Part shown: piece after piece, positions 1 to 64,000 of the stretch | Layout: the number at the start of each line of letters is the position of its first letter | How positions within the stretch are numbered: the first letter of the stretch is position 1 | Assembly: GCA_042569365.1 (NCBI GenBank) | Contig: JBHPHK010000004.1 | Coordinates: 6,113 to 70,112, forward strand | Reading direction: 5' to 3' | Origin: Patescibacteria group bacterium | GTDB taxonomy: Bacteria; Patescibacteriota; JAUYIX01; JBHPHK01 | DNA length: 64,000 nucleotides | The notes under the pieces: generated by a model | The model's input: the letters and a program-made list of their open reading frames with translations, nothing else | Databases searched by the model: none | What the model was told of the DNA's origin: nothing | Made by a program: the position numbers and the translations under genes

Positions 1-489
1 AACCACAAACCCAACCAAAACAGTAAACAAAGTTACAGACCAGACTATAACCCCTCTCTCTAGATTCACAGCCCAGCACAAACTCAAAAGACTGACCGCC
101 ATAAACACAAAAGCAGCGAGCCATAAAGAATGCCATTTCCCGATCTTCCTTCGAAGCTTCAAGTTATAAATCAAATACACAAACCAAGACAGAAGCCAGA
201 CCGCCCCAATGATCCAACTGACGCGAATCGTGTTGCCAGCCAGTTCCCACGACCCCACTTTTTCGTAGGGCAGGAATAACAAAACTGCGTAAAGCCCCCA
301 CGTTGGCACATTCAAAAACATCAAAAACAAAATTGCACTAAAAACAGCACCAACAATCACGAGTCCGACCCAGACCTCCCAAATTCCAGCTACCAAACCA
401 AGCACAAAAGCCAATAGCGCTCCGCTAATCGACAGAATTAATGTCCGTCTGTTTATTCTGTTGTCTAAATTTCGTATAAAGAGAGGCAT
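1..489 (-). CDS. polytopic membrane protein, O-antigen ligase/polymerase-like (3' end outside window)
   Basis: This open frame reaches the left edge and is not in the supplied track. ATG at 489 gives MPLFIRNLDNRINRRTLILSISGALLAFVLGLVAGIWEVWVGLVIVGAVF... with several hydrophobic helices. It overlaps the stop of the upstream GT gene and lies in a GT/flippase operon. The family is guessed from context only. Confidence 0.45.
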   Translation of the reverse strand, partial: MPLFIRNLDNRINRRTLILSISGALLAFVLGLVAGIWEVWVGLVIVGAVFSAILFLMFLNVPTWGLYAVLLFLPYEKVGSWELAGNTIRVSWIIGAVWLLSWFVYLIYNLKLRRKIGKWHSLWLAAFVFMAVSLLSLCWAVNLERGVIVWSVTLFTVLVGFVV

Positions 490-1567
490 GTTGCTTAGCT
501 ATGCTGTCCCAGGAAAAATTATCACTTGCTATTTGAGATCGTCTCTTTAGTTCATCTAGCATTTCCGGTTTATCAATAATCTTCTCGATCGCCTCAGCTA
601 AATCATCAGGCGCATCAGGTTTTACCAGCCAGAGACCATCCAATGTTTTATCAATCATCTTAGCTTCCGTACTTACGACTGGAAGTCCCGCACTGATCAC
701 AGATATCAGCGTACTGCGCCGACTAGTTGCGCCTTCCACAAACGGCAGGACAAATAAATCTACAAGCGCGAGTTCTTCGGCAAGCGTTCGATCACTATAA
801 TCAGCAGGCCATAAAATATCTTCATCCTCAAAATTGTCTTTGAGGAAGTCTTTAATCTTAGCACGATATCGGCCATTGATTAAGTCTTGTTTATCGCTCG
901 TTTCCTGGATCGAATCCAATGCAGACAACAGTGACAACCTATACCGATATCCACGCTCTCTGAGCCTCTGAAGGCTCTCTAGAAGCGTTAATAACCCTTT
1001 ACTAGGCTCCAAGTACCCCCAAAAACCAATCACTATCTCATCAAGCTGCAGGCCTTTCGCCCCTCTTTTTGCCTGAATCTCTTCCTGCGACAATCTCACT
1101 ATCTCAAGATTTGGACCAACCGGGATCGCACTTATCTTTCTTTCCGAAATCAACCAGAGACGAACCATCGCTTCCACAAAACTTTTGTCCGGCACAATAA
1201 TTTGATCAGCCACTACCATCAAAAGCCAAATCTTAAAACGACCCTTCCATGAATACGTCAGGTATTCGTGTACGGTCAATACCATCTTTGCCTTGGTAAA
1301 AAACCTCAACATCCACCACTTGCAAACAAGACCAACCCTCTTACCATAAGCTGAAGTAGGATATTGTAAGTGCACTACATCTATCTTTTCCATCTGAACA
1401 ACTTTTCTTATTTTAGTAAATTGTGATGTGATAATCATGGTCTCGACTCCTTGTGCTCGCAAACTTTCATGCAACCGCTTGGTATATCTTCCCACTCCAC
1501 ACTCGCAGGGAGGGTAAGTCCCCGATACTAAAGCAATCGATTGTTTCTTTAAAGTATTAACCGGCAT
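425..1567 (-). CDS. glycosyltransferase, GT-B fold (GT1/GT4-like)
   Basis: 380-aa ORF. The C-terminal half has a GT4-type nucleotide-sugar pocket pattern (DLFVLPFVEGATSRRSTLISVISAGLPVVST). It overlaps the flippase gene by 11 nt. Confidence 0.8.
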   Translation of the reverse strand: MPVNTLKKQSIALVSGTYPPCECGVGRYTKRLHESLRAQGVETMIITSQFTKIRKVVQMEKIDVVHLQYPTSAYGKRVGLVCKWWMLRFFTKAKMVLTVHEYLTYSWKGRFKIWLLMVVADQIIVPDKSFVEAMVRLWLISERKISAIPVGPNLEIVRLSQEEIQAKRGAKGLQLDEIVIGFWGYLEPSKGLLTLLESLQRLRERGYRYRLSLLSALDSIQETSDKQDLINGRYRAKIKDFLKDNFEDEDILWPADYSDRTLAEELALVDLFVLPFVEGATSRRSTLISVISAGLPVVSTEAKMIDKTLDGLWLVKPDAPDDLAEAIEKIIDKPEMLDELKRRSQIASDNFSWDSIAKQHASLYTKFRQQNKQTDINSVD

Positions 1568-3005
1568 CGGAACTTCTTATGTTTAGCATCCTACGAACGT
1601 CGCCCGGCGTGATCGCCCTCAAGACGAAAAGTAATCCGCCATATACGATGGCCGCGATCACAACAATCACAAATATATTCCAGTCGCGGACAAGCCAAAT
1701 CACTCCGCCCATGACTGCTGTCGCCACGATCACTGGCGCCCATATTTTTAATGGCGGCCAAGTCTTGAAATAGCGCCCCACTAATATAAATGCAACGACC
1801 GCTACCAAAGCCTCTACGCCCACCGTTGTTATCGCAGCTCCTGTATAACTATACAGTGGGATCGCGATAAAGTTGCTGACCAAGCTCAAGACTGCGCCCA
1901 CTCCAAATATCAAAGTCAAAGATTTAATCCTTTCGCCCGCCACAAAAGCTTGGCTAGCAAGATTTCCTACAAACATAAACGGAATCGACAAGATTATGAT
2001 CTGTAAAACAAATGCCGACTCGGCATACTCACCGCCCGCGATCACCTCGATAATTTTTGGTGCAGTCAAGATCACCCCCACCACTACCGGAACAGAAATT
2101 ATAAGTAATAGTTCAAAAGTTTTGCGAAATACTCGGCGGAAACGTTCACGATTACGATTGACGAAGTGGGTCAGCGTCCCCAGCACCAACCCTGTGATGA
2201 TTGCGGGGAATGCCACCAAAATATCCACCACCTTGAACGCCGCTCCATAAATACCAACATCCGCCTCCGGTTTAAACCAGGAAAGAATAATCGTATCAAA
2301 ATGAAAATAAATAATATTCAAAACGATGGCGGCGGCAAGCGGTACCGCAAGCTTCAGGATTCGCTTCCAAATGGTAAAGTCAAAAGCAAAACCAACTTTA
2401 ACATAACGCCGCGCAAATAAGATATTAATCAGCAAAGCTATCAAGTTTCCGGCCACCAAAACCCACATCACACTGAGCAGACCCGCCTGCAGATAAACCA
2501 CCAACACAACTCCTGCCAAAAAGATTATTCTTCCGACTACTTCAGAAAATGCCAGCTTCCAAGCCGTAAATTTATATTGAAAAATGGCGGCATAAAGACT
2601 CGTCTGCTGCAAAAATAAATAAGATAAGATGCCGACCCAGATACCGACCTTGACCACCAAAGGATAAGGAATAAACCAAGCAATCGCACCGCCGATCACA
2701 AAAAATCCTACCGTTAGTGTAAGACGCAGCGCGGTTACATTTCTAAACAGACGACTCTGTTCGATCTTACCGTCGGCAAACTCCCTGATCGTTATCGCGA
2801 ACAATCCAAAATCAGCCAAGATCGCAAAGAATCCTAGATAAGCCATGATCGTCGAATACTGACCAAAGGCATCGCGCCCCAAATAGCGCGTCAAGATCGC
2901 AAATGTTATCAGCCCGACTATCAGTCCCAGAATCTTCCCTACAAACTGATATACAGTATTTGAAGCGACTTTCGACGTTAAAGTTTTCTCTTGTTTATCT
3001 GGCAT
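1557..3005 (-). CDS. polysaccharide flippase (MOP/Wzx family)
   Basis: 482-aa ORF that is almost entirely hydrophobic helices (about 12-14 TM). Length and pattern are typical of Wzx/MurJ-like exporters, and it forms an operon with the GT. Confidence 0.8.
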   Translation of the reverse strand: MPDKQEKTLTSKVASNTVYQFVGKILGLIVGLITFAILTRYLGRDAFGQYSTIMAYLGFFAILADFGLFAITIREFADGKIEQSRLFRNVTALRLTLTVGFFVIGGAIAWFIPYPLVVKVGIWVGILSYLFLQQTSLYAAIFQYKFTAWKLAFSEVVGRIIFLAGVVLVVYLQAGLLSVMWVLVAGNLIALLINILFARRYVKVGFAFDFTIWKRILKLAVPLAAAIVLNIIYFHFDTIILSWFKPEADVGIYGAAFKVVDILVAFPAIITGLVLGTLTHFVNRNRERFRRVFRKTFELLLIISVPVVVGVILTAPKIIEVIAGGEYAESAFVLQIIILSIPFMFVGNLASQAFVAGERIKSLTLIFGVGAVLSLVSNFIAIPLYSYTGAAITTVGVEALVAVVAFILVGRYFKTWPPLKIWAPVIVATAVMGGVIWLVRDWNIFVIVVIAAIVYGGLLFVLRAITPGDVRRMLNIRSSDAG

Positions 3006-3023
3006 AACTAAAAACTCAGTGGT

Positions 3024-3052
3024 TTATTACGTTTTCTATTATACCTTGTCAA
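3024..3052 (-). promoter_or_regulatory. sigma70-type promoter for flippase operon
   Basis: The minus strand reads TTGACA-17 nt-TAATAA and ends about 18 nt upstream of the ATG at 3005. Confidence 0.5.
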
Positions 3053-3222
3053 GCCCAAATATCCATGCTGATTTATTAAATTAGTTGGGAACGATCATTT
3101 GTCTGCACCAAAAGCAACACATTGATGTTGATCGTGACATATCTACCCGGACGCAAATAAGTAGTCCTTTATTTAACGCCGAGCGCTAAAAACGCTCGGT
3201 TTCTATTACCCGCAAATCACCC

Positions 3223-3251
3223 TTGACAGGAATCAAAAGGTCTGATACAAT
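3223..3251 (+). promoter_or_regulatory. sigma70-type promoter (TTGACA-17-TACAAT)
   Basis: Exact -35 hexamer, 17-nt spacer and TACAAT -10. It faces a 70-nt three-hairpin leader and the 53-aa ORF. Confidence 0.55.
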
Positions 3252-3325
3252 GCGCGGATTTTAAATCCAGACCAGTTATTAATATTGGTTAATTTACTGG
3301 TCATAAGGCCTCTAAGGCCACTCCT

Positions 3326-3487
3326 ATGAACCTAACTCACACTCAAACTATCTTCAAACTCGCCCTGCTTTTTGTTGTACTAACCATTCCTTTGCTTTGG
3401 TTTTTGAGTCAGAGAAACATTGCTGCCTCAATTATCGAGCTACAACAAAACAGCCGCGATAGCTTTGGCGAGATTCTAAATATCTAA
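3326..3487 (+). CDS. small single-TM protein (53 aa), hypothetical
   Basis: The ORF MNLTHTQTIFKLALLFVVLTIPLLWFLSQRNIAASIIELQQNSRDSFGEILNI is below the track cutoff. It lies downstream of the consensus promoter and has one clear hydrophobic helix but no SD. Confidence 0.35.
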   Translation: MNLTHTQTIFKLALLFVVLTIPLLWFLSQRNIAASIIELQQNSRDSFGEILNI

Positions 3488-3489
3488 TT

Positions 3490-4068
3490 TTAGTTAAGTT
3501 TCCTTTGCTGAACCTCCTGGGCACTCGTCTCCAGGAGGATTTTTTCTTTGGCTGTATTTAATATTTTCAAACGACTCCTAGCCTCCGGATCCTTCACGAT
3601 TAATGCCTCTTTATAAAAAGCTAGGACCTCATCGATAGATATTTGCCGTTCTTCATTGTCTCCGCGGCCAGGTAATCCCTTTATCAAAACTATCAGATCC
3701 GTGATCTGCCCCGTATTAAGATCAAAGTGATAATTGATAACGTCTCCCAGATAGCGATTTGCTTCCGTTACCACCTTTTGTCCCAAAACCACAACTCCTT
3801 CTTGGTAGATTTTCTGGGTATAATCATCCTCTTTAAGGTTCATAACCTGCGCAGCAGTTCCTATCTGCGCCGCTTGATCATCAATAGATATAACTGCATC
3901 AAACAAAACAAATTTTGCAGCTTTCAAAAGCCTAGCACGCTTAAAAAGCAGAGCATGTAGCCTTCTTTGTTTCGGATCAATGATGATTTTTTCAACGGTT
4001 CCCTCAATATCCTCTTCATCGCGCACCTTTATTGGTAAGCCTATGATTTGTTTTGCTTTGTGTAACAT
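3490..4068 (-). CDS. PRC-barrel-like domain protein (two repeats), hypothetical
   Basis: 192-aa ORF with two similar segments (GLPIKV..GTVEKIIIDP..; LGQKVV..LGDVINYHFDLNTGQITDLIV) that resemble YlmC/YmxH PRC-barrel proteins. The call is by motif only. Confidence 0.5.
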   Translation of the reverse strand: MLHKAKQIIGLPIKVRDEEDIEGTVEKIIIDPKQRRLHALLFKRARLLKAAKFVLFDAVISIDDQAAQIGTAAQVMNLKEDDYTQKIYQEGVVVLGQKVVTEANRYLGDVINYHFDLNTGQITDLIVLIKGLPGRGDNEERQISIDEVLAFYKEALIVKDPEARSRLKILNTAKEKILLETSAQEVQQRKLN

Positions 4069-4152
4069 ACATCTATCTTATGTTTTCTGTTAAAGACGAG
4101 CAAGCAACAAAAAAGGATCTCTATTGCGAGATCCTTCTTTTTGTTTGGATAA

Positions 4153-4713
4153 TTATTTCTTAGCCGGCTTAACAATCACTCTGCGATCAGGCCCTGTGCC
4201 TTCGCTTTCCGTTTCAACGTAGCTGTTGTCTCCAAGAACTACATGCACAATCCTGCGCTCATAAGCATCCAGGGGAGGAAGCTCTACCTCATCTTCCGTA
4301 GTCGTACAAAGCTCTGCTGCTTCTTTCGCCATATCACGAATTTCCTGCCAACGTTCAGCGCGATAATCATTAATATCTATCACGAAACGTGGCATATCTT
4401 CAATGTTCTCCTGCTTAAACCTATGTCCTGTCATCAAACGAATAAGATACTGTAGTTCCATTAGATTTGCGCCGTGTTTGCCGATCAAGAGGGGAGCATC
4501 CTCCATCTCAATTCGACAAGTCAGAGAATCTGCTTCGCCTGGCTGCGTCTCTACGACAACTTCGGCTGAAAAGCCCATCTTTTCCAGCACATCTTCAATC
4601 GTATCATTAATAATCTCTGCCACTGATGCCTTAGAGCTTGCTGCCGGAGCTTTTGCTTCTGCCTTCTTAGCCGGCTTACTCTTTTTCTTCTTGAACTTCA
4701 ATAATGGTGTCAT
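4153..4713 (-). CDS. jag: Jag/KhpB RNA-binding protein (KH + R3H domains)
   Basis: The KH-like segment LLIGKHGANLMELQYLIRLM and the R3H-like C-terminus ERRIVHVVL...DRRVIVKP are present. It holds the conserved position after yidC. Confidence 0.85.
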   Translation of the reverse strand: MTPLLKFKKKKSKPAKKAEAKAPAASSKASVAEIINDTIEDVLEKMGFSAEVVVETQPGEADSLTCRIEMEDAPLLIGKHGANLMELQYLIRLMTGHRFKQENIEDMPRFVIDINDYRAERWQEIRDMAKEAAELCTTTEDEVELPPLDAYERRIVHVVLGDNSYVETESEGTGPDRRVIVKPAKK

Positions 4714-5476
4714 CTTTTTTATCGTTAGTGTTTGGATTGCGTTTTTCCTGATACAGAATCAAGCCCTGTTGTGCCATAGCAATCAAGCTGCGCGCTGCCC
4801 AATAAAGAGCTAGGCCCGCCGGCAAAACAAAACCGAACCAGACCGTAATCAACGGGGTGATAAACATCATGTTCTTGGTCATAGCCTCTGACATGATGCC
4901 ACGACCTTTTTTCTTCGGTTTTGCAAGAGTCTTATCTTGCTTGCGCTTCCACATCATAAACCAAGTCTGACCAAACTGGAACAGACCGGCTAGGATCGCG
5001 AAGATCCAGTTGCGTGTTGCTGCTAAATCCATGCCGAAGAAGTATGTATTCAGTTCTCCTGGAGATTTAACCCAGCTATACAGAACTGTTTCATCTAATG
5101 CGATGTCCGACAAGATTCCGCGCCTTAAAGCCTGATACAAACCAATCAAGACAATACCCTGGATGATCAAAGGCAAACAGGACGCAAAAGGACTGACTTT
5201 GTTTTCTTTGTAAAACTTCATCATCTCCTGACTCTGTTTTTGCTTGTCGTCCTTGTATTTTTCCTTGATCTCGTTCAGTTTTGGTTGAACTTGCTGCATC
5301 GCACGCTGCGCCTTGAATCCTTTCTGAGAAACAGGCCACAAGACAATGCTAATAATTACAGTAAGTAAGATAATCGACCAACCTAAACTTTCGCCTGGAA
5401 GAAAATTATAAAAATAGACCAATAGGTTAAGAATCGGCTCGAAGAGAATCTTATTGAATATATCGATAAATATCAT
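4676..5476 (-). CDS. yidC: membrane protein insertase YidC (short form)
   Basis: 266 aa with the YidC/Oxa1 core pattern (QPKLNEIKEKYKDDKQKQSQEMMKFYKENKVSPFASCLPLIIQ) and a basic C-tail. It follows the rnpA-yidD-yidC synteny. Confidence 0.9.
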   Translation of the reverse strand: MIFIDIFNKILFEPILNLLVYFYNFLPGESLGWSIILLTVIISIVLWPVSQKGFKAQRAMQQVQPKLNEIKEKYKDDKQKQSQEMMKFYKENKVSPFASCLPLIIQGIVLIGLYQALRRGILSDIALDETVLYSWVKSPGELNTYFFGMDLAATRNWIFAILAGLFQFGQTWFMMWKRKQDKTLAKPKKKGRGIMSEAMTKNMMFITPLITVWFGFVLPAGLALYWAARSLIAMAQQGLILYQEKRNPNTNDKKDDTIIEVQEEKE

Positions 5477-5498
5477 GTTTTATTTTGAGATTAATAAT

Positions 5499-5831
5499 TT
5501 AAGAAAAGGTTTGTGCGGTCTCCGCTTCTATCTTTTGCGTGTTATTTTTTGGTGGAACCTCATCAATCCCGCCGCCGCTCCAGGGATTACACCGCAGTAT
5601 GCGTGCTGTCCCTAAGATAAAACCACCGACAACCCCGTGCTTTAAGACGGATTGTCTGCAGTATTCTGAGCAGGTGGGATGATAACGACAATAACCTTTT
5701 GTGAAAAAATGCCTTACCCAGCTGTGATCTGGCGATATCGTAACCTGATATAGACGAATTAAATAAGCTAAAACAAGACTCGGCAATCCAAGCGCTTGTT
5801 TTATGAATGATTTAATTATGTTTGAGGCCAT
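5499..5831 (-). CDS. yidD: membrane protein insertion efficiency factor YidD
   Basis: It carries the hallmark CRYHPTCSEY...RCNPWSGGGIDEVP. Confidence 0.9.
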   Translation of the reverse strand: MASNIIKSFIKQALGLPSLVLAYLIRLYQVTISPDHSWVRHFFTKGYCRYHPTCSEYCRQSVLKHGVVGGFILGTARILRCNPWSGGGIDEVPPKNNTQKIEAETAQTFS

Positions 5832-6172
5832 ATTTTTGATCTTTTCAATAATGTGTAAATTTCTGCCTCAATCTCTTGATAGGTTTTCCCGGCAAAATCG
5901 CTGCGCACAACAATTATAAAGAGTAAGTTTGCCGGCAATTCATCAATTATGCTTTCTATAATAGAGCGGACCTGGCGTTTGATTCTATTCCTGTCCGTAG
6001 CTTTCTTCGCAACCTTTTTACTAACCACGATCGTGCCTCGGGGAGGGTATTCCACACCATCTTTTTCCCATGAAACATGAATTGTAGCATCCTTACTATG
6101 GAAACGGCGCCCTTCCTTGAATATACGGTCTATTTGGCGCTGTTTGCGTAATCTATTGTGACGTTTGAGCAT
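5816..6172 (-). CDS. rnpA: RNase P protein component
   Basis: 118 aa, basic, with the motif VSKKVAKKATDRNRIKRQVR. It lies directly downstream of rpmH. Confidence 0.85.
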   Translation of the reverse strand: MLKRHNRLRKQRQIDRIFKEGRRFHSKDATIHVSWEKDGVEYPPRGTIVVSKKVAKKATDRNRIKRQVRSIIESIIDELPANLLFIIVVRSDFAGKTYQEIEAEIYTLLKRSKIWPQT

Positions 6173-6222
6173 GTTGATAGGTTGAGGAAATCCTCCCTAT
6201 TTATCAACAGGAAGATAAAAAA

Positions 6223-6360
6223 TTAGACCGCTAATCGCTTACGGTTTTTTTGGCGGCGTTTTGATAATACACGACGACCTGTTGTTGAGCTGCTCCTCTT
6301 ACGAAAACCGTGAATTTTTGCTCGACGGCGCTTTCTGGGCTGATATGTACGTTTTGGCAT
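6223..6360 (-). CDS. rpmH: 50S ribosomal protein L34
   Basis: This ORF is not in the track (45 aa). The reverse strand translates to [45 protein letters not shown], a canonical L34 sequence. Confidence 0.9.
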
Positions 6361-6610
6361 TGTCTTATAACAAATTCAGTAAATCGGCTCTCATCTTAGC
6401 AAGGGATCGCCTTTCAGTCAAAGCATTTTTGAAAAATCAAATTTCTTGTTATTTTCAAACATTTACTTATCCAAAAAGTACTCCACAAAGTTTTCCACTG
6501 TTGAAAAATTATGACTATATCAAGCGAAATAACATGCACTACTTTTTTGTTTTCCACATGAGTGGTATACTGAATTTTGTTGATGTACTTATTTGATTAA
6601 TTTAAAGAGG
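6361..6610. promoter_or_regulatory. dnaA upstream region with DnaA-box-like 9-mers (origin half / dnaA autoregulation)
   Basis: The boxes are TTATCCAAA (6467..6475), TTTTCCACT (6491..6499) and TTTTCCACA (6550..6558), against the consensus TTATCCACA. The region is AT-rich and lies between divergent rpmH and dnaA. Confidence 0.5.
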
Positions 6611-8032
6611 ATGGATCCACAAAAGACTTGGCAAGCCACACTGGGCGAGCTTGAGCTTTCTATTAGTAAAGCAAACTTCACTACATGGTTTCGTAATACA
6701 TTTATCATGGAATGGAATGATGAAGAGGTAGTTATCGGTGTTCCAAATGCATTTACTAAAGAGTGGCTGGAAAATAAGTATCACAAAGAGATTTTTCGCT
6801 CTATTAATAGCGTCGTCAACGGAACAGTCCGCCGTGTCCGCTATGAAATAGGAAGCCTGCGCAACGCAGAGCAACATGCCAACGTTTTAGTTAGCGCCCA
6901 AGAGAATCAAATGGGTGATTCTTACAATTCTAGCGATTCAGAATCCTCTACAACCCAACCTTTTGGAAACGTCAGCATCGAAACTACCATGCCGGGCGTC
7001 GATCGCAACACCAACCTAAACCCACGCTTCACTTTTGACGATTATGTAGTCGGGCCAAGTAACGAGCTAGCTCAAGCAGCTGCTCAGTCAGTTTCATTGA
7101 GTCCCGGCACAACATATAATCCTTTATTTATGTACGGCGCCGTGGGGATCGGCAAGACTCATTTGATGCACGCCATTGGAAACGAAATCGTAAAAAATTT
7201 CCCGGAAAGAAATATTTTATACGTCACATCTGAAGCTTTCACAAATGATTTTGTCGAATCCGTCCGCAACAAAACAATGGCGAGCTTCAAAGAACGCTTC
7301 CGTAACCTCGACCTTTTGATAGTTGATGATATTCAGTTCCTCTCAACCAAAGAACAGACCCGCGAAGAGTTTTTCCATACTTTCAACGCTATTACTAGCC
7401 ATGGCGGTCAGATCGTCATCAGCTCTGACCAGCCACCTAAGTCTATTCCTACTATTGAAGATCGTCTCCGCTCTCGTTTTGAAGGCGGCATGATCGTTGA
7501 TATTGGCATTCCAGAGCTCGAAACTCGCCTAGCCATCTTAAATAAGAAGGTTGCTGAGTCAGAATTAGAGTTTCCTGATGATGTCTTAGAATACGTGGCC
7601 CAAAACGTGCGCCAGAGCGTCAGAGAGCTTGAAGGCGTTCTCAACCGCATTATCGCTACCAGCCAGCTTAAAGGCATCCCACCAGCACTAGAAGACGCGA
7701 AGAACGTCCTAGCAACCGTAGCAGCCAGTCCTAAGAAGCGCGCCATTTCTCCAAAACGTATCCTTGAGATCGTTTCACAATTTTATGACGTTGACGTTGA
7801 TGTTATTAAAGGCAAGTGCCGTAAAAAGGAAATTGTCCGCCCTCGTCAAATTTCAATGTATCTTATGCGTGAAGAATCGCACACAAGCTATCCAACAATT
7901 GGACAAGAGCTTGGCAATAAAGACCACACAACCGCCATGCACGCTGTAGATAAGATCACAAGAAATCTGGAAGAAGATGAAGAACTGCGCCAAGAAATTG
8001 ATTTGATTAGACAGCGCCTTTACCTTCCGTAA
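6611..8032 (+). CDS. dnaA: chromosomal replication initiator DnaA
   Basis: It has the Walker A motif GAVGIGKTHL, an AAA+ core and the C-terminal DNA-binding helix (HTTAMHAVDKI). The track ORF starts at a TTG at 6593, and I prefer ATG 6611 (MDPQKTW). Confidence 0.95.
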   Translation: MDPQKTWQATLGELELSISKANFTTWFRNTFIMEWNDEEVVIGVPNAFTKEWLENKYHKEIFRSINSVVNGTVRRVRYEIGSLRNAEQHANVLVSAQENQMGDSYNSSDSESSTTQPFGNVSIETTMPGVDRNTNLNPRFTFDDYVVGPSNELAQAAAQSVSLSPGTTYNPLFMYGAVGIGKTHLMHAIGNEIVKNFPERNILYVTSEAFTNDFVESVRNKTMASFKERFRNLDLLIVDDIQFLSTKEQTREEFFHTFNAITSHGGQIVISSDQPPKSIPTIEDRLRSRFEGGMIVDIGIPELETRLAILNKKVAESELEFPDDVLEYVAQNVRQSVRELEGVLNRIIATSQLKGIPPALEDAKNVLATVAASPKKRAISPKRILEIVSQFYDVDVDVIKGKCRKKEIVRPRQISMYLMREESHTSYPTIGQELGNKDHTTAMHAVDKITRNLEEDEELRQEIDLIRQRLYLP

Positions 8033-8326
8033 AATAAAAATAAAATAAAATAAAAATATTTTTGACTAACTTTAGTAGAGTGGATATCTACTGGATAGTT
8101 TATGAATAACAACTTGATATGTCTGGTGAGAAAGTGAATAAAAAATCACTCCCCTCTAAACCCTCTGACTTATACACCTCTCTCCACACAAACTATCACT
8201 AACTTCTTCATCTTCTATCCACCTCAATTATCAATCAGTTAAGTAAAAATACTTACCTTTACCCAGTTTCCACACTACTACAATTACTACCACTATATTT
8301 ATATAATATAATTTATTAATAATAGT
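8033..8326. promoter_or_regulatory. putative oriC (dnaA-dnaN intergenic)
   Basis: An A-tract/AT-rich run (AAAATAAAAATAAAATAAAATAAAAATATTTTT, 8033..8065) is a candidate unwinding element. It is followed by at least 5 DnaA-box-like sites: GTGGATAT 8080..8087, TCTCCACA 8181..8188, CTATCCACC 8215..8223, GTTTCCACA 8266..8274 and TGGATAG at about 8092. Confidence 0.6.
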
Positions 8327-9445
8327 ATGCGATTTGTTTGTACTCAAGAAAATCTAAACTCAGTATTAAATATTGTTGCGAGAGCAGTAACTAAAGATAA
8401 TACTTTACCAATTTTAGGAAATATTCTTATTAAAACAGAAGATGGTGGTTTAAGATTGGCCGCGACAAATCTCGAGATTGGTGTGAGAACTATTGTGAGA
8501 GGTCGTGTAGAAGAAGAGGGTGAGTTTACAGTACCTGCTAAATTATTGGTTGATTATGTTAATAATCTTCCGAAAGAGAGAATTACACTGCGTCAAAAGG
8601 AAAATACTCTCGAAATAGAAACTAAACAAAACACAGCCAAGCTTCAGGGCTCTGCAGCAGATGAATTTCCATTGATTCCAGTAGTGCAAGACAAAAAAGT
8701 AGCTGATGTTTTGATAAGCGACTTAAAAATCAGTCTCCAACAAACAGTTTTCGCAGCTGCACAGGATACATCACGTCCTGAAATCGCAGGTCTCTATATT
8801 GGCTTTGAAGATAACCAACTTAGAATTGCAGGTACGGACAGTTTTCGTTTGGCAGAAAAGATTATGTCGGCAAAAAATGTCGCTACAGACGAGTCGCCGA
8901 TTATTTTACCAACCAGAGCCGCACAAGAACTTTCTCGTATCTTAGACAGCAGCACAGAGCGCGAGGAGACAGTTGCAATTTACTTATCACAAAACCAAAT
9001 TCTCTTTAAATTCGGCGATATTGAATTCACTTCTCGTTTGGTAGAAGGAAAATTCCCGGATTACCAACAAATTATTCCACAAGAGTTCAATACAGATGCC
9101 GTTGTGGACCAGGATACTCTCACGCGCGCCTTAAAAACAACAGGCTTGTTTGCGCGTACCGGATCCAATCAACTCAATCTCACTTTCGATGGAGAGCACA
9201 AAAAATTGCAGTTAGCAGCGCGTGCAGATCAGTTGGGAGAAAACCAGGCAGAGGTTCCAGCGAAAGTAACAGGACGAACAGAGACAATTGTCCTTAATTA
9301 TCAATATCTTTTGGATGGACTAGCGGCAGTATCTGCTCAAGAGGTAACTTTGAAAATAAACGACACCCAAAATCCGATAATGTTGAAATCACACGGCACA
9401 GGCAAGGGAGGATTCCTCTATCTTATAATGCCGATAAAAGCATAG
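8327..9445 (+). CDS. dnaN: DNA polymerase III beta sliding clamp
   Basis: 372 aa. Both the N-terminus (MRFVCTQENLNSVLNIVARAV) and the overall pattern are typical of DnaN, and it follows dnaA. Confidence 0.95.
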   Translation: MRFVCTQENLNSVLNIVARAVTKDNTLPILGNILIKTEDGGLRLAATNLEIGVRTIVRGRVEEEGEFTVPAKLLVDYVNNLPKERITLRQKENTLEIETKQNTAKLQGSAADEFPLIPVVQDKKVADVLISDLKISLQQTVFAAAQDTSRPEIAGLYIGFEDNQLRIAGTDSFRLAEKIMSAKNVATDESPIILPTRAAQELSRILDSSTEREETVAIYLSQNQILFKFGDIEFTSRLVEGKFPDYQQIIPQEFNTDAVVDQDTLTRALKTTGLFARTGSNQLNLTFDGEHKKLQLAARADQLGENQAEVPAKVTGRTETIVLNYQYLLDGLAAVSAQEVTLKINDTQNPIMLKSHGTGKGGFLYLIMPIKA

Positions 9446-9512
9446 ACATTTCTTCAAAAACGTGTAATATCTAGATGCGGGGGCAGATGGGCTAGCTGAC
9501 TCTTTTTTATCA

Positions 9513-10661
9513 ATGCGAATCGTAAACCTACAACTAGATAGTTACCGTAACTACGATAAAATCAACCTTACTTTAAATAAGGGGGTTAATATTTTCCGTG
9601 GTTCGAATGCAAGCGGCAAAACGAATCTTTTAGAGGCGATTAGCCTTTTTGTTTTGGGGGGATCGTTCCGAGCACAAGATTTATTTTTAATAAAATATGA
9701 AGAGCCAGCCGCACACGTGTCTCTCAAAATAAAATCTGACCAGGAAAACAAATTAAAGGTAAGTTTGGGAACGACCGACAAGGGCTTAAAGAAAGTTTGG
9801 AAGAAAAATGATATGGGCTCTCAGTTTAGTTATTTGCGCAAGGATCTTCTCGGCGTTCTGTTCTTGCCGACCGACACAGAGTTCGTAACTGGTTCGCCAC
9901 AGATCAGGCGCCAATTTTTCAACCGCGTTTTGTCGCAGATCGATCGCGACTATGCACAAACCCTTTTTCAATATAATAAAACTCTCAGGCAACGAATCTT
10001 TTCTTTGAAAAGAGTGCGTCAAAAATATTCTTTCGAAAATGAGCTTGATACGTGGGACGAAACGCTAGTCAAATATGCCGTGCCTTTGTATCAGGCGCGC
10101 GAAGCACTGGTAAAAAAACTTAATCGTTATTTATCTGAGATTTATAGCGATGTTATTCGGGGAAAGGCGGAGTTGAAGATCGATTATAAGGCATCACCGG
10201 ATGGGATTTTGCTCGAGGATGATCTGGGTCTGCGCCTTTCTGATCAGCTGATCGCTTCGCGCGAACGAGATCTTTCGCGAGTGCGTACGCACAACGGTCC
10301 TCACAGAGACGACTGGCAGTTTATGCTTAATGGAAACCCTCTGAGCGAAACCGGATCGCGCGGAGAGCAGCGCAGTGCAATTATCGCGATGAGGGTTGCC
10401 GAGGCGCGCGTCATTGAAGAAGTATCTAAGCACAGGCCGGTTCTTTTGCTGGATGATGTTCTGTCAGAACTAGATCAGCAGCGCCGCGAGACGTTACTTG
10501 AGATCGTTAAGGAATACCAGACGATTATTACGACTACTGATGTTGATTTTCTAGCCAACCATTTAGACATACTCAGCGATGTTAAGCTGTTTGAGGTTTC
10601 ACAAGGTAAAGTAAAATCAATCAAGCTTGATGATGCAAAAGCTTTATATTTTTCAAACTAA
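9513..10661 (+). CDS. recF: DNA replication/repair protein RecF
   Basis: It has the Walker A motif GSNASGKTNLLEA and the signature/Walker B region (LLLDDVLSELD). It follows the dnaA-dnaN-recF synteny. Confidence 0.9.
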   Translation: MRIVNLQLDSYRNYDKINLTLNKGVNIFRGSNASGKTNLLEAISLFVLGGSFRAQDLFLIKYEEPAAHVSLKIKSDQENKLKVSLGTTDKGLKKVWKKNDMGSQFSYLRKDLLGVLFLPTDTEFVTGSPQIRRQFFNRVLSQIDRDYAQTLFQYNKTLRQRIFSLKRVRQKYSFENELDTWDETLVKYAVPLYQAREALVKKLNRYLSEIYSDVIRGKAELKIDYKASPDGILLEDDLGLRLSDQLIASRERDLSRVRTHNGPHRDDWQFMLNGNPLSETGSRGEQRSAIIAMRVAEARVIEEVSKHRPVLLLDDVLSELDQQRRETLLEIVKEYQTIITTTDVDFLANHLDILSDVKLFEVSQGKVKSIKLDDAKALYFSN

Positions 10662-10958
10662 ATGTCTTGGCATTCCATCCAAAAATTAATTCACACTACT
10701 TCCAAGAAAGAAAAACTTGGGAAAGGTTTGGACGTTATGCTGATCTGCAACTCGGCTGAACGCTCTATCCATAAAAATTGCAGCGAAGCAACTGCACGCA
10801 ACGCGAGCGTTGTGGCTTATACGAATAAAGCTCTGACTGTTTCAGTGAGTGGAGCAGCGTATGCGCAAGATATCAGACTGCACCAAAGAAAAATAATAAA
10901 AGACCTCGATAACGAGATCGAGGTCGGAATTGTCGAGAGGATCTTATATAAGATTTAA
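10662..10958 (+). CDS. DUF721/DciA-like small protein
   Basis: 98 aa, abutting the recF stop. The C-terminal pattern (ALTVSVSGAAYAQDIRLHQRKIIKDLDNEI) resembles DUF721 proteins commonly found after recF. Confidence 0.65.
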   Translation: MSWHSIQKLIHTTSKKEKLGKGLDVMLICNSAERSIHKNCSEATARNASVVAYTNKALTVSVSGAAYAQDIRLHQRKIIKDLDNEIEVGIVERILYKI

Positions 10959-13795
10959 CTCACCGTAACTACAACAGTGTCTGTATGCGAATTCCCCGCA
11001 TAGTCAGTGACGGTCAATATTACGTTATAAATTCCGGCAGAGGTAAAGATGTGTGAAACATTAACGCCAGAGCCTGTTCCTCCATCATCAAAGTTCCATT
11101 CATAACTTGCGATGCCGACATTATCTGTTGAGCCAGATCCGTTGAAGCCTACGGATTGCCCAACTGTTGTGCTCACGTTTGCTCCGCCGTTCGCGACGGG
11201 GTTTTCTGTATCAGGGACAAACGAAATCGTGATCAGGTCTTCAGCGATATTGCCCATGCCGTCGGTAACGCGTACGCGAACCGTGTGACTACCTGCTGTA
11301 AGAGATCCGGTGTATGTAGCCGCGTATGGAGAGTTTGTGTCTGTGGCAAATGAAACATCATCAACAAAGAACTCTACGTTGCCCACGCCTAGCGGCGCAT
11401 TAACACTGGCCGAAACTGTGAAGCTGCCATAAACTGTGGTGCCGTCTCCTGGACCTGTTATCTGGAGCGACAGTGCTGATCCAGCTTGATCAACTGAACA
11501 ATATTCTGTCGGAAGACTGTCAGTATAACCATGCTTGGCACCCCATGCTCTAACCGGCGCCTCCCAGTTGTTATAGAGAGGGTCGTTTTGTGGGTTTTTT
11601 GGAGCAGGTCCATTCGGATTGGTGCGGTCGACATAGTGTAAGATGCTATGTGCCGATTTGAATGTCCTCTCGACAATGTATTGGCTTGGCAAATTGTCTG
11701 GAGCTAGCTTGCTTTGATCAAAAGAACAAACTTTCACAACCTGAGACTTGCCCATCTTACCGGCCAAGGCTGGGTTGCTTGGATTTGTTTTCGTATAACC
11801 GTTAAATTTTTCGACTGGAGTATTAGCCAAGGCATTCTTCATATACTCGTTCCAAATTGGCGTTGCCACAACAAATCCAGGCGAGTTACCACGCATCAAA
11901 GTGTTGTCATTGTTTCCCACCCAGACAACTGCGGCAAGGCTCGGTGTGTATCCAACCGTCCACCCGTCTGTGAAATTTTGAGTCGTACCGGTCTTGGCAG
12001 CGACTGGTCGTCCACTTAGTGTCAATTTGCTGCCGCGTGGAAGTCCAGGTGCGCGTGCACTATCATCTGTCAAAACATTAGTAATCATGCGTGCGATATT
12101 TTCATCGACTACTTGCTCGACGCTGTTTTCAGGATTATGTTCTTCCAGAACTGTTCCGTCAGCTTCCATTACTTTGAGAATGCCAGTCTCTTCAATGCGG
12201 CGACCTTCGTTGGCGAGAGTCGCAAACGCGGATACGTGATCGAGAGGCGTTACGTCATATGCTCCGAGAGCAAACGAAAGACCAACCTCTTCCGCGCTCG
12301 GGAAAGTCGAATAGCCCAAACGATTTGCCAGATCGAGAGTCTCTGGAATTCCGGCCATATACAAAGTCTTAACGGCCGGTGTGTTCATGGAGTTTTGCAG
12401 AGCTTTACGCATGGTTACCGGCCCAGCTTGAGTAAGGCTGTAGTTTTTAGGCTTATAGTTACCGAAGAAAGTAGTGTTCAAGTCGTAGAGAATTGTGTCA
12501 GGCGTGTACCCTCGCTCAAAGGCGGCAGTATACTCCAAAGGCTTAATAGAAGAGCCAGGCTGTTGGAGCGTAGTCGTGATGTTTACGTTTCCATCATTTG
12601 CCGTATCGAAGTAATCAACAGAACCAACCATTGCCAAGATTTCTCCAGTCTTAGGATTAATAGAAGCAAGCGCTGCATTCTTGGCGCCGTGACTTGCATT
12701 AGCGCGCGCGCCGTTTGTCACAGCGGTCTCTGCTATTTTTTGTTTATTTAGATCAAGAGTGGTAATGATTTGCAGTCCACCCTGCTCTAAGCGCTGTTCA
12801 CCGTATCGTTCAGCTAACTGCTCGCGTACATAGAAAACGAAGTGTGGCGCAGTAATATCAATATTCGGTCTTTCGAATTTAGGGAGAGCTCCGACATTTG
12901 CATCATGCTCTTCCTGTGTGATATGACCATGTGCTAAGAGTTTCTCTAGAACGAAATCTTTGCGCACCAAGAGACGATCAGTATGACTACCGTAAGGAGA
13001 ATAGTAGGATGGTGCATTTGGCAAAGAGGCGAGCGTGGCGGCTTCGTTAAGGGTTAGGTCGCCGACTGATTTATTGAAAAATGTTTTGGTCGCAGACTCG
13101 ACGCCATAAGCGTTGCTGCCGTATGGAATTTCGTTTAGATAAAGCTGCAGGATTTCATCTTTTTCTAGGCTGTGCTCGATTTCGATCGCCAAAATGATTT
13201 CTTTTATCTTACGCGTCACCGTTCGATCGGGAGATAAGAGAGAATTTTTAATAAACTGCTGCGTTATCGTAGAGCCACCCTGCTTATTGGCTCCACCACT
13301 ACTGACTGTCTTAAAGACACCGCGGATCAGTCCCATAAAATCAATACCACCGTGTTCGTAGAATTCCTCATCTTCAATAACGATTGTTGCTTCCTTGATG
13401 ATCTCCGGCATTTGATCGATCGGAACCACAGTGCGTTTTTCCTCGCCATAAATCTCATATAAAATATGCTCTCCTGTACGGTCGAAGATTTTTGTCGATT
13501 CTGCGACTAGACGGCTGTTGATTTCGTTTGGATTTGGCAGATCTTTAGCAAACACCACGAACATAATGCCAATCGCGACAACTCCCACAACAAATAGACC
13601 AAGCGCAACATATAAGATGCGTTTGGTTATTTTGATCTTTTGCTCTCTTGTTTTTTTCTTGCGCAACGTGACGAGGCGTCGGTAAGCCTTAGTTTTTCTT
13701 AAGACCTGGTTGGTGCGACCATGAGCTCTTGAAGAAGGCGCGCCGAGAGGTTTTCGGCGGCCAGGCTTAAATTTACGCAAAAATTTCTTAGACAT
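10955..13795 (-). CDS. class A penicillin-binding protein (transglycosylase + transpeptidase) with C-terminal Ig-like/PKD domains
   Basis: It has an N-terminal TM helix, GT51 motifs (EDEEFYEHGGID, GGSTITQQ) and transpeptidase motifs (PGSSIKP, SMN, KTGT). The tail contains the PKD-like repeat WNFDDGGTGSG...YNVILTVTD. Confidence 0.9.
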   Translation of the reverse strand: MSKKFLRKFKPGRRKPLGAPSSRAHGRTNQVLRKTKAYRRLVTLRKKKTREQKIKITKRILYVALGLFVVGVVAIGIMFVVFAKDLPNPNEINSRLVAESTKIFDRTGEHILYEIYGEEKRTVVPIDQMPEIIKEATIVIEDEEFYEHGGIDFMGLIRGVFKTVSSGGANKQGGSTITQQFIKNSLLSPDRTVTRKIKEIILAIEIEHSLEKDEILQLYLNEIPYGSNAYGVESATKTFFNKSVGDLTLNEAATLASLPNAPSYYSPYGSHTDRLLVRKDFVLEKLLAHGHITQEEHDANVGALPKFERPNIDITAPHFVFYVREQLAERYGEQRLEQGGLQIITTLDLNKQKIAETAVTNGARANASHGAKNAALASINPKTGEILAMVGSVDYFDTANDGNVNITTTLQQPGSSIKPLEYTAAFERGYTPDTILYDLNTTFFGNYKPKNYSLTQAGPVTMRKALQNSMNTPAVKTLYMAGIPETLDLANRLGYSTFPSAEEVGLSFALGAYDVTPLDHVSAFATLANEGRRIEETGILKVMEADGTVLEEHNPENSVEQVVDENIARMITNVLTDDSARAPGLPRGSKLTLSGRPVAAKTGTTQNFTDGWTVGYTPSLAAVVWVGNNDNTLMRGNSPGFVVATPIWNEYMKNALANTPVEKFNGYTKTNPSNPALAGKMGKSQVVKVCSFDQSKLAPDNLPSQYIVERTFKSAHSILHYVDRTNPNGPAPKNPQNDPLYNNWEAPVRAWGAKHGYTDSLPTEYCSVDQAGSALSLQITGPGDGTTVYGSFTVSASVNAPLGVGNVEFFVDDVSFATDTNSPYAATYTGSLTAGSHTVRVRVTDGMGNIAEDLITISFVPDTENPVANGGANVSTTVGQSVGFNGSGSTDNVGIASYEWNFDDGGTGSGVNVSHIFTSAGIYNVILTVTDYAGNSHTDTVVVTVS

Positions 13796-13956
13796 AGATG
13801 TTTTAAGGAAGTTATGTACGATCTTTTAATACTAGTATAACTCAAAATAGATCCAAACAAAGATAACAAATTGAGGCCTTTTTGTCAATGGTCCGCTAGG
13901 GACTCTAGGGCGGGGCTGTATTGCGTTTAACGGAAATCTAGGATTCATGTTAATAT

Positions 13957-15162
13957 ATGTTTATGACAGTAGATACCTCTAAAACAACAATTGAAAAGCT
14001 TATTGATCGTGGAACTGGGCAGGTCACTGTTGAAAAGGACCTGCGCAAAAAACTTGCGAGCGGTAAAGTGCTACGTATTAAGCATGGTATAGATCCTACG
14101 ACGCCTGATTTGCACTTGGGATACGCGGTAGTTTATGAAAAATTACGCCAATTTCAAGAGGCGGGACACAAAATTGTTTTTTTGATCGGGGATTATACCG
14201 GGCGGTTTGGTGACCCAACTGACAAAGACGAGGCGCGTGAGATGCGTTCTGCTGCGGAAGTGAAAAAACTTGCCAAAAAATATATAGATCAGGTGGGAAT
14301 TATTTTAGATCTTAAGAAAACTGAAATTCGTTACAACAGTGAGTGGTATGACAAGATGTCCGCCGAGGAGCTTTTACATATCATGAGCGAGTTTACGGCA
14401 GCGCGCGTTTTGGAGCGCGATATGTTCCAGGAGCGCATGAAAGAGAAACAAGATATTCGTTTGCACGAGTTGGTGTACCCAGTTTTACAAGGATATGACT
14501 CGGTGATGCTTAAGTCTGATGCAACAGTTATAGGAAGTGACCAGATTTTCAACGAATTACAGGCTCGCGGCTTGCAGGAAGTGCGCAAACAAGTGCCACA
14601 AGACTTGGTGGCGGTGCCTTTATTGATTGGAACAGACGGAAAGATGAAAATGAGCCAGAGCTTAGGCAACTACATTGGGCTTGCCGATAAACCGAAAGAT
14701 ATGTACGGCAAGATCATGTCGATTCCGGATAATTTGATCGCAGACTACTTTGAATATCTTGCGCGCATTTCAGACGCAGAGCTTCTTGAGATTAAGAAGC
14801 AGCTTAAGGACAGCAAAACAAATCCACGTGATCTAAAAGCACGACTAGCACATCAGATAGTCAGTCAATATCATTCTGAAGCGAAGGCTGATAAGGCCGC
14901 GAAAGAATTTACAAATGTATTTCAAAAACATGAGGTGCCCACAGATGTGAAAGAATATAAGATCGCAGCCGGAACTGTAAATATATTTGACTTGCTTACA
15001 GAGACGGGATTGACGCAAAGCAAAAGCGAAGCGCGCCGTTTAATTCAACAAAATGCGGTAAGTTTCGAGGGAAAGAAAATTATTGAAGAACAGATCGAGA
15101 TGACTGAGTCAGGAGTTCTTCAGGTTGGCAAGAGGCGCTTCTTAAAGATAGTTATAGGTTAA
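13957..15162 (+). CDS. tyrS: tyrosine--tRNA ligase
   Basis: It has a HIGH-type motif (PDLHLGY), a KMSKS-type motif (KMSQS) and a C-terminal S4-like domain (SKSEARRLIQQNAVSFEGKKI). Confidence 0.85.
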   Translation: MFMTVDTSKTTIEKLIDRGTGQVTVEKDLRKKLASGKVLRIKHGIDPTTPDLHLGYAVVYEKLRQFQEAGHKIVFLIGDYTGRFGDPTDKDEAREMRSAAEVKKLAKKYIDQVGIILDLKKTEIRYNSEWYDKMSAEELLHIMSEFTAARVLERDMFQERMKEKQDIRLHELVYPVLQGYDSVMLKSDATVIGSDQIFNELQARGLQEVRKQVPQDLVAVPLLIGTDGKMKMSQSLGNYIGLADKPKDMYGKIMSIPDNLIADYFEYLARISDAELLEIKKQLKDSKTNPRDLKARLAHQIVSQYHSEAKADKAAKEFTNVFQKHEVPTDVKEYKIAAGTVNIFDLLTETGLTQSKSEARRLIQQNAVSFEGKKIIEEQIEMTESGVLQVGKRRFLKIVIG

Positions 15163-15249
15163 ATATTGGCATTTTAACTAAAGACCTCAATACTTGATAT
15201 TTAGGGCTTTGCGTGGTAAAATTCGTTTTGTAATTTGATGAAAATAAGC

Positions 15250-15987
15250 ATGTCAGGACACTCGAAATGGTCAACAATTAAGCGCAAAAAGGCGGTCACG
15301 GATGCGAAACGTGGTGCAGTTTTTACTAAGCTAGCGCGTGCAATTACGGTTGCAGCGCGGCAAGGCGGCGGAGATCCTGCTCTGAATGTTTCCTTACGTT
15401 TAGAGATTGAAAAAGCTCGCCAAGCAAATATGCCTAAGGACAATATAGACCGTGCCGTCAAACGCGGCACAGGGGAACTCGAAGGCGCGATCCTTGAAGA
15501 GAAAACGTATGAAGGATACGGACCAGAAGGAGTGGCGATAGTTATTAAAACAGTTACTGATAACAGCAATCGAACTGTGGCGGATATCCGCAAAATATTC
15601 ACGCAACACGGAGGCTCCTTGGGAGAAAGCGGAAGCGTGCTCTGGATGTTTGAGGCTCGTGGAATCTTACGCATGCCGATTCCGGATGCTAAATCTCGTG
15701 ACGATATCGAGCTTGTTGCAATTGATAAAGGAGCAGAAGACATCAAGGAAGAAGATGATCAGCTTGTGATCAGCGCCAACCCCAAAAATTTAACAGCTAT
15801 CAAAGAAGCGCTGGATGATATCCCAGATAAAGAAATTGCCATGAGCGAAACATCTGTTGAACTTATTGCCAAAAACGAAATCACTATCAGCGATGAGTCT
15901 GTTTTAGATAAACTGGAGAAGTTGTTCGAGGCGTTAGACGATTTAGATGACGTGCAGGAAGTATTCAGTAATCATCGACCGGAATAA
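15250..15987 (+). CDS. yebC: YebC/PmpR family DNA-binding regulator
   Basis: It begins with the canonical N-terminus MSGHSKWSTIKRKK. The track ORF starts 15 nt earlier, at 15235. Confidence 0.9.
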   Translation: MSGHSKWSTIKRKKAVTDAKRGAVFTKLARAITVAARQGGGDPALNVSLRLEIEKARQANMPKDNIDRAVKRGTGELEGAILEEKTYEGYGPEGVAIVIKTVTDNSNRTVADIRKIFTQHGGSLGESGSVLWMFEARGILRMPIPDAKSRDDIELVAIDKGAEDIKEEDDQLVISANPKNLTAIKEALDDIPDKEIAMSETSVELIAKNEITISDESVLDKLEKLFEALDDLDDVQEVFSNHRPE

Positions 15988-15989
15988 CC

Positions 15990-16502
15990 ATGAGCACGAA
16001 ACGTCCAAATATTATTCTCGGGATTGATCCGGGCATCGAACGGACAGGATTTGGAATAATCGAGTCAGCCGGAAAAAATATCAAACTGATCGACCAGGGG
16101 TGTATCACTACCAGCAGTAAAGATACGGCAGCACAGCGCTTGCTCGATATCGAAGAAGATCTCCAAGAATTATTAGCTCAGCATAAGCCCAATACATTGG
16201 CTATCGAAAAATTGTTCTTCGCAAAAAATGTAACATCAGCATTGGCAGTCGGTCAGGCACGCGGCGTTATCTTGCTGACGTGCGCTAAGGCAGGGCTAAG
16301 CATTTTTGAATACAATCCTATGCAAGTCAAAGTCGCGGTGACCGGATACGGGGGAGCGGACAAAGAACAGATGGAAAAAATGGTGCAAAAGTTGATGAAC
16401 TTAGACTTCGTACCAGCTCCCGATGATGTAAATGATGCGCTCGCACTCGCAATCTGTCACGCGCATAACCAGTCGTTCATTGAAGCGGCTGCCAAAAAAT
16501 AA
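15990..16502 (+). CDS. ruvC: Holliday junction resolvase RuvC
   Basis: It has the patterns ILGIDPGIERTGFGII and DDVNDALALAICH. It forms the typical yebC-ruvC pair. Confidence 0.9.
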   Translation: MSTKRPNIILGIDPGIERTGFGIIESAGKNIKLIDQGCITTSSKDTAAQRLLDIEEDLQELLAQHKPNTLAIEKLFFAKNVTSALAVGQARGVILLTCAKAGLSIFEYNPMQVKVAVTGYGGADKEQMEKMVQKLMNLDFVPAPDDVNDALALAICHAHNQSFIEAAAKK

Positions 16503-16512
16503 TATCTCTAAA

Positions 16513-18027
16513 ATGAAAAATCCAAATAAATATATCATTCCAATATTACTATCAGCTCTGATTTTGTTTGGGGTTGGTTTACAAGGAGTAGGTGCTCAAG
16601 AGCTAGAAGCTGAACAACAGCTCGAGATTGTTAATCTTTCTGGTACTGATGCATTAATTAATGAAGCAGTCAGCTTTACTGTGCCTAGCGCAGATGACGA
16701 AGATCAGGTCATCTGGAATTTTGGCGACGACACTGTCGTGACGGGCAAGACTGTCGAAAAGACATATTCTGAAACAGGGGTCTATGATATAAGCGTGAGC
16801 GTTATTGCGAGCGATGGCACCTTAGAGGTCGGTACGCTGGCAGTTTCAGTTTTCTCTGAATACATTGTTGCGCTTATCGACAGAAGCGTCATGGCCGAAG
16901 AAATTAAAACGCTAGCGACGACTGCCGCCGAGCATAATATCTATTTAAAGACTTTGAGAGCAGATGAGCTCCAGACTCTATACCAACGGGAAAGGTCGTT
17001 GACGGACTTGTTAGTAAATACAGCGCCTGTCTTGAGTCAGGCTAAGTTGCTGATTGACTGGACCCAGGGTACGGTTGGCTTAGCGTCTTTGCTGGCAGCA
17101 CAACAAGCGCCCAATGCTGTTCCCCTAGATCTGAGCAATCAAATTATCATAAGCGTCACGAAGACAATATCTTTCGACAAGCGTATCGCTCAACTTACAT
17201 ACGACGTTATCAATCCGGTTGGTTTAGTGTTAACAGAAAAGGAGACACTGCCAGTCTTGGTGGCTAGCGAATCGCTTAGAGATGTTACAGAAAATCTTCA
17301 GCAGACCGGTACTAATTTCGAAATCATTCAACAAACATCACCGCCTTTGTCAGAGCGCGTAAGTATCGTCAATTTCTTTTTTCCCGGCGTAGAATTTGTT
17401 GCTAAGCGAGGATTGCCACTGAATACGCTTGTCATCTTTCTTGCGCTTCCTTTGATCGCATTATTCTTTATCATCGGCAAACAAGTTATCGGCCTGCGCA
17501 CCTTTGGTTTGTATATTCCTGTTCTTTTGACGGTAGCTTTATTGCCACTCGGGCTTGTGACCGGCCTCGTTGTGTTTCTTGGATCACTCTTTATTACAGA
17601 ATTGATTCGACCGTCGTTTAGATGGATGCGTTTATCTTTCTTACCGCGGTCTGCGATCATGGTAACGGCAATCACACTTCTGTTTCTTGGATTTTTTGTA
17701 GTGGCTGGCACGCTTGACTACATACATCTCCTGCCATACGCAATTTTCCCTGCGCTTCTGTCTATTCCTCTGATTGAGAAGTTTGCTTCAGTACGAATCG
17801 AGAAGAGTCGCTCGGCAGCTATTCGATATACATTGGAAACGATGTTGATGGTCGTTATTAGTTTCGTCGTTATCAATTTACCGGTGATAAATACGCTGAT
17901 TATCAGTTACCCTGAGACGATTATCATTGTGGCTTTGCTTGCTTTCTTGGTAGGGCGCTTTACAGGCTTAAGAATAGTGGAATATTATCGTTTCCAAGAT
18001 CTAATTCGCGCATTGCGTCGCGACTAA
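16513..18027 (+). CDS. signal peptide + PKD domain + central domain + C-terminal ~7-TM module protein
   Basis: My preferred start is MKNPNKYIIPILLSALILFGV, a signal-like sequence. The PKD motif WNFGDDTVVTGKTVEKTYSETGVYDISVSV is present. The last 200 aa are multi-pass hydrophobic, like the 7TM module that accompanies RimK-type ATP-grasp genes. Confidence 0.7.
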   Translation: MKNPNKYIIPILLSALILFGVGLQGVGAQELEAEQQLEIVNLSGTDALINEAVSFTVPSADDEDQVIWNFGDDTVVTGKTVEKTYSETGVYDISVSVIASDGTLEVGTLAVSVFSEYIVALIDRSVMAEEIKTLATTAAEHNIYLKTLRADELQTLYQRERSLTDLLVNTAPVLSQAKLLIDWTQGTVGLASLLAAQQAPNAVPLDLSNQIIISVTKTISFDKRIAQLTYDVINPVGLVLTEKETLPVLVASESLRDVTENLQQTGTNFEIIQQTSPPLSERVSIVNFFFPGVEFVAKRGLPLNTLVIFLALPLIALFFIIGKQVIGLRTFGLYIPVLLTVALLPLGLVTGLVVFLGSLFITELIRPSFRWMRLSFLPRSAIMVTAITLLFLGFFVVAGTLDYIHLLPYAIFPALLSIPLIEKFASVRIEKSRSAAIRYTLETMLMVVISFVVINLPVINTLIISYPETIIIVALLAFLVGRFTGLRIVEYYRFQDLIRALRRD

Positions 18028-18031
18028 ATTA

Positions 18032-19519
18032 ATGCCTAGCATCAATACAGAAATTTTAGGGATGAATGCCAGAAATTCAGTTTATCTAAGACCGAATAAT
18101 TTGAGGAGCGCAGTAAGATTGGCAGACAACAAACTGGAAACTAAAAGAATCTTACGTCGCTACGGCATGCCAACTCCAAACTTGTTGGCGGTTATCCCAA
18201 CTGCTCGTGAGTTAGATGAGTTTGACTGGGCACAGATGCCAAGTAGTTTTGTGATCAAGCCTAACGGAGGGCTAGGTGGAGAGGGCATTATTATTTTGAA
18301 AAAGAAATACAGTCCCAAAAAAGAAAAGGAATCGGGATTAGGCAATGTATTCGGATTAGTGCGTGAAGAAAGCGATGAACCAGCTTGGGTTGGGTCAGAT
18401 GGTCGTATTTGGACCGCATCGAAACTGAAAGTGCATGTAGCCAACATATTGAGTGGTAATTTTTCGATCGCTGGTACTTCAGATATTGCCTTAATAGAGC
18501 AAAGAATCAAGCTTGACCCTATCTTTAAGCCGATTACTCCGAGTGGAATTCCTGATATTCGTGTAATTGTTTTTAATAGAGTGCCAGTGATGGCAATGCT
18601 CCGGTTGCCAACAAAACGATCTAATGGAAAGGCAAACTTAGCGTTGGGAGCAATCGGTGTTGGAATCGATCTGGCAACGGGGATGGCCACAAGTTCATAT
18701 GTTAAAAAGCCACGACGCCAAATCATTGAACGTCATCCAGACACGAATGAACCCCTATCTAATATAAGAATTCCATACTGGACTACGATTTTAAAAATGA
18801 GCATAGAATGTCAGGTGGCAAGTCGACTAGGATTTTTGGGCGTGGATTTAGCATTGGATAAAAATTACGGGCCAATGGTTGTTGAGCTGAATGCAAGACC
18901 CGGCTTAGAAATTCAATCTGTTAATCAAGCATCTCTGCGCCGGCGTTTACGCCGTCTATATGGACTAAAAGTTCGTACAATTAATAAAGGAGTAAAGGTT
19001 GCCAAGGAATTGTTTGGCGGCGATACCGAGACAACTGAAGAGGACAGACCTGTATTAGGAATTATCGAACCAGTAGAAGTATATCAACACAAAAGCAGTA
19101 AACGAGAAAAGATTTTGGCAAAAATAGACACAGGTGCGACATACACTTCTATCGATCGCGATGTTGCGGCGCGACTTGGATACAAAGGCGTCATTTCTGC
19201 CTTTAGAAAATACGGACTCGATAAAACTATGACCAGAACCAAGGCGCGCAGAAGTTATCAGCGTTTCCGAAAAGAGATTTTGCAGAAATACTCGAAAGAA
19301 ATCGTGGATACGCGCATTATTCACTCCAGTCACGGTACGACTTATCGCATTTTGATTCCTCTAAGGTTCATGCTGTCTAATGAATTAGTCGAAACGAATG
19401 CCACGGTCATGGTCCGCAAGCATTTGCGCTATCCTATCATTATCGGCCAGCGAGATTTGAAGAAATATATCGTCGATCCGTCCAAACGACGCCATCATAT
19501 TAAAACTTTCTCACGCTAA
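18032..19519 (+). CDS. ATP-grasp (RimK/alpha-L-glutamate-ligase-like) fused to a retropepsin-like C-terminal domain
   Basis: The N-terminal 330 aa have an ATP-grasp pattern (FVIKPNGGLGGEGIIIL, DIRVIVFNRVPVMAMLRLP, VVELNARPGLEI). The C-terminal domain has the aspartic-protease-like motif AKIDTGATYTSID. It begins 5 nt after the 7TM gene. Confidence 0.75.
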   Translation: MPSINTEILGMNARNSVYLRPNNLRSAVRLADNKLETKRILRRYGMPTPNLLAVIPTARELDEFDWAQMPSSFVIKPNGGLGGEGIIILKKKYSPKKEKESGLGNVFGLVREESDEPAWVGSDGRIWTASKLKVHVANILSGNFSIAGTSDIALIEQRIKLDPIFKPITPSGIPDIRVIVFNRVPVMAMLRLPTKRSNGKANLALGAIGVGIDLATGMATSSYVKKPRRQIIERHPDTNEPLSNIRIPYWTTILKMSIECQVASRLGFLGVDLALDKNYGPMVVELNARPGLEIQSVNQASLRRRLRRLYGLKVRTINKGVKVAKELFGGDTETTEEDRPVLGIIEPVEVYQHKSSKREKILAKIDTGATYTSIDRDVAARLGYKGVISAFRKYGLDKTMTRTKARRSYQRFRKEILQKYSKEIVDTRIIHSSHGTTYRILIPLRFMLSNELVETNATVMVRKHLRYPIIIGQRDLKKYIVDPSKRRHHIKTFSR

Positions 19520-19531
19520 ACTTTAAACTTT

Positions 19532-20575
19532 ATGAAAATAGCTCACCTAACACCAAGCGTTACAAGATTCCCTCCTCGTGGAGACCAGGGACGTTATCGT
19601 TTGGTAAATCTATTAATCGAAGGGCTTAGTGCAAAAAAACATAAAGTAACTTTGTATGCTCACAAGGACTCAACGACCAGTGCTGAACTTATTTCGATTG
19701 ATTCCTTACCGCTTGAGGGCCGTTCTCGTATAGAGAAATTGAAGAATGTGACCCTCTCCACTAATTTATTGATTTCAAGGGCTTATCAAGACGCAAAGAA
19801 GTATGACGTTATTCATAGTCACTTCAATGATAAGCATCTAATGTTTAATGCCTTAGTCGATGTTCCGACAGTTGTTACTCAGCATTGGCCAATAACTGAA
19901 GAGATGGATCATATTTTAAGTCAGGCAAATCTAAAAAATTTACATATCGTTCCGATCTCCAAGGCGCAGAAAAAAGCTAATCCAAAATTGCCATACACTC
20001 AAGTCGTTTACAATGGCATAGAGGTAGACAAGTTCAAATTTCGACCTGAATCAGGCAAATATCTAGCAAACTTAAGTCGTGTTATGCCTGAAAAAGGCAC
20101 TCGTGATGCGATTAAAGTGGCTAATAAAGCAAAATTGCCTTTGGTGATCGCAGGAAAATCTAAACATAGTGATAAGGCGCGGGCATATTGGCCGGAGGTT
20201 GAGAAGGCTCTCATTAAATCGGCTTATGCGAAATACCGCGGCATGATTCCACACAAAGAAGTGTCAAACTTTTTGGGACATGCCAAAGCTCTTATCTTCC
20301 CGATCAAGTGGGAGGAACCTTTTGGGTTGGTCATGATCGAAGCGATGGCTACCGGCACACCGGTGATCGCGTATGGACGCGGGTCTGTCCCTGAGATTGT
20401 GAAAGATGGCGTGACAGGGTTTATTGTGAATTCTGTGCGGGAGATGGCAAAGGCTGTTAAAAAAATTGATCAGATCGATCGCGCCGCTTGTCGTAAACAT
20501 GTGGAAGACAATTTTTCTGTACAGCAGATGGTGGAAGGTTACGAAAAAGTTTATAAATCACTAAAGAAAAAATAA
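19532..20575 (+). CDS. GT4 glycosyltransferase, paralogue 1 of 3
   Basis: 347 aa. It carries the conserved block WEEPFGLVMIEAMATGTPVIAYGRGSVPEIV..GVTGFIV, which is shared with the next two genes. Confidence 0.85.
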   Translation: MKIAHLTPSVTRFPPRGDQGRYRLVNLLIEGLSAKKHKVTLYAHKDSTTSAELISIDSLPLEGRSRIEKLKNVTLSTNLLISRAYQDAKKYDVIHSHFNDKHLMFNALVDVPTVVTQHWPITEEMDHILSQANLKNLHIVPISKAQKKANPKLPYTQVVYNGIEVDKFKFRPESGKYLANLSRVMPEKGTRDAIKVANKAKLPLVIAGKSKHSDKARAYWPEVEKALIKSAYAKYRGMIPHKEVSNFLGHAKALIFPIKWEEPFGLVMIEAMATGTPVIAYGRGSVPEIVKDGVTGFIVNSVREMAKAVKKIDQIDRAACRKHVEDNFSVQQMVEGYEKVYKSLKKK

Positions 20576-20578
20576 ATT

Positions 20579-21634
20579 ATGCGTATTGCGCAGGTTGCTC
20601 CGCTTTATTTGCCAGTTCCTCCACCGGGTAGGGGCGGTATTGAGCTGATGGTTTCATATTTAACTGAAGAATTAGTGAAACGCGGGAACGACGTAACGCT
20701 TTTTGCGAGTGGAGATTCACAGACAAGCGCAAAGCTAGTGAATGGTGCTAAAAAAGCGTTCACTTTTGAAAAAGATTTTGAAAATTGGCAGAAAGGCAAG
20801 TCGAGTGCGCTGACAACTCAACATATTGAGAAAGTATTTGAGCAAGCTGACCAGTTTGAAATCATTCATGGCCATTTTAATCAAATATTCCCGACTGTCG
20901 CTGGTAGATCTAAGACACCATCGGTAATGACGTATCATTTACCGATCAAGCCAGAAGCACATGACAAATATCTGAAGACATCGAACTGTCATTTCGTGTC
21001 ACTGACCAAATCACAGCAGGCTGGCCTGCCAAATTTTATAGGAACTGCACCGAATGGTATTCCGATTGATAAAATTCCGTTTAATGCCAAAAAGAAGAAC
21101 GAACTGATTTTTGTCGGGCGCATGGCTACAAAAAAAGGTCCGCATTATGCAATCGAAGCAGCAGAAAAAACTGGCTTGCCGCTGTTTATGCTCGGAAAAT
21201 CATATCCAAACATCGCAGAATACTGGCAGTACTATCAAGAAAAAGTTAAGCCAAGAATCGATGGAAAGAAAATCAAACACATAGAAGAGGTGTCAAATGT
21301 TGAGGCGCTCAAATATATGAGTCAGGCGCGTGCCTTGCTGATGCCGATCGAATGGGAAGAGCCTTTTGGTCTGGTCATGATCGAGGCAATGGCTACCGGT
21401 ACGCCGGTGATTGCCTTTAGGCACGGTTCTGTTCCAGAAGTAATTGTGGATGGCAAAACAGGCTTTATTGTTGATACAATAGAAGAGATGATTGAAGCGA
21501 TCGGAAAGCTTGATCAAATCAATCCGGCAGATTGTCGCAAACATGTAGAACAAAACTTTACGGTCGAGAAAATGGCTGATGCTTATGAAAATATTTATGA
21601 AAAAATCCTCAAACAAGGCTCCCACAAAAAATAA
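20579..21634 (+). CDS. GT4 glycosyltransferase, paralogue 2 of 3
   Basis: 351 aa. It shares the C-terminal block (WEEPFGLVMIEAMATGTPVIAFRHGSVPEVI) and has the N-terminus MRIAQVAPLYLPVPPPGRGGIE. Confidence 0.85.
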   Translation: MRIAQVAPLYLPVPPPGRGGIELMVSYLTEELVKRGNDVTLFASGDSQTSAKLVNGAKKAFTFEKDFENWQKGKSSALTTQHIEKVFEQADQFEIIHGHFNQIFPTVAGRSKTPSVMTYHLPIKPEAHDKYLKTSNCHFVSLTKSQQAGLPNFIGTAPNGIPIDKIPFNAKKKNELIFVGRMATKKGPHYAIEAAEKTGLPLFMLGKSYPNIAEYWQYYQEKVKPRIDGKKIKHIEEVSNVEALKYMSQARALLMPIEWEEPFGLVMIEAMATGTPVIAFRHGSVPEVIVDGKTGFIVDTIEEMIEAIGKLDQINPADCRKHVEQNFTVEKMADAYENIYEKILKQGSHKK

Positions 21635-22766
21635 GAAACTCAAAATCGCTTTTAACTTAGCGCAGCTCTATGCGCTGCCTGAGGCGACACGAGGTGGCAT
21701 TTTCGCACCACTCACTTTAACGCAGGATATTATTGAGGGGCTAGTCGCGCGCGGTCATCATGTCACTTTCTATGGCCCGCCTGGCGTAAAAACAAAAGCC
21801 CAGAAAAATGTCAGTGGAGATGTTCGCGCTATGCGTAAAGATCTGCGCGATCTTAAGTTGAGCTTTTCTGAATATCATGAACAATACGGTCCGCGCTTTA
21901 ATAACGCCTATCATCATCACGAAAATACTTTAGCGTCAGCACTTATTCAAGATGAACAGAAAGGTAAATTCGATATTATTCACGACTACCATAGTCAGCT
22001 TCTGGTATATCTGGCGCCGACCATCAAAACTCCAACGGTTTTCACACTTCATGATCCTGCGCCAAAAGGCCAGTTTGGCCAGATTCATTTTCAGGATCGA
22101 ATGAAAATGTATGCGAAAAATAATTACATCGCAATCAGTAAACGTCAGGGGCAGCTGATGCCAGGCATAAACGTAAAGAAAGTAATTCATCATGGCATAA
22201 GTCTGCGCCACTGGAAGTTTCAGGTAAAAGCTAAAGGTGACTATCTCGCATTTCTAGGGCGCATTACTCCTAAAAAAGGCTTGCATACAGCGATCGAAGT
22301 TGCAAAACAAACTGGATTGAAGTTACGGATTGTCGGAAAACCTTTCTCGGATCGACCAGATTCATATTGGGCTAAGAAAATTAAGCCACAGATCGATGGT
22401 AAGCAAATTATTTATGATGGATATCACAATCCAAAAGAACATAAGTATCTGTCAGATTTCTTAGGAAACGCAAAGGCATTCTTGATGCCAATCGAATGGG
22501 AAGAACCTTTTGGTCTAGTCATGATCGAGGCAATGGCTACTGGTACACCGGTGATTGCGTTTAAGAAAGGCTCTGTTCCTGAAATCGTTCAACATAAAAA
22601 GACCGGTTTTGTCGTAAATACGAAAGCGCAAATGATAAATGCAGTGAAAGATGTTGATCAGATCAAGCGAGCAAATTGTCGTCGACATGTAGAGAAAAAT
22701 TTCTCGATCGAACGCATGGTGGATGACCACGAAAAACTATATTCTCGGCTAGCTAAGGGCAAATAG
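21579..22766 (+). CDS. GT4 glycosyltransferase, paralogue 3 of 3 (start uncertain)
   Basis: 395 aa with the same C-terminal block (WEEPFGLVMIEAMATGTPVIAFKKGSVPEIV). The 5' end overlaps paralogue 2 by 56 nt, and the true start may be ATG 21597. Confidence 0.8.
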   Translation: MLMKIFMKKSSNKAPTKNKKLKIAFNLAQLYALPEATRGGIFAPLTLTQDIIEGLVARGHHVTFYGPPGVKTKAQKNVSGDVRAMRKDLRDLKLSFSEYHEQYGPRFNNAYHHHENTLASALIQDEQKGKFDIIHDYHSQLLVYLAPTIKTPTVFTLHDPAPKGQFGQIHFQDRMKMYAKNNYIAISKRQGQLMPGINVKKVIHHGISLRHWKFQVKAKGDYLAFLGRITPKKGLHTAIEVAKQTGLKLRIVGKPFSDRPDSYWAKKIKPQIDGKQIIYDGYHNPKEHKYLSDFLGNAKAFLMPIEWEEPFGLVMIEAMATGTPVIAFKKGSVPEIVQHKKTGFVVNTKAQMINAVKDVDQIKRANCRRHVEKNFSIERMVDDHEKLYSRLAKGK

Positions 22767-22815
22767 ATCAATATACAGACGGTCTTTAGTTTGTTACAAT
22801 TGATATTGTAAACTT

Positions 22816-23883
22816 ATGAAGCAACAACATCCCGTTGAACAAATTTTAGATAAGAAAGTCATGGAATCTTTTTTCCGAGAGCATTTCTCGGAGATTGTTC
22901 CTGAGGCTGATGAATATGTTGGGTTGGATCTCAAAATGATTCGACGGTTTGATGGCACCGCATTTTACAACAAAGATGTTCCGGTCACGACTATCAGAGC
23001 GCGATACAAAATAAAATACAAGGAACAGGGCGAAGTTCAAGAAGTAGTCCTATACGGAAAAGCAACATCGACTTTTATTACAGAGCCGGGCAGAATGTCT
23101 CGGGTGCAGAAATATTTATTCGATAAGGTTTATACAAAACCTGAGCTGAGCGTGATAAAACCTCTTGGATATTATCCGGAGCAGAATGTGCTGCTGCGCT
23201 ATGAGGCTCCAGGAGCGACATTGAGATCATACTTAGAAAAAGCAAGTGATAACAAAGAAGAGATAACAAAGGGGTTGATCAATACTGCTCTATGGGCAGC
23301 GCGTCTGCATAAAATAAATAAAGTTCCGAAGTATTTTCCACGCAAGGACGATTTCGCGCTGATACGACACTTCAAAAGAGTGTTTAAGGAGCAAGGTCCT
23401 AAGTCTCTGCTAAAAGAATATACAGAGTTGTATAATGAGTTTATTGAAAAAGCTAAGGCTCAGGAAGAAGGCCTGGAGAAACGATTGATACATGGCGACT
23501 TTCATCCTGATAATGTTTTCATAACCGATGAAGGTTTGATGGCGATTGACTTTGACGATACGGGCCTGAGTGATCCAGCGCAAGATCTCGGAAGCTTTCT
23601 AGTTCAGATGAGGAATATGATTGTGGGGGTCGATCAAGATCAGATCAACGAATGGCAACAGTTATTCCTGGAAAAATATTTTGAGAATAGTGAGATCGGC
23701 GAAAATATAAACGAGCGCATTAATCTTATGCAGGCACGTACTATTTTTAAAAATCTTTCGCATCATGTTTCCAGGCATGATGAAGATTATGACGATGACG
23801 AAAAAATTAAACTAGACTTTGATCACATTAAACAATTGTTCGACTTGGTCGATAATAAAAGCAAAATACTAATTACCTACTAA
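22816..23883 (+). CDS. APH/choline-kinase-fold phosphotransferase
   Basis: It has the kinase catalytic-loop motif LIHGDFHPDNVFI and the metal-binding motif IDFDD. The substrate is unknown. Confidence 0.7.
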   Translation: MKQQHPVEQILDKKVMESFFREHFSEIVPEADEYVGLDLKMIRRFDGTAFYNKDVPVTTIRARYKIKYKEQGEVQEVVLYGKATSTFITEPGRMSRVQKYLFDKVYTKPELSVIKPLGYYPEQNVLLRYEAPGATLRSYLEKASDNKEEITKGLINTALWAARLHKINKVPKYFPRKDDFALIRHFKRVFKEQGPKSLLKEYTELYNEFIEKAKAQEEGLEKRLIHGDFHPDNVFITDEGLMAIDFDDTGLSDPAQDLGSFLVQMRNMIVGVDQDQINEWQQLFLEKYFENSEIGENINERINLMQARTIFKNLSHHVSRHDEDYDDDEKIKLDFDHIKQLFDLVDNKSKILITY

Positions 23884-23887
23884 TCAC

Positions 23888-24826
23888 ATGAAATCTCTAG
23901 ATATCCAAAAGTTTTACGAACACCATAAGCCATTTCAGGTTGATTTGCATATGCACAGTATTCACTCGGATGGGGGCAAGACGCCAGATGAGCTCGTACG
24001 CATGGCAGAAAAAATGAAATTGTCTGTTATTTCTATTACTGATCACCATACAGTGGCCGGATATCATGAAGCGAAAGACACTGCCAAGGCCTTGAATATC
24101 GGCCTTTTGCCGGGGATTGAGATTGATGTTGACTTCAAAGGGTCTAACTATCATTTGATGGGATATGGTTTTGATCCTTATCACAAATGCTTATTAAAAA
24201 TACTAAAAGAGAAACAGCAGGAACGCAAAGAGCGAGCCGCGAAGTTGATTAAAAATTTACAGACAAATAATAAATTTGATATAACACTACGCCAAGTGGA
24301 ATCATTCGGATCAAAAGTAATAGCGAGATACCATATCGTTAAGGCTATTATGGATAGTCCACGCAATCGAGAAAAAGTTTGGTGCGAAGTAAATCCACAT
24401 CCCAATATTTTTGAGATTATCAATTACTATATGGGCAAGGAAAGCGGTAATTATGTTCCCAAAGAGCATTTTACTTTAGACGAAGCCTTAAGTTTAATGC
24501 ATGATGCGGGCGGAATTATTTCAGTTGGCCATCCGGGAGCGTTGCAGGCAGATTGTGATTTGAAATTTAAAATGGATGATAATCTGCGTGATTTGATTAA
24601 GTTAGGAGTTGCGGGCATTGAAGTTTATTCTCCAAAACACCTCCAAGTTGAAGTGAAGCATTATGAAGAATTTGTAAAACAGGAAGGAATTATCGCGACC
24701 GGCGGATCAGATTACCATGGAGTTGAGATTCCGGGAGTGCGCTGGACAGACTTCGTAGTGCCCTATCAAGTTTATGAAGATTTAGAAAAAGTCCTAATAT
24801 TAAAAAAACCACATGCCTCCAAGTAA
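23888..24826 (+). CDS. PHP-domain metal-dependent phosphoesterase
   Basis: The N-terminal motifs VDLHMHSIHSDG and ISITDHHTV, and the C-terminal GGSDYHG, are typical of the PHP (TrpH/YcdX-like) family. Confidence 0.8.
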   Translation: MKSLDIQKFYEHHKPFQVDLHMHSIHSDGGKTPDELVRMAEKMKLSVISITDHHTVAGYHEAKDTAKALNIGLLPGIEIDVDFKGSNYHLMGYGFDPYHKCLLKILKEKQQERKERAAKLIKNLQTNNKFDITLRQVESFGSKVIARYHIVKAIMDSPRNREKVWCEVNPHPNIFEIINYYMGKESGNYVPKEHFTLDEALSLMHDAGGIISVGHPGALQADCDLKFKMDDNLRDLIKLGVAGIEVYSPKHLQVEVKHYEEFVKQEGIIATGGSDYHGVEIPGVRWTDFVVPYQVYEDLEKVLILKKPHASK

Positions 24827-26294
24827 AACACGTAAAATATTATTTGTCTCAGCAGAGATCGATCCGTTTCATAAAGCGGGAGGGTTAGCTGATGTTTCAC
24901 GCGCACTTCCTTTGCAACTCAAGAAAAGAGGGCATGATATTCGCGTGGTAATGCCGTTACACAATTCCGTGGAACGAGACTTTAAAGACCAGCTGGAGCT
25001 TGTCGTAGAAAAAGCGACTGTGCGTTTTGGTAACGATTATATTAATTATTCTATCTGGAAAGGCATGCTGGAGGATAAAATTCCAGCCTACTTCATAGAT
25101 AATCAGGGGTATTTTGCACAGCGCAAAGATCCGTATAACTATGTCGACGATAATAATCGATATGCCTTCTTTGCTCGTGCTGTTTTAGAACTGCCAAAAT
25201 ATATCGATTGGTATCCGGAAGTTATTCATAGCAACGAGTGGGCAACTGGCGGTATTCCGCTCTATTTCCAAAAAGTTTATTGGGAGGATGAAAATTATAA
25301 AGATACGGTTAACGTTTTCACGATTCATAACTTGTTTTACCAGGGTCCTCCGGACCGTGTGGTTAAACGGGATGATGAGATAGACAAAGGTGGTCGGATT
25401 CCCGCTTTTGATTCTCCGCAATTCCAACTTGTGAATTTCTTGAAGAGGGCGATCAATAACACAGATGCCATCACGGCTGTTAGTGAACAATATGCTAAAG
25501 AAATTTTAACTAAGGAATATGGAGGGCTATTAGTGGATGATCTTAACAAGCAAAAAGACCGTCTCTTCGGTATTATGAACGGCATCGAGTATGGTAAATT
25601 TGACCCGGCGGCAGACACGAATATTTATACCAACTATTCTCTCGAGACTCTTGATAAGAAAGTAGAAAACAAACTAGCTCTTCAAAAGGAATTTAAACTG
25701 AAAGTGGATAAAGATGTGCCGTTACTGACTTTTGTAGGACGTTGGTGGGGGCAGAAAGGATTTAGTCTAATAAATAAGATTTTGCCTTACTTACTAAAGT
25801 GTGATGTACAAGTGTTCTTGGTAGGCGAGGGCGATCCTAGATTCCACAGGAGCGTGATTAATTTGCATAAGAAATATAAAGATAAATTAGCGGTCTATGA
25901 TCACTTTTCAGTGGAATATGGTCAGAAGGCCTATGCCGCAGGAGATATGTTTTTGCTCCCGTCTCGTTATGAGCCGGCTGGTCTTGTCCAACTTTTTGCG
26001 CTGCATTACGGAAGTATTCCAATCGTGCGCGCAGTGGGAGGTTTGGTGGATTCGGTTAAGAATTATGATCCAGTCAAAGAAACCGGCAACGGGTTTGTAT
26101 TCAAGGGGTTCAATGCATTTGATTTTTATGCGGCGATCGTTCGTGCGCTAGAGATATATAAATTTAAAGACAAATGGCGCAAGCTTCAAGAGTATGGCAT
26201 GAAACAAGACTTGAGCTGGAAGACGGCCGCCAAGAAATACGAAGAAGTCTACGAATTTGCACTAAAAAATCCGCGACGTCGAATTAAGCCGTAA
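24813..26294 (+). CDS. glgA: glycogen/starch synthase (GT5)
   Basis: It has the N-terminal signature FVSAEIDPFHKAGGLADV and a typical C-terminal region (LLPSRYEPAGLVQLFALHYGSIPIVRAVGGLVDSV). It overlaps the PHP gene by 14 nt. Confidence 0.85.
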   Translation: MPPSKTRKILFVSAEIDPFHKAGGLADVSRALPLQLKKRGHDIRVVMPLHNSVERDFKDQLELVVEKATVRFGNDYINYSIWKGMLEDKIPAYFIDNQGYFAQRKDPYNYVDDNNRYAFFARAVLELPKYIDWYPEVIHSNEWATGGIPLYFQKVYWEDENYKDTVNVFTIHNLFYQGPPDRVVKRDDEIDKGGRIPAFDSPQFQLVNFLKRAINNTDAITAVSEQYAKEILTKEYGGLLVDDLNKQKDRLFGIMNGIEYGKFDPAADTNIYTNYSLETLDKKVENKLALQKEFKLKVDKDVPLLTFVGRWWGQKGFSLINKILPYLLKCDVQVFLVGEGDPRFHRSVINLHKKYKDKLAVYDHFSVEYGQKAYAAGDMFLLPSRYEPAGLVQLFALHYGSIPIVRAVGGLVDSVKNYDPVKETGNGFVFKGFNAFDFYAAIVRALEIYKFKDKWRKLQEYGMKQDLSWKTAAKKYEEVYEFALKNPRRRIKP

Positions 26295-26301
26295 ATAAAA
26301 A

Positions 26302-26333
26302 ACAACCCCGTTATTTTCCGGGGCTGTTTTTTT
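26302..26333. terminator. terminator between convergent glgA and LTD-protein genes
   Basis: A CCCCG...CGGGG hairpin is followed by TTTTTTT on the plus strand. It sits between two convergent stop codons. Confidence 0.6.
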
Positions 26334-26341
26334 ATGTCTTG

Positions 26342-27955
26342 TTATTCAGTTGAACCTTCGCGCTTCTCGCGCCGTCTCAGTCCGACGTAGCTGATCGCCG
26401 CAGTCAACGCAAGGCTTATTAAAATTGAGAACAGTAGAGTTGTAGATCCGGCCTGGAGAAGCGAATCTCCAATACCTCCGCCAGTCTCTGTAGAAATATC
26501 TGCATTGCTACGGGGGAGAATACGATAACCGCTGCTGGTTTGGCTGACGACGCCGGTGATCATAAAGAAGTCGCCTTTTTGTTTGTCGGGCAAGTCGATT
26601 TCCGTGTCCGGATCAACATATATCTTCACAGCTCCTGTGTCATCGTCGAGGTAAAAAGTAGAACCGCTCGTTTCCGTAATATTTCCTTGGACGCGCACTA
26701 ATTTGCCCTCGTAATCTTCATCTGTATCTCCAGTTTTAATATCTGTGGGCGTGATGGGCAGATTTGAGCTTAAAAATTCAATGTCAGATAGGTCAGAAAT
26801 TTTTAGCCGTGTTTCACCTTGGGTGGAGCTTAAAGTTCCTTTGATTTTCAACTTATCGCCTAATGAAAAGTCACTGACAGACAAAGTGCCGACATAAATT
26901 TGCATTCCGCCTGTAGAATCTTCGACGTAAAAATATTTCTCACTTAAAACTCCGGGCTTGACCGTAACAATTGCTTCAACTAAGGCTTCTGCATCAGGAT
27001 CTAGCGTGCGTGCTTCTGCAATGGTCAAGACTTCGTCTGTTGGATCGGGATCAACGGGATCAGTTGGGTCTACAGGATCAATCGGATCGTCTGTAACTAC
27101 GACAGTAGCAACTTCAGAATTTTCAGACTGAGCTCCGTGGGAATCAGTTAATGTTATGCTGACGGTATATTCTCCAGGTGTATCATAAATATATTCTCCG
27201 GACATCTCTGTACTCACTCCTCCATCGCCGAAATTCCAAGCAGCCGTGAAAGAATCGTTTTCTGGATCGGTTGAGATCGCGGCATTATAGGTAGCCGTAA
27301 GAGGCGCTTCGCCTTCATCTGGCGTAATTATCGCTGTGATCTGCGGTGCATCGTTATTATCAATACCAGGACTGGAGCCAAAGGCGTTGGCGCTCTGTGA
27401 CCAATTCATAGGCTCGTTAGTGAGTTCGGGAGAGTTCTTCTCCCAGGAAATTCCTTCGCCTGCGTCACCGGACCAGTCAAAGACGTCAATAATATTTCCA
27501 GTGAAGTCTGTGAGTGTTAAAGTGTCGCCGCTGTTTCCGAGTCCGTTGCCAATACTGGTATCGGCGTAGACTTTGATCATAATAGTTGTGGCGGGATCTG
27601 CATTGGCGGTCAGAAAATCGTTATATTCTCCGGCATACTCCGGGTCAACGATAATAGCACGCGCACCCGGCTCCAAAACTGTCCCTGCTTTGCCCCAGTC
27701 ATAGAGGGTCGTATAGTCTTCGAAAACATCGTTATTATCGGCCGGGTCACCCAGCATCCAGCGCCAGAGATCGATCTCAGAGTCGCCAAGATTGATAAGT
27801 TCGACAAATTCGCCCGTGTCTTCATCGAGCGGGTTGGCCATAACTTCTGTGATACGGATTTGTGATAATACTTCAGCTCGGACAGGACTGATATTAACTG
27901 CAAAACTCGTAAATACAAACGTTAAAATAGAAAAGAGGGCAATAGATTTTTTCAT
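26342..27955 (-). CDS. surface protein: signal peptide + lamin-tail domain + PKD + two OB-like domains + C-terminal TM anchor
   Basis: My preferred start is ATG 27955 (MKKSIALFSILTFVFTSFAVNISPVRA). It has the LTD motif RITEVMANPLDEDTGEFVELINLG and a PKD motif (WNFGDGG). The C-terminus is LLFSILISLALTAAISYVGLRRREKRE. The 91 upstream codons of the track ORF run through a terminator and a mini-ORF. Confidence 0.75.
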   Translation of the reverse strand: MKKSIALFSILTFVFTSFAVNISPVRAEVLSQIRITEVMANPLDEDTGEFVELINLGDSEIDLWRWMLGDPADNNDVFEDYTTLYDWGKAGTVLEPGARAIIVDPEYAGEYNDFLTANADPATTIMIKVYADTSIGNGLGNSGDTLTLTDFTGNIIDVFDWSGDAGEGISWEKNSPELTNEPMNWSQSANAFGSSPGIDNNDAPQITAIITPDEGEAPLTATYNAAISTDPENDSFTAAWNFGDGGVSTEMSGEYIYDTPGEYTVSITLTDSHGAQSENSEVATVVVTDDPIDPVDPTDPVDPDPTDEVLTIAEARTLDPDAEALVEAIVTVKPGVLSEKYFYVEDSTGGMQIYVGTLSVSDFSLGDKLKIKGTLSSTQGETRLKISDLSDIEFLSSNLPITPTDIKTGDTDEDYEGKLVRVQGNITETSGSTFYLDDDTGAVKIYVDPDTEIDLPDKQKGDFFMITGVVSQTSSGYRILPRSNADISTETGGGIGDSLLQAGSTTLLFSILISLALTAAISYVGLRRREKREGSTE

Positions 27956-28044
27956 AAACGATAGATTAGATAAATTAATTTTCTCCAATCTAACACGGCG
28001 CGCATTAAGAAAATCTAAAAAAACAATTAAACTATTTTCACAAA

Positions 28045-28092
28045 ATAAAAAAAGGCTCCCCCTGGAGAAGAAAGGTAGAAAAGAGGGGGAGC
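28045..28092 (-). terminator. rho-independent terminator closing the mini-ORF pair
   Basis: The minus strand reads GGCTCCCCCT-(20-nt loop)-AGGGGGAGCC followed by TTTTTTTATTTT. Confidence 0.7.
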
Positions 28093-28149
28093 CAAGGAGA
28101 AGAAAGGTTATGATGGCCTGCATCTTCTCTGAATGCGCCGAGTGTGGTC

Positions 28150-28221
28150 TTAGTCGGTGACGCAGTCCTTGGAAATAACGGCACCGAAACATCGCGTGCC
28201 TGTACAGCCGAAGTGTCGCAT
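28150..28221 (-). CDS. mini-ORF, 23 aa, MRHFGCTGTRCFGAVISKDCVTD
   Basis: It is preceded by ACAAGGAAGG about 7 nt before the ATG. Its SD context and first 9 nt (ATGCGACAC) are shared with the upstream mini-ORF. It contains three Cys and is below the track cutoff. Confidence 0.45.
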   Translation of the reverse strand: MRHFGCTGTRCFGAVISKDCVTD

Positions 28222-28287
28222 AGAACACCTTCCTTGTTGAGGTTAACAGAATTGGTGGCCAGTCTTCGTTTCAAAGAAGCAGACGAG

Positions 28288-28395
28288 CTAGCCGCCGCCA
28301 GTGGAGGCGCCGAAGAGTATTCCGGTCGTTTCGGAGGTTTTGTTGCCAGCGGCGGTGTCTCTCATACCGCCGGCACAGCCGCCAAGGTGTCGCAT
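28288..28395 (-). CDS. mini-ORF, 35 aa, MRHLGGCAGGMRDTAAGNKTSETTGILFGASTGGG
   Basis: It is preceded by ACAAGGAGAA 6 nt before the ATG. It shares the motif TSE[TN]TGIL with the 47-aa ORF at 28929..29072. Confidence 0.5.
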   Translation of the reverse strand: MRHLGGCAGGMRDTAAGNKTSETTGILFGASTGGG

Positions 28396-28524
28396 AATAG
28401 TTCTCCTTGTAATGGTTTATTTTAAGGCTTAATAAGCCTGTTATTTGTAAGCTGCAATCCATTTATATTATAACCTCTGAAAATAGCAAAAACAAGCAAG
28501 GCGTATTATTTAGGTTTCACAATG

Positions 28525-28669
28525 AAAAAGCGCCCTCCCGGAGTGGTCACAAGGGGAGGGCGCGAAGTGATCTAATCCGGGAAAATTCCCGGAAAAGTGG
28601 GGGCATTACCATGTATGTGGCATTCGAGGGTGCCGCATACTTAGGTTAACGATCTCGAGGCAATCGTTA
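28525..28669 (-). ncRNA. candidate small RNA (~145 nt) or leader, class unknown
   Basis: A promoter lies directly upstream. Four hairpins can be drawn: AACGAT..ATCGTT, GTATGCGGCA..TGCCACATAC, CCGGGA..TCCCGG and GCGCCCTCCC..GGGAGGGCGC+TTTTT. The loops and linkers are C-rich (CCUCGA, CCCUCGA, GCCCCCA). No sensible ORF is present. Confidence 0.5.
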
Positions 28670-28675
28670 CTCAAT

Positions 28676-28704
28676 ATACTAGGTGCAATAGAAGTTTTTG
28701 TCAA
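28676..28704 (-). promoter_or_regulatory. sigma70-type promoter (TTGACA-17-TAGTAT)
   Basis: The minus strand has an exact -35 at 28699..28704 and a -10 at 28676..28681. Confidence 0.5.
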
Positions 28705-28711
28705 GAGTTTT

Positions 28712-28754
28712 AAGGTAAAAGAAATAGAGCGCTCCCTAGAAGGAAGCGCTCTAT
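28712..28754 (-). terminator. rho-independent terminator after the 47-aa/14-aa mini-ORF unit
   Basis: The minus strand reads ATAGAGCGCTTCC-TTCT-AGGGAGCGCTCTAT followed by TTCTTTT. Confidence 0.6.
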
Positions 28755-28801
28755 GATGCGTCAAATTTTTCGATTTTGTCCCTTGGGACGTTTGTACAGA
28801 C

Positions 28802-28846
28802 TTAGACGAACCCTGACTCGTATCTCTGCAAATCAGAAACCGTCAT
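28802..28846 (-). CDS. mini-ORF, 14 aa, MTVSDLQRYESGFV
   Basis: A perfect AAGGAGGAA lies 6 nt upstream of the ATG. The ORF sits 82 nt after the 47-aa ORF and just before the terminator. Confidence 0.35.
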   Translation of the reverse strand: MTVSDLQRYESGFV

Positions 28847-28928
28847 AGGGTGTTCCTCCTTGCGGATGTGCCGTCACGGCTGGATTTTTCTTTGTCAGGT
28901 TTGCGACAACTTGCTGTGGACTCAGCTC

Positions 28929-29072
28929 TTAGTTACCGCTTACCGCGTCGAGAAAGGCTTTGTTCCGGCAGTCCTCATTCGCGAGAATGCCAGTGTTTTC
29001 GCTTGTGTGCGCGTTCACCGCGACTTTCTTCTTGTTTTCGCTGGTGTCAGGGTCTTTATTATGGAGGTTCAT
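28929..29072 (-). CDS. mini-ORF, 47 aa, MNLHNKDPDTSENKKKVAVNAHTSENTGILANEDCRNKAFLDAVSGN
   Basis: This is an internal ATG of the 71-aa track ORF, preceded by AAGAGG 9 nt upstream. It is hydrophilic and shares TSENTGIL with the 35-aa mini-ORF. Confidence 0.5.
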   Translation of the reverse strand: MNLHNKDPDTSENKKKVAVNAHTSENTGILANEDCRNKAFLDAVSGN

Positions 29073-29170
29073 AGGCAAGTACCTCTTTTTTGTCTGCGCC
29101 GTATAAATACGGCTCTGGTAATGTTCGAGTTTCGGGAATAACACGACCCGGGGTAAGGAGTGTTTAAGTA

Positions 29171-29199
29171 AATATACTTTTCCCAGCGCGTTTTGTCAA
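29171..29199 (-). promoter_or_regulatory. sigma70-type promoter (TTGACA-17-TATATT)
   Basis: The minus strand has exact hexamers and lies about 90 nt upstream of the 47-aa ORF. Confidence 0.55.
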
Positions 29200-29211
29200 T
29201 TGTGTATAAAG

Positions 29212-29243
29212 AAAAAAGCGCCGCTGATTAAGGCGACGCTTTT
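29212..29243 (-). terminator. rho-independent terminator after the 4-TM protein gene
   Basis: The minus strand reads AAAGCGTCGCC-TTAATCA-GCGGCGCT followed by TTTTTT. Confidence 0.6.
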
Positions 29244-29269
29244 ATGGTTTGATTTTTGAAGTTGGCTGG

Positions 29270-29707
29270 CTAGTCATCATAGTCCAAGTGCTGAAGTTTC
29301 AGATTAACTTCGCAGAGCCGAGCGGGAATTTCCGTGGCCCAGAAGCCTAATTGTAAGAAACAAATCGGAATGGGCCAGATCAGCCACAAAAGCAGTTTGA
29401 CGATCTTGGTGAGCGTCCGTTGCTGGTTGCAGAAAAGGTAAGAGAGAGTCAAGACCAGCATGAGCAGATGCGGGAAATAGTAGACGCCGACTTCGTTTAA
29501 GGAAAACTGGAAAATAATCCAGGGCGCTACCGTGTACAAGAAGGTGTCAGAGAGATTCAAAGGCTGAGTGTCAACGATTGTGAAGAACAGGGAAAGCATA
29601 AAAAATATGCACACGGCCGCAATCGTCACGCGTCCCGCATTGCCAGGACCGCCTTCCAGATCTTTAAGGCTGTTCAGCCATCTGATCAGCGAGAAAGTTC
29701 TTTTCAT
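29270..29707 (-). CDS. small polytopic membrane protein (145 aa, ~4 TM), hypothetical
   Basis: TAGGAGGCACCCAAA precedes the ATG. Four hydrophobic helices are visible, and I recognise no family motif. Confidence 0.65.
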   Translation of the reverse strand: MKRTFSLIRWLNSLKDLEGGPGNAGRVTIAAVCIFFMLSLFFTIVDTQPLNLSDTFLYTVAPWIIFQFSLNEVGVYYFPHLLMLVLTLSYLFCNQQRTLTKIVKLLLWLIWPIPICFLQLGFWATEIPARLCEVNLKLQHLDYDD

Positions 29708-29778
29708 TTTGGGTGCCTCCTATAGGTTACGGTTAAACAGAAAGATGGTTGTTATAAGTTGTTAAACAGCGATATATG

Positions 29779-29807
29779 ATGCTAACAAAATGCCCCGGCT
29801 TTGTCAA
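29779..29807 (-). promoter_or_regulatory. sigma70-type promoter (TTGACA-17-TAGCAT)
   Basis: It reads on the minus strand and lies about 70 nt upstream of ATG 29707. Confidence 0.5.
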
Positions 29808-29844
29808 GCTGGAAAGAGAGTTAGTAAAAGAGTTGTATTGTGGT

Positions 29845-31050
29845 CTAAGCCTTCTTCTTCCTCAAATCAAAACTAATATTCTTGCTTGCTTCTACCTGAG
29901 GCTGATCAAAAGGATTAACTCCGCGCATCCAGCCAGAGTACACCGCAGCATACTGCAGGAAGCCCATCAGTTCGCCGACATTCTCTTCATCCAGCTTTGT
30001 TATCGAAGTCGTGATGACTGGAATCCCGATATTGATCGCATCCTCATAAGTACCACGGTATTCATACTCCATAACCTTCGAGAGAGGAATGTCATCCAAA
30101 TCCGCGAGCGTCCCATCACGCAGAGGAATGTCACCGATCTCTTCCGGAATATATGTTGCGTGATCATGGAAAAAAGTCTCCGGACGAATAAACCAACCGA
30201 CCACGTTCTTGCCTCCACCAAAGAAACGCTGGTTGGTGTGGTGCTGAGACTGCGGGCCTTCGGCGCCGTACATAGTTTGGCCGCCGCCCTCTTTACTGAC
30301 GGATTCATGGAAAAGCTGGACGATCAATTCTGAAATACCGGCTAGTTCATGTGAATAGATTGGGAAAAATATTTCACTGAAACCTTTTTTCTCCAACTGA
30401 TAGAAAGCGGCTGCCACTTGTAGGGCAGGATTTTTTTCCAGCGGAACGGAAGGCGCGCACTTAGCATGCATGCTCTTAAAACCGGCATGGAGTTTGTCGA
30501 TATCAATCTCGAGCAAAGCAGTTGGGAGGAGGGCAGCCTCTGTGCCACCGATAAAACGACCGCCAATGTCCGGGTGCATGAAAGTCTTCCATTTGAGGCG
30601 ATCGGCTATTTCTCGCAGAGCTCCGTTGGGACCTGTGATCGCCGCAATCTTATATTTATGTCGTGAAAAGAATAGTGTGTTTTCGAGTTGTTCGACGTTG
30701 GTACCGGATTTGCTGATCGTTACCACGACAGAATTATCTGCCGGAGCAAAGCGCATCAGGTGTTCCAGATAGTTTGGATCAGACGTGTTGCAGATGAAAA
30801 CTTTGTGTTTGGATTGATGCCAGCCCAGGGCCTCGTAGATCGCCTTGTAGCTGGTGATCGAGCCACCGCGGCCGACGACAATAATGTTGCGGGCATTGCA
30901 ACAGGTCTTCACAGATTCCTTGATTCCTTCCAAGTCCGCTTCGTATTGTGCGAAAGCGGGAACTTTTTGTTTGGCAATAGAGGCGAGCTCTTTTTTAAGC
31001 CCTGCGCCGATGTCTTTGATAGTTGTGTGTTGTAGGTCGTTTTTAAGCAT
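29845..31050 (-). CDS. pgi: glucose-6-phosphate isomerase (short SIS-type PGI)
   Basis: 401 aa with PGI-type motifs (IVVGRGGSITSYKAI, VVTISKSGTNVEQ, GGRFIGGTEAALLP, NPFDQPQVEASK). Confidence 0.8.
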   Translation of the reverse strand: MLKNDLQHTTIKDIGAGLKKELASIAKQKVPAFAQYEADLEGIKESVKTCCNARNIIVVGRGGSITSYKAIYEALGWHQSKHKVFICNTSDPNYLEHLMRFAPADNSVVVTISKSGTNVEQLENTLFFSRHKYKIAAITGPNGALREIADRLKWKTFMHPDIGGRFIGGTEAALLPTALLEIDIDKLHAGFKSMHAKCAPSVPLEKNPALQVAAAFYQLEKKGFSEIFFPIYSHELAGISELIVQLFHESVSKEGGGQTMYGAEGPQSQHHTNQRFFGGGKNVVGWFIRPETFFHDHATYIPEEIGDIPLRDGTLADLDDIPLSKVMEYEYRGTYEDAINIGIPVITTSITKLDEENVGELMGFLQYAAVYSGWMRGVNPFDQPQVEASKNISFDLRKKKA

Positions 31051-31084
31051 AGATACAGTATAACAAATAATTTGGTTTTGGTCT

Positions 31085-31121
31085 GGTGGGCCTCCCCCGA
31101 CCTCCCGCCCCTAATTTTAGA
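31085..31121. repeat. GC-rich 37-nt element, copy 1
   Basis: The sequence GGTGGGCCTCCCCCGACCTCCCGCCCCTAATTTTAGA matches the copy at 35293..35329 at 35 of 37 positions. It lies in the queA-pgi intergenic region. Confidence 0.7.
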
Positions 31122-31142
31122 GGAAAGGAGATTAAATTTTGA

Positions 31143-32195
31143 TTAAATAATCAACATCGCATCCCCAAAACTATAGAAACGATACTTCTGTTTGATTGCT
31201 TCAGCGTAGGCTTGTTTGATAATTTCAATTCCAGAATCAGGGTCTGTAGAATCTGCGACAAAAGACGCAACAAGCGCTAGCAGCGAAGTTTTCGGCAAAT
31301 GGAAATTCGTAATCAGGCCATCAACAATTTTCCACTCATACCCAGGGTAAATATAAATGTCTGTTTCTCCTTCAAGTGCGCCTGATGCTCCAAATGTTTC
31401 CAAAACACGTGCTGCGGTTGTGCCCACGGAGATCACGCGTCTTTTTTCTTGTTTGGCTTGTTTGATTTTTTCCGCGATCTCAGGATCGATCTCAAAATAT
31501 TCAGAATGGATCTGATGTTCTTCAATCTCATCTGTCCGAATAGGCTGGAAAGTCCCAAGGCCTACATGCAAAGTCACGTACTCGATCTGCACGCCTTGTT
31601 TTTCTAAAGAAGCCAACAGCTCCGGCGTAAAATGAAAGCCGGCCGTGGGAGCGGCCGCCGATCCCTCTTTGTCAGGATCAGCAAAAACGGTCTGGTACTG
31701 ATCTTTGCGAGACTTTGAATTCGTAATGTAGGGAGGTAGGGGAACTTCGCCATACTTTTCAAGCTTTTTCCTAAAATCTGCACCCTTCACATTAAAACGC
31801 AGTAAATATGTTCCACCGGAGAGTTTTTCTTCCATCTTCGCACTCAATAAATCATCGCCAGTCTTGCTTATTATCAAATCCTCACCCAGCTTTAGCTTTT
31901 TACCAGGTTTTACTAGTGCTTCCCATGTGTCTTCACCTTTTTGTGCCAACAACAATATCTCAAACTCATGACTAGCCTCATTCACGGCCCGCAACCTTGC
32001 CGGGATCACTTTAGAATTATTCAAAACTAAAACATCGCCGTCTCGTAAGAACTGACCTATATTCTTGAATATATAGTGGCTAAAATTATTTGTCCCTCGC
32101 TCAAGATGAAAAAGACGCGACTCATCTCGCGGCTCTAAAGGTTCCTGGGCGATAAGCTCTTTCGGGAGCTCGTAATCAAAAAGATCACTCCGCAT
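31143..32195 (-). CDS. queA: S-adenosylmethionine:tRNA ribosyltransferase-isomerase
   Basis: It has the N-terminus MRSDLFDYELPKELIAQEP, the motif PLPPYI and the C-terminus YRFYSFGDAMLI, all typical of QueA. Confidence 0.9.
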   Translation of the reverse strand: MRSDLFDYELPKELIAQEPLEPRDESRLFHLERGTNNFSHYIFKNIGQFLRDGDVLVLNNSKVIPARLRAVNEASHEFEILLLAQKGEDTWEALVKPGKKLKLGEDLIISKTGDDLLSAKMEEKLSGGTYLLRFNVKGADFRKKLEKYGEVPLPPYITNSKSRKDQYQTVFADPDKEGSAAAPTAGFHFTPELLASLEKQGVQIEYVTLHVGLGTFQPIRTDEIEEHQIHSEYFEIDPEIAEKIKQAKQEKRRVISVGTTAARVLETFGASGALEGETDIYIYPGYEWKIVDGLITNFHLPKTSLLALVASFVADSTDPDSGIEIIKQAYAEAIKQKYRFYSFGDAMLII

Positions 32196-32890
32196 TATTG
32201 CTGATGATCAGTATTTGTCTGTGTAGCAGAAGGGGTCGTAGGATGTTGCGGAACACCTGTCTGGCTTTGCTGACGCACAATCTGAATAATATTATCAAGC
32301 TCAAGTGTCCTGCCGCGTACATTTTCCCATGAACGGTACATGTTCTGTAATTCCTTTTCCCCGTGGCGGTTATACTGGTCGCGCAGATGGATGATGATGT
32401 CCGAAATTTTCTCAGGATGGGATAGTTTCAAAAATTGGAAAAGTTCTACAGCAGCAGCGGTCTGGATCAGAAGCGTGCCGAACTGCATGAATGTAGGAAT
32501 CACTCCGACTATTTTTGTCGAGACGTCCTGGATCTCCGTTAGAGACAGTTCAGAAACACTACGGTTGAACAAAGCATTTTGTTTGATCTGTACAACGCGG
32601 GAGGTCGTCACGATAAAAACATCCAGATAATAATCGATCCAGCCAATAAACAAGAACAGGAACAAGAACATTAAAAACATGACAGAGAGAAGCTGGATGA
32701 TGCGGCCAGTTTCCTCTCGTGCCAATTCGGGAAAGAAATATCCCAGGGCGAAAATCAAGGCAGTGAAAAGTACGGCCAAAATTACTGTGAAAGTGACGTG
32801 TCCTAGGAAAACTGTCCAGTGGCGACGCATAAAGACGATGATGCGCTCATCGGGTCTTTGGTTTGGGAAATAGTGGGCAGCGTCTTGCAT
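32195..32890 (-). CDS. membrane protein with bacterial PH (bPH_2/YdbT-like) domain
   Basis: Two N-terminal TM helices are followed by the pattern DVFIVTTSRVVQIKQNALFNRSVSELSLTEIQDV. The call is by motif only. Confidence 0.55.
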   Translation of the reverse strand: MQDAAHYFPNQRPDERIIVFMRRHWTVFLGHVTFTVILAVLFTALIFALGYFFPELAREETGRIIQLLSVMFLMFLFLFLFIGWIDYYLDVFIVTTSRVVQIKQNALFNRSVSELSLTEIQDVSTKIVGVIPTFMQFGTLLIQTAAAVELFQFLKLSHPEKISDIIIHLRDQYNRHGEKELQNMYRSWENVRGRTLELDNIIQIVRQQSQTGVPQHPTTPSATQTNTDHQQ

Positions 32891-32901
32891 AATGTGAGAG
32901 T

Positions 32902-33261
32902 TTAAACAGGGGCAATTGCCAAGACAGCGCCGATTACTGCAAGAGCAACTGAGAGGCCGATAAAAATCAGGGTACTAACCAAAGATTGGTCGCCCTTAAA
33001 ACCGTATTTGAGCATATGGTAAACGGCGAATGCAGCAAAGGTGATATAGACAGCAATAAATATAAAGAAGATTATTTGGAAGATCAGCAGGGCAAGATCT
33101 CCAATCTCATCAGCAAAAAAGAATGTGACAGCGACAGCGCCGCCTATCAAAAGCACGCCAATTGATGTAAAAGTAATCAGCGGTGCGTTGCGGCGCTTGT
33201 CTTCCATGGGTGGCTGAACGATATGTTCGCCAAATTGTGGTCGGTCTGGATCTCCTAGCAT
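32902..33261 (-). CDS. small membrane protein (119 aa, 3 TM), hypothetical
   Basis: The ORF has three clear hydrophobic helices and is tightly spaced with the next gene. Confidence 0.55.
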   Translation of the reverse strand: MLGDPDRPQFGEHIVQPPMEDKRRNAPLITFTSIGVLLIGGAVAVTFFFADEIGDLALLIFQIIFFIFIAVYITFAAFAVYHMLKYGFKGDQSLVSTLIFIGLSVALAVIGAVLAIAPV

Positions 33262-33348
33262 AGTCAGGAATGTATTAATAATCGATTTAATTATAAGTAA
33301 AGACGCTTAGATAGGCCAGAGGACAAGGAATAGACCTGATTCTTAGAG

Positions 33349-34392
33349 TTAAAGAAGTTTATCTGGACCGTTTTCTGGCGGTTCAATATCTAAATGCTTG
33401 TAGGCCTTTTCAGTGGCGGAACGTCCACGTGGTGTACGTGCCAGAAATCCTCCCTGCAGCAAAAATGGCTCGATAACTTCTTCGAGAGTGTCTTCTTCGG
33501 CCGCGGTAGCTGCAGCAAGAGTACCAATACCAACTGGTCCGCCCTTGAATTGTTCTATTATAGTATTTAAAATGCGCCGGTCGTTTTCGTCGAGGCCTTC
33601 CGGGTCGATACTTAAAAGATCCAAAGCTTCGAGGGCTAAGTCTTTCGTTATTTTTCCGTCACCTTTGACTTGGGCATAGTCTCTAACACGTTTTAATAAA
33701 CGATTGGCGATACGTGGTGTGCGGCGCGCTCTTTGTGCGATTGCTTCGATCGAATCTGCGTCCGCATTAACATCTAAAATCTTTGAGGAACGCTCCAAGA
33801 TATCTTTAATTTCATCTTCAAGGTAAAAGTCCAGCTGGTGTGTAGCACCAAAGCGATCACGGAATGGGGAAGAGAGTAGACCGATGCGTGTAGTTGCTCC
33901 GATAATAGTGAAACGGGGGAGGTCTAGTCTAATGGATTTTGCGGAAGGGCCTTTGCCGATCACGATGTCGAGGACGTAGTCTTCCATTGCCGGGTATAGC
34001 ACCTCTTCTACGATTTTATTCATGCGGTGGATTTCGTCTATAAAGAGAACGTCATTATCTTCCAAGTTTGTGAGGATCGCACCAAGGTCGCCTGCTTTTT
34101 CAATGGCGGGGCCGGATGTCGTTTTGATATTCACGCCCATTTCATTGGCGATGATGTTGGCAAGCGTAGTTTTGCCAAGACCGGGAGGGCCGTAAAGCAG
34201 CACATGTTCGATCGGCTCTTTTCTCTTTTTAGCCGCCTCCATAAATATATTCAAATTGTCTTTAACCTTTTTCTGGCCGACGTAGTCCTTTAGTTTTTTC
34301 GGGCGTAGGCTAAGATCTAGCGAAGCATCTTCGTTTTCTGGCGTAGGAGAGACTACGCGGTCGATCTTTTTCTTTTTGCGTTCAATAGCCAT
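33349..34392 (-). CDS. ruvB: Holliday junction branch migration helicase RuvB
   Basis: It has the Walker A motif [11 protein letters not shown], the Walker B motif LFIDEIH and the pattern [15 protein letters not shown]. Confidence 0.95.
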
Positions 34393-34458
34393 AGTGATGA
34401 ATCATAGCATTTTTACGGGCTCTATTCAAATTGTAGCATAAAGAAAAAGCGGACCTCG

Positions 34459-34956
34459 TTAAGATCCGCTTTTTGTGTCGATATACTGTATTACGAATTC
34501 CTTTCCAGGCAATTCGCTGGTCCTTTCCACCTCGATGACTCGATCAAGAAGATCGCGATCAAACTCACCGTTGAGAAACGCAGCGAGACCAAATGTGGCC
34601 TCTAGCAAGTTTCTGCGTACCCAACTATCGTCGTATTTTTTCCAGTTCTCTTCGGGATCAGACAGCTTGTGTTTGAGGAGCTGGTGCCAGACGTCATGTG
34701 CGTTTTTTTCTGCAATCTGTAAGAAGGTTTCCATAACCTTGGTTCTTGCAGCCTTGTGCACAAGGTCATCGCTCGTGAAGCAGACGAAACCGAAGCATTG
34801 CATGAGACTGCGACAAGCTACGACAACGTCGATTCTGTCGACGAGAACTTCAAGTTCTTTGATGAAGTTGTCCCAGTGAGACTTGGTAGGAGAGGTGTTC
34901 AGTTGAGCGACTGCTCGGAGGAAACTCATACGGTAAGTTTGCGTGTTCGCTTCCAT
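34459..34956 (-). CDS. hypothetical protein (165 aa), self-contained cassette
   Basis: My preferred start is ATG 34956, preceded by GGAGGTCGTT. The promoter is TTGACA-17-TAGGGT, with its -35 at about 35025. The terminator hairpin includes the stop codon. I recognise no family. Confidence 0.6.
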   Translation of the reverse strand: MEANTQTYRMSFLRAVAQLNTSPTKSHWDNFIKELEVLVDRIDVVVACRSLMQCFGFVCFTSDDLVHKAARTKVMETFLQIAEKNAHDVWHQLLKHKLSDPEENWKKYDDSWVRRNLLEATFGLAAFLNGEFDRDLLDRVIEVERTSELPGKEFVIQYIDTKSGS

Positions 34957-35061
34957 AACGACCTCCAGTTCAAGGTTATTTTTCGTAATGTACAAGACAC
35001 TCTACCCTAGCAGATTTAGCATTATTTGTCAATAGAATTGAACAAGTTTATTACTCAGAGC

Positions 35062-35090
35062 TTGACAATTCTTAAAATCCATGCTATGGT
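35062..35090 (+). promoter_or_regulatory. sigma70-type promoter (TTGACA-17-TATGGT) of the orphan RNA
   Basis: It has an exact -35 hexamer and a 17-nt spacer. No ORF follows. Confidence 0.55.
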
Positions 35091-35096
35091 TCTATG

Positions 35097-35271
35097 TTAT
35101 TCGAAAACGCCCTTTTAAGATAGTGAATAAAAAGAACCGCGTAGGTTCTGTAGACGCCCCCAAGAATATTGCGTAGTCTAGAAGGAATACTTGGTATTTA
35201 AACTTGCTTTTAATATCACTGAGCATCCCCTCGTACGTAATATTTGTCTACAGAGCCTAGGCGGTTTTTTG
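35097..35271 (+). ncRNA. candidate small RNA (~175 nt), class unknown
   Basis: The unit runs from promoter to U-run without an ORF. A 21-nt arm at 35135..35155 pairs with 35246..35266 (one mismatch, one G-U). The helix extends a further 12 bp (AAGAAUAUUGCGUA/UACGUAAUAUUU), and GGTTTTTT follows. Unpaired C-rich segments are GCCCCC (35156..35161) and CCCCUCG. Confidence 0.55.
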
Positions 35272-35291
35272 TTACCTAGTAATATAAAAAC

Positions 35292-35329
35292 GGGTGGGCC
35301 TCCCCCGACCCCCCACCCCTAATTTTAGA
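35292..35329. repeat. GC-rich 37-nt element, copy 2 (also a hairpin/terminator-like structure)
   Basis: The sequence is GGGTGGGCCTCCCCCGACCCCCCACCCCTAATTTTAGA. The stem GGGTGGG/CCCACCC is flanked by T-runs on both strands. It lies between the sRNA candidate and the VanW gene stop. Confidence 0.7.
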
Positions 35330-35379
35330 AAATAGGGAATGAAATAAATCTAAAATAACTATTAAACTATTTTAATATC

Positions 35380-37293
35380 TTAGTGCGAGAATTGCGTCAC
35401 TGGACGATAGCTGGAATAGAAGCTCTTACTATGTAAAACCGAGCCATCAGCGGCTGTCACCAAATGCTCCCAGGATGCTTTCATAGAATTGCCAGGACCC
35501 CAGCCCCAGTTGGATGGGATTGTTTCTTTAACTGTGCGTCCATCATCCGTTCCGTAAAATTCGAAGGTCAATGTATTTCCGGAGACAAATGTCTGAATCA
35601 AGACATAACTTGGCGTGTCATTGATGAACTTCAAGTCCACCGCACCTATATAAATAGTTGCGTCAGCACCAGCGCGACCATAATAATCATAATAAGAAAC
35701 AACGAAAGAATGATTGTGTCGCTCTGTTATATCTAGACCCGACCAGAAAGCGGCGCGGAAAGCGGTCGTTGAGACTTGGCATAAGCCTCCGCCCCATTCT
35801 GGGATAATTTTGTTTCCTTTAATGACAAGTTCCGGCAAAAATCCGCTATTTGCATCCACCTCTCCCAAGTGGTCATTGAATGAAAACTCTTCACCGGGCG
35901 CAATTAGGAGTCCGTCATATTTCTCAGCGCCAAATGCAATATTATAGCGGCGATTAGCGGGACTGCCTGAAAAATCTGAAGTTCCGCGTCCGATCAACTC
36001 TGTGATGCCCAAACCATCGAGCATAGACTCGTTAATATCTGCTTCCGAAGTAATAACATGAGCCGTAATTTCTCGCGGCTTGCTTGTTTGATTCAAACTG
36101 AATAGAGCATCTTCCATCAGCTCTTCCATGTCAACGGCCTGGCCTTTGGTGCTAGGCGTCTTGATGACTAAATCTCCATCTATCCAGTCCAATCGCAGGT
36201 CATCTCCTGGGTTATTTAATGCTGCTCCGACTTTATTAACTAAAGCCCGTTGGAGACTGTCCGGCTTGATGCCGGCAAAACTTTGGACAGGAGAACCAAG
36301 TGTTGCATGCGACCCCAGACCAATATACGCGGCATAGTGACTAGGGCTAGGCAATGTAGTCTGCAGCGGAGGCTTGGCCGGGTTACTGCCCTCATAAAGT
36401 TCATGCGGAATCATCAGAAGGCGCGTCTGTAGATCATCGGACAGATAATTCGCTTCAATATATTGAATGCCCTGATCTTGCAACTCTTCGGTATTTTCTA
36501 AAATAGATGAATCAAGATTCTCAAAACCGATCCACTGCTGGATCTCATTAGCGGCATATTGCCACTTTTGATTTTCATAGGTAACGATTACAGGCTTGCT
36601 CCAGAGCGTGCGGGCGACCTGTTGCGCTTTCAAAGTGTCCCATTTTGTAACCTGCGGCTGTGTTTCGGCAAACCAGACTTTGATCGGCTCAGTATTGAGT
36701 TGATTAAAGTTTTCACGTAGGTTGATCAAGAGTAGATCACGATTAGCCTCATGACCAACCTTTTCCGGCGTGACTTCTAGTCCACCATTCGCAAACTTGA
36801 TAGTCGCATTGACCGCTGGGCGTTCAATATCTTTGAAATTCTCAGAAAGCAACGCCAAGAGTTTATTCTCATCAAAAGAGTAAGAAAGCTCCAGATCGTT
36901 TTTATCAAAACAGGCTACTACGCGGTTGCTCAGGTTAGCTACAAAATTATTGGGATGGCTGTAGCTTAGCGCCTCGTCAACAGAGCCGATGATGTTAAAA
37001 GCCAGGTTGATATCCGCCGGGAAGAAAGAGAATTCCTTATCATCCGTTAATAAAACTATAGGTTTTTCCAAAAAATAGTCTATCTGCTCTTGTAGGGTGT
37101 ATAAAGCGGCCTGCTGCGTCTGTCCGCTAACTGAAACAGGGCCGATCGACAAATTAGCCATCAGCTGGTCATTATACTCAGCGCTATTTACTTGCGCTAA
37201 AAACCCAAAAAAACAAAGAAGAACAGCGAGTCCAACGATTAGAAAAACTAGCCGCACCGAGAATAAGTTGCGTTGATTTGATGATTCTTCCAT
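35380..37293 (-). CDS. VanW-family protein (N-terminal TM anchor)
   Basis: It has the C-terminal VanW signature (GGGLCQVSTTAFRAAFWSGLDITERHNHSF) and an N-terminal hydrophobic anchor. Confidence 0.8.
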   Translation of the reverse strand: MEESSNQRNLFSVRLVFLIVGLAVLLCFFGFLAQVNSAEYNDQLMANLSIGPVSVSGQTQQAALYTLQEQIDYFLEKPIVLLTDDKEFSFFPADINLAFNIIGSVDEALSYSHPNNFVANLSNRVVACFDKNDLELSYSFDENKLLALLSENFKDIERPAVNATIKFANGGLEVTPEKVGHEANRDLLLINLRENFNQLNTEPIKVWFAETQPQVTKWDTLKAQQVARTLWSKPVIVTYENQKWQYAANEIQQWIGFENLDSSILENTEELQDQGIQYIEANYLSDDLQTRLLMIPHELYEGSNPAKPPLQTTLPSPSHYAAYIGLGSHATLGSPVQSFAGIKPDSLQRALVNKVGAALNNPGDDLRLDWIDGDLVIKTPSTKGQAVDMEELMEDALFSLNQTSKPREITAHVITSEADINESMLDGLGITELIGRGTSDFSGSPANRRYNIAFGAEKYDGLLIAPGEEFSFNDHLGEVDANSGFLPELVIKGNKIIPEWGGGLCQVSTTAFRAAFWSGLDITERHNHSFVVSYYDYYGRAGADATIYIGAVDLKFINDTPSYVLIQTFVSGNTLTFEFYGTDDGRTVKETIPSNWGWGPGNSMKASWEHLVTAADGSVLHSKSFYSSYRPVTQFSH

Positions 37294-37388
37294 GTACTTT
37301 GACAGTACCAGTTAAAAAACCTCTCTGTCAAGCCTAGAAAGGAAAAAAGCACCATCTTAGAGACAGTGCTTTTTAATGTCAGAAGTTG

Positions 37389-37838
37389 TTATTCTGATGT
37401 CTTGTGCTTGATCTCCCAGCCCGTTGGGAGGATCAGATCCGTCATCAGGAGAGTCTTGGAATCGTTATGGAGAACTCCCGACGATGCCGAGAGAATTCTC
37501 AAGTAATATTCCATGTTCGTGAGCAGATCATCAGGCAGTTCTTTGTCGGGCTGCAAGAGATCATGCTGCGGATGTACGTTGACCCTCGGCATTTTCGTCT
37601 TTCCGTCAACAACGACTTTTCTGACAGGAACGATCAGCGCATAATGTTTGTAGATGAGTTTGACAAACCCTTTTGGCGCCAGAGAGTTGGGATTAAAGAG
37701 ATAGATCTCTTTGTTGCTGAGTTGTTCGTCCAGGCTTTCGTATGAAAAACGAATACCTTCAAACTTCTCAGCCAAGGTTCTGGTGTATGCTCGGATCATA
37801 ACCTTAAGAGCAGGGTCAGTTACAGATTTCAAATCCAT
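37389..37838 (-). CDS. hypothetical protein (149 aa), self-contained cassette
   Basis: My preferred start is ATG 37838, preceded by GGAGGTACCAAA. The promoter is TTGACA-17-TACCAT (37883..37911). I recognise no family. Confidence 0.6.
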   Translation of the reverse strand: MDLKSVTDPALKVMIRAYTRTLAEKFEGIRFSYESLDEQLSNKEIYLFNPNSLAPKGFVKLIYKHYALIVPVRKVVVDGKTKMPRVNVHPQHDLLQPDKELPDDLLTNMEYYLRILSASSGVLHNDSKTLLMTDLILPTGWEIKHKTSE

Positions 37839-37949
37839 TTTGGTACCTCCGTATGTAAATTGGTAAGAGTGCAAAGTTTTTCATGGTAGCTCGTAGGGGC
37901 AGTATTGTCAAATGAAAAAGCGCCTCGTAAAGAAGCGCTTTAAGGGGGT

Positions 37950-38345
37950 TTATTTTTTGATTAATCTATAGAACAGACTGCCAAAACAGATAGCACTGAC
38001 GATAGTGGTACAAATGTACGTTGCTATGACAATGAGGCATGATTTGTCGCTATAGATAGTATAGCTTGGAGCTACGCAGTAGACGCAGACGATACCGATA
38101 ATCAGATGATAAATCATATAGATTATGTTGCAGCGTCGGAAATATCTGTAAGGTATATCTGTAAACAGCGTTGTCAACGTTGTGAAAGCCACAAAAGCAA
38201 TGATCAGATATGACCAAATGCCGACAACTTCCACTTTATCAGTGAGTGCGCCGTGCATGATGCCACAGATCAGGAGAATTGATAATAGTACTGTTGCTCC
38301 GAACATGGTCCAGAGGCTAGCAACAACTTCACTTTTTGCAGACAT
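37950..38345 (-). CDS. hypothetical 4-TM membrane protein (131 aa), self-contained cassette
   Basis: AGGAGGCATTCT precedes the ATG. The promoter is TTGACA-17-GAGAAT (38394..38422). The terminator at 37915..37940 has a 7-bp GC stem plus a U-run. Confidence 0.6.
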   Translation of the reverse strand: MSAKSEVVASLWTMFGATVLLSILLICGIMHGALTDKVEVVGIWSYLIIAFVAFTTLTTLFTDIPYRYFRRCNIIYMIYHLIIGIVCVYCVAPSYTIYSDKSCLIVIATYICTTIVSAICFGSLFYRLIKK

Positions 38346-38568
38346 AGAATGCCTCCTTTCGTGGGTTATTAAGTTGGGAAATATCGAATTATCATTCTCC
38401 TCTTATCGCAGGAATCTGTCAAATGAAAAAGCACTGATGCTATGCTATAAGTCAGCTCGGATAATGATTGTCATGGAACTGGATCCAGCCTATTGCAGCT
38501 CTCCCTCTTTTTCATAGTCGGAGAACATATCAATATAAAAACCGCCTTTGCCGGCGGTTTTAAGGAAG

Positions 38569-41292
38569 CTATTTCTTTACTTTAGCGGTTGCTTTCTTGC
38601 GCGGCTTAGATTTTGCGGTAGCTTTCACTCTTTCTTTTGTTCCTGTGAAAACTAGCTCATCTGCTTTCAGGTCGATCGTAATAGTCTGACCAGACTTAAA
38701 CTTGCCGGCGAGTAGCATTTCCGATAACGGATTTTCAATCCGGCGCTGAATTTCGCGACGTAGCGGACGCGCCCCAAAACTTGGGTCAAAACCTTTTTTG
38801 GCTAAGAAAGTTTTGGCCTTACCTGTGATTTTCATTTTGATATTTTGGGCACGTAAGAGTTTTTCTAAGTCTTTGAGCATCAATGTGACAATCTGTTTGA
38901 TCTGCTCCTCGGTCAGGGCGTGGAAGACAATAATCTCATCGACTCGGTTTAAAAATTCAGGACGGAAATGTTTTTTAAGCTCTTCTAACAAATGCTCGCG
39001 GAGCTTCTCGTGCTTGCGGTCCGCTCGTTCTTGTTTAGTATTATCATTGTCATCCTCAAAACCAAAACTCTTCGCTTTCGAGTCCTGGATCATTTCAGAG
39101 CCGATATTGGAAGTCGCGATGATAATCGTATTTTTGAAATCGACTGTGCGGCCCTTTGCGTCAGTCAAACGGCCGTCTTCCATGATTTGTAACAGGATAT
39201 TGAAGACTTCGGGATGAGCCTTCTCGATTTCGTCGAGTAAGATGACGCTGTAAGGTTTGCGGCGTACTTTCTCGGTGAGCTGTCCGCCTTCTTCATAGCC
39301 GACATAACCTGGAGGAGAACCGACGAGTCGAGAGACTGTGTGTTTTTCCATATATTCGGACATATCGACGCGGATCATCGATTCTTCGTCTCCAAAGATA
39401 AGCTCTGAGAGCGCTTTGGAAAGTTCAGTCTTACCAACTCCAGTCGGTCCCAAGAAAATAAACGAACCGATCGGGCGATTAGGGTCTTTCAGGCCAGCGC
39501 GTCCACGGCGGACGGCTTCAGAGATCGCTTTGATCGCCTCATTTTGTCCGATGACACGTTCGTGCAAGCGATCCTCTAATTTCAAAAGTTTATCAAGCTC
39601 TTCTTCAGCAAGTTCTGTCACCGGAATACCGGTCGACTCTGCGACAACTTCTTCAATATCGCGCGGAGAAAGGACGACGTTGCCTTGGACAGATGTCTTC
39701 TTCCACTCTTCGCGAAGTTCGCGGAGTTCATCTTCGGCCTCGGCTAATTTTTTCTGTAAGTTACGGGCGCGTGTTTTAGTTTTACCTTTCTTGGCAGACT
39801 CCAACTCTTTAGCGAGCTGTTTGATAGACTTCTCGCGTTCTTTAAGTTCTTCGGGAGTATTGATATTAGCTAAACGGATCTTGGCGGCGCCCTCGTCGAT
39901 TAGGTCGATCGCTTTATCAGGCAAGAAACGATCATTAACATAACGATCGGAAAGGGAAGCGGCCGCAACGATTGCTTCGTCTGAGATCTCGACTTTGTGG
40001 TGCGCTTCGTATTTATCACGGAGGCCGTGGAGGATTTGGATAGTTTCCTCGACACTTGGCTCGCTAACAATAATAGGCTGGAAGCGGCGCTCGAGCGCAG
40101 CATCTTTTTCAATATGTTTTTTATATTCATCTAAAGTCGTAGCACCAATCATCTGAAGATCGCCGCGAGAAAGTGAGGGTTTGAGCATGTTCGAAGCATC
40201 CATTGCGCCTTCAGCAGCTCCGGCACCTACGATAGTGTGAAGCTCATCTATAAAGATCACAATATCTTTCTTGGCAGCTTCGATTTCCTTCATAACCTTC
40301 TTCATGCGGTCTTCAAAGTCACCACGGTGCTTGGTACCGGCGATCATGCTGGAAAGATCGAGACTAATAACTCGTTTATCTTTTAAGGTCTCTGGAATAT
40401 TTCCGCTGACGATGCGTTGCGCCAAACCTTCTGCGATCGCTGTCTTACCTACGCCTGGTTCACCGATCAAGACGGGGTTGTTTTTGGTACGACGAGAAAG
40501 GATCTGAACGACACGTCCGACTTCACGAGCGCGTCCCACGACAGGATCAAGCTTTCCTTCCTTCGCCATTGAAGTAAGGTCGCGAGAGTATTCATCGAGA
40601 GTTGGTGTAGTGCTGCGTCGTTTTTTGCGCGGCTTATCTCCAGTTCCAATAAAGTTAATAACGGCACTGCGCGCTTTCGTATGATCAACTGCATATTTAT
40701 CAAAGACTTGCGCGGCCATACCTTCACCTTCACGGATCAGGCCGAGCAAAATGTGCTCCGAGCCGACATAGTTGTGCTCCATATTGCGGGCTTCATGGAA
40801 AGCAAGCTCCAAAACCTTCTTGGCACGCGGAGATAGGTCAAACTGGCGTGTCTCAGCGTCGCCTTTCTGAATATTTTCTTCGATATACGCCTTAAGATCA
40901 TCAGTTTTAATACCCAGATCCTCAATAATCTTTACAACCACTTCTTTTTCTTCCAGCAATCCCAAAAGCAAATGTTCTGTGTCGATATGGCGCGCTTTAT
41001 AATGATGCGCGGCTTGGGCAGACTCCTCCAAAACCTTCTTCGCACGTTCTGAGAAAAACTCAACGATATTAACCTGCTCGGGCTGAGAAGCGCGTTGCGA
41101 CTGGGGGGAGAGAGGGGCTCCACCGGAAGCACCGGCGCCGCCCATCATAAATGAGTTTAAAAACGAGTCGTTACCAAAAAACATGCGTTCTTCTGCACAC
41201 GTATGACAAAGGTGTAGATAGGATGTGCGACCGTTGACGGTCTGACGGATTGAGATTGCCGCTGGACGGCGGCCACAAGATTGACAGAGCAT
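38569..41292 (-). CDS. clpC: ATP-dependent Clp protease ATP-binding subunit ClpC with N-terminal CxxC..CxxC zinc-ribbon extension
   Basis: It has two AAA+ modules ([15 protein letters not shown]; [14 protein letters not shown]), Clp_N repeats and a short coiled-coil middle domain. The N-terminus is [11 protein letters not shown]...HLCHTCAEE. Confidence 0.9.
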
Positions 41293-41358
41293 ATATTAAG
41301 GTTAACTAGCTTATATAATGATAGCGCGAAACAGGGTAATCATCATGTGGAAGTAAAA

Positions 41359-41385
41359 TTAGCAGTCTCAATAATAGAGTGCTAA
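41359..41385. promoter_or_regulatory. CIRCE-like inverted repeat (HrcA operator)
   Basis: The sequence TTAGCAGTC-N9-GAGTGCTAA has one mismatch to the consensus TTAGCACTC-N9-GAGTGCTAA. It lies just downstream of the clpC promoter. Confidence 0.75.
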
Positions 41386-41399
41386 TTATCAGCTACTTT

Positions 41400-41428
41400 A
41401 TTGTATATAGAGGCATTAGTCATGTCAA
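41400..41428 (-). promoter_or_regulatory. sigma70-type promoter of clpC (TTGACA-17-TACAAT)
   Basis: The minus strand has exact hexamers. The CIRCE element starts about 15 nt downstream of the -10. Confidence 0.65.
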
Positions 41429-41432
41429 GAAC

Positions 41433-41463
41433 AAAAAAACGCCTCTTTTCAAAGAAGCGCTTT
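41433..41463 (-). terminator. rho-independent terminator after hsp20
   Basis: The minus strand reads AAAGCGCTTCTTTGAAAAGAGGCGT followed by TTTTTTT. Confidence 0.6.
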
Positions 41464-41488
41464 ATCACGGTCTCTTATGTATAAACGG

Positions 41489-41908
41489 TTAGCCCGTTAC
41501 TTTTATTTGTTTTGGTTTTGCTATTTTGATTTTCGGAAGCTTCACAATCAAGATGCCGTTTTTGATCTCCGCCTTAACCTTATTGGCGTCGACTTCGACA
41601 GGCAATGCAACACTACGAGAAAAACTACCCCAGTAGCATTCCTGATAGAAATAGTCTTTTTCATCGACCTTTTCTTCAATTGCACGCTCGCCACGAATAG
41701 TCAGCATATTATCATCCAGTGTGACACTAATGTCTTCTGGTAATACACCAGCGATCGTAGATTTTACGACAACTGTAGTTTCTGTTTGGAACATATCAAT
41801 TGTAAGCTGTCCCTCTAATTCCTCGGTATTCTCCAAATCCGTATCAAGAATAGTTGGAGAAATTACTTTCGCATCAGCTGTAGTGGTTTTAGTGTTCAAA
41901 TTTGTCAT
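41489..41908 (-). CDS. small heat-shock protein (Hsp20/alpha-crystallin)
   Basis: My preferred start is ATG 41908 (MTNLNTK...). It has the alpha-crystallin pattern (LTIRGERAIEEKVDEKDYFYQECYWGSFSRSVALPVEVD...NGILIVKLPK). A TTGATT-17-TATAAT promoter lies upstream. Confidence 0.85.
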   Translation of the reverse strand: MTNLNTKTTTADAKVISPTILDTDLENTEELEGQLTIDMFQTETTVVVKSTIAGVLPEDISVTLDDNMLTIRGERAIEEKVDEKDYFYQECYWGSFSRSVALPVEVDANKVKAEIKNGILIVKLPKIKIAKPKQIKVTG

Positions 41909-41985
41909 AAAAAAGTTAGAAATTATCTCAATTCCTTCTTCATTATAGAGAGAACACAACAATAAATCAATCGAGTTAGCATAAC

Positions 41986-42006
41986 AAAAACCCGCCTGCC
42001 GGCGGG
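41986..42006 (-). terminator. rho-independent terminator after the PrsW-like gene
   Basis: The minus strand reads CCCGCC-GGCA-GGCGGG followed by TTTTTG. Confidence 0.65.
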
Positions 42007-42030
42007 CCTTGCAAATCATTTAGGACTTAG

Positions 42031-42735
42031 CTAAAGAGGGGGTTTGAAAAGCCGTAGTTTTCTGCGTTTGACCTCTCGGATACTGCCCGAGAGCAAAATA
42101 TAGAGAACGACCATCAAAAGAACGAGTAAGAAAAGTGTCAAAGGCGTCTGAGATAGAGCAATAAAGTTGTACAAGCCATGCATGATGATACCCACAGCCA
42201 GACCCTCTATCATAAGGCGCGTGCGGTACTGAGGGTAAAATTTAGCAAGACCTAGGTAATAGCCTACAAGGCCACTAGCAAGTGCGTGGAGTAAAGTCGC
42301 AGATACAAGACGGAGAGGCAGTACTTCAGCACCCTCCTGAACAACGATTAAAATGTTTTCAGCGGTTGCAAAACCAAGTGCACCGGTAATCATATAAATA
42401 ACACCATCGATGCCCTCGTCAAAGTGCTTGCTGCGGAACGCGCTCCAGCGTACAGCTGCAAACTTCATAAACTCTTCAACTGGCGCAACGATCAAAAGAG
42501 AGCCGATCGCAAGTGTGAAAAATTCTGTTGAAGAGGAGAAAGGAAAGAAAGTCTCAGCTACCAATTCTAGACCAAGTGCTGGAATCGTAGCTAACATACC
42601 CAAGATAAATACCAAAGCGAGCTGACCTTTCGGTTCTGGTTTATCGCGGTCTTTACGCAAGAACCACCAGAGCCAGAAGAATCCTGGCAGAAGCGCAAGA
42701 GCAATATCCAAAACGATGATCGGCGAAATATCCAT
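42031..42735 (-). CDS. PrsW-family intramembrane metalloprotease
   Basis: The protein is polytopic, with the motifs VEEFMKFAAV and HALASGLVGY plus a later HGLYN motif, all characteristic of PrsW. A TTGACA-17-TACAAT promoter lies upstream (-35 at about 42829). Confidence 0.65.
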   Translation of the reverse strand: MDISPIIVLDIALALLPGFFWLWWFLRKDRDKPEPKGQLALVFILGMLATIPALGLELVAETFFPFSSSTEFFTLAIGSLLIVAPVEEFMKFAAVRWSAFRSKHFDEGIDGVIYMITGALGFATAENILIVVQEGAEVLPLRLVSATLLHALASGLVGYYLGLAKFYPQYRTRLMIEGLAVGIIMHGLYNFIALSQTPLTLFLLVLLMVVLYILLSGSIREVKRRKLRLFKPPL

Positions 42736-42892
42736 GAGATTTAGGTGTATAGCTTATAGTATAACTGATCTGGGATTCTTGAGATCTCTTCAAAAATCGG
42801 AGAATTGTATCAGAAGGTCTCTTCTTTGTCAAGGGCCTTGAATAAATAGGCTATTTCCGGTATCCTATGTAGACGGTAAACAACGGTAAAAT

Positions 42893-43753
42893 ATGCCTAA
42901 AACAGCCTTTCGGGCCAAAATGGACAACTTAATGCAGGACAGTAACAATTGGCTCTTAAAAGGTGCTGAGCCCTTTTTTGATTATGAGGATAAAGTGGAA
43001 ACCAGCCCTGCCAAAACAGCCCTTCTTTTCCTGCACGGTTTCTCTTCTAGTCCGCAAGAAATCAAAGGAATTGCTAAATATTTCGCAGAATTAGGCTATG
43101 GCGTTTCACTGCCTTTGCTGCCCGGCCACGGAACGCACCCTAAAGACCTGAAAGATCAGCGCTGGATGGACTGGTATTTGACGGCAGAAAATAGCTTGAA
43201 AAAATTATTAGGGGCGGGCTATGAAAAAGTAGTTATCGTTGGATCTTCAGTAGGCACAAACTTAAGCCTACTGCTCTCATTTCAATATCAAGATAAGATC
43301 AAGGCACAGATTTGGATCACTCCAGCCCTGCGATTGAGACGTGAAACCTTTTTACGGTTCGGGACATTCATCGTTCACCGATTTGTTCCGTTTTGGAACT
43401 ATAAAAGTAAGCGTCCGATCGACGAATTTAATACTGTTGCTGACAGGTCTGTCTTTGAGGACAGAGTGGCTTACCCGATCAGCCCGTTCCAGGCAGTGGA
43501 GGAGGTTTACCACATCAATGAATTTACACGACGTTCTCTATATCGCAATCAAACTCCAACTCTTGTTCTGCTAGGTAAAAAAGATCGCGTCATTCACGGA
43601 GCTGTTAAAAAAATGCTACAGGAAGAAATTAGGCCGGAGCTTTTGGAGATCAGAGAATTTGAGAATTCCAAACATTTATTGGCGGTAGACTATGACAAAG
43701 AGGAAGTGCGGACAGTTATACGTGATTATTTAGATAAAATTAACCAGAAATAG
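42893..43753 (+). CDS. alpha/beta hydrolase (esterase/lysophospholipase-like)
   Basis: It has the oxyanion-region motif LFLHGFSSS and the nucleophile elbow VGSSVGT. Confidence 0.75.
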   Translation: MPKTAFRAKMDNLMQDSNNWLLKGAEPFFDYEDKVETSPAKTALLFLHGFSSSPQEIKGIAKYFAELGYGVSLPLLPGHGTHPKDLKDQRWMDWYLTAENSLKKLLGAGYEKVVIVGSSVGTNLSLLLSFQYQDKIKAQIWITPALRLRRETFLRFGTFIVHRFVPFWNYKSKRPIDEFNTVADRSVFEDRVAYPISPFQAVEEVYHINEFTRRSLYRNQTPTLVLLGKKDRVIHGAVKKMLQEEIRPELLEIREFENSKHLLAVDYDKEEVRTVIRDYLDKINQK

Positions 43754-43754
43754 T

Positions 43755-44897
43755 ATGAATACTCCAAAACGCATTCTGGTTCTTACTGCTTCGGCTGGCT
43801 ATGGCCATCGCTCGGCGGCGAACAGCATCATCGATGCCCTCAAAGAAGAAAATCCGAACTATGAGATTGAGATTTTTGATACTTGGTCGCTTTTGCCCGC
43901 TTGGCAACACTGGATTTATACGAAAGGCTATGTACTTGCCGGTCGTTTGACGCCCGATTTCTATCGCTTTGTTTATCGCACGATCGTAAATAGTCCCAGG
44001 CATTTAAAAAGCGTCAAAAATGGTTTCCTAAAAAATGCCAGAGGCTTGAATAAATATACCAAGCGTTTTAATCCTGATGTCGTGGTCGCAACGCATGCGC
44101 ACGGTGCTGGAATTGCGCATCATCTGAAAGAACACTTCAAACATGATTTCAAATTAGTCTATGCTTACACGGATTATCATGCGCATAATCTTTTGCGCTA
44201 TGATGCGGTTGATCTATATTGTTTGCCGGCGGAGTCTGTAGCAGATGAACTAAATGCACTAGGAGTTCCTCGCGAAAACATAGCCGTAACTGGTGTCCCA
44301 GTGCGTCGAGAATTTGGGGCATATATCAAACAGTCTGATGCTCGCAAGCAGCTTGGGATTGATCCGGGACGATTCACTGTACTGCTGATGCGCGGCGGTC
44401 ATGCGATTGGCTCGAGCTGGATGAGTCAAGTTTTGAAGCTTGCTCACCAGAAACAACTGGCCGTGAATATTATCGCGGTAACCGGAACAAATGAAATATT
44501 GGAGGATAGGCTAAATCGCTTAGTTTCCAAATATTCTCCAGCGGCCCATAACACTAGCGTGCAGGTGGTTGGTTTTTCAAAAGATATTCCTTTGTTTTTA
44601 GCAGCGGCCGATGTGTATGTTGGCAAGCCTGGCGGTTTGAGTTTATCGGAAGCTCTGACAGTTGGCCGGCCTTTAATCGTAGATAGTGGGATGCCGGGTA
44701 CGGAAGATGGTAACTTGGAATTTGTGAAACGGGAGAAAATTGGGCTCAAAGCAGAGAATCCGCGCGATGTTATTAATCATTTGCGCTACTTTAGCGACAA
44801 TAAAGACAAACTTAAAGAATATAAGAAAAGGGCGCACAGGCTTGGACAGCCTCAAGCGGCTCAGAATATTGCTAAGAACATCGACGGGATCATCTAG
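43755..44897 (+). CDS. diacylglycerol glycosyltransferase (MGDG-synthase/UgtP-like, GT28)
   Basis: It has the N-terminus ILVLTASAGYGHRSAANSI and the C-terminal pattern GKPGGLSLSEAL. It begins 2 nt after the hydrolase gene. Confidence 0.7.
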   Translation: MNTPKRILVLTASAGYGHRSAANSIIDALKEENPNYEIEIFDTWSLLPAWQHWIYTKGYVLAGRLTPDFYRFVYRTIVNSPRHLKSVKNGFLKNARGLNKYTKRFNPDVVVATHAHGAGIAHHLKEHFKHDFKLVYAYTDYHAHNLLRYDAVDLYCLPAESVADELNALGVPRENIAVTGVPVRREFGAYIKQSDARKQLGIDPGRFTVLLMRGGHAIGSSWMSQVLKLAHQKQLAVNIIAVTGTNEILEDRLNRLVSKYSPAAHNTSVQVVGFSKDIPLFLAAADVYVGKPGGLSLSEALTVGRPLIVDSGMPGTEDGNLEFVKREKIGLKAENPRDVINHLRYFSDNKDKLKEYKKRAHRLGQPQAAQNIAKNIDGII

Positions 44898-45309
44898 TTG
44901 TCCCCAAACTGTGTATTACCGAGTGGAGAAATAGTGAATAGATATCTATATCAAAAAAGTGAATTGACTCAATAAAGCCAATTCAGTTTTTGCTTCAGAA
45001 CTGTTATATAAATGCTACGATAAATATGTAATGACCTTTTAGATTGGTGTTGCTATTTGAAGCTTCATTATATTCGGGAGCTGCGTTATTTATCATCTAA
45101 CGACTCTATTAGTAGCGTTGGGTGAACGGTTCTCTTGAACAGTCTAAAAACTTTACTGACCTATTTAAGGTTAACAATTGAATAGCTCAATTGAATTATA
45201 GTCTCTTAATTCCCGGGAAGTGCCCCTCTTCAAAAAGGGTGTTTTCCGGCGTCTAAAAACCGGATATTTGTTTTTCAAAAAGACGCAAACTAGTATATTA
45301 TGACTAAGT

Positions 45310-46446
45310 ATGTTAAGTAAGATTCGTTCAATTTTTACATTTGGCGGCGGCTTTCTCTTGGGAGCCTGGATTGTTTTTATGGGATTTTTTGCGTATCTCC
45401 AGATTAGTGATGCGCAAGTTGAGTACGATGCGAGTCTTTTAAGTCGGCCGCAGGACTTGATCTATGACTTTGACAGTTGGAAGACATACGAAAATGTTAC
45501 TCAGGATTATGAGTTTCAGTATCCGGTGAACTGGTACGCGCAGGACTTTACACTTTTTGTCGGCAGCAACGCTGTGATATCTGATACAGCAGTTCCGCCG
45601 AATGCGCGCTTGCCTGAGTCTCCTCTCGAAGTAAACAAAGGGTTTATCTTAGACGTTTTCATCCGCAAGACTGAAGGCCAGTTAGATCCAGAAAAATGGA
45701 TGAAAGATAATTTGAAAACTTTCGATCCTGAAGCCAGTATTGCCGAGATGCAAAAAATTGAAGTTGCCGGAGAGAATGCACGCTTGGTTACTTTGGAGGT
45801 TGAGGGGACCGATAGCATAAAGTCTAATGCTAGAAATTCATACGAGCTTGTCGTTCTTCCTTATAAAAACGATACCTATTTGATACGGTTGTTTACCGGT
45901 GCTAAAGAAGGGAAGGATTACGAGCCTGTCTTTATGCATTTACTTGAGACATTTACTTTCAAGGACGAGGTTGTAAATGAGCCTTGGACAAAGTACGTAA
46001 ACAAAAACTTAAATTATAGTTTTGAATATCCGGTAGATTGGGAAATAGACGAAGGTAAAAATAATGCGGTAAGAGTTTGGAAAGAATTCGCGCCTGATAA
46101 TACCACTGAAAATCTAAAAGAGCGCGCTGAGTTTTACGTTCGGACGCATAGCTTTCCGAATGGATCAAATCTAGAAAGCTGGATCAATACATATGACAAA
46201 TATAAGGAACGGGGATTAAGACTGATCGATCAAGACAATATTCCGTTTGTGAAGTGGGTCCATGGCATCAAACGCTATTACGGCAAGCCTGATGAGCCGG
46301 GACGCTTCGTAACCCTATTTATTCCGTACAATAATAAGATTTACTGGATCGAGTATAATTTTGTTTTTGATCCGGGTCGCGTTAAGCGCAAGGCGACTTA
46401 TGAGCGCATTCTTTATGATATTTTGAATACACTCGATATTAAGTAG
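45310..46446 (+). CDS. membrane-anchored exported protein with an internal two-fold repeat, hypothetical
   Basis: It has an N-terminal TM helix. Two similar modules begin YEFQYPVNWYAQ and YSFEYPVDWEIDEG. Confidence 0.6.
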   Translation: MLSKIRSIFTFGGGFLLGAWIVFMGFFAYLQISDAQVEYDASLLSRPQDLIYDFDSWKTYENVTQDYEFQYPVNWYAQDFTLFVGSNAVISDTAVPPNARLPESPLEVNKGFILDVFIRKTEGQLDPEKWMKDNLKTFDPEASIAEMQKIEVAGENARLVTLEVEGTDSIKSNARNSYELVVLPYKNDTYLIRLFTGAKEGKDYEPVFMHLLETFTFKDEVVNEPWTKYVNKNLNYSFEYPVDWEIDEGKNNAVRVWKEFAPDNTTENLKERAEFYVRTHSFPNGSNLESWINTYDKYKERGLRLIDQDNIPFVKWVHGIKRYYGKPDEPGRFVTLFIPYNNKIYWIEYNFVFDPGRVKRKATYERILYDILNTLDIK

Positions 46447-46473
46447 GTTCTATTGATATAATGAATGTATATA

Positions 46474-46505
46474 GGGCCCGCCACCCCCGCCTCCACCCTA
46501 AAATA
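46474..46505. repeat. C-rich element related in composition to the 37-nt repeat (copy 3, divergent)
   Basis: The sequence GGGCCCGCCACCCCCGCCTCCACCCTAAAATA lies 50 nt upstream of hisS. It shares the GGGCC..CCCCCG..CCTCC..CCCTAA layout but not the stem. Confidence 0.4.
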
Positions 46506-46554
46506 TCATGAAGAAGATTAAATCAAGATTAAATTTTCATTAAACAAATCTAAA

Positions 46555-47862
46555 ATGGCAGATCAGAAAAAAATTGAAGCAAAGCTTTTGAAAGGTTTTC
46601 GAGATTATCTCCCGCAAGAAATGGTAGCACGCCAAGAAATGCTGGATACAATTCGAAAGACATTCGAACTATATGGTTTTCTGCCACTGCAGACTCCGGC
46701 TCTTGAATATGCCGATGTTCTTCTAGGAAAATATGGAGAAGAGGGAGATAAGTTGCTTTATCGTTTCAATGATCAGGGCAAGCGTGATGTTGCGCTGCGC
46801 TATGACCTTACTGTTCCGCTGGCGCGCGTAATCGCCCAATACAAACAACAATTTCCTTTGCCATTCAAGCGCTATCAGATTGCTCCAGTGTGGCGAGCTG
46901 AAAAACCGCAGAAAGGCCGCTTCCGCGAGTTTGTCCAGTGTGATGTCGATATTGTCGGCACTAAAGATATTTCATCTGACATTGAACTGGTATCACTAGC
47001 TGTAAATGTTCTTGAGAATCTAGGTCTAAAATTTCAATTGCGCGTTTCAGATCGTCGTATCCTGACCGGAGTTTTGACGAAGGCCGGAGTTTCTGAAGAA
47101 AAACAAACTGCCGCTATTCAAACAATCGACAAGTATGAAAAAATAGGCGAGTCCGGAGTACAGGCAGAGCTTGAGAAAAAAGGTTTCGACAAAAACCAGA
47201 TCAGCGAGCTTACAAATTTCTTGCAAATCTCTGGATCAAACGACGCTATCCTAAAAACTCTCACAAAATACGTCGAGGATTCAGACCAAGCACTTGAGGC
47301 GATCAATAGATTTACAGAAATTTTCGCAGAACTAAAAACAGCTGGCGTTGATACGAAGCAAATCAAACTTGATCCGACTCTTGCACGTGGCATGGACTAC
47401 TACACAGGAATTATTTTTGAAGCAGTCCTAATTAAGCCAACAGGTTACGGCAGTGTCTTGGGCGGAGGCCGTTACGATGAGCTCATTGGAATGTTTACTG
47501 GACAGGACTTACCAGCCAGTGGATTTAGTATCGGGATCGATCGTCTTTTTGATGCGGTCAATACAGACACAGCAAAATCCCAAAACATCCAAGCATTAGT
47601 TCTCTTCCTCGACAAAGATGATCGTGCACATTACAGTAAATTACTAAATGAATTACGCAGCGCTGGAGTCCGCACAGACTTTTATCTCAAAGATTCCGAC
47701 AAGATCGGAAAGCAGTTGACCTATGCGGAAAAAATCGGCGCCCAGTATGCTATTTTCTTGGGAGAAGAAGAGATCAAAGCAAAAACGATTAATGTCCGCG
47801 ATATGCAGACTGGAAAATCCAAAAGCCTGAAAGTCAAAGAGTTTATTAAGAAAATCAAATAG
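46555..47862 (+). CDS. hisS: histidine--tRNA ligase
   Basis: It has class II motifs (LLKGFRDYLP; RYDLTVPLARV; FREFVQCDVDIVG; GGGRYDEL) and a C-terminal anticodon-binding domain. Confidence 0.9.
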   Translation: MADQKKIEAKLLKGFRDYLPQEMVARQEMLDTIRKTFELYGFLPLQTPALEYADVLLGKYGEEGDKLLYRFNDQGKRDVALRYDLTVPLARVIAQYKQQFPLPFKRYQIAPVWRAEKPQKGRFREFVQCDVDIVGTKDISSDIELVSLAVNVLENLGLKFQLRVSDRRILTGVLTKAGVSEEKQTAAIQTIDKYEKIGESGVQAELEKKGFDKNQISELTNFLQISGSNDAILKTLTKYVEDSDQALEAINRFTEIFAELKTAGVDTKQIKLDPTLARGMDYYTGIIFEAVLIKPTGYGSVLGGGRYDELIGMFTGQDLPASGFSIGIDRLFDAVNTDTAKSQNIQALVLFLDKDDRAHYSKLLNELRSAGVRTDFYLKDSDKIGKQLTYAEKIGAQYAIFLGEEEIKAKTINVRDMQTGKSKSLKVKEFIKKIK

Positions 47863-47887
47863 AAAAGTTATCCAGTTTGCATCCATC

Positions 47888-47916
47888 TTGACACCTGCTG
47901 TAGCAGATGCTAGTTT
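47888..47916 (+). promoter_or_regulatory. sigma70-type promoter (TTGACA-17-TAGTTT)
   Basis: The -35 is exact and the -10 is weaker. An ATG sits about 6 nt after the -10, at 47922. Confidence 0.4.
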
Positions 47917-48274
47917 GGAATATGCATTTGAATCTGGCAGAAGTGCATAGCGAAAAAACAATTGTGCCAGAACGCTACACATCACATCATCCGCCAAAAG
48001 GAGGCTGGTATGCCATCATGGCCGTAGTGAAATCGTGCAGTTGGCGACTGTAACTCGTCCCCAGGACCGTGCGTAATATTGATATATTAATATTACGCGT
48101 CCACGCCAAACGCTTCATTACGAAGCAGTCAACTTAGTTGACAAGAAGGGGGTTCGCGATCAGATGCGTAATGTATACGAAGAACAACAGGCTCAGGAAG
48201 CCGACAACTCTTCCCCTGTCCTTCGCACACAATACACTCTCATTCGCACCCCGCAATCATATCTAGTATTTTCC

Positions 48275-48308
48275 AAGAGCCTGGTTTTACCGGGCTCTTT
48301 TCCTTTGT
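48275..48308 (+). terminator. rho-independent terminator
   Basis: AAGAGCCTGG-TTTTA-CCGGGCTCTT is followed by TTCCTTT. Confidence 0.6.
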
Positions 48309-48321
48309 CTTTCTAATACAC

Positions 48322-48350
48322 TTGACAAAAAAGTAAAAATAAACTACAAT
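48322..48350 (+). promoter_or_regulatory. sigma70-type promoter (TTGACA-17-TACAAT) of the purC leader
   Basis: It has exact hexamers and lies 354 nt upstream of the purC ATG. Confidence 0.6.
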
Positions 48351-48452
48351 CGTGCTCGCACTGAATGAATGAGCTGTCCGAATATTTGCATGAAAATGCT
48401 CAGTGCCACAGTCCTTTGGACAAATTAATATTTAAGAGACTTTAACGTTGCA

Positions 48453-48584
48453 ATGAATATGCACGTATTCCCGAGCCCGAAGCAGACCTCGGAAACAGAA
48501 GTTATTGATTTCAAAGGAATTGCCCAGTTGATATTGACGGCCTTGGTCGTTACTTTCGTAACTAGCGCATTTCTCTTGTTGTAA
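48453..48584 (+). CDS. possible 43-aa hydrophobic-tail peptide inside the purC leader
   Basis: The ORF MNMHVFPSPKQTSETEVIDFKGIAQLILTALVVTFVTSAFLLL has one C-terminal TM-like helix. It has no SD, and a terminator lies 25 nt downstream. Confidence 0.25.
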   Translation: MNMHVFPSPKQTSETEVIDFKGIAQLILTALVVTFVTSAFLLL

Positions 48585-48610
48585 ATTTCTGTCATCTACT
48601 TCGATCAAAG

Positions 48611-48644
48611 GGCGTAATCTATCATGGAGATTGCGCCTTTTTTC
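48611..48644 (+). terminator. leader terminator/attenuator upstream of purC
   Basis: GGCGTAATCT-ATCATGG-AGATTGCGCC is followed by TTTTTT, 60 nt before the purC ATG. No promoter fits in between. Confidence 0.6.
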
Positions 48645-48703
48645 ATTTCGTGTTATTTTTACTAACCAATTTTGACGACCCTTACCAATAAAAGGAGGCA
48701 TGT

Positions 48704-49648
48704 ATGGATTTTCCATATCACCCAAAATGTGTTCCTTTGAAAGAGATTTCACAGGGCAAGATCAGAACGATCTTTGCCGCGGGAACACGCAACAACGAAG
48801 AACAAGACAAGCTGTTCATCGTAGCATCCGACAGAATCTCGGCCTTTGATTTTGTCTTACCGACTCGGATCCCGGAAAAAGGAGGGCTCCTCACCAAAGT
48901 AACCGATCACTGGCTGAGGAAAGTGCTGACAGGCATTTCTCACCATTTGATCACGACCGAGTGGGATGAGCTCCCAGATAACCTCCGGCTGTATCTCGAA
49001 CAGCGCAACTTGCGCTCGCAGCTTGAGGGCCGATTCAGCTTGGTGCGCAAGGCCGAAGTGATCCCCATCGAGTGTATCGTGCGGGGCTACATCACGGGCT
49101 CTGGCTGGAAAGACTATCAGCGAACTGGCATGGTTTGCGGATTGCCGCTTCCATCAGGCTTAGTCGAAAGTGAAAAACTGCCAGAACCGCTCTTCACTCC
49201 CTCGACCAAAGCTTCCCAAGGCGAACACGATGAAAACATCAGTTACGAGCAGACAGTGGAGATCTTGGAAGAAAGATATCCCGGCCGTGGAGAACGTCTG
49301 GCAGAGGCGCTGCGCGACAAGAGTTTGCAGCTGTACCAGACGGGAGCTGAGCATGCGCTCGCTCGCGGGATCATCATCGCCGATACCAAATTCGAGTTTG
49401 GCTTAATCGACGGTGAAGTCGCTCTGATCGACGAGGTTCTGACTCCAGACTCTTCAAGATTCTGGCCGAAGGACACCTATCAGGCGGGCCGCTCGCAGGA
49501 GAGCCTGGACAAACAACCGGTGCGCGACTGGCTGACTGCCAACTGGGACAGGACTGGCGATCCGCCGGAACTTCCAAACGAAGTCGTGCAGCAGACTACA
49601 GAGCAATATCGGGAAGTTTGCAGACTCCTAACCTCCGATGAACAATAA
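48704..49648 (+). CDS. purC: SAICAR synthetase
   Basis: It has the motifs LFIVASDRISAFD and GIIIADTKFEFG, typical of PurC. AAGGAGG lies 5 nt upstream of the ATG. Confidence 0.85.
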   Translation: MDFPYHPKCVPLKEISQGKIRTIFAAGTRNNEEQDKLFIVASDRISAFDFVLPTRIPEKGGLLTKVTDHWLRKVLTGISHHLITTEWDELPDNLRLYLEQRNLRSQLEGRFSLVRKAEVIPIECIVRGYITGSGWKDYQRTGMVCGLPLPSGLVESEKLPEPLFTPSTKASQGEHDENISYEQTVEILEERYPGRGERLAEALRDKSLQLYQTGAEHALARGIIIADTKFEFGLIDGEVALIDEVLTPDSSRFWPKDTYQAGRSQESLDKQPVRDWLTANWDRTGDPPELPNEVVQQTTEQYREVCRLLTSDEQ

Positions 49649-49728
49649 TCATTTAATTATAAGAGCATCGCTACGGCGGTGCTCTTTTCACATTTGACAT
49701 TATCAGTAAATCAGTGTAAAACTTAACT

Positions 49729-51078
49729 TTGTATATGACATTCAATACCGACAATATAAGGAAGCAATTCCCGATCACAAAACGCCAGGTGCGGATTTTA
49801 GATCATGACGATCCGCAGCCGCTTATTTATTTTGACCATGCCGCCTCGACTCATCCCGTGAGGCGCGCTCTTGATCGTTATGTCGATTTTTTAAACAACG
49901 ACTACGCCAATATCCACCGTGGCAATCACTTGCTTTCAGAACTTGCAACTCAGCAATTTGAAAACGCGCGTACAGATATTATTAACTTCATCAAAGGCGA
50001 TCCCAAGACAAATACTATTATTTTTTCAGATAATACAACAAGCGCTCTTTCTCTCGCGAGTCATATTATGTCGGGAGAAGAGGGAATCGTTGTAACTAGT
50101 CTTTTCGAGCATCACAGCAATGACTTAACGCATCGTCAGCACAGTGACGTTAAGCATGTTAATCCTAAGGAAGATGGGACTTATGACCTCGAAGCCTTAG
50201 AAGATGTGCTGAAAAATAATAAAGTAAAACTAGTCGCGGTAACCGCCGCTTCCAACTCCACTGGGTATATGCCACCTCTGGCAGAGATCGCGACACTAGC
50301 CCACAAGCATGGTGCAAAAATCTTGGTCGATGCAGCTCAAATACTGGCACATGCCCAACTGCAAGTCTATAAAGACGATGATCCGCGCCATCTAGATTTT
50401 GTAGCAGCCGCGGGCCACAAAGCTTATGCGCCTTTCGGTAGCGCCTTCCTTTTCGGGCCGAAAGAAATATTCGATAAATCCGAGCCATATCGTCCCGGAG
50501 GCGGAACAGTCAAGTGGGTCACCACCGATGCGGTTTCCTATCAGCCATCGCCAGAAAGACACGAGGGCGGTACGCCAAATATTGCCGGCGGAATTGCGTT
50601 AGCAGAATCCCTTGCCTTCTTAAAAGATATAGGCTTAGAAAATATTCGCACGCACGAAAAAGAGCTCACTCAACATCTGATCGACGGGATCGCAAATATT
50701 AAAGGCGTAGTTGTTTACGGACCTCTCGATGTGGAGGAGAGAATTGGCATTGTGACTTTTAATATAAACGAAATAGATCACAGCACGGTTGCATCTATTT
50801 TAGATCAAGAATATGGAATCGCTGTTCGCAACGGCTGTTTTTGTGCGCATCCTTATCTGCATTATCTTTTAGAAATTGATCCGGCCGATGTTGAGAAATA
50901 TAAAGAACAATTGGAAGAAAACGATAAAACAAAAGTCCCCGGCGCAGTGCGTGCCTCTATTGGAATCTATAATTCGAAAGAAGAGATCGATGTTTTGATA
51001 AAAGCGATCAAAAAAATTGCCAAGAAAGAGTGGTCAGGAGATTATTCTGGCGTCAAGGCTCCGTGTAGTTCTTCTTAA
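49729..51078 (+). CDS. class V aminotransferase / cysteine desulfurase-like (SufS/CsdA family)
   Basis: It has the PLP-lysine context AAAGHKAYAPFG and the active-site-like motif RNGCFCAHPY. The start may be ATG 49735. A TTGACA-17-TAAAAC promoter lies at 49694..49722. Confidence 0.8.
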   Translation: MYMTFNTDNIRKQFPITKRQVRILDHDDPQPLIYFDHAASTHPVRRALDRYVDFLNNDYANIHRGNHLLSELATQQFENARTDIINFIKGDPKTNTIIFSDNTTSALSLASHIMSGEEGIVVTSLFEHHSNDLTHRQHSDVKHVNPKEDGTYDLEALEDVLKNNKVKLVAVTAASNSTGYMPPLAEIATLAHKHGAKILVDAAQILAHAQLQVYKDDDPRHLDFVAAAGHKAYAPFGSAFLFGPKEIFDKSEPYRPGGGTVKWVTTDAVSYQPSPERHEGGTPNIAGGIALAESLAFLKDIGLENIRTHEKELTQHLIDGIANIKGVVVYGPLDVEERIGIVTFNINEIDHSTVASILDQEYGIAVRNGCFCAHPYLHYLLEIDPADVEKYKEQLEENDKTKVPGAVRASIGIYNSKEEIDVLIKAIKKIAKKEWSGDYSGVKAPCSSS

Positions 51079-51113
51079 GGTATGGGTCCTCACGCCGGAA
51101 TTTTAACAAAGTG

Positions 51114-51143
51114 AAAAGCCCCTCTCGGATGAGAAGGGCTTTT
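51114..51143. terminator. bidirectional terminator between convergent genes
   Basis: The hairpin AAAAGCCCCTCTC-GGAT-GAGAAGGGCTTTT has A/T runs on both sides. Confidence 0.65.
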
Positions 51144-51161
51144 GCGTAATCGGTTTCGTGG

Positions 51162-52634
51162 TTAGTAGCGGTTGATCCACTTAGGCTTCCAGGAGTTGAT
51201 GATCATGATTTTGTAATCACCCGTCGGATCTTCGAAAAGATCTTTCAGGCAAGAAAATGTGATCGACCACCTCTTGGTTGCCTTGAACTTGAGTGAAGGT
51301 CCCGCGGAGAGCAAGTGATGTCCGGATTCCGGGATGTAGCCAGAAATATGCGGGCCAAACCACCAATCACCAGCACCCCAGCGGATGCTTGTGTCGGTGA
51401 ACCAGCCTACGTAGTCAAGTTTGTGATCCGGTCTCGTTACAGCCCAGTTGAACTGGTTGTAGAAGAACAGATCACCGTACTTGGCTGGCCAACCACTGGC
51501 GAAACTGAGCTCTGGATCGATTCCAATAAACTCCCAGTTGCCTTTGGTGTGATCCCAGCTGGTCATCAGGCGTGGCTCCCAAGCGAGTTTGAAAAAACTA
51601 GTGTTTTTCCCAAATCCGATTTTGCCGGCCTTGGCTTCGGGCAAAAGTGAAGTAGATCCACAGGCTACCCAGCCAGACTTAAGCCAGGTTTTGTTGTAGC
51701 GCAGCGAGAGGCTGTCTTCGCCAGTGCCACTGTCGGTGTAGAAGAACACAAGCTGATCCTTAGACGGATCAATCAGTTCTTCAGCGTACGTCGCAATAGC
51801 TGGAGTCAGCACGATCAGACAGCAAAGCGCAACTGAAGTCATAAATGCTTTCTGAAGCTGCGGGCCGCGGAAGCTGTTCTGCATGACAGTCTTAACGAGC
51901 GAGAAAATCTTAGAGTAATCTTGGACTTTCTCTTCGGCAAGTTCTTGCCTATTTTCTGCACGTTGTTTTAAGAACGCCGCTTCGCGGCCGTCGCCGACAT
52001 AGCAGAATAATCCGATCGGCCACATGGCCAGAAAAGGAATAAACAACTGCCAGTCTTCGGCAAAGGCCTGGACAAAATCGCGGTTATGTCGTTCACGGAT
52101 TCGCAACACGAAGCCGCGGAGGGCGGCGAGCATGAAGGCCAGATAGAAAATCACGGCCGACCATTTGAGCGCTGCCCAATTGGTGACATGATCAAGCGTT
52201 GGTTTCTGCGCTTTGTTGTAGGCGACAAAAGCCGTTCGCAAATCGTCAATCTGGGGAAGCTGTCTTGTGTCACGATCCATTTCTGCGATGGCTCCAAAAG
52301 CCATCGGGACGCCGCGCTCCATGAATTCGATCAGCGTTAAACGCATCTCGATGTATTCATCGGCTGTCAGCGCTTCACCACGTTCCTGGATGGTGCTGAG
52401 GATTTCCTGTCTGGTTGCCCCCGCATCTTTTACAAGAGCAGCACGGCCGTCCTGGTCGAGAGCGGACCATTGATTGGTCGGATACCGATCAGGGCCGTTC
52501 ACAGAAACGGTGACCCAGGCAACCAGCACAAAAGCCAGAAGCCCTGCGACGAAAAACCAGCGTTGTGTACTGTTTTTGACGTCATCGAATTGCACGCACG
52601 AGTTGTGCGGGCGGTGGTTATTCCAGTGTTCCAT
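51162..52634 (-). CDS. hypothetical membrane protein (490 aa), GC-rich, aromatic-rich C-terminal domain
   Basis: AGGAGGTACCC precedes the ATG, and the promoter is TTGACA-17-TATTTT (52710..52738). It has 4-5 TM helices. The 200-aa W/F/Y-rich C-terminal domain ends ...WKPKWINRY. Confidence 0.65.
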   Translation of the reverse strand: MEHWNNHRPHNSCVQFDDVKNSTQRWFFVAGLLAFVLVAWVTVSVNGPDRYPTNQWSALDQDGRAALVKDAGATRQEILSTIQERGEALTADEYIEMRLTLIEFMERGVPMAFGAIAEMDRDTRQLPQIDDLRTAFVAYNKAQKPTLDHVTNWAALKWSAVIFYLAFMLAALRGFVLRIRERHNRDFVQAFAEDWQLFIPFLAMWPIGLFCYVGDGREAAFLKQRAENRQELAEEKVQDYSKIFSLVKTVMQNSFRGPQLQKAFMTSVALCCLIVLTPAIATYAEELIDPSKDQLVFFYTDSGTGEDSLSLRYNKTWLKSGWVACGSTSLLPEAKAGKIGFGKNTSFFKLAWEPRLMTSWDHTKGNWEFIGIDPELSFASGWPAKYGDLFFYNQFNWAVTRPDHKLDYVGWFTDTSIRWGAGDWWFGPHISGYIPESGHHLLSAGPSLKFKATKRWSITFSCLKDLFEDPTGDYKIMIINSWKPKWINRY

Positions 52635-52794
52635 GGGTACCTCCTAAAGGTATAAAAGATTGTAAAGACCGATTACTTTCCTCCTCCTGTTTTTAGGGCG
52701 GAAGAGATTAAAATAACACACAAAATAATATTTGTCAATCAAAAAAATGCCAGTTTTCTGATACTGACATTTCTTGAATATTTTTCCTAATTAA

Positions 52795-53271
52795 TTAAAA
52801 ACGAGGACGGCCGCCACTTGGTGGACGACTTTGAGGTCTTGGGGCTGACGAGCCAGATCCAAACAAACCACTCATCACACCACCAAAAAAACCGCCAGAT
52901 TTTTTCACTTGAGATTTTTGTTGCTCAAGCTGAGTTGCTGTGTAGCGAGTTTGCGTCGTACCTTTAGCACGTTCTTGCTTCATAGCCATTCCATGCTGTC
53001 TTTCTAGTATTGCGAGCTGCTTATTTTTTTGCGCCAGACTCTTAGCAACAAAATTTGTCTGGTTAGTTTGTTTTCCAAGCTTAGCTAAAGATGTTTGCTT
53101 ACGCTGCAAGGCAGCGATCTCCTTTTTAGCAGATAACACCTGTCCCCCAAGTGCTTTAGCTTGTCCCTTTGCCTGCATATAGGCTCGCGCCTTCTGAGTG
53201 TCTACGTTTGAAATTTGATCAGGAGTCATAGGAATAAATGTTATTTTGATGTCTTCATCATACCAATTCAT
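52795..53271 (-). CDS. hypothetical coiled-coil protein with Gly/Ser/Pro-rich tail
   Basis: This 158-aa ORF has a Q/K/A-rich heptad-like middle region and the C-terminus GGFFGGVMSGLFGSGSSAPRPQSRPPSGGRPRF. A terminator follows at about 52745..52775. Confidence 0.55.
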   Translation of the reverse strand: MNWYDEDIKITFIPMTPDQISNVDTQKARAYMQAKGQAKALGGQVLSAKKEIAALQRKQTSLAKLGKQTNQTNFVAKSLAQKNKQLAILERQHGMAMKQERAKGTTQTRYTATQLEQQKSQVKKSGGFFGGVMSGLFGSGSSAPRPQSRPPSGGRPRF

Positions 53272-53319
53272 TAATGAAAAACAAAACTAGCGCTAATCAA
53301 ATAATGCTACAATAAAACC

Positions 53320-54117
53320 ATGCAGCTAACCTTCCTCGGAACAGGACCCTCGCTAGCGTTACCGCGCAAAGGGCACGCAGATGCTCTCTGTAAGTCAGCG
53401 CGCAAAGTTGGCAGTAAAGACAAACGGACCCGTTCGTCAGCTTTGATAACGCACAAGCAAAAAAATATCTTGATCGACTGTGGTCCAGATTTTTTAGAGC
53501 AAATCAAACGAGAGTACATTACTAAGATCGATGCGATTCTCCTGACGCATGCCCATCGTGATGCGGCCGGCGGTTTTAATCAGCTGCGGATCTGGCTGAA
53601 CAATCATTCTGAGAAAATTCCGATCTATATCGAGCGACGAACCTGGCAGACTTTAAAGACTAGATTTAAAAGACTGGATCATCTCAAGCCGATATTCATT
53701 TCAGCAGGAAAAAACTTCAAGCTTCTAGACTTAAACGTAAAACCATTTCGTGTGCATCACAGTTTGCAAAAAGAATTTCCAACACTCGGGTATCGTTTCG
53801 GAAACAAGCTAGTTTACGCGAGTGATTTTTGGAAAGTTCCATACAAGAGTAAAGAAAATATGTACAAGGCCGACGTTCTCATGATCGATGCGGCTATTTA
53901 TTTTGGACTGTACATTCACGGTCATCAAAATACAGAACAGGCACTAAAAATGGCGCACGCCTTAAGAGCGGGTCAAACATATTTGACCCAAGTAGGGCAC
54001 AGCTATCCTCCGCACGTAAGAGCACAGCAGGATATTCGCAGAGCCTGGATGGCGATGGGGGAGCAGGCAAAAAGCATGCCTAAAATAGCTTACGACGGGC
54101 TAAAAATAAAATTATAA
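53320..54117 (+). CDS. MBL-fold metallo-hydrolase
   Basis: It has the HxHxD motif context LLTHAHRDAAGG and further His/Asp ligand positions downstream. Confidence 0.7.
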   Translation: MQLTFLGTGPSLALPRKGHADALCKSARKVGSKDKRTRSSALITHKQKNILIDCGPDFLEQIKREYITKIDAILLTHAHRDAAGGFNQLRIWLNNHSEKIPIYIERRTWQTLKTRFKRLDHLKPIFISAGKNFKLLDLNVKPFRVHHSLQKEFPTLGYRFGNKLVYASDFWKVPYKSKENMYKADVLMIDAAIYFGLYIHGHQNTEQALKMAHALRAGQTYLTQVGHSYPPHVRAQQDIRRAWMAMGEQAKSMPKIAYDGLKIKL

Positions 54118-54145
54118 ACCAAAAACGACCCAAAAAGTTATCATC

Positions 54146-54174
54146 TTGACATAATGGCCTAGTCGGTGTACAAT
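54146..54174 (+). promoter_or_regulatory. sigma70-type promoter (TTGACA-17-TACAAT)
   Basis: It has exact hexamers and lies 47 nt upstream of ATG 54221. Confidence 0.6.
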
Positions 54175-54220
54175 CTGGCCGCTATAATCAAGATATAGAG
54201 CACTATTATATATAAATTTT

Positions 54221-56368
54221 ATGAATAAAAAACTTACCCAAATGAAATCCGACACAAGCATTGGCGAAGAAAACTGCCACGCTAAAGACTCACATTTAAT
54301 AGTACGATTCGCTTTGATAGACACCGTTGCTGCGGCTGTCTTATTGTTAGTGATTACGGGTGCATTGTTCTTGGTGCGCAATCAACCCGCGCCAGAAGTA
54401 AGCACCGTAGCTGAAACAAATGGTACTACTGCGCAAATAGGTAAGCCAATAGATCCGAGGGATCCGCCTGGCACTGGTGTTATACTTCAAGGAAAGATAG
54501 ATACAGCGTTACTTCTTGAACGCGTTAACGGCGCTCCCCTCAATCAGCATAATTATCCTCACACTGTTGAGGTCGGAGATCTAGTTCAATATCGTCTGGA
54601 CTATAGGGCTTTTGGTATAACTTTAGAAGCGCCAGTTGAAATAGCTTCAGCGTACAATCCTGGTTATTTACGCTTTGTCGGAATGTATGGCGACCATATT
54701 GGCCCAGATCAGCCAATTACCCAAGGTATCTTGCACTGGCCGGACGCTACTAGTGGTGCAGATATTCCAATGTTTGAAGTTAGAGTAATGAAGCCCATGT
54801 TTAGGGTAATCAAGGCAGGAACTAATCCAAATACAGATATTTCATTTCAGGCTACGGCTGATGCTACTGATGGTGAAACATATATTGATAATATAAAATA
54901 CTCTCCGTTAACTGTTATCAATATTCCACCGGCACCGTCCGTAACTGTTGACTCAAGCTCGCTTCTGACATCAACCTCGGTAGAGATCCAAGATCTATCT
55001 CGCTACCGCATCGCGGTTAAAAATACTGGAGCCATAAAACTAGAAGCACCAGTGGTTCTGCACGTGGCTTACAATCCTAAGATCTTCAAATATGTTGGGA
55101 CTGAAGGAGCGCTCTCCGCGTCTTCAGACCAGGACGGTACGATCATCTTTAATGATATTACCAGCGGCAAAGGTCTTGCGGCTGGAACAGGAGCATACAT
55201 TGGGTTGCGTTTGGTAGCAAAAACACCGGGAGCCTCTCCAAGTACAGACGTTCATGTCTATACTTCTGCGCGTGACGCTAGAAATCGTTTAGCGACTGAT
55301 CGTATGACATTAGCGGGCATCACAGTTGTTGCGCCGCCGCCGCCTCCTGCACCGGAACCGGAACCAGAGCCAGAGCTAACTCTGGCCCAACAATTGCAAG
55401 CATTCTTCACTCTTTCACCAGAGCAAGAAGGTGTAGTTAAGACTGTTGTCGCGCCGTCGACTGCGGTGATCAATGCGATCAACCTAGCCGCGGCCGCTAA
55501 TCCGCTCAATATCGGCTATCTCTTCCTCTTGCTCTTCACTGAGCCTTTGCAGCTTCTCTTCCGTCGCCGCCGCGGATCTTACGGCGTCATCTATAACGCG
55601 TTGACGAAGCATCCGCTTTCGCTTGTTATGATCCGTCTTGTTGAAGCTAAATCTGGCCGCGTCGTGAAGACAGCCGTTTCAGATACTAAAGGACGCTTCT
55701 CAATGACAGGCCCTCCAGGTCAATACCGCATTCAGATTTCTAAGGCCGGATTCGTTTTCCCAAGTCAATCTGTTCCAGGTACGCGTGATTCAGGCTTTGC
55801 TAATGTCTATCACGGCAACACCTTCGAATTGACTGAAGAAAATCCGAACATAGTAGCTAGTATTCCACTTGATCCTCCAAAGGCAGAGCGCACCCGCCAA
55901 GCACTCATGCGCAGCAGAGTTTATAATGTGATCCGCAACGTAATTGCCTGGGTCGGTATGGCTGTTGCTGTCATTCTCGTGATCTTGGCACCGAGCCCAT
56001 TGACGATCGGACTGCTTGTAGCACACGTCATCTTCTTCTTCCTCTTCCGCTTCTTTGCTCGTATGCAAGCTCCTCCAACTTGGGGCGCAGTCTACGACTT
56101 CCTAACCGGCAAACCAATCCGCGGTGCTGTGGTTCGCATCTACGACACTCAGTATGAGCGTCTGTTAGACTCGAGAGTCACAAATCGTCGCGGACAGTAT
56201 GGCTTCATAGTCGGGCAGAACGAGTACTTGCTTGACGCTGCGAAGGAAGGATACAAGTTCCCGGCACCAGAGAAGAAAAAACCTCACGACTATCTCGGAG
56301 GTAAATTTACTCCTCGTCGCGGTTCGGTCAGGATGAATATCCCGATCAGTCCCAGTAAGGGCAAGTAA
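54221..56368 (+). CDS. large envelope protein, paralogue A
   Basis: 715 aa. The order is an N-terminal TM helix, two beta-rich repeat domains, a PEPEPEPE linker and a TM block. Two CarboxypepD_reg-like modules follow (VMIRLVEAKSGRVVKTAVSDTKGRFSM..; GAVVRIYDTQYERLLDSRVTNRRGQYGF). Confidence 0.75.
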   Translation: MNKKLTQMKSDTSIGEENCHAKDSHLIVRFALIDTVAAAVLLLVITGALFLVRNQPAPEVSTVAETNGTTAQIGKPIDPRDPPGTGVILQGKIDTALLLERVNGAPLNQHNYPHTVEVGDLVQYRLDYRAFGITLEAPVEIASAYNPGYLRFVGMYGDHIGPDQPITQGILHWPDATSGADIPMFEVRVMKPMFRVIKAGTNPNTDISFQATADATDGETYIDNIKYSPLTVINIPPAPSVTVDSSSLLTSTSVEIQDLSRYRIAVKNTGAIKLEAPVVLHVAYNPKIFKYVGTEGALSASSDQDGTIIFNDITSGKGLAAGTGAYIGLRLVAKTPGASPSTDVHVYTSARDARNRLATDRMTLAGITVVAPPPPPAPEPEPEPELTLAQQLQAFFTLSPEQEGVVKTVVAPSTAVINAINLAAAANPLNIGYLFLLLFTEPLQLLFRRRRGSYGVIYNALTKHPLSLVMIRLVEAKSGRVVKTAVSDTKGRFSMTGPPGQYRIQISKAGFVFPSQSVPGTRDSGFANVYHGNTFELTEENPNIVASIPLDPPKAERTRQALMRSRVYNVIRNVIAWVGMAVAVILVILAPSPLTIGLLVAHVIFFFLFRFFARMQAPPTWGAVYDFLTGKPIRGAVVRIYDTQYERLLDSRVTNRRGQYGFIVGQNEYLLDAAKEGYKFPAPEKKKPHDYLGGKFTPRRGSVRMNIPISPSKGK

Positions 56369-56433
56369 TCTATCAGAACAATAAACAAAAAGCTGCATGA
56401 CAAAAGTGCAGTTTTTTGTTTTATAAAAGTGTC

Positions 56434-56478
56434 ATTCCCGTCCCCGGATCAAGTCCGAGGACAGGCTCCGGTGGGAAT
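56434..56478. repeat. GC-rich nested palindrome ATTCCC-N33-GGGAAT
   Basis: The sequence is ATTCCCgtccCCGGAtcaaGTCCgagGACaggcTCCGGtGGGAAT. It forms three nested stems in an otherwise AT-rich spacer between the two paralogues. Confidence 0.5.
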
Positions 56479-56549
56479 CTGTAGCTAAATCAGTGTAGGT
56501 TACGGAATTAGAGACTTGTATTTTTAGTAAATGCGATAAGCTGTAGAGC

Positions 56550-56578
56550 TTGACAAAAAAGGCTAGTCAGTGTATGAT
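56550..56578 (+). promoter_or_regulatory. sigma70-type promoter (TTGACA-17-TATGAT)
   Basis: The -35 is exact. It lies 47 nt upstream of ATG 56625, the same spacing as for paralogue A. Confidence 0.6.
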
Positions 56579-56624
56579 TCCTTAGTTATAATGCAGTTAG
56601 ATTTATATAAAGATATTTTCTGAC

Positions 56625-58820
56625 ATGGCTCAAAAACCGGCAGATAAGAAAACGGCTGAAGACCCAGCCGAACAAAATTATAGAAAGAAGGAACCGCACA
56701 TGATTTTGCGGTTTGCTTTGATTGATACAGTTGTTGCGGCCGTATTGCTTTTGCTGATCACCGGTGTGCTTTTCATGGTACGTAACTGGCAAATTAACGT
56801 TGAAGAGACCAATTCATTTTCAATAGTCCAGTCAAATCATGTTACAGCACAGGTACCAATTTATATTGATCCTCGTGATAGACATTCTCCTCCTGTAGCT
56901 CCTCTCCCGCCTGCAATTATCATGGCGGTAAACGTTGAGCGCGTGAACGGTATCGCAATCAACCAAAGCGCTGACCCTATTCAAGTAGAGGTCGGTGATT
57001 TGGTGCAATATCGAGTTGACTATAAACCGTGGAGGATAAACTTAATCGCTCCTTTTGATATGGTTCAGTCTTATGATCCCGGTTTTTTGCAATATGTAGG
57101 TATGTATCAAGATATTAATGGAGCCGACCAGCCTGTTACTCAAGGCTTAATACATTGGACAGATGTCAGTAATGGTGAAGATGTGTATTCTACTGAGACT
57201 AGAACAGTAAAACCTGAATATCGAGTGATCCGTGCCGGCATAAGGCCAAACACTAATTTATCGACTGAGTTGTCTTTTGAGTTTGAGAGCGAGACTATTT
57301 ACGGCACTAGTATTTTTGACAAATTAAAAGTAGATAACCCGCCTCCGCTGCCAGTTATCACAGCTTCCAGAAGTTCGCTGAATACAGCAGCTACCATAGA
57401 CGAAAACGAACTCGTGCGTGCACGTATCTCCATTGCCAATACGGGAGAGATTGCAATTGCGGCACCTGTTAAGGTGACTGTTACATATAATGCAAATTAT
57501 CTAAACTACATTGGCACGGAAACAACTACGGGCGCGTTATCTGTTTCATCTGATAATGTAGCGGCAGCGCAGGTCACATCAGGTGGCGCGTTAGTTTGGA
57601 GTGATGCGACGAATGGACATAGCATCGCACCGGGTACGTCAGCCTTCTTAGGAGTGCGCTTCAAAGCTGTTAAGCCTGGTACTCGTCCCAATACAAATAT
57701 TAACATTGCTGTCGCAGCCAAAGACACTCGCGACCGTTCAGCGACAGCTGCTTTTACAATCGCAGGCTTAGTAGTCAACGCGTTGCCAATACCGGAGCCA
57801 GAACCTGAACCAGAGCCAGTAATTAGGCAGGCTCTGCAAACTATTCAAGACTTTTTCACACTAACCCCGGAACATGAAACCGTGGTTAGTACGGTGATCG
57901 CGCCGTCAACTGCGATCATCAATGCGATCAACCTAGCGGCGGCTGCAAATCCGCTCAATATCGGCTATCTTTTCCTATTACTCTTTACCGAGCCGCTTCA
58001 GTTGATCTTGCGGCGCCGTCGCGGATCTTTCAGTGTTGTTTATAATGCGCTAACCAAACATCCTCTTTCACTTGTTATGGTTCGTCTTGTTGAGGCAGAG
58101 TCTGGCCGCATCATGAAGACTGCCGTTTCAGATCCAAAAGGGCGCTTCTCACTTTCCGGTCCTCCAGGTAAATATCGCATCCAGATCACAAAATCAGGCT
58201 TTATTTTTCCAACCAAGACTATAAAGGGCATACGCGATGCCGGTTTTACAAATATTTATCACGGAGACATTTTCGAGCTCACGGCTGATAAGCCAGCGGT
58301 GACCGCTAGTGTTCCGATTGATCCGCCAAAGGCAGACCTAACACATAAAGCGGTCTGGCGCAGTAATCTATATAATAGTATCCGCAACATTATCGCCTGG
58401 GCCGGTATTGTCGTGGCGATGGTCTTGGCCTTAATCGCACCGAGCGCTTTAACGATCGGACTTTTGGTCGCGCACGTCGCTTTCTTCTTCCTCTTCCGAT
58501 ATTTTGCCCGCCTCGAAGCTCCGCCAACCTGGGGGATGGTTTACAATTTCATAACAGGCAAACCAGTACGCGGCGCTTTGGTGCGCATTTATGATGCACA
58601 GTACGAACGCCTGCTTGATTCGAAAGTAACTAATCGTCGCGGACGCTACGGTTTCTTAGTCGGACAGAACGAATACTTGCTTGACGCTGCGAAAGTAGGA
58701 TACCAATTCCCGGCTCCAGAAAAGAAAAAATCCCATGACTATCTGGGAGGCAAGTTTACGCCACACGATTCTGTCAAATTAGACATTCCGATCAAACGTC
58801 AGGCTCGACAGAAGAAGTAA
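56625..58820 (+). CDS. large envelope protein, paralogue B
   Basis: 731 aa with the same architecture as 54221..56368. The C-terminal 330 aa are nearly collinear and highly similar, and the N-terminal ectodomain has diverged. Confidence 0.75.
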   Translation: MAQKPADKKTAEDPAEQNYRKKEPHMILRFALIDTVVAAVLLLLITGVLFMVRNWQINVEETNSFSIVQSNHVTAQVPIYIDPRDRHSPPVAPLPPAIIMAVNVERVNGIAINQSADPIQVEVGDLVQYRVDYKPWRINLIAPFDMVQSYDPGFLQYVGMYQDINGADQPVTQGLIHWTDVSNGEDVYSTETRTVKPEYRVIRAGIRPNTNLSTELSFEFESETIYGTSIFDKLKVDNPPPLPVITASRSSLNTAATIDENELVRARISIANTGEIAIAAPVKVTVTYNANYLNYIGTETTTGALSVSSDNVAAAQVTSGGALVWSDATNGHSIAPGTSAFLGVRFKAVKPGTRPNTNINIAVAAKDTRDRSATAAFTIAGLVVNALPIPEPEPEPEPVIRQALQTIQDFFTLTPEHETVVSTVIAPSTAIINAINLAAAANPLNIGYLFLLLFTEPLQLILRRRRGSFSVVYNALTKHPLSLVMVRLVEAESGRIMKTAVSDPKGRFSLSGPPGKYRIQITKSGFIFPTKTIKGIRDAGFTNIYHGDIFELTADKPAVTASVPIDPPKADLTHKAVWRSNLYNSIRNIIAWAGIVVAMVLALIAPSALTIGLLVAHVAFFFLFRYFARLEAPPTWGMVYNFITGKPVRGALVRIYDAQYERLLDSKVTNRRGRYGFLVGQNEYLLDAAKVGYQFPAPEKKKSHDYLGGKFTPHDSVKLDIPIKRQARQKK

Positions 58821-58860
58821 AACATGCTAATTATGCGCTATAGAGCTTTCTATGGCCATA

Positions 58861-58889
58861 TTGACAAAAGTCCCTTTCAGATCTATAGT
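58861..58889 (+). promoter_or_regulatory. sigma70-type promoter (TTGACA-17-TATAGT)
   Basis: It has exact hexamers and lies 104 nt upstream of the ATP-grasp ATG. Confidence 0.5.
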
Positions 58890-58959
58890 ATAACTACTTA
58901 TTTCTTTAGCGCTAAAACTTATGACGCTTTCAGCAATTTGGCAAGACTAATTATGAAAT

Positions 58960-58992
58960 AAGGTCGGCTAATAACCGACCTTATTTTTATTT
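58960..58992 (+). terminator. hairpin + U-run immediately before the ATP-grasp start (attenuator or terminator of the upstream gene)
   Basis: AAGGTCGG-CTAATAA-CCGACCTT is followed by ATTTTTATTT, which abuts ATG 58993. Confidence 0.5.
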
Positions 58993-59943
58993 ATGAATCA
59001 AATTATTATAGGCTGCCCATATGATAGGATCATTGATCTTAAAAGTGCCCTTAAGACTATCGCGAAGGGAAGTGTTATCGTAGATGTGAACGACGTGTCC
59101 GCAGTAGACTTCGATGCTATTTACGTTGGATCCGATTTCAAGCCTATGCGTATTTCAGATTTTAACGCGTCTTTCATACGTTACCCGTACGACTTAATTC
59201 CTCCACACACCAGTAACTATTCCCGTCGAGAGAAGACAGAGCTTCTCAAAACACTCGCATTGCTTTTTTCTGATGTGTCGATTAATAAATTTTCTGAGAG
59301 CCTTCGGGCCAGGAATAGAATTTACTCTCTAAAGGTTGCTGCCAGTTGCGGGCTTAATATTCCTAGTTCACTTATAGTCAGTCGTAATATTGGTAATTTC
59401 AAGACAGACTTATTTTCTGACAAAGTCGTAACGAAAAGTTTAGGGAATTGTTATTATGCTAAACGACTCAATAACGAAGAAGAATTGACCAAGAAGCAAT
59501 TGTTTTTTACCAAAGATGGCAATGACTCGGCCTATATTTATCCTGCCCATGCAATAAAAAACGCTGAAGAACTTAACGCGCACATAGAAAGTTTTCAAGT
59601 ATCCTTTCTCCAGAATTGTGTAAAGGGTAAGGAGTTTCGTATTTATCTTATCGGTGAAAAAATCTTTTTCTACAGTCGCGAGAAAGTTGACGGCATAGAT
59701 AAGAGTGCAGGCAAAAAAGTGCCCATAGATTCGCCTATAGACAACAAAGAAAAAGTAAAACTATTTACGCTACTAAAGAAGCTTAAACTTCAATATTTAA
59801 ATATCGATGCTGTCATAGATTCGGCGACTAAAAAGTTTATTGTCATCGACATTAATCCTTTTGGTTCTTTGCCGGACTACGACACTGATCCCGAGCCGAC
59901 TCTCGAATTAGCCAGGCTTATTTTAAAAGACAAGAAAAAATAA
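58993..59943 (+). CDS. ATP-grasp ligase (RimK / peptide-ligase-like), AT-rich
   Basis: 316 aa. The patterns NRIYSLKVAASCGLNIPSSLIV, VVTKSLG, EFRIYLIGEKIFFYSRE and YLNIDAVIDSATKKFIVIDINPFGS resemble ATP-grasp central and C-terminal lobes. The call is by motif only. Confidence 0.6.
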   Translation: MNQIIIGCPYDRIIDLKSALKTIAKGSVIVDVNDVSAVDFDAIYVGSDFKPMRISDFNASFIRYPYDLIPPHTSNYSRREKTELLKTLALLFSDVSINKFSESLRARNRIYSLKVAASCGLNIPSSLIVSRNIGNFKTDLFSDKVVTKSLGNCYYAKRLNNEEELTKKQLFFTKDGNDSAYIYPAHAIKNAEELNAHIESFQVSFLQNCVKGKEFRIYLIGEKIFFYSREKVDGIDKSAGKKVPIDSPIDNKEKVKLFTLLKKLKLQYLNIDAVIDSATKKFIVIDINPFGSLPDYDTDPEPTLELARLILKDKKK

Positions 59944-60172
59944 AACATAAAAAAGTCGCACTCTCCCAACAGATGTCGGTACAGTTTTTAGTGTTTAAAT
60001 CTTAATCGTACAAGAAACAATTTATTTATCTGATTTTTTTGTTCAGAGGTTTTTAAAAATCCTTTATCTTAATTTCAACAGACTATTGTGGTAAACTAAC
60101 AACAGGTTATGCACTAACGCATCTTGTGTTAGTTGTACTAGATATCAATAATTCACATAACTATACTATACT

Positions 60173-60415
60173 ATGAAATTTACTTCTTTCGGAATCATGC
60201 AATTGCCTGATGGATCATATCTGCATGCACCAGGCTTTACTAAGAAGATCGTTCAAAAACTTCCCATGCCAGCCGCTGCTATTAAGGGAACTTTCACAGG
60301 AGAATGGGGGAAGTCTGATGACCTGCAAGTAGAAAAAGGGATGAGAATCCTAGGGGTCAATAGATTGGGCAGAGAATTGGGACTTGATCTAGAACGAAAG
60401 ACAGGGACTTTCTAA
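60173..60415 (+). CDS. small protein A (80 aa), member of a local 3-gene family
   Basis: The ORF begins MKFTSFGIMQLPDGSYLHAPGF...GEWGKSDDLQVEKGMRILG. TATACT lies 5 nt before the ATG, so the mRNA may be leaderless. It is collinear with protein C. Confidence 0.5.
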   Translation: MKFTSFGIMQLPDGSYLHAPGFTKKIVQKLPMPAAAIKGTFTGEWGKSDDLQVEKGMRILGVNRLGRELGLDLERKTGTF

Positions 60416-60498
60416 GGTAAATTCTGTCATCTTCGCTTGAGATTAATCTCATATAAACACGAGAAAAAAGCTGCGCCGAACAGAGAGGGGCAGTTTTT

Positions 60499-60573
60499 TG
60501 GTAGTCCCTACGGGAATCGAACCCGTATTTCCACCTTGAAAGAGTGGCGTCCTAACCGTTAGACGAAGGGACC
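60499..60573 (-). tRNA. tRNA-Glu (anticodon UUC), CCA encoded
   Basis: The reverse strand reads GGTCCCTTCGTCTAACGGTTAGGACGCCACTCTTTCAAGGTGGAAATACGGGTTCGATTCCCGTAGGGACTACCA. It folds as a cloverleaf with anticodon loop CTTTCAA and T-loop GGTTCGATTCC, and closely resembles bacterial tRNA-Glu. Confidence 0.9.
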
Positions 60574-60611
60574 AAAATAATCTTAAAGCAGCAGGCTTAG
60601 CTGCTCCGCCT

Positions 60612-60640
60612 ATGCTACTAGTTGCCGATGAGTTTGTCAA
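60612..60640 (-). promoter_or_regulatory. sigma70-type promoter of tRNA-Glu (TTGACA-17-TAGCAT)
   Basis: It reads on the minus strand and lies about 38 nt upstream of the tRNA 5' end. Confidence 0.55.
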
Positions 60641-60709
60641 CATGAACACACTGTCTATTTAAAGTATAATAAAAACAGAATCAACCAACTATAAAGGAGG
60701 TGTTAAGTA

Positions 60710-60877
60710 ATGCCAATTAAACCAATAAGAGGATGGTTCGGATTTCTTCCACTGCCGAACGGCAATTCAATAACTTTCCCGCTTAAGCCAAAGGCTGCAG
60801 AGGCTCTGCTGGAAGTTCTCAAAAGACATAGTTTACCTTTTGATGTTAGAAGATCTGTTGGTCCACCTAAGATTTAG
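60710..60877 (+). CDS. small protein B (55 aa), member of a local 3-gene family
   Basis: AAAGGAGG lies 9 nt before the ATG. The ORF is MPIKPIRGWFGFLPLPNGNSITFPLKPKAAEALLEVLKRHSLPFDVRRSVGPPKI. A terminator follows at 60892..60916 (ACGCCGG-CTCGT-CCGGCGT+TTTT). It is below the track cutoff. Confidence 0.55.
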   Translation: MPIKPIRGWFGFLPLPNGNSITFPLKPKAAEALLEVLKRHSLPFDVRRSVGPPKI

Positions 60878-60964
60878 TGTTGGATAACAAAAACGCCGGC
60901 TCGTCCGGCGTTTTTAGGTAGTGAAATAATTTTCGCGTAGTTAAGTCTTTTTTCCTAAAAAACC

Positions 60965-60993
60965 TTTACAGAACACAAAATCCATGTTACAAT
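60965..60993 (+). promoter_or_regulatory. sigma70-type promoter (TTTACA-17-TACAAT)
   Basis: It lies 61 nt upstream of ATG 61055. Confidence 0.5.
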
Positions 60994-61054
60994 CGGGTTG
61001 TAATAGTTGAGTGAAAGCTCGATTATTCGAATTAATTAGATTAACTAAACAACT

Positions 61055-61318
61055 ATGGCAGAACAATTCAGTGTTTTACTGAATGGGGCAGGTAAGTTTG
61101 TTGCTGCGCCGATATCTGATCAGGCGTATGCAAACTATCCTCATGACAAAGCAAGATTTGAAGTTGATTCGATAGATCCTGGAGTTTGGGGTTCTGGAGA
61201 TACTCTTAAAGACGTATTATCTAGGATCCTGGAGGAAGGAAATCCTGTTGAGCTTAAGTGGATTGAGGGACCTGAGGGTTGGAGAAGGGACTTTGATGGC
61301 ATGATCACACAACCTTAA
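61055..61318 (+). CDS. small protein C (87 aa), member of a local 3-gene family
   Basis: The ORF begins MAEQFSVLLNGAGKFVAAPISD...PGVWGSGDTLKDVLSRILEEG. A terminator hairpin follows at 61345..61378. Confidence 0.55.
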   Translation: MAEQFSVLLNGAGKFVAAPISDQAYANYPHDKARFEVDSIDPGVWGSGDTLKDVLSRILEEGNPVELKWIEGPEGWRRDFDGMITQP

Positions 61319-61445
61319 GAGTAGTTCTTCTTACCTATATAAATAAATAACAGGCCTCGTGCCTGTTATTTATTTTGTTGATTATTTGCATTTCTGCTTT
61401 CAGGCTGATCATTGTATAATAGCGTTAACACTCTAGAGACTATTT

Positions 61446-62444
61446 ATGCCCGAAAATCTGCTTCAGCAGCCAGTCATTCAGATTGATAATGTTACCAAAA
61501 CCTTTCCCGGTAAAGGCTGGTTTAAGCGTCGTGCGAAAGATGTCTTAGCTATCGACCAGGTCTCGTTTGATGTCGCCCACAACGAGATTTTTGGTATTAT
61601 TGGTCCGAACGGCTCGGGCAAGACTACGCTGATCAAGATGATCACGTCTTTTATCTATCAGGATGCGGGGACGATTTGGGTGAATGGAAGAGATACATTG
61701 GAGGACTTCGAGGCACTCAAAGATCAACTCGGTTTTATCATTAGTGAAGAGAGATCTTTCTTCTTTCGCCTTTCGGGTCGGCAAAACTTAGAATACTACG
61801 GCATGCTCCAAAAGATTCCCAGAAAAGAGCTGCATAAGAAAATAGATGAACTACTTGAACGCCTAGAGCTTGCGCCCGCCGCCGATAAGCGCTATCAGGA
61901 ATATTCGACCGGTATGCGCCGTAAGCTTGGCGTAGCACGCGGGCTTCTGGTCGAGCGTCCAATATACCTTTTAGATGAACCGACTACGGCGATTGACCCT
62001 GTTTCAACAGTTACAATCGAAAACCTTATCAGAGAGCTGCGCGATGCCGGACACACAATCTTGTTTTCTAGTCATGATATGCATCAGGTCGAGCGCTTAG
62101 CAGATCGTGTTGGTATTTTAAATAAAGGTCGCCTCATTGGGTTAGGTGAGCCCAGCGAGCTGATCAAGAGGATTCTTTCTCAGTACGACTATTTCATTAT
62201 GGCCATGCTTGATCGGCCGATCACAAAAGACCTTATCCAACAAATTGGTCAGCTAGAAAATATCAAGCATATCGACAGTCCGGATGCTGAACATAAATCT
62301 CTGCGCGTAGTGACCAATAAGCCAAGTAGTGTCGTTGCGCCACTGATTCATATTTTAGGCAAGCAAGAAGACTTGAATGTCATAAACTTCGGCGTGCGTC
62401 AGCCAAGTCTAGAAGAAGCCTTTATTAAAATATCGGGAGTATAA
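61446..62444 (+). CDS. ABC transporter ATP-binding protein (ABC-2/DrrA-like)
   Basis: It has the Walker A motif GPNGSGKTT, the signature YSTGMRRKLG and the Walker B motif IYLLDEPTTAID. An extended -10 (TGTATAAT) lies upstream. Confidence 0.9.
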   Translation: MPENLLQQPVIQIDNVTKTFPGKGWFKRRAKDVLAIDQVSFDVAHNEIFGIIGPNGSGKTTLIKMITSFIYQDAGTIWVNGRDTLEDFEALKDQLGFIISEERSFFFRLSGRQNLEYYGMLQKIPRKELHKKIDELLERLELAPAADKRYQEYSTGMRRKLGVARGLLVERPIYLLDEPTTAIDPVSTVTIENLIRELRDAGHTILFSSHDMHQVERLADRVGILNKGRLIGLGEPSELIKRILSQYDYFIMAMLDRPITKDLIQQIGQLENIKHIDSPDAEHKSLRVVTNKPSSVVAPLIHILGKQEDLNVINFGVRQPSLEEAFIKISGV

Positions 62445-62449
62445 ACTCT

Positions 62450-63286
62450 ATGTTAAAGCGATTCAAACAAGCATTCATGCACTGGTTTTACCGGCTTTGG
62501 GTTTATCTGAAGAGGTCTTTCATAATCACGGCATCTTATAAGACGCAGTTTGTTTTGTCTTTCGTAAATATCTTTCTATCATTCTTGTCTTTCTACTTTA
62601 TAGCTACTTTCTTGGATACGGGCGATAATCCGTTTTTAGTTCAATATGGAGGAAGCTATATCCAGTTTATGGTGGTAGGTGTTATTTTTGCGAGTTTCCT
62701 ATCTTTTGCCTTTTCTTTTATGATGTCGGCCGTGTCTGAGGGAGTAAGCAAGGGAACACTTGAATATCTATTGCTTTCAAAAGTCGGTTTGATCCAGATA
62801 ACGATTATGACCAGTCTATGGAGCATGCTTTTCTTGGTGATCAACACAGCACTGACTCTGACTATCGTCAAGTTCATTTTAGGAGTGACATTTTTCTATA
62901 ATATCTGGCTGATAGCACTTGTTTTGCTTTTGGCTATGTTTGCGATTACGGGGATCGGGATGATCTCGGCGGGTATTATCGTCGTGATTAAGAGCGGTGA
63001 TCCGATTAGTTTTGTTTTCGGAGCTTTGACTGGCTTGCTTTCGGGAGTTGCTTTCCCAGTTGAGATCTTGCCGGCATTCTTACGCGAGATTGGTGAGATA
63101 TTACCAAATACACATGCTCTGACGGCTTTGCGTGAGGTGATGATCAACAATGCTTCGCTATGGGATATCAAAGAGGAGCTAGCTTTCTTATTTATTTCTA
63201 GTGTGATCACTTTAGCGATCGGATATTTTGCTTTTATCTATGGCTTCCACCGAGCGCGCCAAAAAGGTACACTTGCATTACGTTAA
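62450..63286 (+). CDS. ABC-2 type transporter permease
   Basis: 278 aa with 6 hydrophobic helices. It starts 6 nt after the ATPase gene. Confidence 0.8.
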   Translation: MLKRFKQAFMHWFYRLWVYLKRSFIITASYKTQFVLSFVNIFLSFLSFYFIATFLDTGDNPFLVQYGGSYIQFMVVGVIFASFLSFAFSFMMSAVSEGVSKGTLEYLLLSKVGLIQITIMTSLWSMLFLVINTALTLTIVKFILGVTFFYNIWLIALVLLLAMFAITGIGMISAGIIVVIKSGDPISFVFGALTGLLSGVAFPVEILPAFLREIGEILPNTHALTALREVMINNASLWDIKEELAFLFISSVITLAIGYFAFIYGFHRARQKGTLALR

Positions 63287-63298
63287 TACTGAATTTCA

Positions 63299-64000
63299 AT
63301 GGCAATAAGATCACAAGAACAGAACAGTCAACTGCCGCCACAGCCTATGACGGAAGAAATACCAGCAGTGAGGCCTGATATGCCTAAGAGTGGCCAAAGA
63401 TCAATGCAGATATTGATTGCCACTCTTAAGCGTCCTTGGTATATAGTTTTTTTGATTGCCATTTTATTGACAGCAGGAATCATGCTTTCGACTATGCCGC
63501 GTCCTACCCGGACTTTGTATGTGGATTCACGCGAGACAAGAGAGGAATTTGTCTTGACGGGCAGTGAAGACAAGCCTTTTAAGACTATTCAAGCGGCGAT
63601 TGAGAAAGCAGTCGATGGTGATATCGTTCATATTCGTGCCGGAATGTATCAGGAAAATCTTTATGTGGACGGCGTGAATATTACAATTAAGGGTGAAGGT
63701 GTCGAGGAAACTACTATCGTTTCTGTGAATGCAAAACAAGAGGGAGAGGAAGAGGTAGCGGTGGCTCCGGAAGAGTCTGCAGAGACTTTAGGTCGTGGAC
63801 CAGAAGCAGCTGAAAAAACTGCGCCTTATGAAAATAACGATGTTGTGTCTTACGTGAATGGAGCAACAGGCTTCATTCAGAACCTGTCTATAATTGGCGG
63901 GAGTGCTTTGAAAAGTTTTATTGCCGATGAGGAACGAACAGATGAAGAGTACGAAGAGATAGCGTTGCACGAAAGTGCAATTTCAGCTTGGGAAGCCTCA
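63299..64000 (+). CDS. membrane-anchored right-handed beta-helix (DUF1565/pectate-lyase-fold-like) protein, 3' end outside window
   Basis: This open-ended frame is not in the track. It begins MAIRSQEQNSQLPPQP, then has a TM helix (WYIVFLIAILLTAGIML), then KPFKTIQAAIEKAVDGDIVHIRAGMYQENLYV, which is typical of beta-helix proteins. Confidence 0.55.
   Translation, partial: MAIRSQEQNSQLPPQPMTEEIPAVRPDMPKSGQRSMQILIATLKRPWYIVFLIAILLTAGIMLSTMPRPTRTLYVDSRETREEFVLTGSEDKPFKTIQAAIEKAVDGDIVHIRAGMYQENLYVDGVNITIKGEGVEETTIVSVNAKQEGEEEVAVAPEESAETLGRGPEAAEKTAPYENNDVVSYVNGATGFIQNLSIIGGSALKSFIADEERTDEEYEEIALHESAISAWEAS

Follow-up and report, generated by a model that had tools for sequence, protein, structure and literature searches.

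In the genome of an uncultured member of the Patescibacteria, four promoter-to-terminator units lie on the minus strand of the interval between two genes of housekeeping type, pgi and the gene for an LTD surface protein. Unit 1 is the gene for a polytopic membrane protein of 145 aa, unit 2 an mRNA with ORFs of 47 and 14 aa, unit 3 a non-coding, four-hairpin RNA of about 145 nt, and unit 4 an mRNA with ORFs of 35 and 23 aa. Judged from its sequence, this cassette is a lineage-specific chain of small genes with separate expression signals, and its peptides probably act together with the membrane protein. The facts reported below and this functional link, taken as a package, are given a probability of about 0.55, a figure that does not extend to a specific bacteriocin-like function.

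Annotation in the cassette is limited to the membrane protein (NCBI MFC1632777.1, hypothetical), and all other parts are unannotated. Public data hold one close relative only, the Logan contig L002, in which the pgi product is 83% identical (protein), and the locus is so far carried by these two genomes only. An earlier note on this DNA had described a chain of separately signalled units on the minus strand, and all of its elements were found where it had placed them, the promoters of units 1 to 3 included; unit 4, which it had listed without a promoter, has a promoter-like site (Table 1).

Table 1. Features of the cassette, with their counterparts in L002
Feature	Position	Strand	Remarks
Unit 1 promoter TTGACA-17-TAGCAT	29779..29807	-	TG before -10; L002: TTGACA-17-TAGTAT at 6979-7007
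Unit 1 gene for 145-aa membrane protein (~4-TM), MFC1632777.1	29270..29707	-	SD AGGAGG upstream
Unit 1 intrinsic terminator	29206..29243 (detected: 29243-29214)	-	11 pairs, then T-run; L002: 10603-10624
Unit 2 promoter TTGACA-17-TATATT	29171..29199	-	11/12 matches; L002: TCGACA-17-TATAAT at 10643-10671
Unit 2 conserved 5'UTR, ~92 nt	29073..29164	-	Hairpin 29113-29098
47-aa ORF MNLHNKDPDTSENKKKVAVNAHTSENTGILANEDCRNKAFLDAVSGN	28929..29072	-	Two L002 copies: L41 at 10772-10897, L47 at 10980-11123
14-aa ORF MTVSDLQRYESGFV	28802..28846	-	SD AAGGAGG 28861-28855; L002: 11216-11260
Unit 2 intrinsic terminator	28724..28754	-	14 pairs; L002: 11307-11336
Unit 3 promoter TTGACA-17-TAGTAT	28676..28704	-	L002: 11363-11391
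Unit 3 structured sRNA, ~145 nt, four hairpins	28522..28670	-	Invariant core 28591-28565
Unit 3 sRNA terminator hairpin	28530..28563	-	Read from sequence
Unit 4 promoter-like site TTGTTT-17-TATAAT	28467..28495	-	L002: TTGCCC-17-TATAAT at 11549-11577
35-aa ORF MRHLGGCAGGMRDTAAGNKTSETTGILFGASTGGG	28288..28395	-	SD and ATG conserved; positional orthologue: L002 60-aa ORF, 11653-11835
23-aa ORF MRHFGCTGTRCFGAVISKDCVTD	28150..28221	-	Matches N-terminal half of L002 65-aa ORF, 74% identity
Unit 4 terminator GGCUCCCCC ... GGGGGAGCC, then U7	28047..28093	-	Inner part detected; L002: ~11925-11975

Expression signals and the structured RNA

Sites of the form TTGACA-N16-18-TANNNT number 19 in the window (the whole stretch of 64,000 nt that was analysed) against 1.97 expected, and none of 100 shuffles reached 19; by position, the majority of the sites lie outside the listed ORFs of at least 150 aa. 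This enrichment, together with the position of the sites, indicates that TTGACA-17-TAnnnT is the organism's real promoter type. Three perfect sites of this kind fall within 1.2 kb at the locus, and the promoters of the cassette are of the sigma-70 type. When the four promoters were compared between the window and L002, the hexamer pairs were identical at 42 of 48 positions and the spacers at 34 of 68; for unit 3, the hexamers agree completely (12/12) but the spacer at just 8 of 17 positions. All promoters and terminators are conserved in L002. The gene for the membrane protein lies between a promoter and a terminator of its own and is transcribed separately from the peptides. In L002, the module of unit 1 promoter and 5'UTR is recognisably repeated upstream of the genes for proteins of 238, 276 and 278 aa. 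The region of the unit 2 5'UTR is 78% identical to L002 across 159 nt, and the stem of its hairpin changes from GCCGUA..UACGGC in the window to GCCGC..GCGGC in L002.

The unit 3 RNA (28672-28520) folds at -59.2 kcal/mol with a z-score of -6.1, and 0 of 200 shuffles were as stable. The z-score of the L002 counterpart is -5.4, and independent folds of both genomes give a matching layout of four hairpins. The invariant core of 27 nt consists of hairpin 3 and the linker AUUAGAUCACUU, and hairpin 2 differs in sequence between the genomes with the hairpin kept in both. No conserved ORF is present within the sRNA. By these predicted folds, the unit 3 RNA is a conserved structured RNA. Neither the sRNA nor the UTRs matched Rfam at the gathering threshold, and the whole window gave one tRNA only; the best sub-threshold score in the locus was that of RsaE, which reached 27 bits on the opposite strand where 79 is the threshold. 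The earlier note had allowed that a known structured RNA might account for the apparent ORFs, and the Rfam search returned none that does.

Coding evidence for the mini-ORFs and variability of the island

An AAGGAGG-like SD site lies upstream of each of the five ORFs of 145, 47, 14, 35 and 23 aa. On the minus strand between 29260 and 28040, five ATG ORFs of 14 codons or more are led by an SD site, where 2000 dinucleotide shuffles gave 0.17 (30-fold). The fifth of them (63 aa, start 28462) is not conserved in L002 and was rejected as spurious. The four peptides had been taken to be related to each other, which holds for the products of the 47-, 35- and 23-aa ORFs: these form one modular family, and the 14-aa ORF is unrelated to it. 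The modules of the family are, in order, an N-terminal M-R/H-x-L/F-G-C/G, SKDCVTD(FRP), T/S-x-E-N/T-TGIL and a C-terminal GAS-T/A-GGG-stop. The motif SE[NT]TGIL is common to the 47- and 35-aa ORFs, and SKDCVTD to the 23-aa ORF and the L002 ORFs of 65 and 42 aa. The C-terminus of the 35-aa ORF, ETTGILFGASTGGG-stop, resembles that of the L002 42-aa ORF, ENTGILLGASAGGG-stop, and the GASTGGG-stop of the L002 65-aa ORF.

In L002, the mini-ORFs keep their SD sites, their start codons and the places of their stops, and the 47-aa ORF keeps its SD site, ATG and TAAGAGC stop context in both L41 and L47. The 14-aa ORF shares 13 of 14 residues with L002; six of its eight substitutions fall at third positions, and those six are all synonymous. 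In the seven SKDCVTD codons, the 23-aa ORF and the L002 42-aa ORF differ by five substitutions, all of them synonymous and at third positions, and third positions take 8 of the 10 substitutions between the L002 paralogues in SKDCVTDFRP. Codon differences in SE[NT]TGIL are synonymous in four cases and non-synonymous in two, and for the same Ser of GASTGGG-stop one copy uses TCC and another AGC, a synonymous difference. In five comparisons, including those of the 14-aa ORF and the C-terminus of the 35-aa ORF, the proposed frame has the best synonymous/non-synonymous ratio of the six frames; these tests comprise two genomes and a few dozen substitutions, with motif blocks partly picked for amino-acid conservation. 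One antisense frame scored second best; it is without start signals and contains stop codons in two comparisons. In the body of the 47-aa ORF, differences from the positional orthologue L47 are spread evenly over the codon, with 21, 26 and 25 substitutions at positions 1, 2 and 3. Given that the changes in the 14-aa ORF and in SKDCVTD, ExTGIL and GASTGGG-stop are mostly synonymous and at third positions, the peptides are under protein-level selection, and the codon comparisons lead us to conclude that the family motifs and the 14-aa ORF evolve under amino-acid-level constraint. Thus the reading frames, whose conservation in relatives had been named as a check, are kept in L002.

The pgi–LTD interval of L002 contains three extra membrane-protein genes, which are absent from the window, and a duplicated gene of the 47-aa type. 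Elsewhere, L002 carries a second cassette with a paralogue of the 4-TM protein, two family peptides and one truncated peptide, and this diverged cassette keeps the gene order, the 4-TM gene and then the peptides. The positional homologue of the 23-aa ORF in this island 2 is cut to MRNFGAVIS-stop (9 codons), so some family members are dispensable or decaying. Whether the locus is syntenic or variable had been posed as a question; it differs between the window and L002 (blastn, ORF maps), and from this comparison the cassette is a variable island in which modules have been shuffled between copies.

Protein properties and searches for known machinery

By hydropathy, three segments of the 145-aa protein are strongly hydrophobic and a fourth is less so, and a low-confidence AlphaFold model has four membrane-length helices; of the four transmembrane segments previously proposed, three are thus strong, and the fourth is the weaker one. 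An orthologue of 150 aa in L002 (10116-10568) is 44-45% identical, and the paralogue in the second cassette (128 aa, 1106-1492) is 26-29% identical. The three members share 24 invariant columns, two of which are Cys, and both of these Cys fall in predicted membrane helices. No His is invariant across the three; H80 is present only in the window protein and the 150-aa orthologue. The window peptides are hydrophilic (GRAVY -0.96 to +0.11, negative in three of the four mini-ORFs and +0.11 in the 23-aa ORF) and near-neutral to acidic (pI 4.4 to 8.0). The cationic members are two L002 paralogues only (pI 10.4-10.5). Property, NCBIfam and Pfam scans found no signal peptide, hydrophobic helix or recognised leader in the window peptides, and no window mini-ORF has a hydrophobic stretch of membrane-spanning length. 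The 35-aa ORF has 10 Gly and 5 Thr, and the L002 60-aa ORF, in which the stretches GGCGGG and CGGCAGG occur, contains 19 Gly and 3 Cys.

Searches of Pfam, NCBIfam, Rfam, PADLOC, PHROGs, PDB and 5.8 billion proteins gave no match to known families, and the peptide family was found in none of the other public data searched. The peptides had no precursor or leader-family match in NCBIfam (E up to 10) or Pfam (E up to 1); the Pfam scans took in the locus, the extra L002 genes and 40 window ORFs. No significant match to PADLOC, PHROGs or phage and plasmid records links the locus to phages, plasmids or anti-phage defence. YcaO, radical-SAM/SPASM, LanB/C/M, C39 peptidase and ABC exporter genes were found neither in the locus nor in the 64-kb window, the transporter, C39, kinase and regulator searches covering window ORFs of at least 150 aa; no sensor kinase or response regulator was detected among these ORFs. 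No graspetide-type ATP-grasp gene adjoins the peptides. The sole ATP-grasp gene (18032-19519) is of a sugar-transfer-associated type and belongs to a glycosyltransferase operon 8 kb off on the other strand. A Microcin C-like precursor was considered and rejected: in place of the C-terminal Asn of the 47-aa ORF, its L002 counterparts have Ala and Glu, and no ThiF-family (MccB-like) gene was found in the window. The earlier judgement that the locus fits no described class stands, with no family match and no double-glycine leader, maturase or exporter in the locus or the 64-kb window.

Possible functions of the cassette

The locus had been likened to bacteriocin or signalling-peptide loci with an immunity protein. 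Leaderless bacteriocins are amphiphilic and strongly cationic, with a pI above 9 (PMC6131525). Their multi-peptide loci, such as those of aureocin A70 and garvicin KS (PMC6131525), resemble the cassette in having three or four related small ORFs in tandem (here four SD-led ORFs of 14-47 aa in an accessory locus), in peptides made without N-terminal leader or signal peptide, in adjoining small membrane proteins, thought in those loci to serve immunity or export, and in accessory, strain-variable DNA. However, the window peptides are hydrophilic, with the pI values given above, rather than cationic and amphiphilic or hydrophobic, and they show no sequence similarity to these bacteriocins; known loci have an ABC transporter, whereas neither such an exporter nor a double-glycine or Sec leader was found here (scanned ORFs of at least 150 aa); and each unit of the cassette has a promoter and terminator, with a structured sRNA interleaved. 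Class II bacteriocin and pheromone loci likewise place small peptide genes beside a small polytopic membrane protein and show quick diversification of the peptides, but the cassette lacks an LSxxELxxIxGG-type leader, a C39/ABC exporter, a histidine kinase and a response regulator. The recurring order of 4-TM gene and then peptides speaks for a functional link with the membrane protein. The window peptides, hydrophilic, near-neutral to acidic and without export signal, differ from what defines class II and leaderless bacteriocins. A bacteriocin-with-immunity-like or signalling role is something the cassette may conceivably have.

Could the mini-ORFs be non-functional, transcribed as non-coding or decaying sequence left over from duplication? 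The unbiased divergence of the 47-aa body, the L002 member cut to 9 codons and the absence of the family from other public data would fit, as would the open antisense frames, a consequence of the purine- and GGC-rich sequence. Against these points stand five independent comparisons in which synonymous changes are in excess in the proposed frames, the conserved SD sites, starts and stops, the 30-fold excess of SD-led ORFs over shuffles and the TCC and AGC codons for Ser at the same motif position, so that we consider this very unlikely. Alternatively, the mini-ORFs could encode small intracellular regulators or modulators, with the sRNA unrelated to them and the adjacency of the 4-TM gene due to a permissive insertion hot spot. 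Hydrophilic peptides without export signals and transcriptionally independent units agree with this, and the three unrelated membrane-protein genes accumulated in the L002 interval suggest that the site collects accessory genes. Yet the 4-TM paralogue again directly precedes family peptides in the second L002 cassette, and fast module shuffling, duplication and truncation fit conflict or interaction genes more than housekeeping regulators; we regard an intracellular role as rather doubtful. In type I toxin-antitoxin modules such as hok/sok, fst and tisB/istR, a small ORF is accompanied by a separately transcribed sRNA. The cassette shares with them this arrangement, the terminator at the end of the sRNA and a compact, strain-variable locus, and its sRNA might pair with one of the peptide mRNAs and so repress its translation: in the window, 8 nt of the sRNA are complementary to the codons for ENTGIL in the 47-aa ORF, and in L002, 10 nt of the sRNA are complementary to those for IETTG in the 41-aa ORF. 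These complements, however, are not extended, lie in non-homologous parts of the two sRNAs and occur near the chance rate (7 eight-mer complements seen against about 3 expected for the window sRNA). There is no antisense overlap of the genes, no peptide has the hydrophobic helix typical of type I toxins, and no convincing target of the invariant part of the sRNA was found within the locus. A module of this type is extremely unlikely.

In staphylococcal Agr, the AgrD peptide, similar in size to the 23-65 aa of the peptides considered here, goes with the polytopic protein AgrB. The cassette similarly sets peptides of about 20-65 aa, in which a Cys is strictly conserved within a SKDCVTD(F) motif under strong purifying selection, beside a small polytopic protein with two invariant Cys in predicted helices, and the membrane protein could in principle cleave and cyclise the Cys peptide (SKDCVTD-F) into a secreted autoinducer. 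But neither Pfam AgrB (PF04647) nor AgrD (PF05931) matched at E up to 1, the three 4-TM proteins share no invariant His, no adjacent AgrC/AgrA pair and no sensor kinase or response regulator is present among the scanned ORFs of at least 150 aa, the peptide modules come in another order than in AgrD, and the 35- and 47-aa ORFs are without the Cys motif; we give such a system hardly any credence. It is also unlikely, to a lesser degree, that the peptides are RiPP precursors with ExTGIL as recognition or cleavage motif, maturases and exporter encoded elsewhere and the 4-TM protein serving immunity or transport. The composition of the 35-aa ORF and the L002 60-aa ORF, rich in Gly, Cys, Ser and Thr, resembles that of microcin B17, linear azole peptides and CPR graspetides; a short motif is conserved between variable N- and C-terminal parts, and the locus holds several diverged precursor-like genes, as do many RiPP loci (PMC8939145). 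RiPP loci, namely those of graspetides, have been described in CPR bacteria, with a Phhx(1,2)h leader signature and a TxxxTx(6-10)Dx(1-4)D core (PMC8939145); by eye, neither was found in the peptides of the window and L002. The 64 kb, moreover, contain none of the maturase, C39 or ABC exporter genes listed above and no ATP-grasp ligase adjoining the peptides, the only ATP-grasp gene being the distant sugar-transfer-associated one, and no NCBIfam or Pfam precursor model matched.

The reading that we prefer is the functional link between the peptides and the 4-TM protein. They appear to be linked because the gene order is retained in the paralogous cassette, despite an identity of only 26-29% between the 4-TM proteins; the recurrence of this order in L002 is the one piece of evidence for the link. 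As to the mode of action, the most likely one, which we propose tentatively, is that abundantly expressed, fast-diversifying peptides act at the cell envelope or outside it, in antagonism, in excluding superinfection, or as signals to other cells or to the host bacterium. Their 4-TM partner would then give the producer immunity, or export or process the peptides, and the sRNA would be a local regulator.

A wider and rather improbable view is that the cassette represents an undescribed class of ribosomal peptide system in one episymbiotic lineage of Patescibacteria. Hydrophilic, Gly- and Cys-rich leaderless peptides, with their ExTGIL and SKDCVTD modules and GGG end, would be released or processed through the 4-TM protein and its two invariant membrane Cys, with tuning by the sRNA, for antagonism, exclusion or host signalling. 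If true, this would be a peptide system that works without known leader, maturase or ABC-exporter machinery.

Genomic setting of the locus and its counterpart in L002

The window derives from a Patescibacteria (CPR) metagenome-assembled genome, in which it lies on a contig of 76 kb. The 64 kb around the locus encode ordinary chromosomal functions, namely the replication genes dnaA, dnaN and recF, yidC, the recombination genes ruvB and ruvC, queA, tRNA synthetases, ClpB, a class A penicillin-binding protein and glycosyltransferase operons. Since the GC content of the locus (0.43-0.48) matches that of its flanks, a foreign origin was rejected. A replication-origin neighbourhood occupies 4153-10661 (minus-strand jag and yidC, followed by dnaA, dnaN and recF), which places the peptide locus about 20 kb from the likely origin. 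The consecutive accessions and locus tags, together with the absence of the window peptides from the protein collection, suggest that no further gene is annotated between the gene for the 145-aa four-transmembrane (4-TM) protein of unit 1 and the LTD/PKD surface-protein gene (LTD gene). The pgi gene beside the 4-TM gene encodes a short-type protein of 401 aa with a weak Pfam PGI match (26.5 bits).

On the opposite strand (+), 8-10 kb from the peptide locus, an operon begins at 16432-19519 and runs on to 26294. Its first gene encodes a PKD + 7TM_transglut membrane protein (531 aa) and its second an ATPgrasp_ST ligase fused to a RimK-type Zn_protease domain (495 aa); the rest comprises three GT4 glycosyltransferases, an APH-family kinase, a PHP protein and a glycogen-synthase-like GT5. 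The gene content is suggestive of a membrane-associated system for ATP-grasp peptide ligation or sugar transfer.

Features of the locus, its surroundings and the second L002 cassette (promoters given as -35/-10 hexamers)
Feature	Genome	Position	Strand	Details
145-aa 4-TM protein	window		minus	MFC1632777.1; ACFL1U_01375; annotated hypothetical
pgi	window	29845-31050		MFC1632778.1; ACFL1U_01380; annotated hypothetical
LTD/PKD surface-protein gene	window	26342-27955	minus	
dnaA	window	6593-8032		
dnaN	window	8327-9445		
recF	window	9513-10661		
Unit 1 promoter	both		minus (window)	window TTGACA/TAGCAT; L002 TTGACA/TAGTAT
Unit 2 promoter	both		minus (window)	window TTGACA/TATATT; L002 TCGACA/TATAAT
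Unit 3 promoter	both		minus (window)	window TTGACA/TAGTAT; L002 TTGACA/TAGTAT
Unit 4 promoter	both	28495-28467 (window)	minus (window)	window TTGTTT/TATAAT; L002 TTGCCC/TATAAT
Second cassette	L002	1061-3334		128-aa paralogue of the 4-TM protein; 65-aa family peptide; truncated 9-codon copy of the 23-aa type; 42-aa family peptide; two identical 28-nt terminators
260-aa orphan gene	L002	in second cassette	opposite	

One pgi homologue was found at 83% identity and the next only at 47%; the best relatives after the first (44-48%) are for the most part labelled as DPANN archaea (Woesearchaeota, Nanoarchaeota) or unnamed, with some from Doudnabacteria. The 83% protein is encoded on Logan contig DRR203715_337 (13,997 bp; L002), and the comparative evidence for the locus rests on this one sister genome. 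The flanks of L002 are those of the window: the LTD protein borders the locus at one end, and at the other lie ruvB, a Yip1-like gene, a bPH-domain gene, queA and pgi. With blastn and alignments, all of units 1-4 were recovered in unchanged order. The pgi-LTD interval measures 5.1 kb in L002, compared with 1.9 kb in the window. Within it, at L002 6941-10100, lie three extra orphan membrane-protein genes (238, 276 and 278 aa), of which the 276- and 278-aa products are paralogues (38% identical); relatives of the three were not found in the window. Each extra gene is headed by a module still recognisable as the promoter and 70-nt 5'UTR of unit 1 (consensus ..AACAACCGTCTTTCTG..AAGGAGG), which suggests that promoter and UTR were duplicated along with the new genes. 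The start of unit 2 is tandemly duplicated in L002, giving a 41-aa and a 47-aa ORF, and a second cassette separates ruvB from the Yip1-like gene, two genes that are only 115 bp apart in the window (33262-33377). The two genomes show a strain-variable cassette, with parts that have been duplicated, shuffled and partly lost.

Expression signals and coding capacity of the mini-ORFs

The earlier note had described a chain of complete expression units on the minus strand, and all the elements that it listed were found there. We counted 19 instances of the pattern TTGACA-17-TAnnnT in the window where 1.97 were expected, a number that none of 100 shuffles reached, so that the three perfect sites of the locus cannot be attributed to chance; as most such sites lie, by position, outside ORFs of at least 150 aa, the pattern is the housekeeping promoter type of the organism. 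For unit 4, the two ORFs are present as described, and we located a promoter-like site that had gone unreported, TTGTTT-17-TATAAT. Between the window and L002, 42 of 48 hexamer positions are identical and only 34 of 68 spacer positions. L002 keeps the terminators of all four units, and every ORF retains its Shine-Dalgarno (SD) site and start codon. What is conserved in these expression signals is their functional elements.

Each of the 47-, 14-, 35- and 23-aa mini-ORFs is preceded by an AAGGAGG-like SD site. On this strand of 29260-28040, five ATG ORFs with at least 14 codons follow an SD site; shuffles gave 0.17 on average, and none of 2000 reached five. The fifth (63 aa, from 28462) was discounted, because its apparent SD is the -10 region and it reads ATG-TAG in L002. 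The 14-aa ORF shares 13 of 14 residues with its L002 counterpart, and six of the eight nucleotide differences fall at third positions, all six synonymous; by our own calculation, at least six of eight substitutions at one chosen codon position would arise with a probability of about 0.02 if substitutions were evenly spread.

The other three mini-ORFs and five ORFs of L002 form one modular family. Its modules, from the N-terminus, are M-R/H-x-L/F-G-C/G, SKDCVTD(FRP), T/S-x-E-N/T-TGIL and a C-terminal GAS-T/A-GGG directly at the stop codon, and differences inside them are mostly synonymous. Between the two L002 paralogues, SKDCVTDFRP carries 8 of 10 substitutions at position 3, and in the seven SKDCVTD codons of the 23-aa ORF and the L002 42-aa ORF all five substitutions are at position 3 and synonymous. 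ExTGIL is encoded with ACC/ACT, GGA/GGC, ATA/ATC/ATT and CTC/TTG, and the serine codon of GASTGGG is TCC or AGC, depending on the copy. The motif blocks of these codon tests were partly picked for amino-acid conservation. A six-frame comparison was run on nucleotide-defined segments, and the best synonymous/non-synonymous ratio fell to the proposed frame in all five comparisons. One antisense frame ranked second, as is expected when wobble positions coincide; it has no start signals and contains stop codons in two comparisons. The body of the 47-aa ORF shows no codon bias against its positional orthologue (21 substitutions at first, 26 at second and 25 at third positions); the 47-codon length, the first eight residues and the stop context are unchanged. 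Collectively, these coding tests and the conserved signals support the view that the mini-ORFs encode related, translated peptides in a chain of genuine expression units.

Several other readings of the same stretch were rejected. Two antisense 93-aa frames, 28144-28425 (+) and 28860-29141 (+), cross intergenic SD sites and lack start signals, and their length follows from the purine- and GGC-rich sense codons. A lipoprotein based on MRHLGGC was dropped for lack of a hydrophobic h-region, and a lasso peptide based on T-G-I-L...E/D was dismissed since no acidic residue comes after the Gly in the 35-aa ORF.

The structured RNA of unit 3

The unit 3 RNA (sRNA) folds at -59.2 kcal/mol (z = -6.1), and folded separately, the window and L002 sRNAs adopt one four-hairpin layout (z = -6.1 and -5.4). 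Hairpin 1 keeps its AACGA/UCGUU base, with a distal stem and loop that differ between the genomes. Hairpin 2 is present in both with wholly different sequence (AUGCGGCA..UGCCACAU in the window, GCGACA..UGUCGC in L002), hairpin 3 and the AUUAGAUCACUU after it are identical at 27 of 27 positions, and hairpin 4 is the terminator; the invariant linker is GGAUUAGAUCAC. RNAalifold on the two-sequence MAFFT alignment recovers hairpins 3 and 4 only, two sequences precluding formal covariation statistics. The window and L002 share no conserved ORF inside the sRNA, and Rfam returned no family for it, either at the gathering threshold on the whole window or at E values up to 10 on the locus. An attenuator or riboswitch was rejected, as there is no conserved anti-terminator and unit 4 has its own -10 box.

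A duplex scan for targets with the whole sRNA was dominated by the GC-rich terminator, and a target search by k-mer complementarity remained at chance level. The linker segment GGAUUAGAU (28578-28570) is complementary to AUCUAAUCU (27971-27963), 8-16 nt upstream of the start codon of the LTD gene, through eight Watson-Crick pairs and one G-U pair. A weaker linker match lies at the same place in L002 (12066-12075), and the LTD gene has no SD site near its ATG. Since similar matches arise about once per kb, this possible pairing is only a lead. The ExTGIL codons of a unit 2 peptide also have an 8-10 nt sRNA complement in both genomes, near chance expectation (window 28992-28985 with sRNA 28625-28618; L002 10822-10831 with hairpin 1); the parts of the two sRNAs concerned are non-homologous.

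Family distribution and possible function

Two homologues of the 145-aa protein were recovered, an orthologue of 150 aa (44-45% identity) and a paralogue of 128 aa (26-29%), and 24 columns are invariant across the three members, including C33, C116, N51, R97 and Q119. Hydropathy and a low-confidence AlphaFold model agree in predicting about four membrane helices; the N-terminus also seems to form an amphipathic helix, and the C-terminal tail is acidic. AlphaFold2 on the two-sequence alignment gave a pLDDT of 59.5, too low for a fold search. A word-indexed search of 5.8 billion proteins returned only the protein itself; with HMMER run in full over 1.84 billion representatives, the L002 orthologue was the only hit. 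Pfam and NCBIfam had no match for it, and a PDB search with a profile of the 4-TM alignment gave nothing usable. PADLOC and PHROGs likewise had no usable hit to the 4-TM protein, nor did any of these four family collections usably match the peptides or the extra L002 proteins. Among the 5.8 billion proteins, a profile built from eight peptides of the family matched just the two L002 peptides. No match was found in phage records (tblastn/blastn with the 4-TM protein only), in plasmid records (tblastn/blastn with the locus DNA), by exact-protein look-ups for the window's own proteins, in JGI metagenome contigs (invariant sRNA 24-mer and degenerate 14-aa ORF pattern) or in viral contigs. A pgi-based scan of GTDB genomes gave one unrelated Erysipelotrichaceae locus at 28% identity. 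Among the collections searched, the peptide family, the 4-TM family and the sRNA core are therefore confined to the window and L002, and the literature on Patescibacteria yielded no small peptides of such kind, graspetide loci excepted, nor any publication on the Logan runs. The family set is new and very narrowly distributed; what is already known is the kind of arrangement, in which small-peptide genes stand in tandem beside a small membrane partner within a variable island.

The locus consists of real, independently signalled small genes. Given that the order of 4-TM gene and then family peptides is kept in the paralogous cassette despite the 26-29% identity of the 4-TM proteins, we infer that the peptides and the 4-TM protein probably belong together. 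The earlier note had likened the locus to bacteriocin or signalling-peptide loci with an immunity protein. The analogy is plausible, with several defining features absent. Leaderless bacteriocins are defined by a cationic, amphiphilic character (PMC6131525), which the window peptides, being hydrophilic with pI 4.4 to 8.0, do not have.

The window peptides carry no leader or signal, and neither an exporter nor a C39 peptidase, a maturase or a two-component system was found among the scanned ORFs of at least 150 aa in the 64-kb window. RiPP precursors with remote maturases and an Agr-like system were weighed against these findings, and intracellular small proteins, to which the 4-TM gene would be unrelated, against the gene order kept in the paralogous cassette. 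A toxin controlled by the sRNA was considered alongside the target searches, and non-functional remnants alongside the conserved signals and synonymous substitutions. Each of these five readings fails at least one tested feature and is a less likely alternative, and the locus is assigned to no bacteriocin, RiPP, Agr or type I toxin-antitoxin family. Our tentative reading is that the peptides would take part in interaction with other cells; the 4-TM protein would serve them in immunity, export or processing, and the sRNA would act as a regulator of the locus. The near-consensus promoters, rapid diversification, copy-number variation and private membrane partner fit this reading.

Standard annotation left empty a 1.3-kb stretch in which four apparently translated mini-genes lie with a structured RNA, all of them under canonical expression signals. 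Its wider importance is uncertain, the family occurring in two genomes only. For experiments the locus offers a compact set: four synthesisable peptides (14-47 aa), a membrane protein of 145 aa and an RNA of 145 nt. Patescibacteria have tiny genomes and live attached to other bacteria, and to our knowledge very few of their competition or host-contact factors have been described. Putatively highly expressed, fast-diversifying peptides with private membrane proteins would be good candidates for such factors.

Follow-up and report, generated by a model that had tools for sequence, protein, structure and literature searches.

Two short open reading frames on the minus strand of the window, i.e. 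the whole 64-kb stretch of DNA analysed here, are probably cistrons of a mini-operon within a lineage-specific, rapidly evolving and modular micro-protein family (9–65 aa). Paralogy, modularity and purifying selection at the protein level are established for this family, as is its linkage, at each of the three loci, to paralogous orphan membrane proteins. The two frames, ORF-B and ORF-C, had been singled out in a preliminary description for their shared N-terminus and initiation context, and both are present as described there. They sit in a 1.3-kb minus-strand stretch without long ORFs, with the following elements:

28395..28288, minus strand: ORF-B, 35 aa (MRHLGGCAGGMRDTAAGNKTSETTGILFGASTGGG), SD AAGGAG at 28408..28403
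28221..28150, minus strand: ORF-C, 23 aa (MRHFGCTGTRCFGAVISKDCVTD), SD AAGGAAGG at 28235..28228
28467..28495, minus strand: promoter-like element of the B-C mini-operon, -35 TTGTTT, 17 nt, -10 TATAAT at 28472..28467
28222..28287, minus strand: B-C intercistronic spacer (GCTTCTTTGAA…AATTCTGTTAACC…AACAAGGAAGGTGT), containing the ORF-C SD
28047..28093, minus strand: intrinsic terminator of the B-C unit (GGCTCCCCCT…AGGGGGAGCC plus a T-run), arms 28093..28084 and 28063..28054

Both SDs are canonical and lie 7–8 nt from the ATG. There are two copies of the combined module ACAAGGA-N7-10-ATGCGACAC in the 64-kb window, compared with none in any of 100 dinucleotide shuffles. The 15-mer ATGCGACACYTYGGC alone has two exact matches, and at least two matches were found in 5 of 100 shuffles when two mismatches were allowed; by itself, the 15-mer is less decisive. 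The promoter-like element was read by eye and falls below the consensus-scan threshold, its -35 TTGTTT being weak. With this element and the terminator, ORF-B and ORF-C would form one small mini-operon, separately promoted and terminated.

The lineage is barely sampled. The PGI encoded in the window is 100% identical to NCBI ACFL1U_01380, annotated as 'Patescibacteria group bacterium', and a GTDB species scan of contigs with PGI gave one irrelevant 28% match only. In a 5.8e9-protein database, the PGI and the LTD protein encoded downstream of the array have one close relative each (83% and 74% identity), both on the same 14-kb Logan contig, L002. As this is the single close relative, the comparisons span two genomes. 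Five further ORFs with the start module or clear homology are found on L002:

11653..11835 of L002: 60-aa ORF at the positionally orthologous locus, MHYFGGAGDG…KKTVENTGILCGGCAGGVQKDVETGP, with the start module and TxE[NT]TGIL as in ORF-B
10772..10897 of L002: extra ORF with the TxE[NT]TGIL motif (…STIETTGILH…)
1106-2400 of L002: additional locus, in the order paralogous membrane protein, 65-aa ORF, spacer, 9-aa ORF, terminator, 42-aa ORF, second terminator
Additional locus of L002: 65-aa ORF, MRNLGCVGSTRHFGASGTPKSKDCVTDFRPGSGGGGVKLGDNTETISVLDEVGLDLRVGASTGGG
Additional locus of L002: 9-aa ORF, MRNFGAVIS
Additional locus of L002: 42-aa ORF, MRYSDCASSKDCVTDFRPKPKEETEIVLENTGILLGASAGGG

On L002, the ATGCGA/SD module always leads into an open frame (65, 9, 42 and 60 aa), so that the refuting case named in the preliminary description, a module in relatives with no open frame behind it, does not occur. 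There too, a long ORF is followed by a homologous spacer and then by a short ORF, in this case of 9 aa. Aligned with the spacer that separates the 65-aa from the 9-aa ORF, the B-C spacer reaches a local score of 45 compared with a null maximum of 26 over 1000 shuffles, which marks the two as homologous. The -10 TATAAT and the surroundings of ORF-B align with the region 5′ of the 60-aa ORF (local alignment p~0.004), and the B-C terminator is kept 5′ of the LTD gene of L002, while the two terminators of the additional locus are identical to each other. In the window, the RuvB–Yip1 junction is syntenic but lacks the additional locus. The window locus is thus a mosaic, with flanks orthologous to locus 2 of L002 (the positional one) and a cassette that most closely resembles locus 1.

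In the more distant contigs L004 and L005 (synteny queA-PGI-x-LTD-glgA), the family is absent and unrelated sequence occupies this position. L002 carries three consecutive genes without a Pfam match (238, 276 and 278 aa; 7080..9862) between the PGI and membrane-protein genes, and another unknown gene (260 aa; 2471..3253) beside the additional small-ORF locus. None of these inserted genes is found in the window, and therefore the small-ORF loci sit in insertion/deletion hot spots.

Alignment of nine family members revealed a mosaic of conserved modules whose presence varies by member, namely I, MR[HNY]xGC..TRxFGA; II, SKDCVTDFRP; III, GGGVKLG; IV, TxE[NT]TGIL; and V, GAS[TA]GGG-COOH or a ..KDVxTGx tail. 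ORF-B consists of a short module I together with IV and V, and ORF-C of modules I and II. ORF-C is a truncated paralogue rather than a 'diversified core', because over its whole length it is 74% identical to residues 1-27 of the 65-aa ORF and its stop lies directly after SKDCVTD. The tail of ORF-B (TSETTGILFGASTGGG-stop / ETTGILFGASTGGG-stop) is common to the 42-aa (ENTGILLGASAGGG-stop) and 65-aa (VGASTGGG-stop) ORFs, and the codons of the GAS[TA]GGG tail differ among members (Ser TCC/AGC/AGT, Gly GGC/GGT). Between the two units of the window, similarity past the first ~30 coding bases is no better than in shuffles, and a module V remnant 3′ of the ORF-C stop was not significant (p~0.2). The earlier statement that the two ORFs diverge completely after ~8 codons thus holds for the window copies compared with each other, but it is misleading since each half is conserved in L002 paralogues. 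The same observation speaks against a common leader with a diversified core as proposed there, since what follows codon 8 is not hypervariable but made up of conserved modules (SKDCVTDFRP, TxE[NT]TGIL, GAS[TA]GGG).

Substitutions between paralogues are mostly synonymous, which indicates coding genes and not an RNA repeat. The following statistics come from few, short and partly non-independent paralogue pairs of one related genome fragment. In SKDCVTDFRP, the 42-aa and 65-aa ORFs differ by 7 synonymous and 0 non-synonymous changes (p 3.8e-5). ORF-C and the 9-aa ORF differ by 5 synonymous changes and 1 non-synonymous change (p 0.004), i.e. 5 differences at 6.7 synonymous sites and 1 change at 20 non-synonymous sites. 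For ORF-C and the N-terminus of the 65-aa ORF, pN/pS is 0.45. Pooled B-type blocks give a pN/pS of 0.31, with 13/12/35 differences by codon position (p 5.6e-6). In a six-frame test, this sense value of 0.31, which is biased downward because the aligned blocks were selected on amino-acid similarity, was the lowest, followed by the wobble-sharing antisense frame (0.44) and the other four frames (1.3–1.8). Since the antisense value is close and the sequences are few, the strand assignment rests mainly on the orientation of SD/ATG, promoter and terminator. All family members start with an ATG that has a suitably spaced SD, and the indels that distinguish them preserve the reading frame; together with the synonymous excess, these are the generic features of protein-coding small ORFs. 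Combined with the module count (two in the window, none in 100 shuffles) and the L002 homologues, the substitution pattern bears out that both ORFs are paralogues of a translated small-ORF family.

A 93-aa antisense ORF (28144..28425, plus strand) was considered separately and rejected; it lacks an SD, its frame is not that of the L002 antisense ORFs, and at L002 locus 2 it is interrupted.

The recurrent long/short arrangement, and synonymous sites that are nearly saturated while almost no non-synonymous change is seen (in 9–23 codons), suggest that the short peptides, ORF-C and the 9-aa ORF, are still constrained. Modules may be gained and lost through tandem duplication, through deletions that keep the frame and through the exchange of cassettes from one locus to another, and ORF-C would then be a shortened paralogue which remains under constraint and continues to be translated. 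The SD/ATGCGACAC start common to both ORFs would represent inherited paralogy, i.e. a strong translation-initiation region plus an N-terminal module, rather than a RiPP leader.

Further elements lie upstream of the B-C unit in the window array:

28929..29072, minus strand: ORF-A, 47 aa (MNLHNKDPDTSENKKKVAVNAHTSENTGILANEDCRNKAFLDAVSGN), a more distant family member with the TxENTGIL module (…HTSENTGILA…)
29171..29199, minus strand: strong sigma-70-like promoter, TTGACA-17-TATATT, 11/12, predicted to drive ORF-A and the 14-aa ORF
28802..28846, minus strand: 14-aa ORF (MTVSDLQRYESGFV) with a strong SD AAGGAGG, then a terminator at 28754..28724
28525..28704, minus strand: non-coding RNA candidate between the A and B units, ~150 nt, promoter TTGACA-17-TAGTAT at 28704..28676, terminator at 28563..28530

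An 18-nt stretch of ORF-A (GAAAACACTGGCATTCTC) is identical in the L002 60-aa ORF, and the 5′UTR motif TCGAACATTA of the ORF-A transcript is common to both L002 loci. The positional orthologue of ORF-A on L002 (10980..11123) likewise has 47 codons without an indel, while its middle part is ~50% diverged; the overall pN/pS of this pair is 0.86, i.e. without purifying selection. The 14-aa ORF, which reads MLVSDLQRYESGFV on L002, differs there by 6 synonymous and 2 non-synonymous changes (pN/pS 0.09), suggesting a conserved translated micro-peptide that would be co-transcribed with ORF-A. Its back-translated sequence had no matches in the JGI metagenomes scanned.

The 3′ half of the non-coding RNA candidate (CGGGAATTTTCCCGGATTAGATCACTT / CGGGAAUUUUCCCGGAUUAGAUCACUU plus a strong terminator) is nearly identical on L002, and the candidate has no Rfam match. 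Its single-stranded segment GAUUAGAUCACUU is complementary at 11 of 13 positions to the LTD mRNA leader (27976..27964, just 5′ of the start codon), a pairing that is kept on L002 via G-U wobbles. Within the candidate, an extra ATGCGGCAC start (MRH…) opens a 10-codon frame at 28606..28638 on the minus strand, with no SD and with the ATG changed to ACG on L002; this frame may be a decayed copy of the family start module. In addition, two 12-nt segments in 28862..28913, 3′ of ORF-A, are each complementary at 11 of 12 positions to the ORF-B start region 28371..28394 (CAAGTTGTCGCA/TGCGACACCTTG and CGGCACATCCGC/GCGGCTGTGCCG). This complementarity is not kept on L002 and is probably due to chance.

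Directly 5′ of the small-ORF array, the window encodes a small membrane protein:

29270..29707, minus strand: 145-aa membrane protein, predicted to be all-helical

This protein shares 45% identity with the product of L002 10116..10568 and 29% with that of L002 1106..1492, so that paralogous membrane proteins of 128-150 aa, predicted to be helical, precede all three arrays (the window and both L002 loci). Among 1.84e9 representatives, it matched only itself and the L002 orthologue, and it received no family assignment from Pfam or NCBIfam. The AlphaFold single-sequence model is helical, with a pLDDT of 54 that is too poor for a fold search. The membrane protein seems to evolve fast, because its orthologues are 45% identical compared with 74–83% for the neighbouring genes. 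By analogy, the association of array and membrane protein would resemble peptide/immunity or peptide/processing pairs.

Downstream of the array lies the gene of a secreted LTD-PKD-OB-fold protein, whose true start is the ATG at 27955 and which has a signal-peptide-like N-terminus; its own conserved region lies 3′ of the terminator. The flanking housekeeping genes include queA, PGI, glgA, RuvB and ClpB, with the dnaA/dnaN origin region ~20 kb away. There, at ~5800..9500 of the window, rnpA-yidD-yidC-jag lie on the minus strand, followed by dnaA and dnaN on the plus strand, and the cumulative GC-skew reaches its minimum at ~8-10 kb; therefore, the chromosomal replication origin is placed within the window. 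The proteins most similar to the window PGI (29845..31050, minus strand) come, at ~47%, from DPANN archaea (Woesearchaeota, Nanoarchaeota), while L004 (6336..7349) and L005 (5817..6812) carry a different PGI of the bact-PGI_C/SIS type at the same syntenic position. This looks like an in-place non-orthologous gene displacement by horizontal transfer. At 16432..19519 on the plus strand, 9–12 kb from the array, a PKD-7TM_transglut protein is followed by an ATPgrasp_ST domain fused to a Zn_protease-like domain, a pair predicted to form a peptide-ligase system. On L005, the LTD gene has homologues of the PKD-7TM_transglut and ATPgrasp_ST genes and a MATCAP protein as immediate neighbours, without small-ORF peptides.

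The family is new to all databases searched and is known from two genomes only. On the relevant strand, Rfam gave no match at the gathering threshold or at E≤10, and the family peptides had no match in NCBIfam at E≤10 or in Pfam at E≤0.1-1. A profile search with five family peptides against the 5.8e9-protein database (E≤10) returned nothing, which is a weak result as such short ORFs are probably absent from that database. Seven matches to SKDCVTDF in a metagenome scan were all attributed to chance, lying in unrelated frames or proteins, and viral scans for the family were negative. Two specific readings were also rejected: a lasso peptide (Thr at -2, Gly1), since most members lack Asp/Glu at core position 7-9, and a lipobox in L-G-G-C, since there is no signal peptide.

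The preliminary description had implied precursor peptides. In such a RiPP-type scheme, the short conserved N-terminus would serve as a leader (alternatively, the core would be N-terminal and the follower C-terminal), it would be recognised by a maturation enzyme encoded elsewhere in the genome, and the Cys/Gly-rich parts would be modified, with azoles, thioethers or an adduct on the C-terminal GGG as examples. The multi-copy small ORFs with their common N-terminus and Cys/Gly-rich stretches (GGCAGG, GGCGGG, CGGCAGG) agree with this, the conserved short motifs could serve as recognition sequences, and the ATPgrasp_ST-Zn_protease fusion and PKD-7TM_transglut protein are encoded 9–12 kb away, albeit on the other strand. 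However, a Pfam search of ~50 ORFs in the 64 kb found no YcaO, LanB/C/M, radical-SAM, RRE, lasso, C39-ABC or other maturation or export gene, nor does one lie beside the L002 loci, so that the precursor implication finds neither a maturation enzyme nor a peptidase-transporter or known precursor family in the window. No peptide matched a Pfam or NCBIfam precursor model, the regions past the N-terminus are conserved modules instead of hypervariable cores, and members of 9 and 23 aa are too short to hold leader and core together. Precursors of this type are unlikely here. Somewhat less unlikely, though still doubtful, is that ORF-B-type frames are functional while ORF-C and the 9-aa ORF are dying, functionless remnants of a tandem duplication whose start module has not yet eroded. 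ORF-C indeed lacks modules III-V, its L002 counterpart has only 9 codons and is fused to the terminator, the positional orthologue on L002 is a single 60-aa ORF, and copy number differs between the two genomes. This reading is weakened by the ORF-C/9-aa comparison, where synonymous sites are near saturation (5 at 6.7) and only 1 of 20 non-synonymous sites is changed, albeit in a small sample of 9–23 codons; by the SD and ATG kept in both copies; and by the pN/pS of 0.45 between ORF-C and the 65-aa N-terminus.

It is very unlikely that the SD/ATGCGACAC repeat is a cis-regulatory RNA or that the short ORFs encode regulatory leader or arrest peptides whose translation, and not whose product, controls termination 5′ of the LTD surface-protein gene. 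At both loci, the short ORF is the final cistron before an intrinsic terminator, and in copies 1-3 base pairing is possible between the purine-rich SD and codons 3-5 (CYUYGG). On the other hand, Rfam remained without a match on this strand even at E≤10, the six initiation regions have no common fold (z-scores -2.4 to +1.2), and the stop-to-terminator distance varies from ~55 nt in the window to ~12 nt on L002. Furthermore, past the terminator the LTD gene is preceded by a conserved region of its own, and conservation runs through the long ORFs at the amino-acid and not the nucleotide level. The lack of an Rfam match, the inconsistent folds of the six copies and the coding substitution pattern speak against a regulatory RNA repeat, which the preliminary description had named as a refuting case.

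For the favoured reading, that of a modular micro-protein family, the functional link between peptides and membrane protein rests on their adjacency in three related loci. The peptides might act with the membrane protein as a peptide-plus-immunity pair, as an export/receptor pair or as small membrane-protein partners, with a role in conflict or host interaction, which would fit the fast turnover of both peptides and membrane protein; we regard this as possible but tentative. A more far-reaching and improbable version is that the arrays are a new peptide system of episymbiotic Patescibacteria, in which micro-proteins are processed, exported or sensed by a co-duplicated AgrB-like or immunity-like membrane protein. 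The membrane partner would then be one without detectable homology to known AgrB-like or immunity-like proteins, some of the peptides would have 9–23 aa with the N-terminal Cys module only, and cassette exchange between loci would diversify the repertoire for interaction with hosts or competitors. The tiny genomes of Patescibacteria (CPR) abound in unassigned genes, and ORFs of less than ~30 codons are passed over by gene callers. The locus provides sequence-level evidence for protein-level selection on ORFs of 9, 14, 23 and 35 codons. Should the link between peptides and membrane protein be functional, it would point to a system of peptide signalling or antagonism not yet described in episymbiotic bacteria; otherwise, the locus documents well how lineage-specific micro-proteins arise, duplicate and become truncated.

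Compared with known systems, the array is reminiscent of the prochlorosin and NHLP-Nif11 lanthipeptide precursors, which are multi-copy RiPP families with a conserved leader and a variable core. Both have several small paralogous ORFs per genome, a common N-terminus and initiation region, and quick evolution. However, the conserved N-terminal part spans only ~6-15 aa here and is followed by conserved modules, and the 64 kb contain no maturation enzyme or transporter and no model match. Among Gly/Cys-rich microcins, microcin B17 is a TOMM, and class IIb microcins have a Gly/Ser-rich C-terminal tail and a small membrane immunity protein. The present peptides are likewise small and Gly-rich, with GGC/CGG motifs and a conserved Gly/Ser/Ala tail (GAS[TA]GGG), and a small multi-pass membrane protein adjoins their array. 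Unlike the microcins, with which they share no sequence homology, they come from a Patescibacterium and lack a double-glycine leader, McbBCD/YcaO, Mch-type enzymes, an ABC exporter and a hydrophobic segment; the double-glycine-leader consensus is absent from all family sequences, and no ABC transporter or C39 peptidase is encoded in the window.

Leaderless and class II bacteriocin-plus-immunity loci offer another comparison. As in these, the small genes stand in tandem, carry strong SDs and have promoters and terminators of their own; they are linked to a small membrane protein that evolves fast, and close relatives differ in copy number. In contrast, the peptides described here are hydrophilic, probably disordered and neither amphipathic nor cationic, and the membrane gene is upstream and separately terminated, with no transporter found. 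With respect to lineage-specific smORF families from metagenomes, the present family differs in being modular, arrayed, known from only two genomes and as short as 9-14 codons; like them, its members have ≤65 aa, are missed by gene callers and are recognised only via conservation and the RBS.

Follow-up and report, generated by a model that had tools for sequence, protein, structure and literature searches.

Shine-Dalgarno-led, mostly family-less genes stand apart from Shine-Dalgarno-less core genes in one window of a Patescibacteria chromosome

In the window analysed here, a 64-kb stretch near oriC on the chromosome of an uncultured Patescibacteria (CPR) member, taken from an NCBI MAG, the split in Shine-Dalgarno (SD) use between core genes and orphan genes is confirmed to be real and sharp. 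We put a probability of roughly 60% on the reading that the SD serves to signal expression of accessory genes with a fast turnover within an otherwise SD-independent translation system, the SD-led genes being young or fast-turnover: orphan, compositionally atypical, and variable in presence between related genomes.

The 56 curated gene starts, all inside this one window, were scored by the duplex energy of region -20..-1 against 5'-CACCUCCUUU-3', with dG <= -10 kcal/mol as the cut-off for a strong SD and 1760 other ATGs as the control set. Strong SDs precede seven of the 56 starts as opposed to 1.1% of the controls (binomial p = 3.5e-6), and the duplexes formed by the remaining 49 are weaker than those of the controls (median +0.1 vs -2.5, p = 1.5e-10). 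Energies of -10 to -5 occur at 1/56 starts vs 17.6% of controls (p = 2.5e-4), and this near-empty intermediate class makes the split bimodal within the window, in keeping with the two discrete classes that a first-pass annotation had proposed. The start codons chosen there by eye are also borne out, as the NCBI-annotated proteins are identical to the curated ones for 18 of the 20 SD-less genes tested and for four SD genes. For the PKD/LTD gene, a start at 28228 was rejected in favour of 27955 (signal peptide).

All seven SD genes carry GGAGG 5-9 nt from the ATG. Promoters, transcription starts and terminators throughout are consensus predictions, and mRNA 5' ends would follow from them. On these scans the cassettes do have a promoter and terminator of their own, as had been claimed; for purC the claim falls short, with no clear promoter found. 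The units are as follows.

29214..29807, minus strand: SD cassette 1; predicted promoter TTGACA-17-TAGCAT 29807-29779; leader ~70 nt; GGAGG 29720-29716, 8 nt upstream of ATG 29707 (dG -10.2 kcal/mol); ORF 29270-29707, 145 aa, hydrophobic, GC3 0.64, with an identical 145-aa protein in the NCBI annotation and no family in Pfam, NCBIfam, PHROG or PADLOC; predicted terminator 29243-29214.
34444..35031, minus strand: SD cassette 2; predicted promoter TTGACA-17-TAGGGT 35031-35003; GGAGGT 34966-34961, 5 nt upstream of ATG 34956 (dG -10.5 kcal/mol); ORF 34459-34956, 165 aa, GC3 0.54, no family match, all-helical in a low-confidence AF2 model (pLDDT 55); predicted terminator 34474-34444.
37344..37911, minus strand: SD cassette 3; predicted promoter TTGACA-17-TACCAT 37911-37883; GGAGGT 37850-37845, 7 nt upstream of ATG 37838 (dG -10.9 kcal/mol; start identical in NCBI); ORF 37389-37838, 149 aa, GC3 0.55; predicted terminator 37374-37344.
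37917..38422, minus strand: SD cassette 4; predicted promoter TTGACA-17-GAGAAT 38422-38394; AGGAGG 38357-38352, 6 nt upstream of ATG 38345 (dG -11.9 kcal/mol; start identical in NCBI); ORF 37950-38345, 131 aa, four hydrophobic segments, no family match; predicted terminator 37941-37917, adjoining the -35 box of cassette 3.
48690..49648, plus strand: purC unit; SD AAAGGAGG, with GGAGG 48694-48698, 5 nt upstream of ATG 48704 (dG -11.8 kcal/mol); GC3 0.61; the sole SD-class gene of known function.
51114..52738, minus strand: SD cassette 6; predicted promoter TTGACA-17-TATTTT 52738-52710; an additional SD-like AGGAGGAGG in the leader at about 52687-52679; AGGAGGT 52645-52639, 5 nt upstream of ATG 52634 (dG -11.6 kcal/mol); ORF 51162-52634, 490 aa, GC3 0.60, N-terminal TM helix; predicted terminator 51143-51114.
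60643..60915, plus strand: SD cassette 7; predicted promoter TGAACA-16-TATAAT 60643-60670; SD AAGGAGGTG 60694-60702, its GGAGG 9 nt upstream of ATG 60710 (dG -15.5 kcal/mol); ORF 60710-60877, 55 aa, pI 11; predicted terminator 60889-60915.
28056..28470, minus strand: mini-operon of two paralogous putative peptides; 28288-28395, 35 aa (MRHLGGCAGG...), SD AAGGAGA (dG -8.3 kcal/mol); 28150-28221, 23 aa (MRHFGCTGT...), SD AAGGAAGGTG (dG -11.2 kcal/mol); predicted terminator about 28095-28056.
28724..29199, minus strand: mini-operon; predicted promoter TTGACA-17-TATATT 29199-29171; putative ORF 28929-29072, 47 aa, weak SD AGAGGT (dG -7.2 kcal/mol); putative ORF 28802-28846, 14 aa, SD AAGGAGGA (dG -11.2 kcal/mol); predicted terminator 28754-28724.

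The 394-aa form of the cassette 6 ORF in the NCBI annotation begins at an unremarkable internal ATG and was rejected; the SD itself contains an in-frame TAG, so no start earlier than ATG 52634 is possible. The putative mini-ORFs of 28056..28470 are absent from the NCBI annotation. Every SD site listed in the first-pass annotation was found in place. Of the mini-ORFs, 28221 and 28846 join the seven genes beyond the cut-off, 28395 falls short of it and 29072 is weak. A 5-codon ORF at 48010, absent from that list, scores -12.5 kcal/mol. The shared junction sequences it had noticed are exact and beyond chance (a 16-mer at 37906 and 38417, a 14-mer at 28521 and 37911), and consist of a terminator U-tract, 'CAT' and, in two of three, a -35 TTGACA.

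The picture of self-contained accessory cassettes of mostly unknown function is supported by single-gene layout, orphan status, composition and variable presence. No protein family matches six of the seven SD genes vs 5/49 of the others (Fisher p = 9e-5), and the two proteins searched in depth are strict orphans with no homologue anywhere: the 490-aa protein of cassette 6 matches only itself among 5.8 billion proteins, and the 149-aa protein of cassette 3 only itself in a HMMER search of 1.84 billion representatives. GC3 exceeds 0.535 in five of the seven SD genes and in none of the 49 SD-less genes (p = 5e-6), and the high G+C content reported for purC (54%) and 51162..52634 (52%) stands against about 44% for the window. 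In a relative with ~75% nucleotide identity (Logan DRR203669), whose core genes are likewise SD-less, both SD cassettes that can be compared are presence/absence variants. Cassette 60710 is missing from the relative's L083, where about 65 nt replace window positions 60647-60941, and a different SD-led gene lies between hsp20 and clpC (102 aa, family-less, AAGGAGA-7-ATG). The composition shift is not universal, since cassettes 38345 and 60710 and the relative's SD cassette have ordinary or low GC3. Nor is accessory status exclusive to SD genes, as orphans (52795, 60173, 61055) and variable genes (GDPD in the relative, 58993-60415 in the window) also occur with no SD.

The suggestion that the cassettes were imported fares less well. 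Searches turned up no donor homologues of the orphans, no viral relatives, and no flanking repeats or mobility genes. An imported, though not recent, origin is weakly suggested for purC alone, whose best non-self homologues are 54-55% identical and lie outside CPR, those named being Coriobacteriia.

The same pattern extends to fourteen other CPR loci, in which strong-SD starts (dG <= -10) make up 2% as opposed to 19% in Firmicutes, and internal AGGAGG is also depleted. A homologue in other CPR loci was found for 6/22 strong-SD ORFs vs 145/232 remaining ORFs (p = 0.002), in a comparison built on crude ORF calls, SD-favouring start choice and short proteins; the SD-to-conservation direction is reversed in Firmicutes and Chloroflexi. 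A Pfam scan of ten SD-led CPR-locus ORFs, the L082 gene included, found no significant family for nine, the exception being TsaE.

These data also bear on an unlikely alternative with no link to origin, in which an SD arises wherever structure or GC content at the start of a leadered monocistronic mRNA is too high for initiation without one, the tie to orphans is a small-sample accident, and genome-wide strengths form a continuum. SD-class start regions are indeed more stably folded than SD-less ones (-8.2 vs -5.6 kcal/mol, p = 0.03) and lie in GC-richer genes, the SD-less orphans and variable genes would be expected, and the class is defined by seven genes only. This alternative is at odds with the depleted intermediate dG class, the strong association with both family-less status and GC3, the inverse relation between SD and conservation in fourteen independent CPR loci, and the variable presence of both comparable cassettes.

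On the other side of the split, the housekeeping genes are SD-less as had been described, but to treat them as one class is imprecise. Sixteen of the 56 starts are operon-internal (0 with SD), about 19 follow a -10-like box at a distance of 3-13 nt (convincing in only some cases), 14 are leadered with no SD (rpmH and clpC included), and the other seven are the SD starts. Examples of the three SD-less types are listed here.

35380..37330, minus strand: VanW, leaderless layout; predicted TTGACA-17-TACTGT ending 8 nt upstream of ATG 37293.
34392: ruvB, leaderless layout, TGnTATGAT +8.
31050: pgi-like gene, leaderless layout, TATACT +6.
45310: leaderless layout, TATATT/TATTAT +8-10.
53320: MBL gene, leaderless layout, TACAAT +6.
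38569..41428, minus strand: clpC, leadered; predicted promoter TTGACA-17-TACAAT 41428-41400; leader ~100 nt with CIRCE operator 41359-41385; ATG 41292 with no SD.
42735 (prsW; predicted promoter 42832-42804), 6360 (rpmH), 54221 and 56625: other leadered SD-less starts.
16432..26294, plus strand: operon-internal starts 18032, 19532, 20579, 21579, 23888 and 24813 (glgA), which overlap the preceding stop or follow it by 0-15 nt, 0 with SD.

The five leaderless-type starts are identical in the NCBI annotation, and the predicted -10 boxes agree with the earlier impression that VanW and 45310 look leaderless. In the relative's L082, clpC is SD-less too. SD-less starts are poor in G (6-10% at -20..-1) and fold weakly, with a mean MFE over -30..+30 of -5.6 kcal/mol vs -10.9 for internal 60-mers (p = 8e-12); no positioned A-rich motif was detected.

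The core genes also avoid the SD motif internally. Inside SD-less coding regions, AGGAGG has an O/E of 0.18 (3 observed vs 16.6 expected, z = -3.65) and GGAGG of 0.65 (z = -3.3), with no significant depletion of other permutations of the same bases. Since this depletion is specific, a working anti-SD, with the CCUCC tail kept on the 16S rRNA, is likely in this lineage, although internal SD depletion is an incomplete diagnostic of anti-SD activity (PMC4943179). The SDs are frequently extended to GGAGGU or AAGGAGGUG, as expected from the canonical tail (...ACCUCCUUA). The C-rich element repeated at 31085 and 35293 does not fold significantly on either strand, and the proposed connection of such elements to the SD class was not upheld; pairing between element and SDs would depend on the CCUCC core alone.

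It is very improbable that the anti-SD has been lost and the AGGAGG sequences are non-functional leftovers of recent imports from SD-using donors. About half of the 16S genes of Parcubacteria are reported to have no detectable CCTCCT (PMC9297842), several SD genes have foreign-looking GC3, and the nearest relatives of purC are Actinobacteria, all of which would fit such relics. However, relics would hardly show a perfect core at optimal spacing in 7/7 gene SDs and in the strongest mini-ORF SDs, specific avoidance of the canonical hexamer both within core genes and ahead of their start codons, or an SD on the relative's own cassette. Perfect SDs on proteins with no detectable homologue argue instead that the genes have long been resident, or have diverged rapidly while selection on the SD went on. 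Together with AGGAGG avoidance, the maintained SDs suggest that this lineage retains its anti-SD, unlike the Parcubacteria in which CCTCCT goes undetected. Tsurumaki et al. 2022 (PMC9297842) studied the same superphylum and found the Parcubacteria anti-SD often undetected, implying reduced SD use; their analysis covered rRNA and the proteins of the ribosome rather than start signals on mRNA.

A regulated translational class is a rather improbable explanation. Here ribosomes would be mostly SD-blind, for example through a Bacteroidia-like occluded anti-SD, and a free-anti-SD subpopulation or condition would co-activate the SD genes as a post-transcriptional regulon. The split is sharp, core starts actively avoid SD-like sequence, an SD is missing even from rpmH and the operon-internal genes, and there is a precedent in Bacteroidia, where strong-SD rpsU is better translated by bS21-less ribosomes (PMC9976891, PMC7797042, PMC13000453). 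Yet no ribosomal protein gene is seen with an SD, rpmH being the only such gene in the window, the SD genes share no function, motif beyond the SD or regulator site, and an anti-SD that is generally accessible accounts better for the strong internal AGGAGG depletion than one that is occluded. The window does not include bS21, bS18, bS6 or 16S rRNA. As in Bacteroidia (GeneMarkS-2 group B; F. johnsoniae rpsU/bS21; PMC7797042, PMC9976891, PMC6028130), nearly all genes are SD-less, operon-internal ones included, the sequence around the starts is rich in A, poor in G and unstructured, and strong canonical SDs are few. Unlike in Bacteroidia, many genes look leaderless, no positioned A-rich motif stands out, and the SD genes are orphan accessory rather than ribosomal-protein genes.

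Under the favoured reading, that SDs drive fast-turnover accessory genes, core genes would initiate independently of SD pairing by three routes: on leaderless mRNA with a -10 box 5-10 nt upstream of AUG, on leadered mRNA with a G-poor, A/U-rich, unstructured start region, and by re-initiation at operon stop/start junctions. These core genes shun SD-like sequence both upstream and internally. Lineage-specific accessory genes would be expressed from plug-in single-gene units, each with a sigma-70 promoter, a G-poor leader of 40-75 nt in which a single GGAGG(U) is exposed 5-9 nt ahead of the AUG, an ORF and an intrinsic terminator. Canonical SD/anti-SD pairing would make these genes translatable, and they would depend on it. 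Their start regions are somewhat GC-richer and more structured than those of core genes. Leaderless and SD-led starts also coexist in one genome in GeneMarkS-2 group C (Actinobacteria, Deinococcus-Thermus; PMC6028130), where first genes have a -10 box 6-8 nt before the AUG, as do VanW, ruvB, the pgi-like gene, MBL and 45310; group C places SDs on internal and leadered genes, whereas in the window 0/16 internal and few leadered genes have one. Nakagawa et al. 2017 (PMC5397173) found non-SD genes to be less structured at the start codon, which is strongly true of SD-less starts in the window, but theirs is a general trend across phyla in which residual SD genes are not tied to accessory or orphan status. 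The SD split is a variant of initiation patterns already described in other SD-poor bacteria.

Translation starts in the window fall into two classes. When predicted Shine-Dalgarno (SD) duplex energies (dG) are computed against the canonical 16S tail CACCUCCUUU, the 56 curated starts form a distribution with two peaks: dG is between -10 and -15.5 kcal/mol for seven, between -5 and -10 for one, and above -5 (mostly around 0) for 48. The curated set includes rpmH and ruvC as additions, places the PKD/LTD gene at its signal-peptide start (27955), and takes the SD-proximal ATGs as the starts at 34956 and 37838. The seven SD genes (-10.2 to -15.5 kcal/mol) are, by start position:

29707, gene of a 145-aa protein
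34956, gene of a 165-aa protein
37838, gene of a 149-aa protein
38345, gene of the cassette adjacent to that of 37838
48704, purC
52634, gene of a 490-aa protein (51162..52634)
60710, gene of a 55-aa protein

The GGAGG-to-ATG spacings of these genes are 8, 5, 7, 6, 5, 5 and 9 nt, and several of their SDs run beyond GGAGG, to GGAGGU or AAGGAGGUG. Compared with 1760 ATGs of the window that are not starts, the curated starts carry strong SD sites about ten times as often (p = 3.5e-6), the middle dG class (-5 to -10) is depleted at curated starts (p = 2.5e-4), and at the other 49 of 56 starts anti-SD complementarity lies below that of the 1760 control ATGs (p = 1.5e-10). The first-pass annotation had proposed such a division from starts chosen by eye. 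All the SD sites that it named are present in the sequence, SD strength is bimodal within the window by this scoring, and the worry over start choice is largely removed, as the NCBI annotation, made independently, has the identical protein at 18 of 20 SD-less genes and at four SD genes.

One SD gene, 51162..52634, is called differently by NCBI, with its start at an internal ATG (52346, 394 aa). The SD contains an in-frame TAG, and no possible start comes between this stop and the SD-led ATG at 52634. Because this ATG is the first after the in-frame stop and adds a transmembrane helix, the long 490-aa form is more plausible, and the deposited 394-aa protein is probably truncated at its N-terminus. 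A second SD-like run, AGGAGGAGGAAA, is found about 50 nt upstream of the 490-aa start (52676-52690, minus strand) with no start codon after it, and may be either a standby site or a chance match.

Six of the seven SD genes are single-gene units of one anatomy, composed of a promoter, a leader, an ATG start and a GC-hairpin terminator. In the predicted promoters, 16-17 nt separate a TTGACA-type -35 box from the -10 box, and the leaders, of 40-75 nt, contain the SD as nearly their sole G-rich patch; purC has an SD and no clear promoter. Structure around the start is slightly stronger in SD genes than in SD-less ones. The 14-16-mers noted earlier as shared between unit junctions are real but were set aside as evidence of common descent, with identity ending at the -35 box; they consist of a terminator U-tract and the TTGACA box, which functional convergence suffices to explain. 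A 14-nt inverted match, CAGTGCTTTTTAAT (37364-37377) and ATGAAAAAGCACTG (38423-38436), brackets the cassettes at 37838 and 38345, placing half-terminator-like sequence at both outer edges of the pair, and may be an insertion trace of the pair or just another terminator.

The products of the SD class are mostly orphans. Six of the seven proteins belong to no Pfam, NCBIfam, PHROG or PADLOC family (PHROGs, PADLOC and NCBIfam match purC only), and family-less proteins are enriched in this class relative to SD-less genes (p = 9e-5). The 490-aa protein matched only itself among 5.8 billion proteins, and an exhaustive HMMER search of 1.84 billion representatives matched the 149-aa protein to itself alone. 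Scans of viral contigs with four SD-class genes returned no relatives, and the models that AlphaFold2 built from the single sequences of the 165-aa and 149-aa proteins (pLDDT 55 and 34) were too poor for fold searches. The sole SD gene of known function, purC, has best homologues that are 54-55% identical, the named ones from Coriobacteriia and not CPR. A candidate for a closer purC relative, P0123 (L081, ENA ERZ28622705 scaffold_174, 9718-11028), was rejected, as it is only 49% identical and 436 aa long, with an internal duplication, and lies on a non-CPR contig; the duplication involves its C-terminal half and may be an assembly or gene-fusion artefact. Third-position G+C (GC3) is 0.54-0.64 in five of the seven SD genes, whereas none of the 49 others exceeds 0.53 (p = 5e-6); it is not atypical in 38345, in 60710 or in the SD cassette of a related genome.

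This relative, about 75% identical to the window in DNA, is represented by two short Logan contigs of DRR203669 (L082 and L083), with the five other SD-gene loci falling outside them. Core genes common to the relative and the window are SD-less in the relative too. In L083, about 65 nt stand in place of the 55-aa SD cassette (window 60647-60941). At the hsp20-clpC junction, the window has only the hsp20 terminator, while L082 has an insert of about 500 nt that encodes, on the opposite strand, a 102-aa family-less protein led by AAGGAGA-7-ATG. Both comparable SD cassettes are therefore presence/absence variants. SD-less variable genes exist as well (GDPD in the relative, an ATP-grasp gene and an 80-aa ORF in the window), so accessory genes are not all SD-led. 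The ATP-grasp-like gene (58993-59943, 316 aa) shows a weak likeness to ATP-grasp ribosomal-peptide maturases (TIGR04187/04184, E ~1e-8, far below the cut-off) and is followed by the 80-aa ORF. It has a predicted promoter at 58861-58889 and a strong hairpin (58955-58987) that ends 5 nt before its ATG, and the whole block 58861-60415 is absent from L083.

The proposal that the SD genes are imported cassettes is favored by the atypical GC3 of five of the seven and by the presence/absence variation. Against it stand the lack of donor homologues for the 490-aa and 149-aa proteins and of viral relatives, the modest 54-55% identity of purC, and the lack of mobility hallmarks: no direct or inverted flanking repeats were found around any SD cassette, and no integrase or transposase was found among the window's Pfam hits. 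The units may have been imported together with their SDs, or the SD may simply be the easiest translation route for a new, less optimised gene, and the import proposal is thus partly supported.

The SD-less class comprises several mechanisms rather than one. Sixteen of its genes are operon-internal, starting 15 nt or less from the upstream stop or overlapping it, and an SD is found in none of the 16. About 19 are leaderless-like in a loose scan, six or seven of them clear, with a -10 box that ends 5-10 nt before the ATG, often accompanied by TTGACA-17 or an extended TG. At least 14 are leadered, with leaders of 35-100 nt behind good TTGACA-17 promoters. Named cases are:

Clear leaderless-like starts (Pribnow box near the ATG; other cases are weaker): VanW, ruvB, the pgi-like gene, the MBL hydrolase, 45310, yebC, 60173
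Leadered starts: rpmH, clpC, prsW, two carboxypeptidase-regulatory-domain paralogues

The start regions of SD-less genes are A/U-rich with 6-10% G and fold weakly (-5.6 versus -10.9 kcal/mol for internal sequence, p = 8e-12), which matches the general pattern of weak structure at non-SD starts (PMC5397173). Adenine makes up 40-50% of positions -3 to -7, with no sharp positional signal (n = 48). Immediately downstream of its promoter, the clpC leader contains a CIRCE-type inverted repeat (41359-41385, TTAGCACTC-N9-GAGTGCTAA, one mismatch), which is conserved in L082; its sequence suggests that HrcA controls clpC in this CPR lineage. The carboxypeptidase-regulatory-domain paralogues stand in tandem (54221-56368 and 56625-58820), are 73-79% DNA-identical over long stretches, and each have their own TTGACA-17 promoter and 46-nt SD-less leader.

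Several observations bear on whether the anti-SD still works. Inside SD-less coding regions, AGGAGG has an observed/expected ratio of 0.18 (z = -3.65) and GGAGG of 0.65 (z = -3.25) against synonymous-codon shuffles, and both are the most depleted among all permutations of their base composition. Fourteen other CPR loci also show it, to the degree found in Firmicutes. This depletion argues for the presence of an anti-SD, as do the perfect, well-spaced SDs on proteins diverged beyond recognition and the SD extensions (GGAGGU, AAGGAGGUG) in the direction predicted by the canonical tail. Internal SD depletion is not fully diagnostic of anti-SD activity (PMC4943179), and a functional anti-SD in this lineage is for that reason graded as likely and no firmer. 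On the other hand, anti-SD detection is reported as reduced in CPR, with about half of Parcubacteria reportedly having no detectable CCTCCT (PMC9297842). A working anti-SD would predict a 16S rRNA 3' end of ...ACCUCCUUA, whereas a relic explanation would predict the absence of CCUCC; an Rfam scan of the window, even at E <= 0.5, recognised tRNA-Glu alone, and no rRNA gene is present in the window.

The first-pass annotation also suspected a connection between the SD class and C-rich elements, which finds no support. A 66-nt element (GGTGGGCCTCCCCCGACCyCCCrCCCCTAATTTTAGA...) occurs in two copies with 79% identity, 31085-31150 and 35293-35358, just downstream of queA and VanW, and neither of its strands folds better than shuffles (z about -1). 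Its second copy acts on the minus strand as the predicted VanW terminator, and a plus-strand promoter (TTGACA-17-TATGGT, 35062-35090) is directed into it. The idea of the element as an anti-SD-mimic small RNA was dropped in view of the insignificant fold, the mere two copies and the double role as VanW terminator. Adjacent to the element is a 35-nt AT-rich repeat with three copies (28004-28038, 35339-35373 and 47845-47879). Other small features of the window include two tandem ORFs of 35 and 23 aa (28150-28395, minus strand), absent from the NCBI annotation, which are Cys/Gly-rich with a common N-terminus MRH(L/F)G(G)C.G and may encode small secreted peptides or RiPP precursors. At 28530-28704 (minus strand), a terminator, GCGCCCTCCC/GGGAGGGCGC, lies about 130 nt past a promoter (TTGACA-17-TAGTAT), with no plausible ORF between them and no Rfam match, making this a candidate small RNA. 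The 840-nt hisS-purC spacer (47863-48703) contains two promoter-to-terminator units: in the first (about 47888-48299) a perfect SD (AAAGGAGGC-5-ATG, at 48010) precedes a 5-codon ORF, and in the second (48322-48641) there is an SD-less 43-aa ORF (48453-48584) that has a C-terminal hydrophobic tail.

The window is 44% G+C with a GC-skew minimum near 8 kb. Proteins identical to its own assign it to a 76,386-bp contig of a Patescibacteria MAG at NCBI, with locus tags ACFL1U_013xx-015xx (proteins MFC16327xx). The genes rpmH-rnpA-yidD-yidC-jag and dnaA-dnaN-recF flank a chromosomal origin, which therefore lies inside the window. Its RuvB has a best match of 68% identity in a scan of one genome per GTDB species, the nearest relative of its VanW protein is at 33%, and the gene order ruvB / PH-domain gene / recF / dnaN / dnaA is shared with Doudnabacteria-type CPR MAGs. 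CPR loci fetched by RuvB are uniformly SD-poor and Firmicutes loci SD-rich. The strong-SD ORFs of the CPR loci are few, short and mostly family-less, and in a test that is crude in its simple ORF calls, one-gene neighbourhoods and short proteins, 6 of 22 had a homologue in any other fetched locus, versus 145 of 232 of the rest (p = 0.002). In Firmicutes and Chloroflexi loci, strong-SD ORFs are instead the better conserved. Despite the crudeness of the test, the direction across CPR matches that of the window.

Known SD-poor systems differ from this arrangement. As in GeneMarkS-2 group C, a Pribnow box is found near first-gene starts; however, group C genomes use SDs on internal and leadered genes, whereas in the window none of 16 internal genes has an SD and 14 leadered genes lack one, and the lack of SDs on internal genes places this genome outside group C. 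A putative separately regulated translational class, modelled on Bacteroidia (PMC7797042, PMC9976891), is a live alternative by analogy. Like Bacteroidia (group B), the window lacks SDs on nearly all genes, internal ones included (49 of 56), but the SDs of Bacteroidia are on ribosomal-protein genes and those of the window on orphans, which sets this genome outside the Bacteroidia pattern. Further marks of group B are a positioned A-rich motif or Kozak-like A at -3, -6 and -12, and an anti-SD sequestered by bS21, bS18 and bS6 while rpsU or rpsR retains an SD; the genes of this sequestering system lie outside the window.

The best-supported account has two tiers, in which core genes avoid SD-like sequence and would be translated independently of SD pairing, while SDs would serve a small number of accessory genes, young or of fast turnover, in self-contained promoter-SD-ORF-terminator units. 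A broader version is tentative, at odds of roughly one in eight: that the ribosome keeps a functional anti-SD which the core genome has come to ignore and avoid, and that SD pairing is a portable channel for fast-turnover orphans (e.g., host-interaction or surface proteins), tunable globally through anti-SD accessibility, giving two-tier core/accessory translation in this CPR lineage and perhaps in Patescibacteria at large. The evidence so far makes the pattern local and well-supported, with a modest echo across CPR, and falls short of demonstrating a genome-wide rule.

CPR/Patescibacteria make up a large, almost uncultured share of bacterial diversity and have reduced ribosomes, and to our knowledge their mRNA recognition is essentially unstudied. 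SD-poor lineages, non-SD initiation on unstructured leaders, leaderless mRNAs and mixed start models are already established (PMC6028130, PMC5397173, PMC7797042), and literature searches found no paper on SD use by gene class, or on a link between residual SDs and accessory orphans, in CPR. If SDs are confined to accessory orphans in CPR, gene-start calling would need mixed models, a problem exemplified by the NCBI call for 51162..52634, and the SD would cheaply mark, from sequence, those genes of CPR MAGs that were gained recently or are lineage-specific. The finding is also relevant to why the anti-SD stays conserved in lineages that hardly use SDs.
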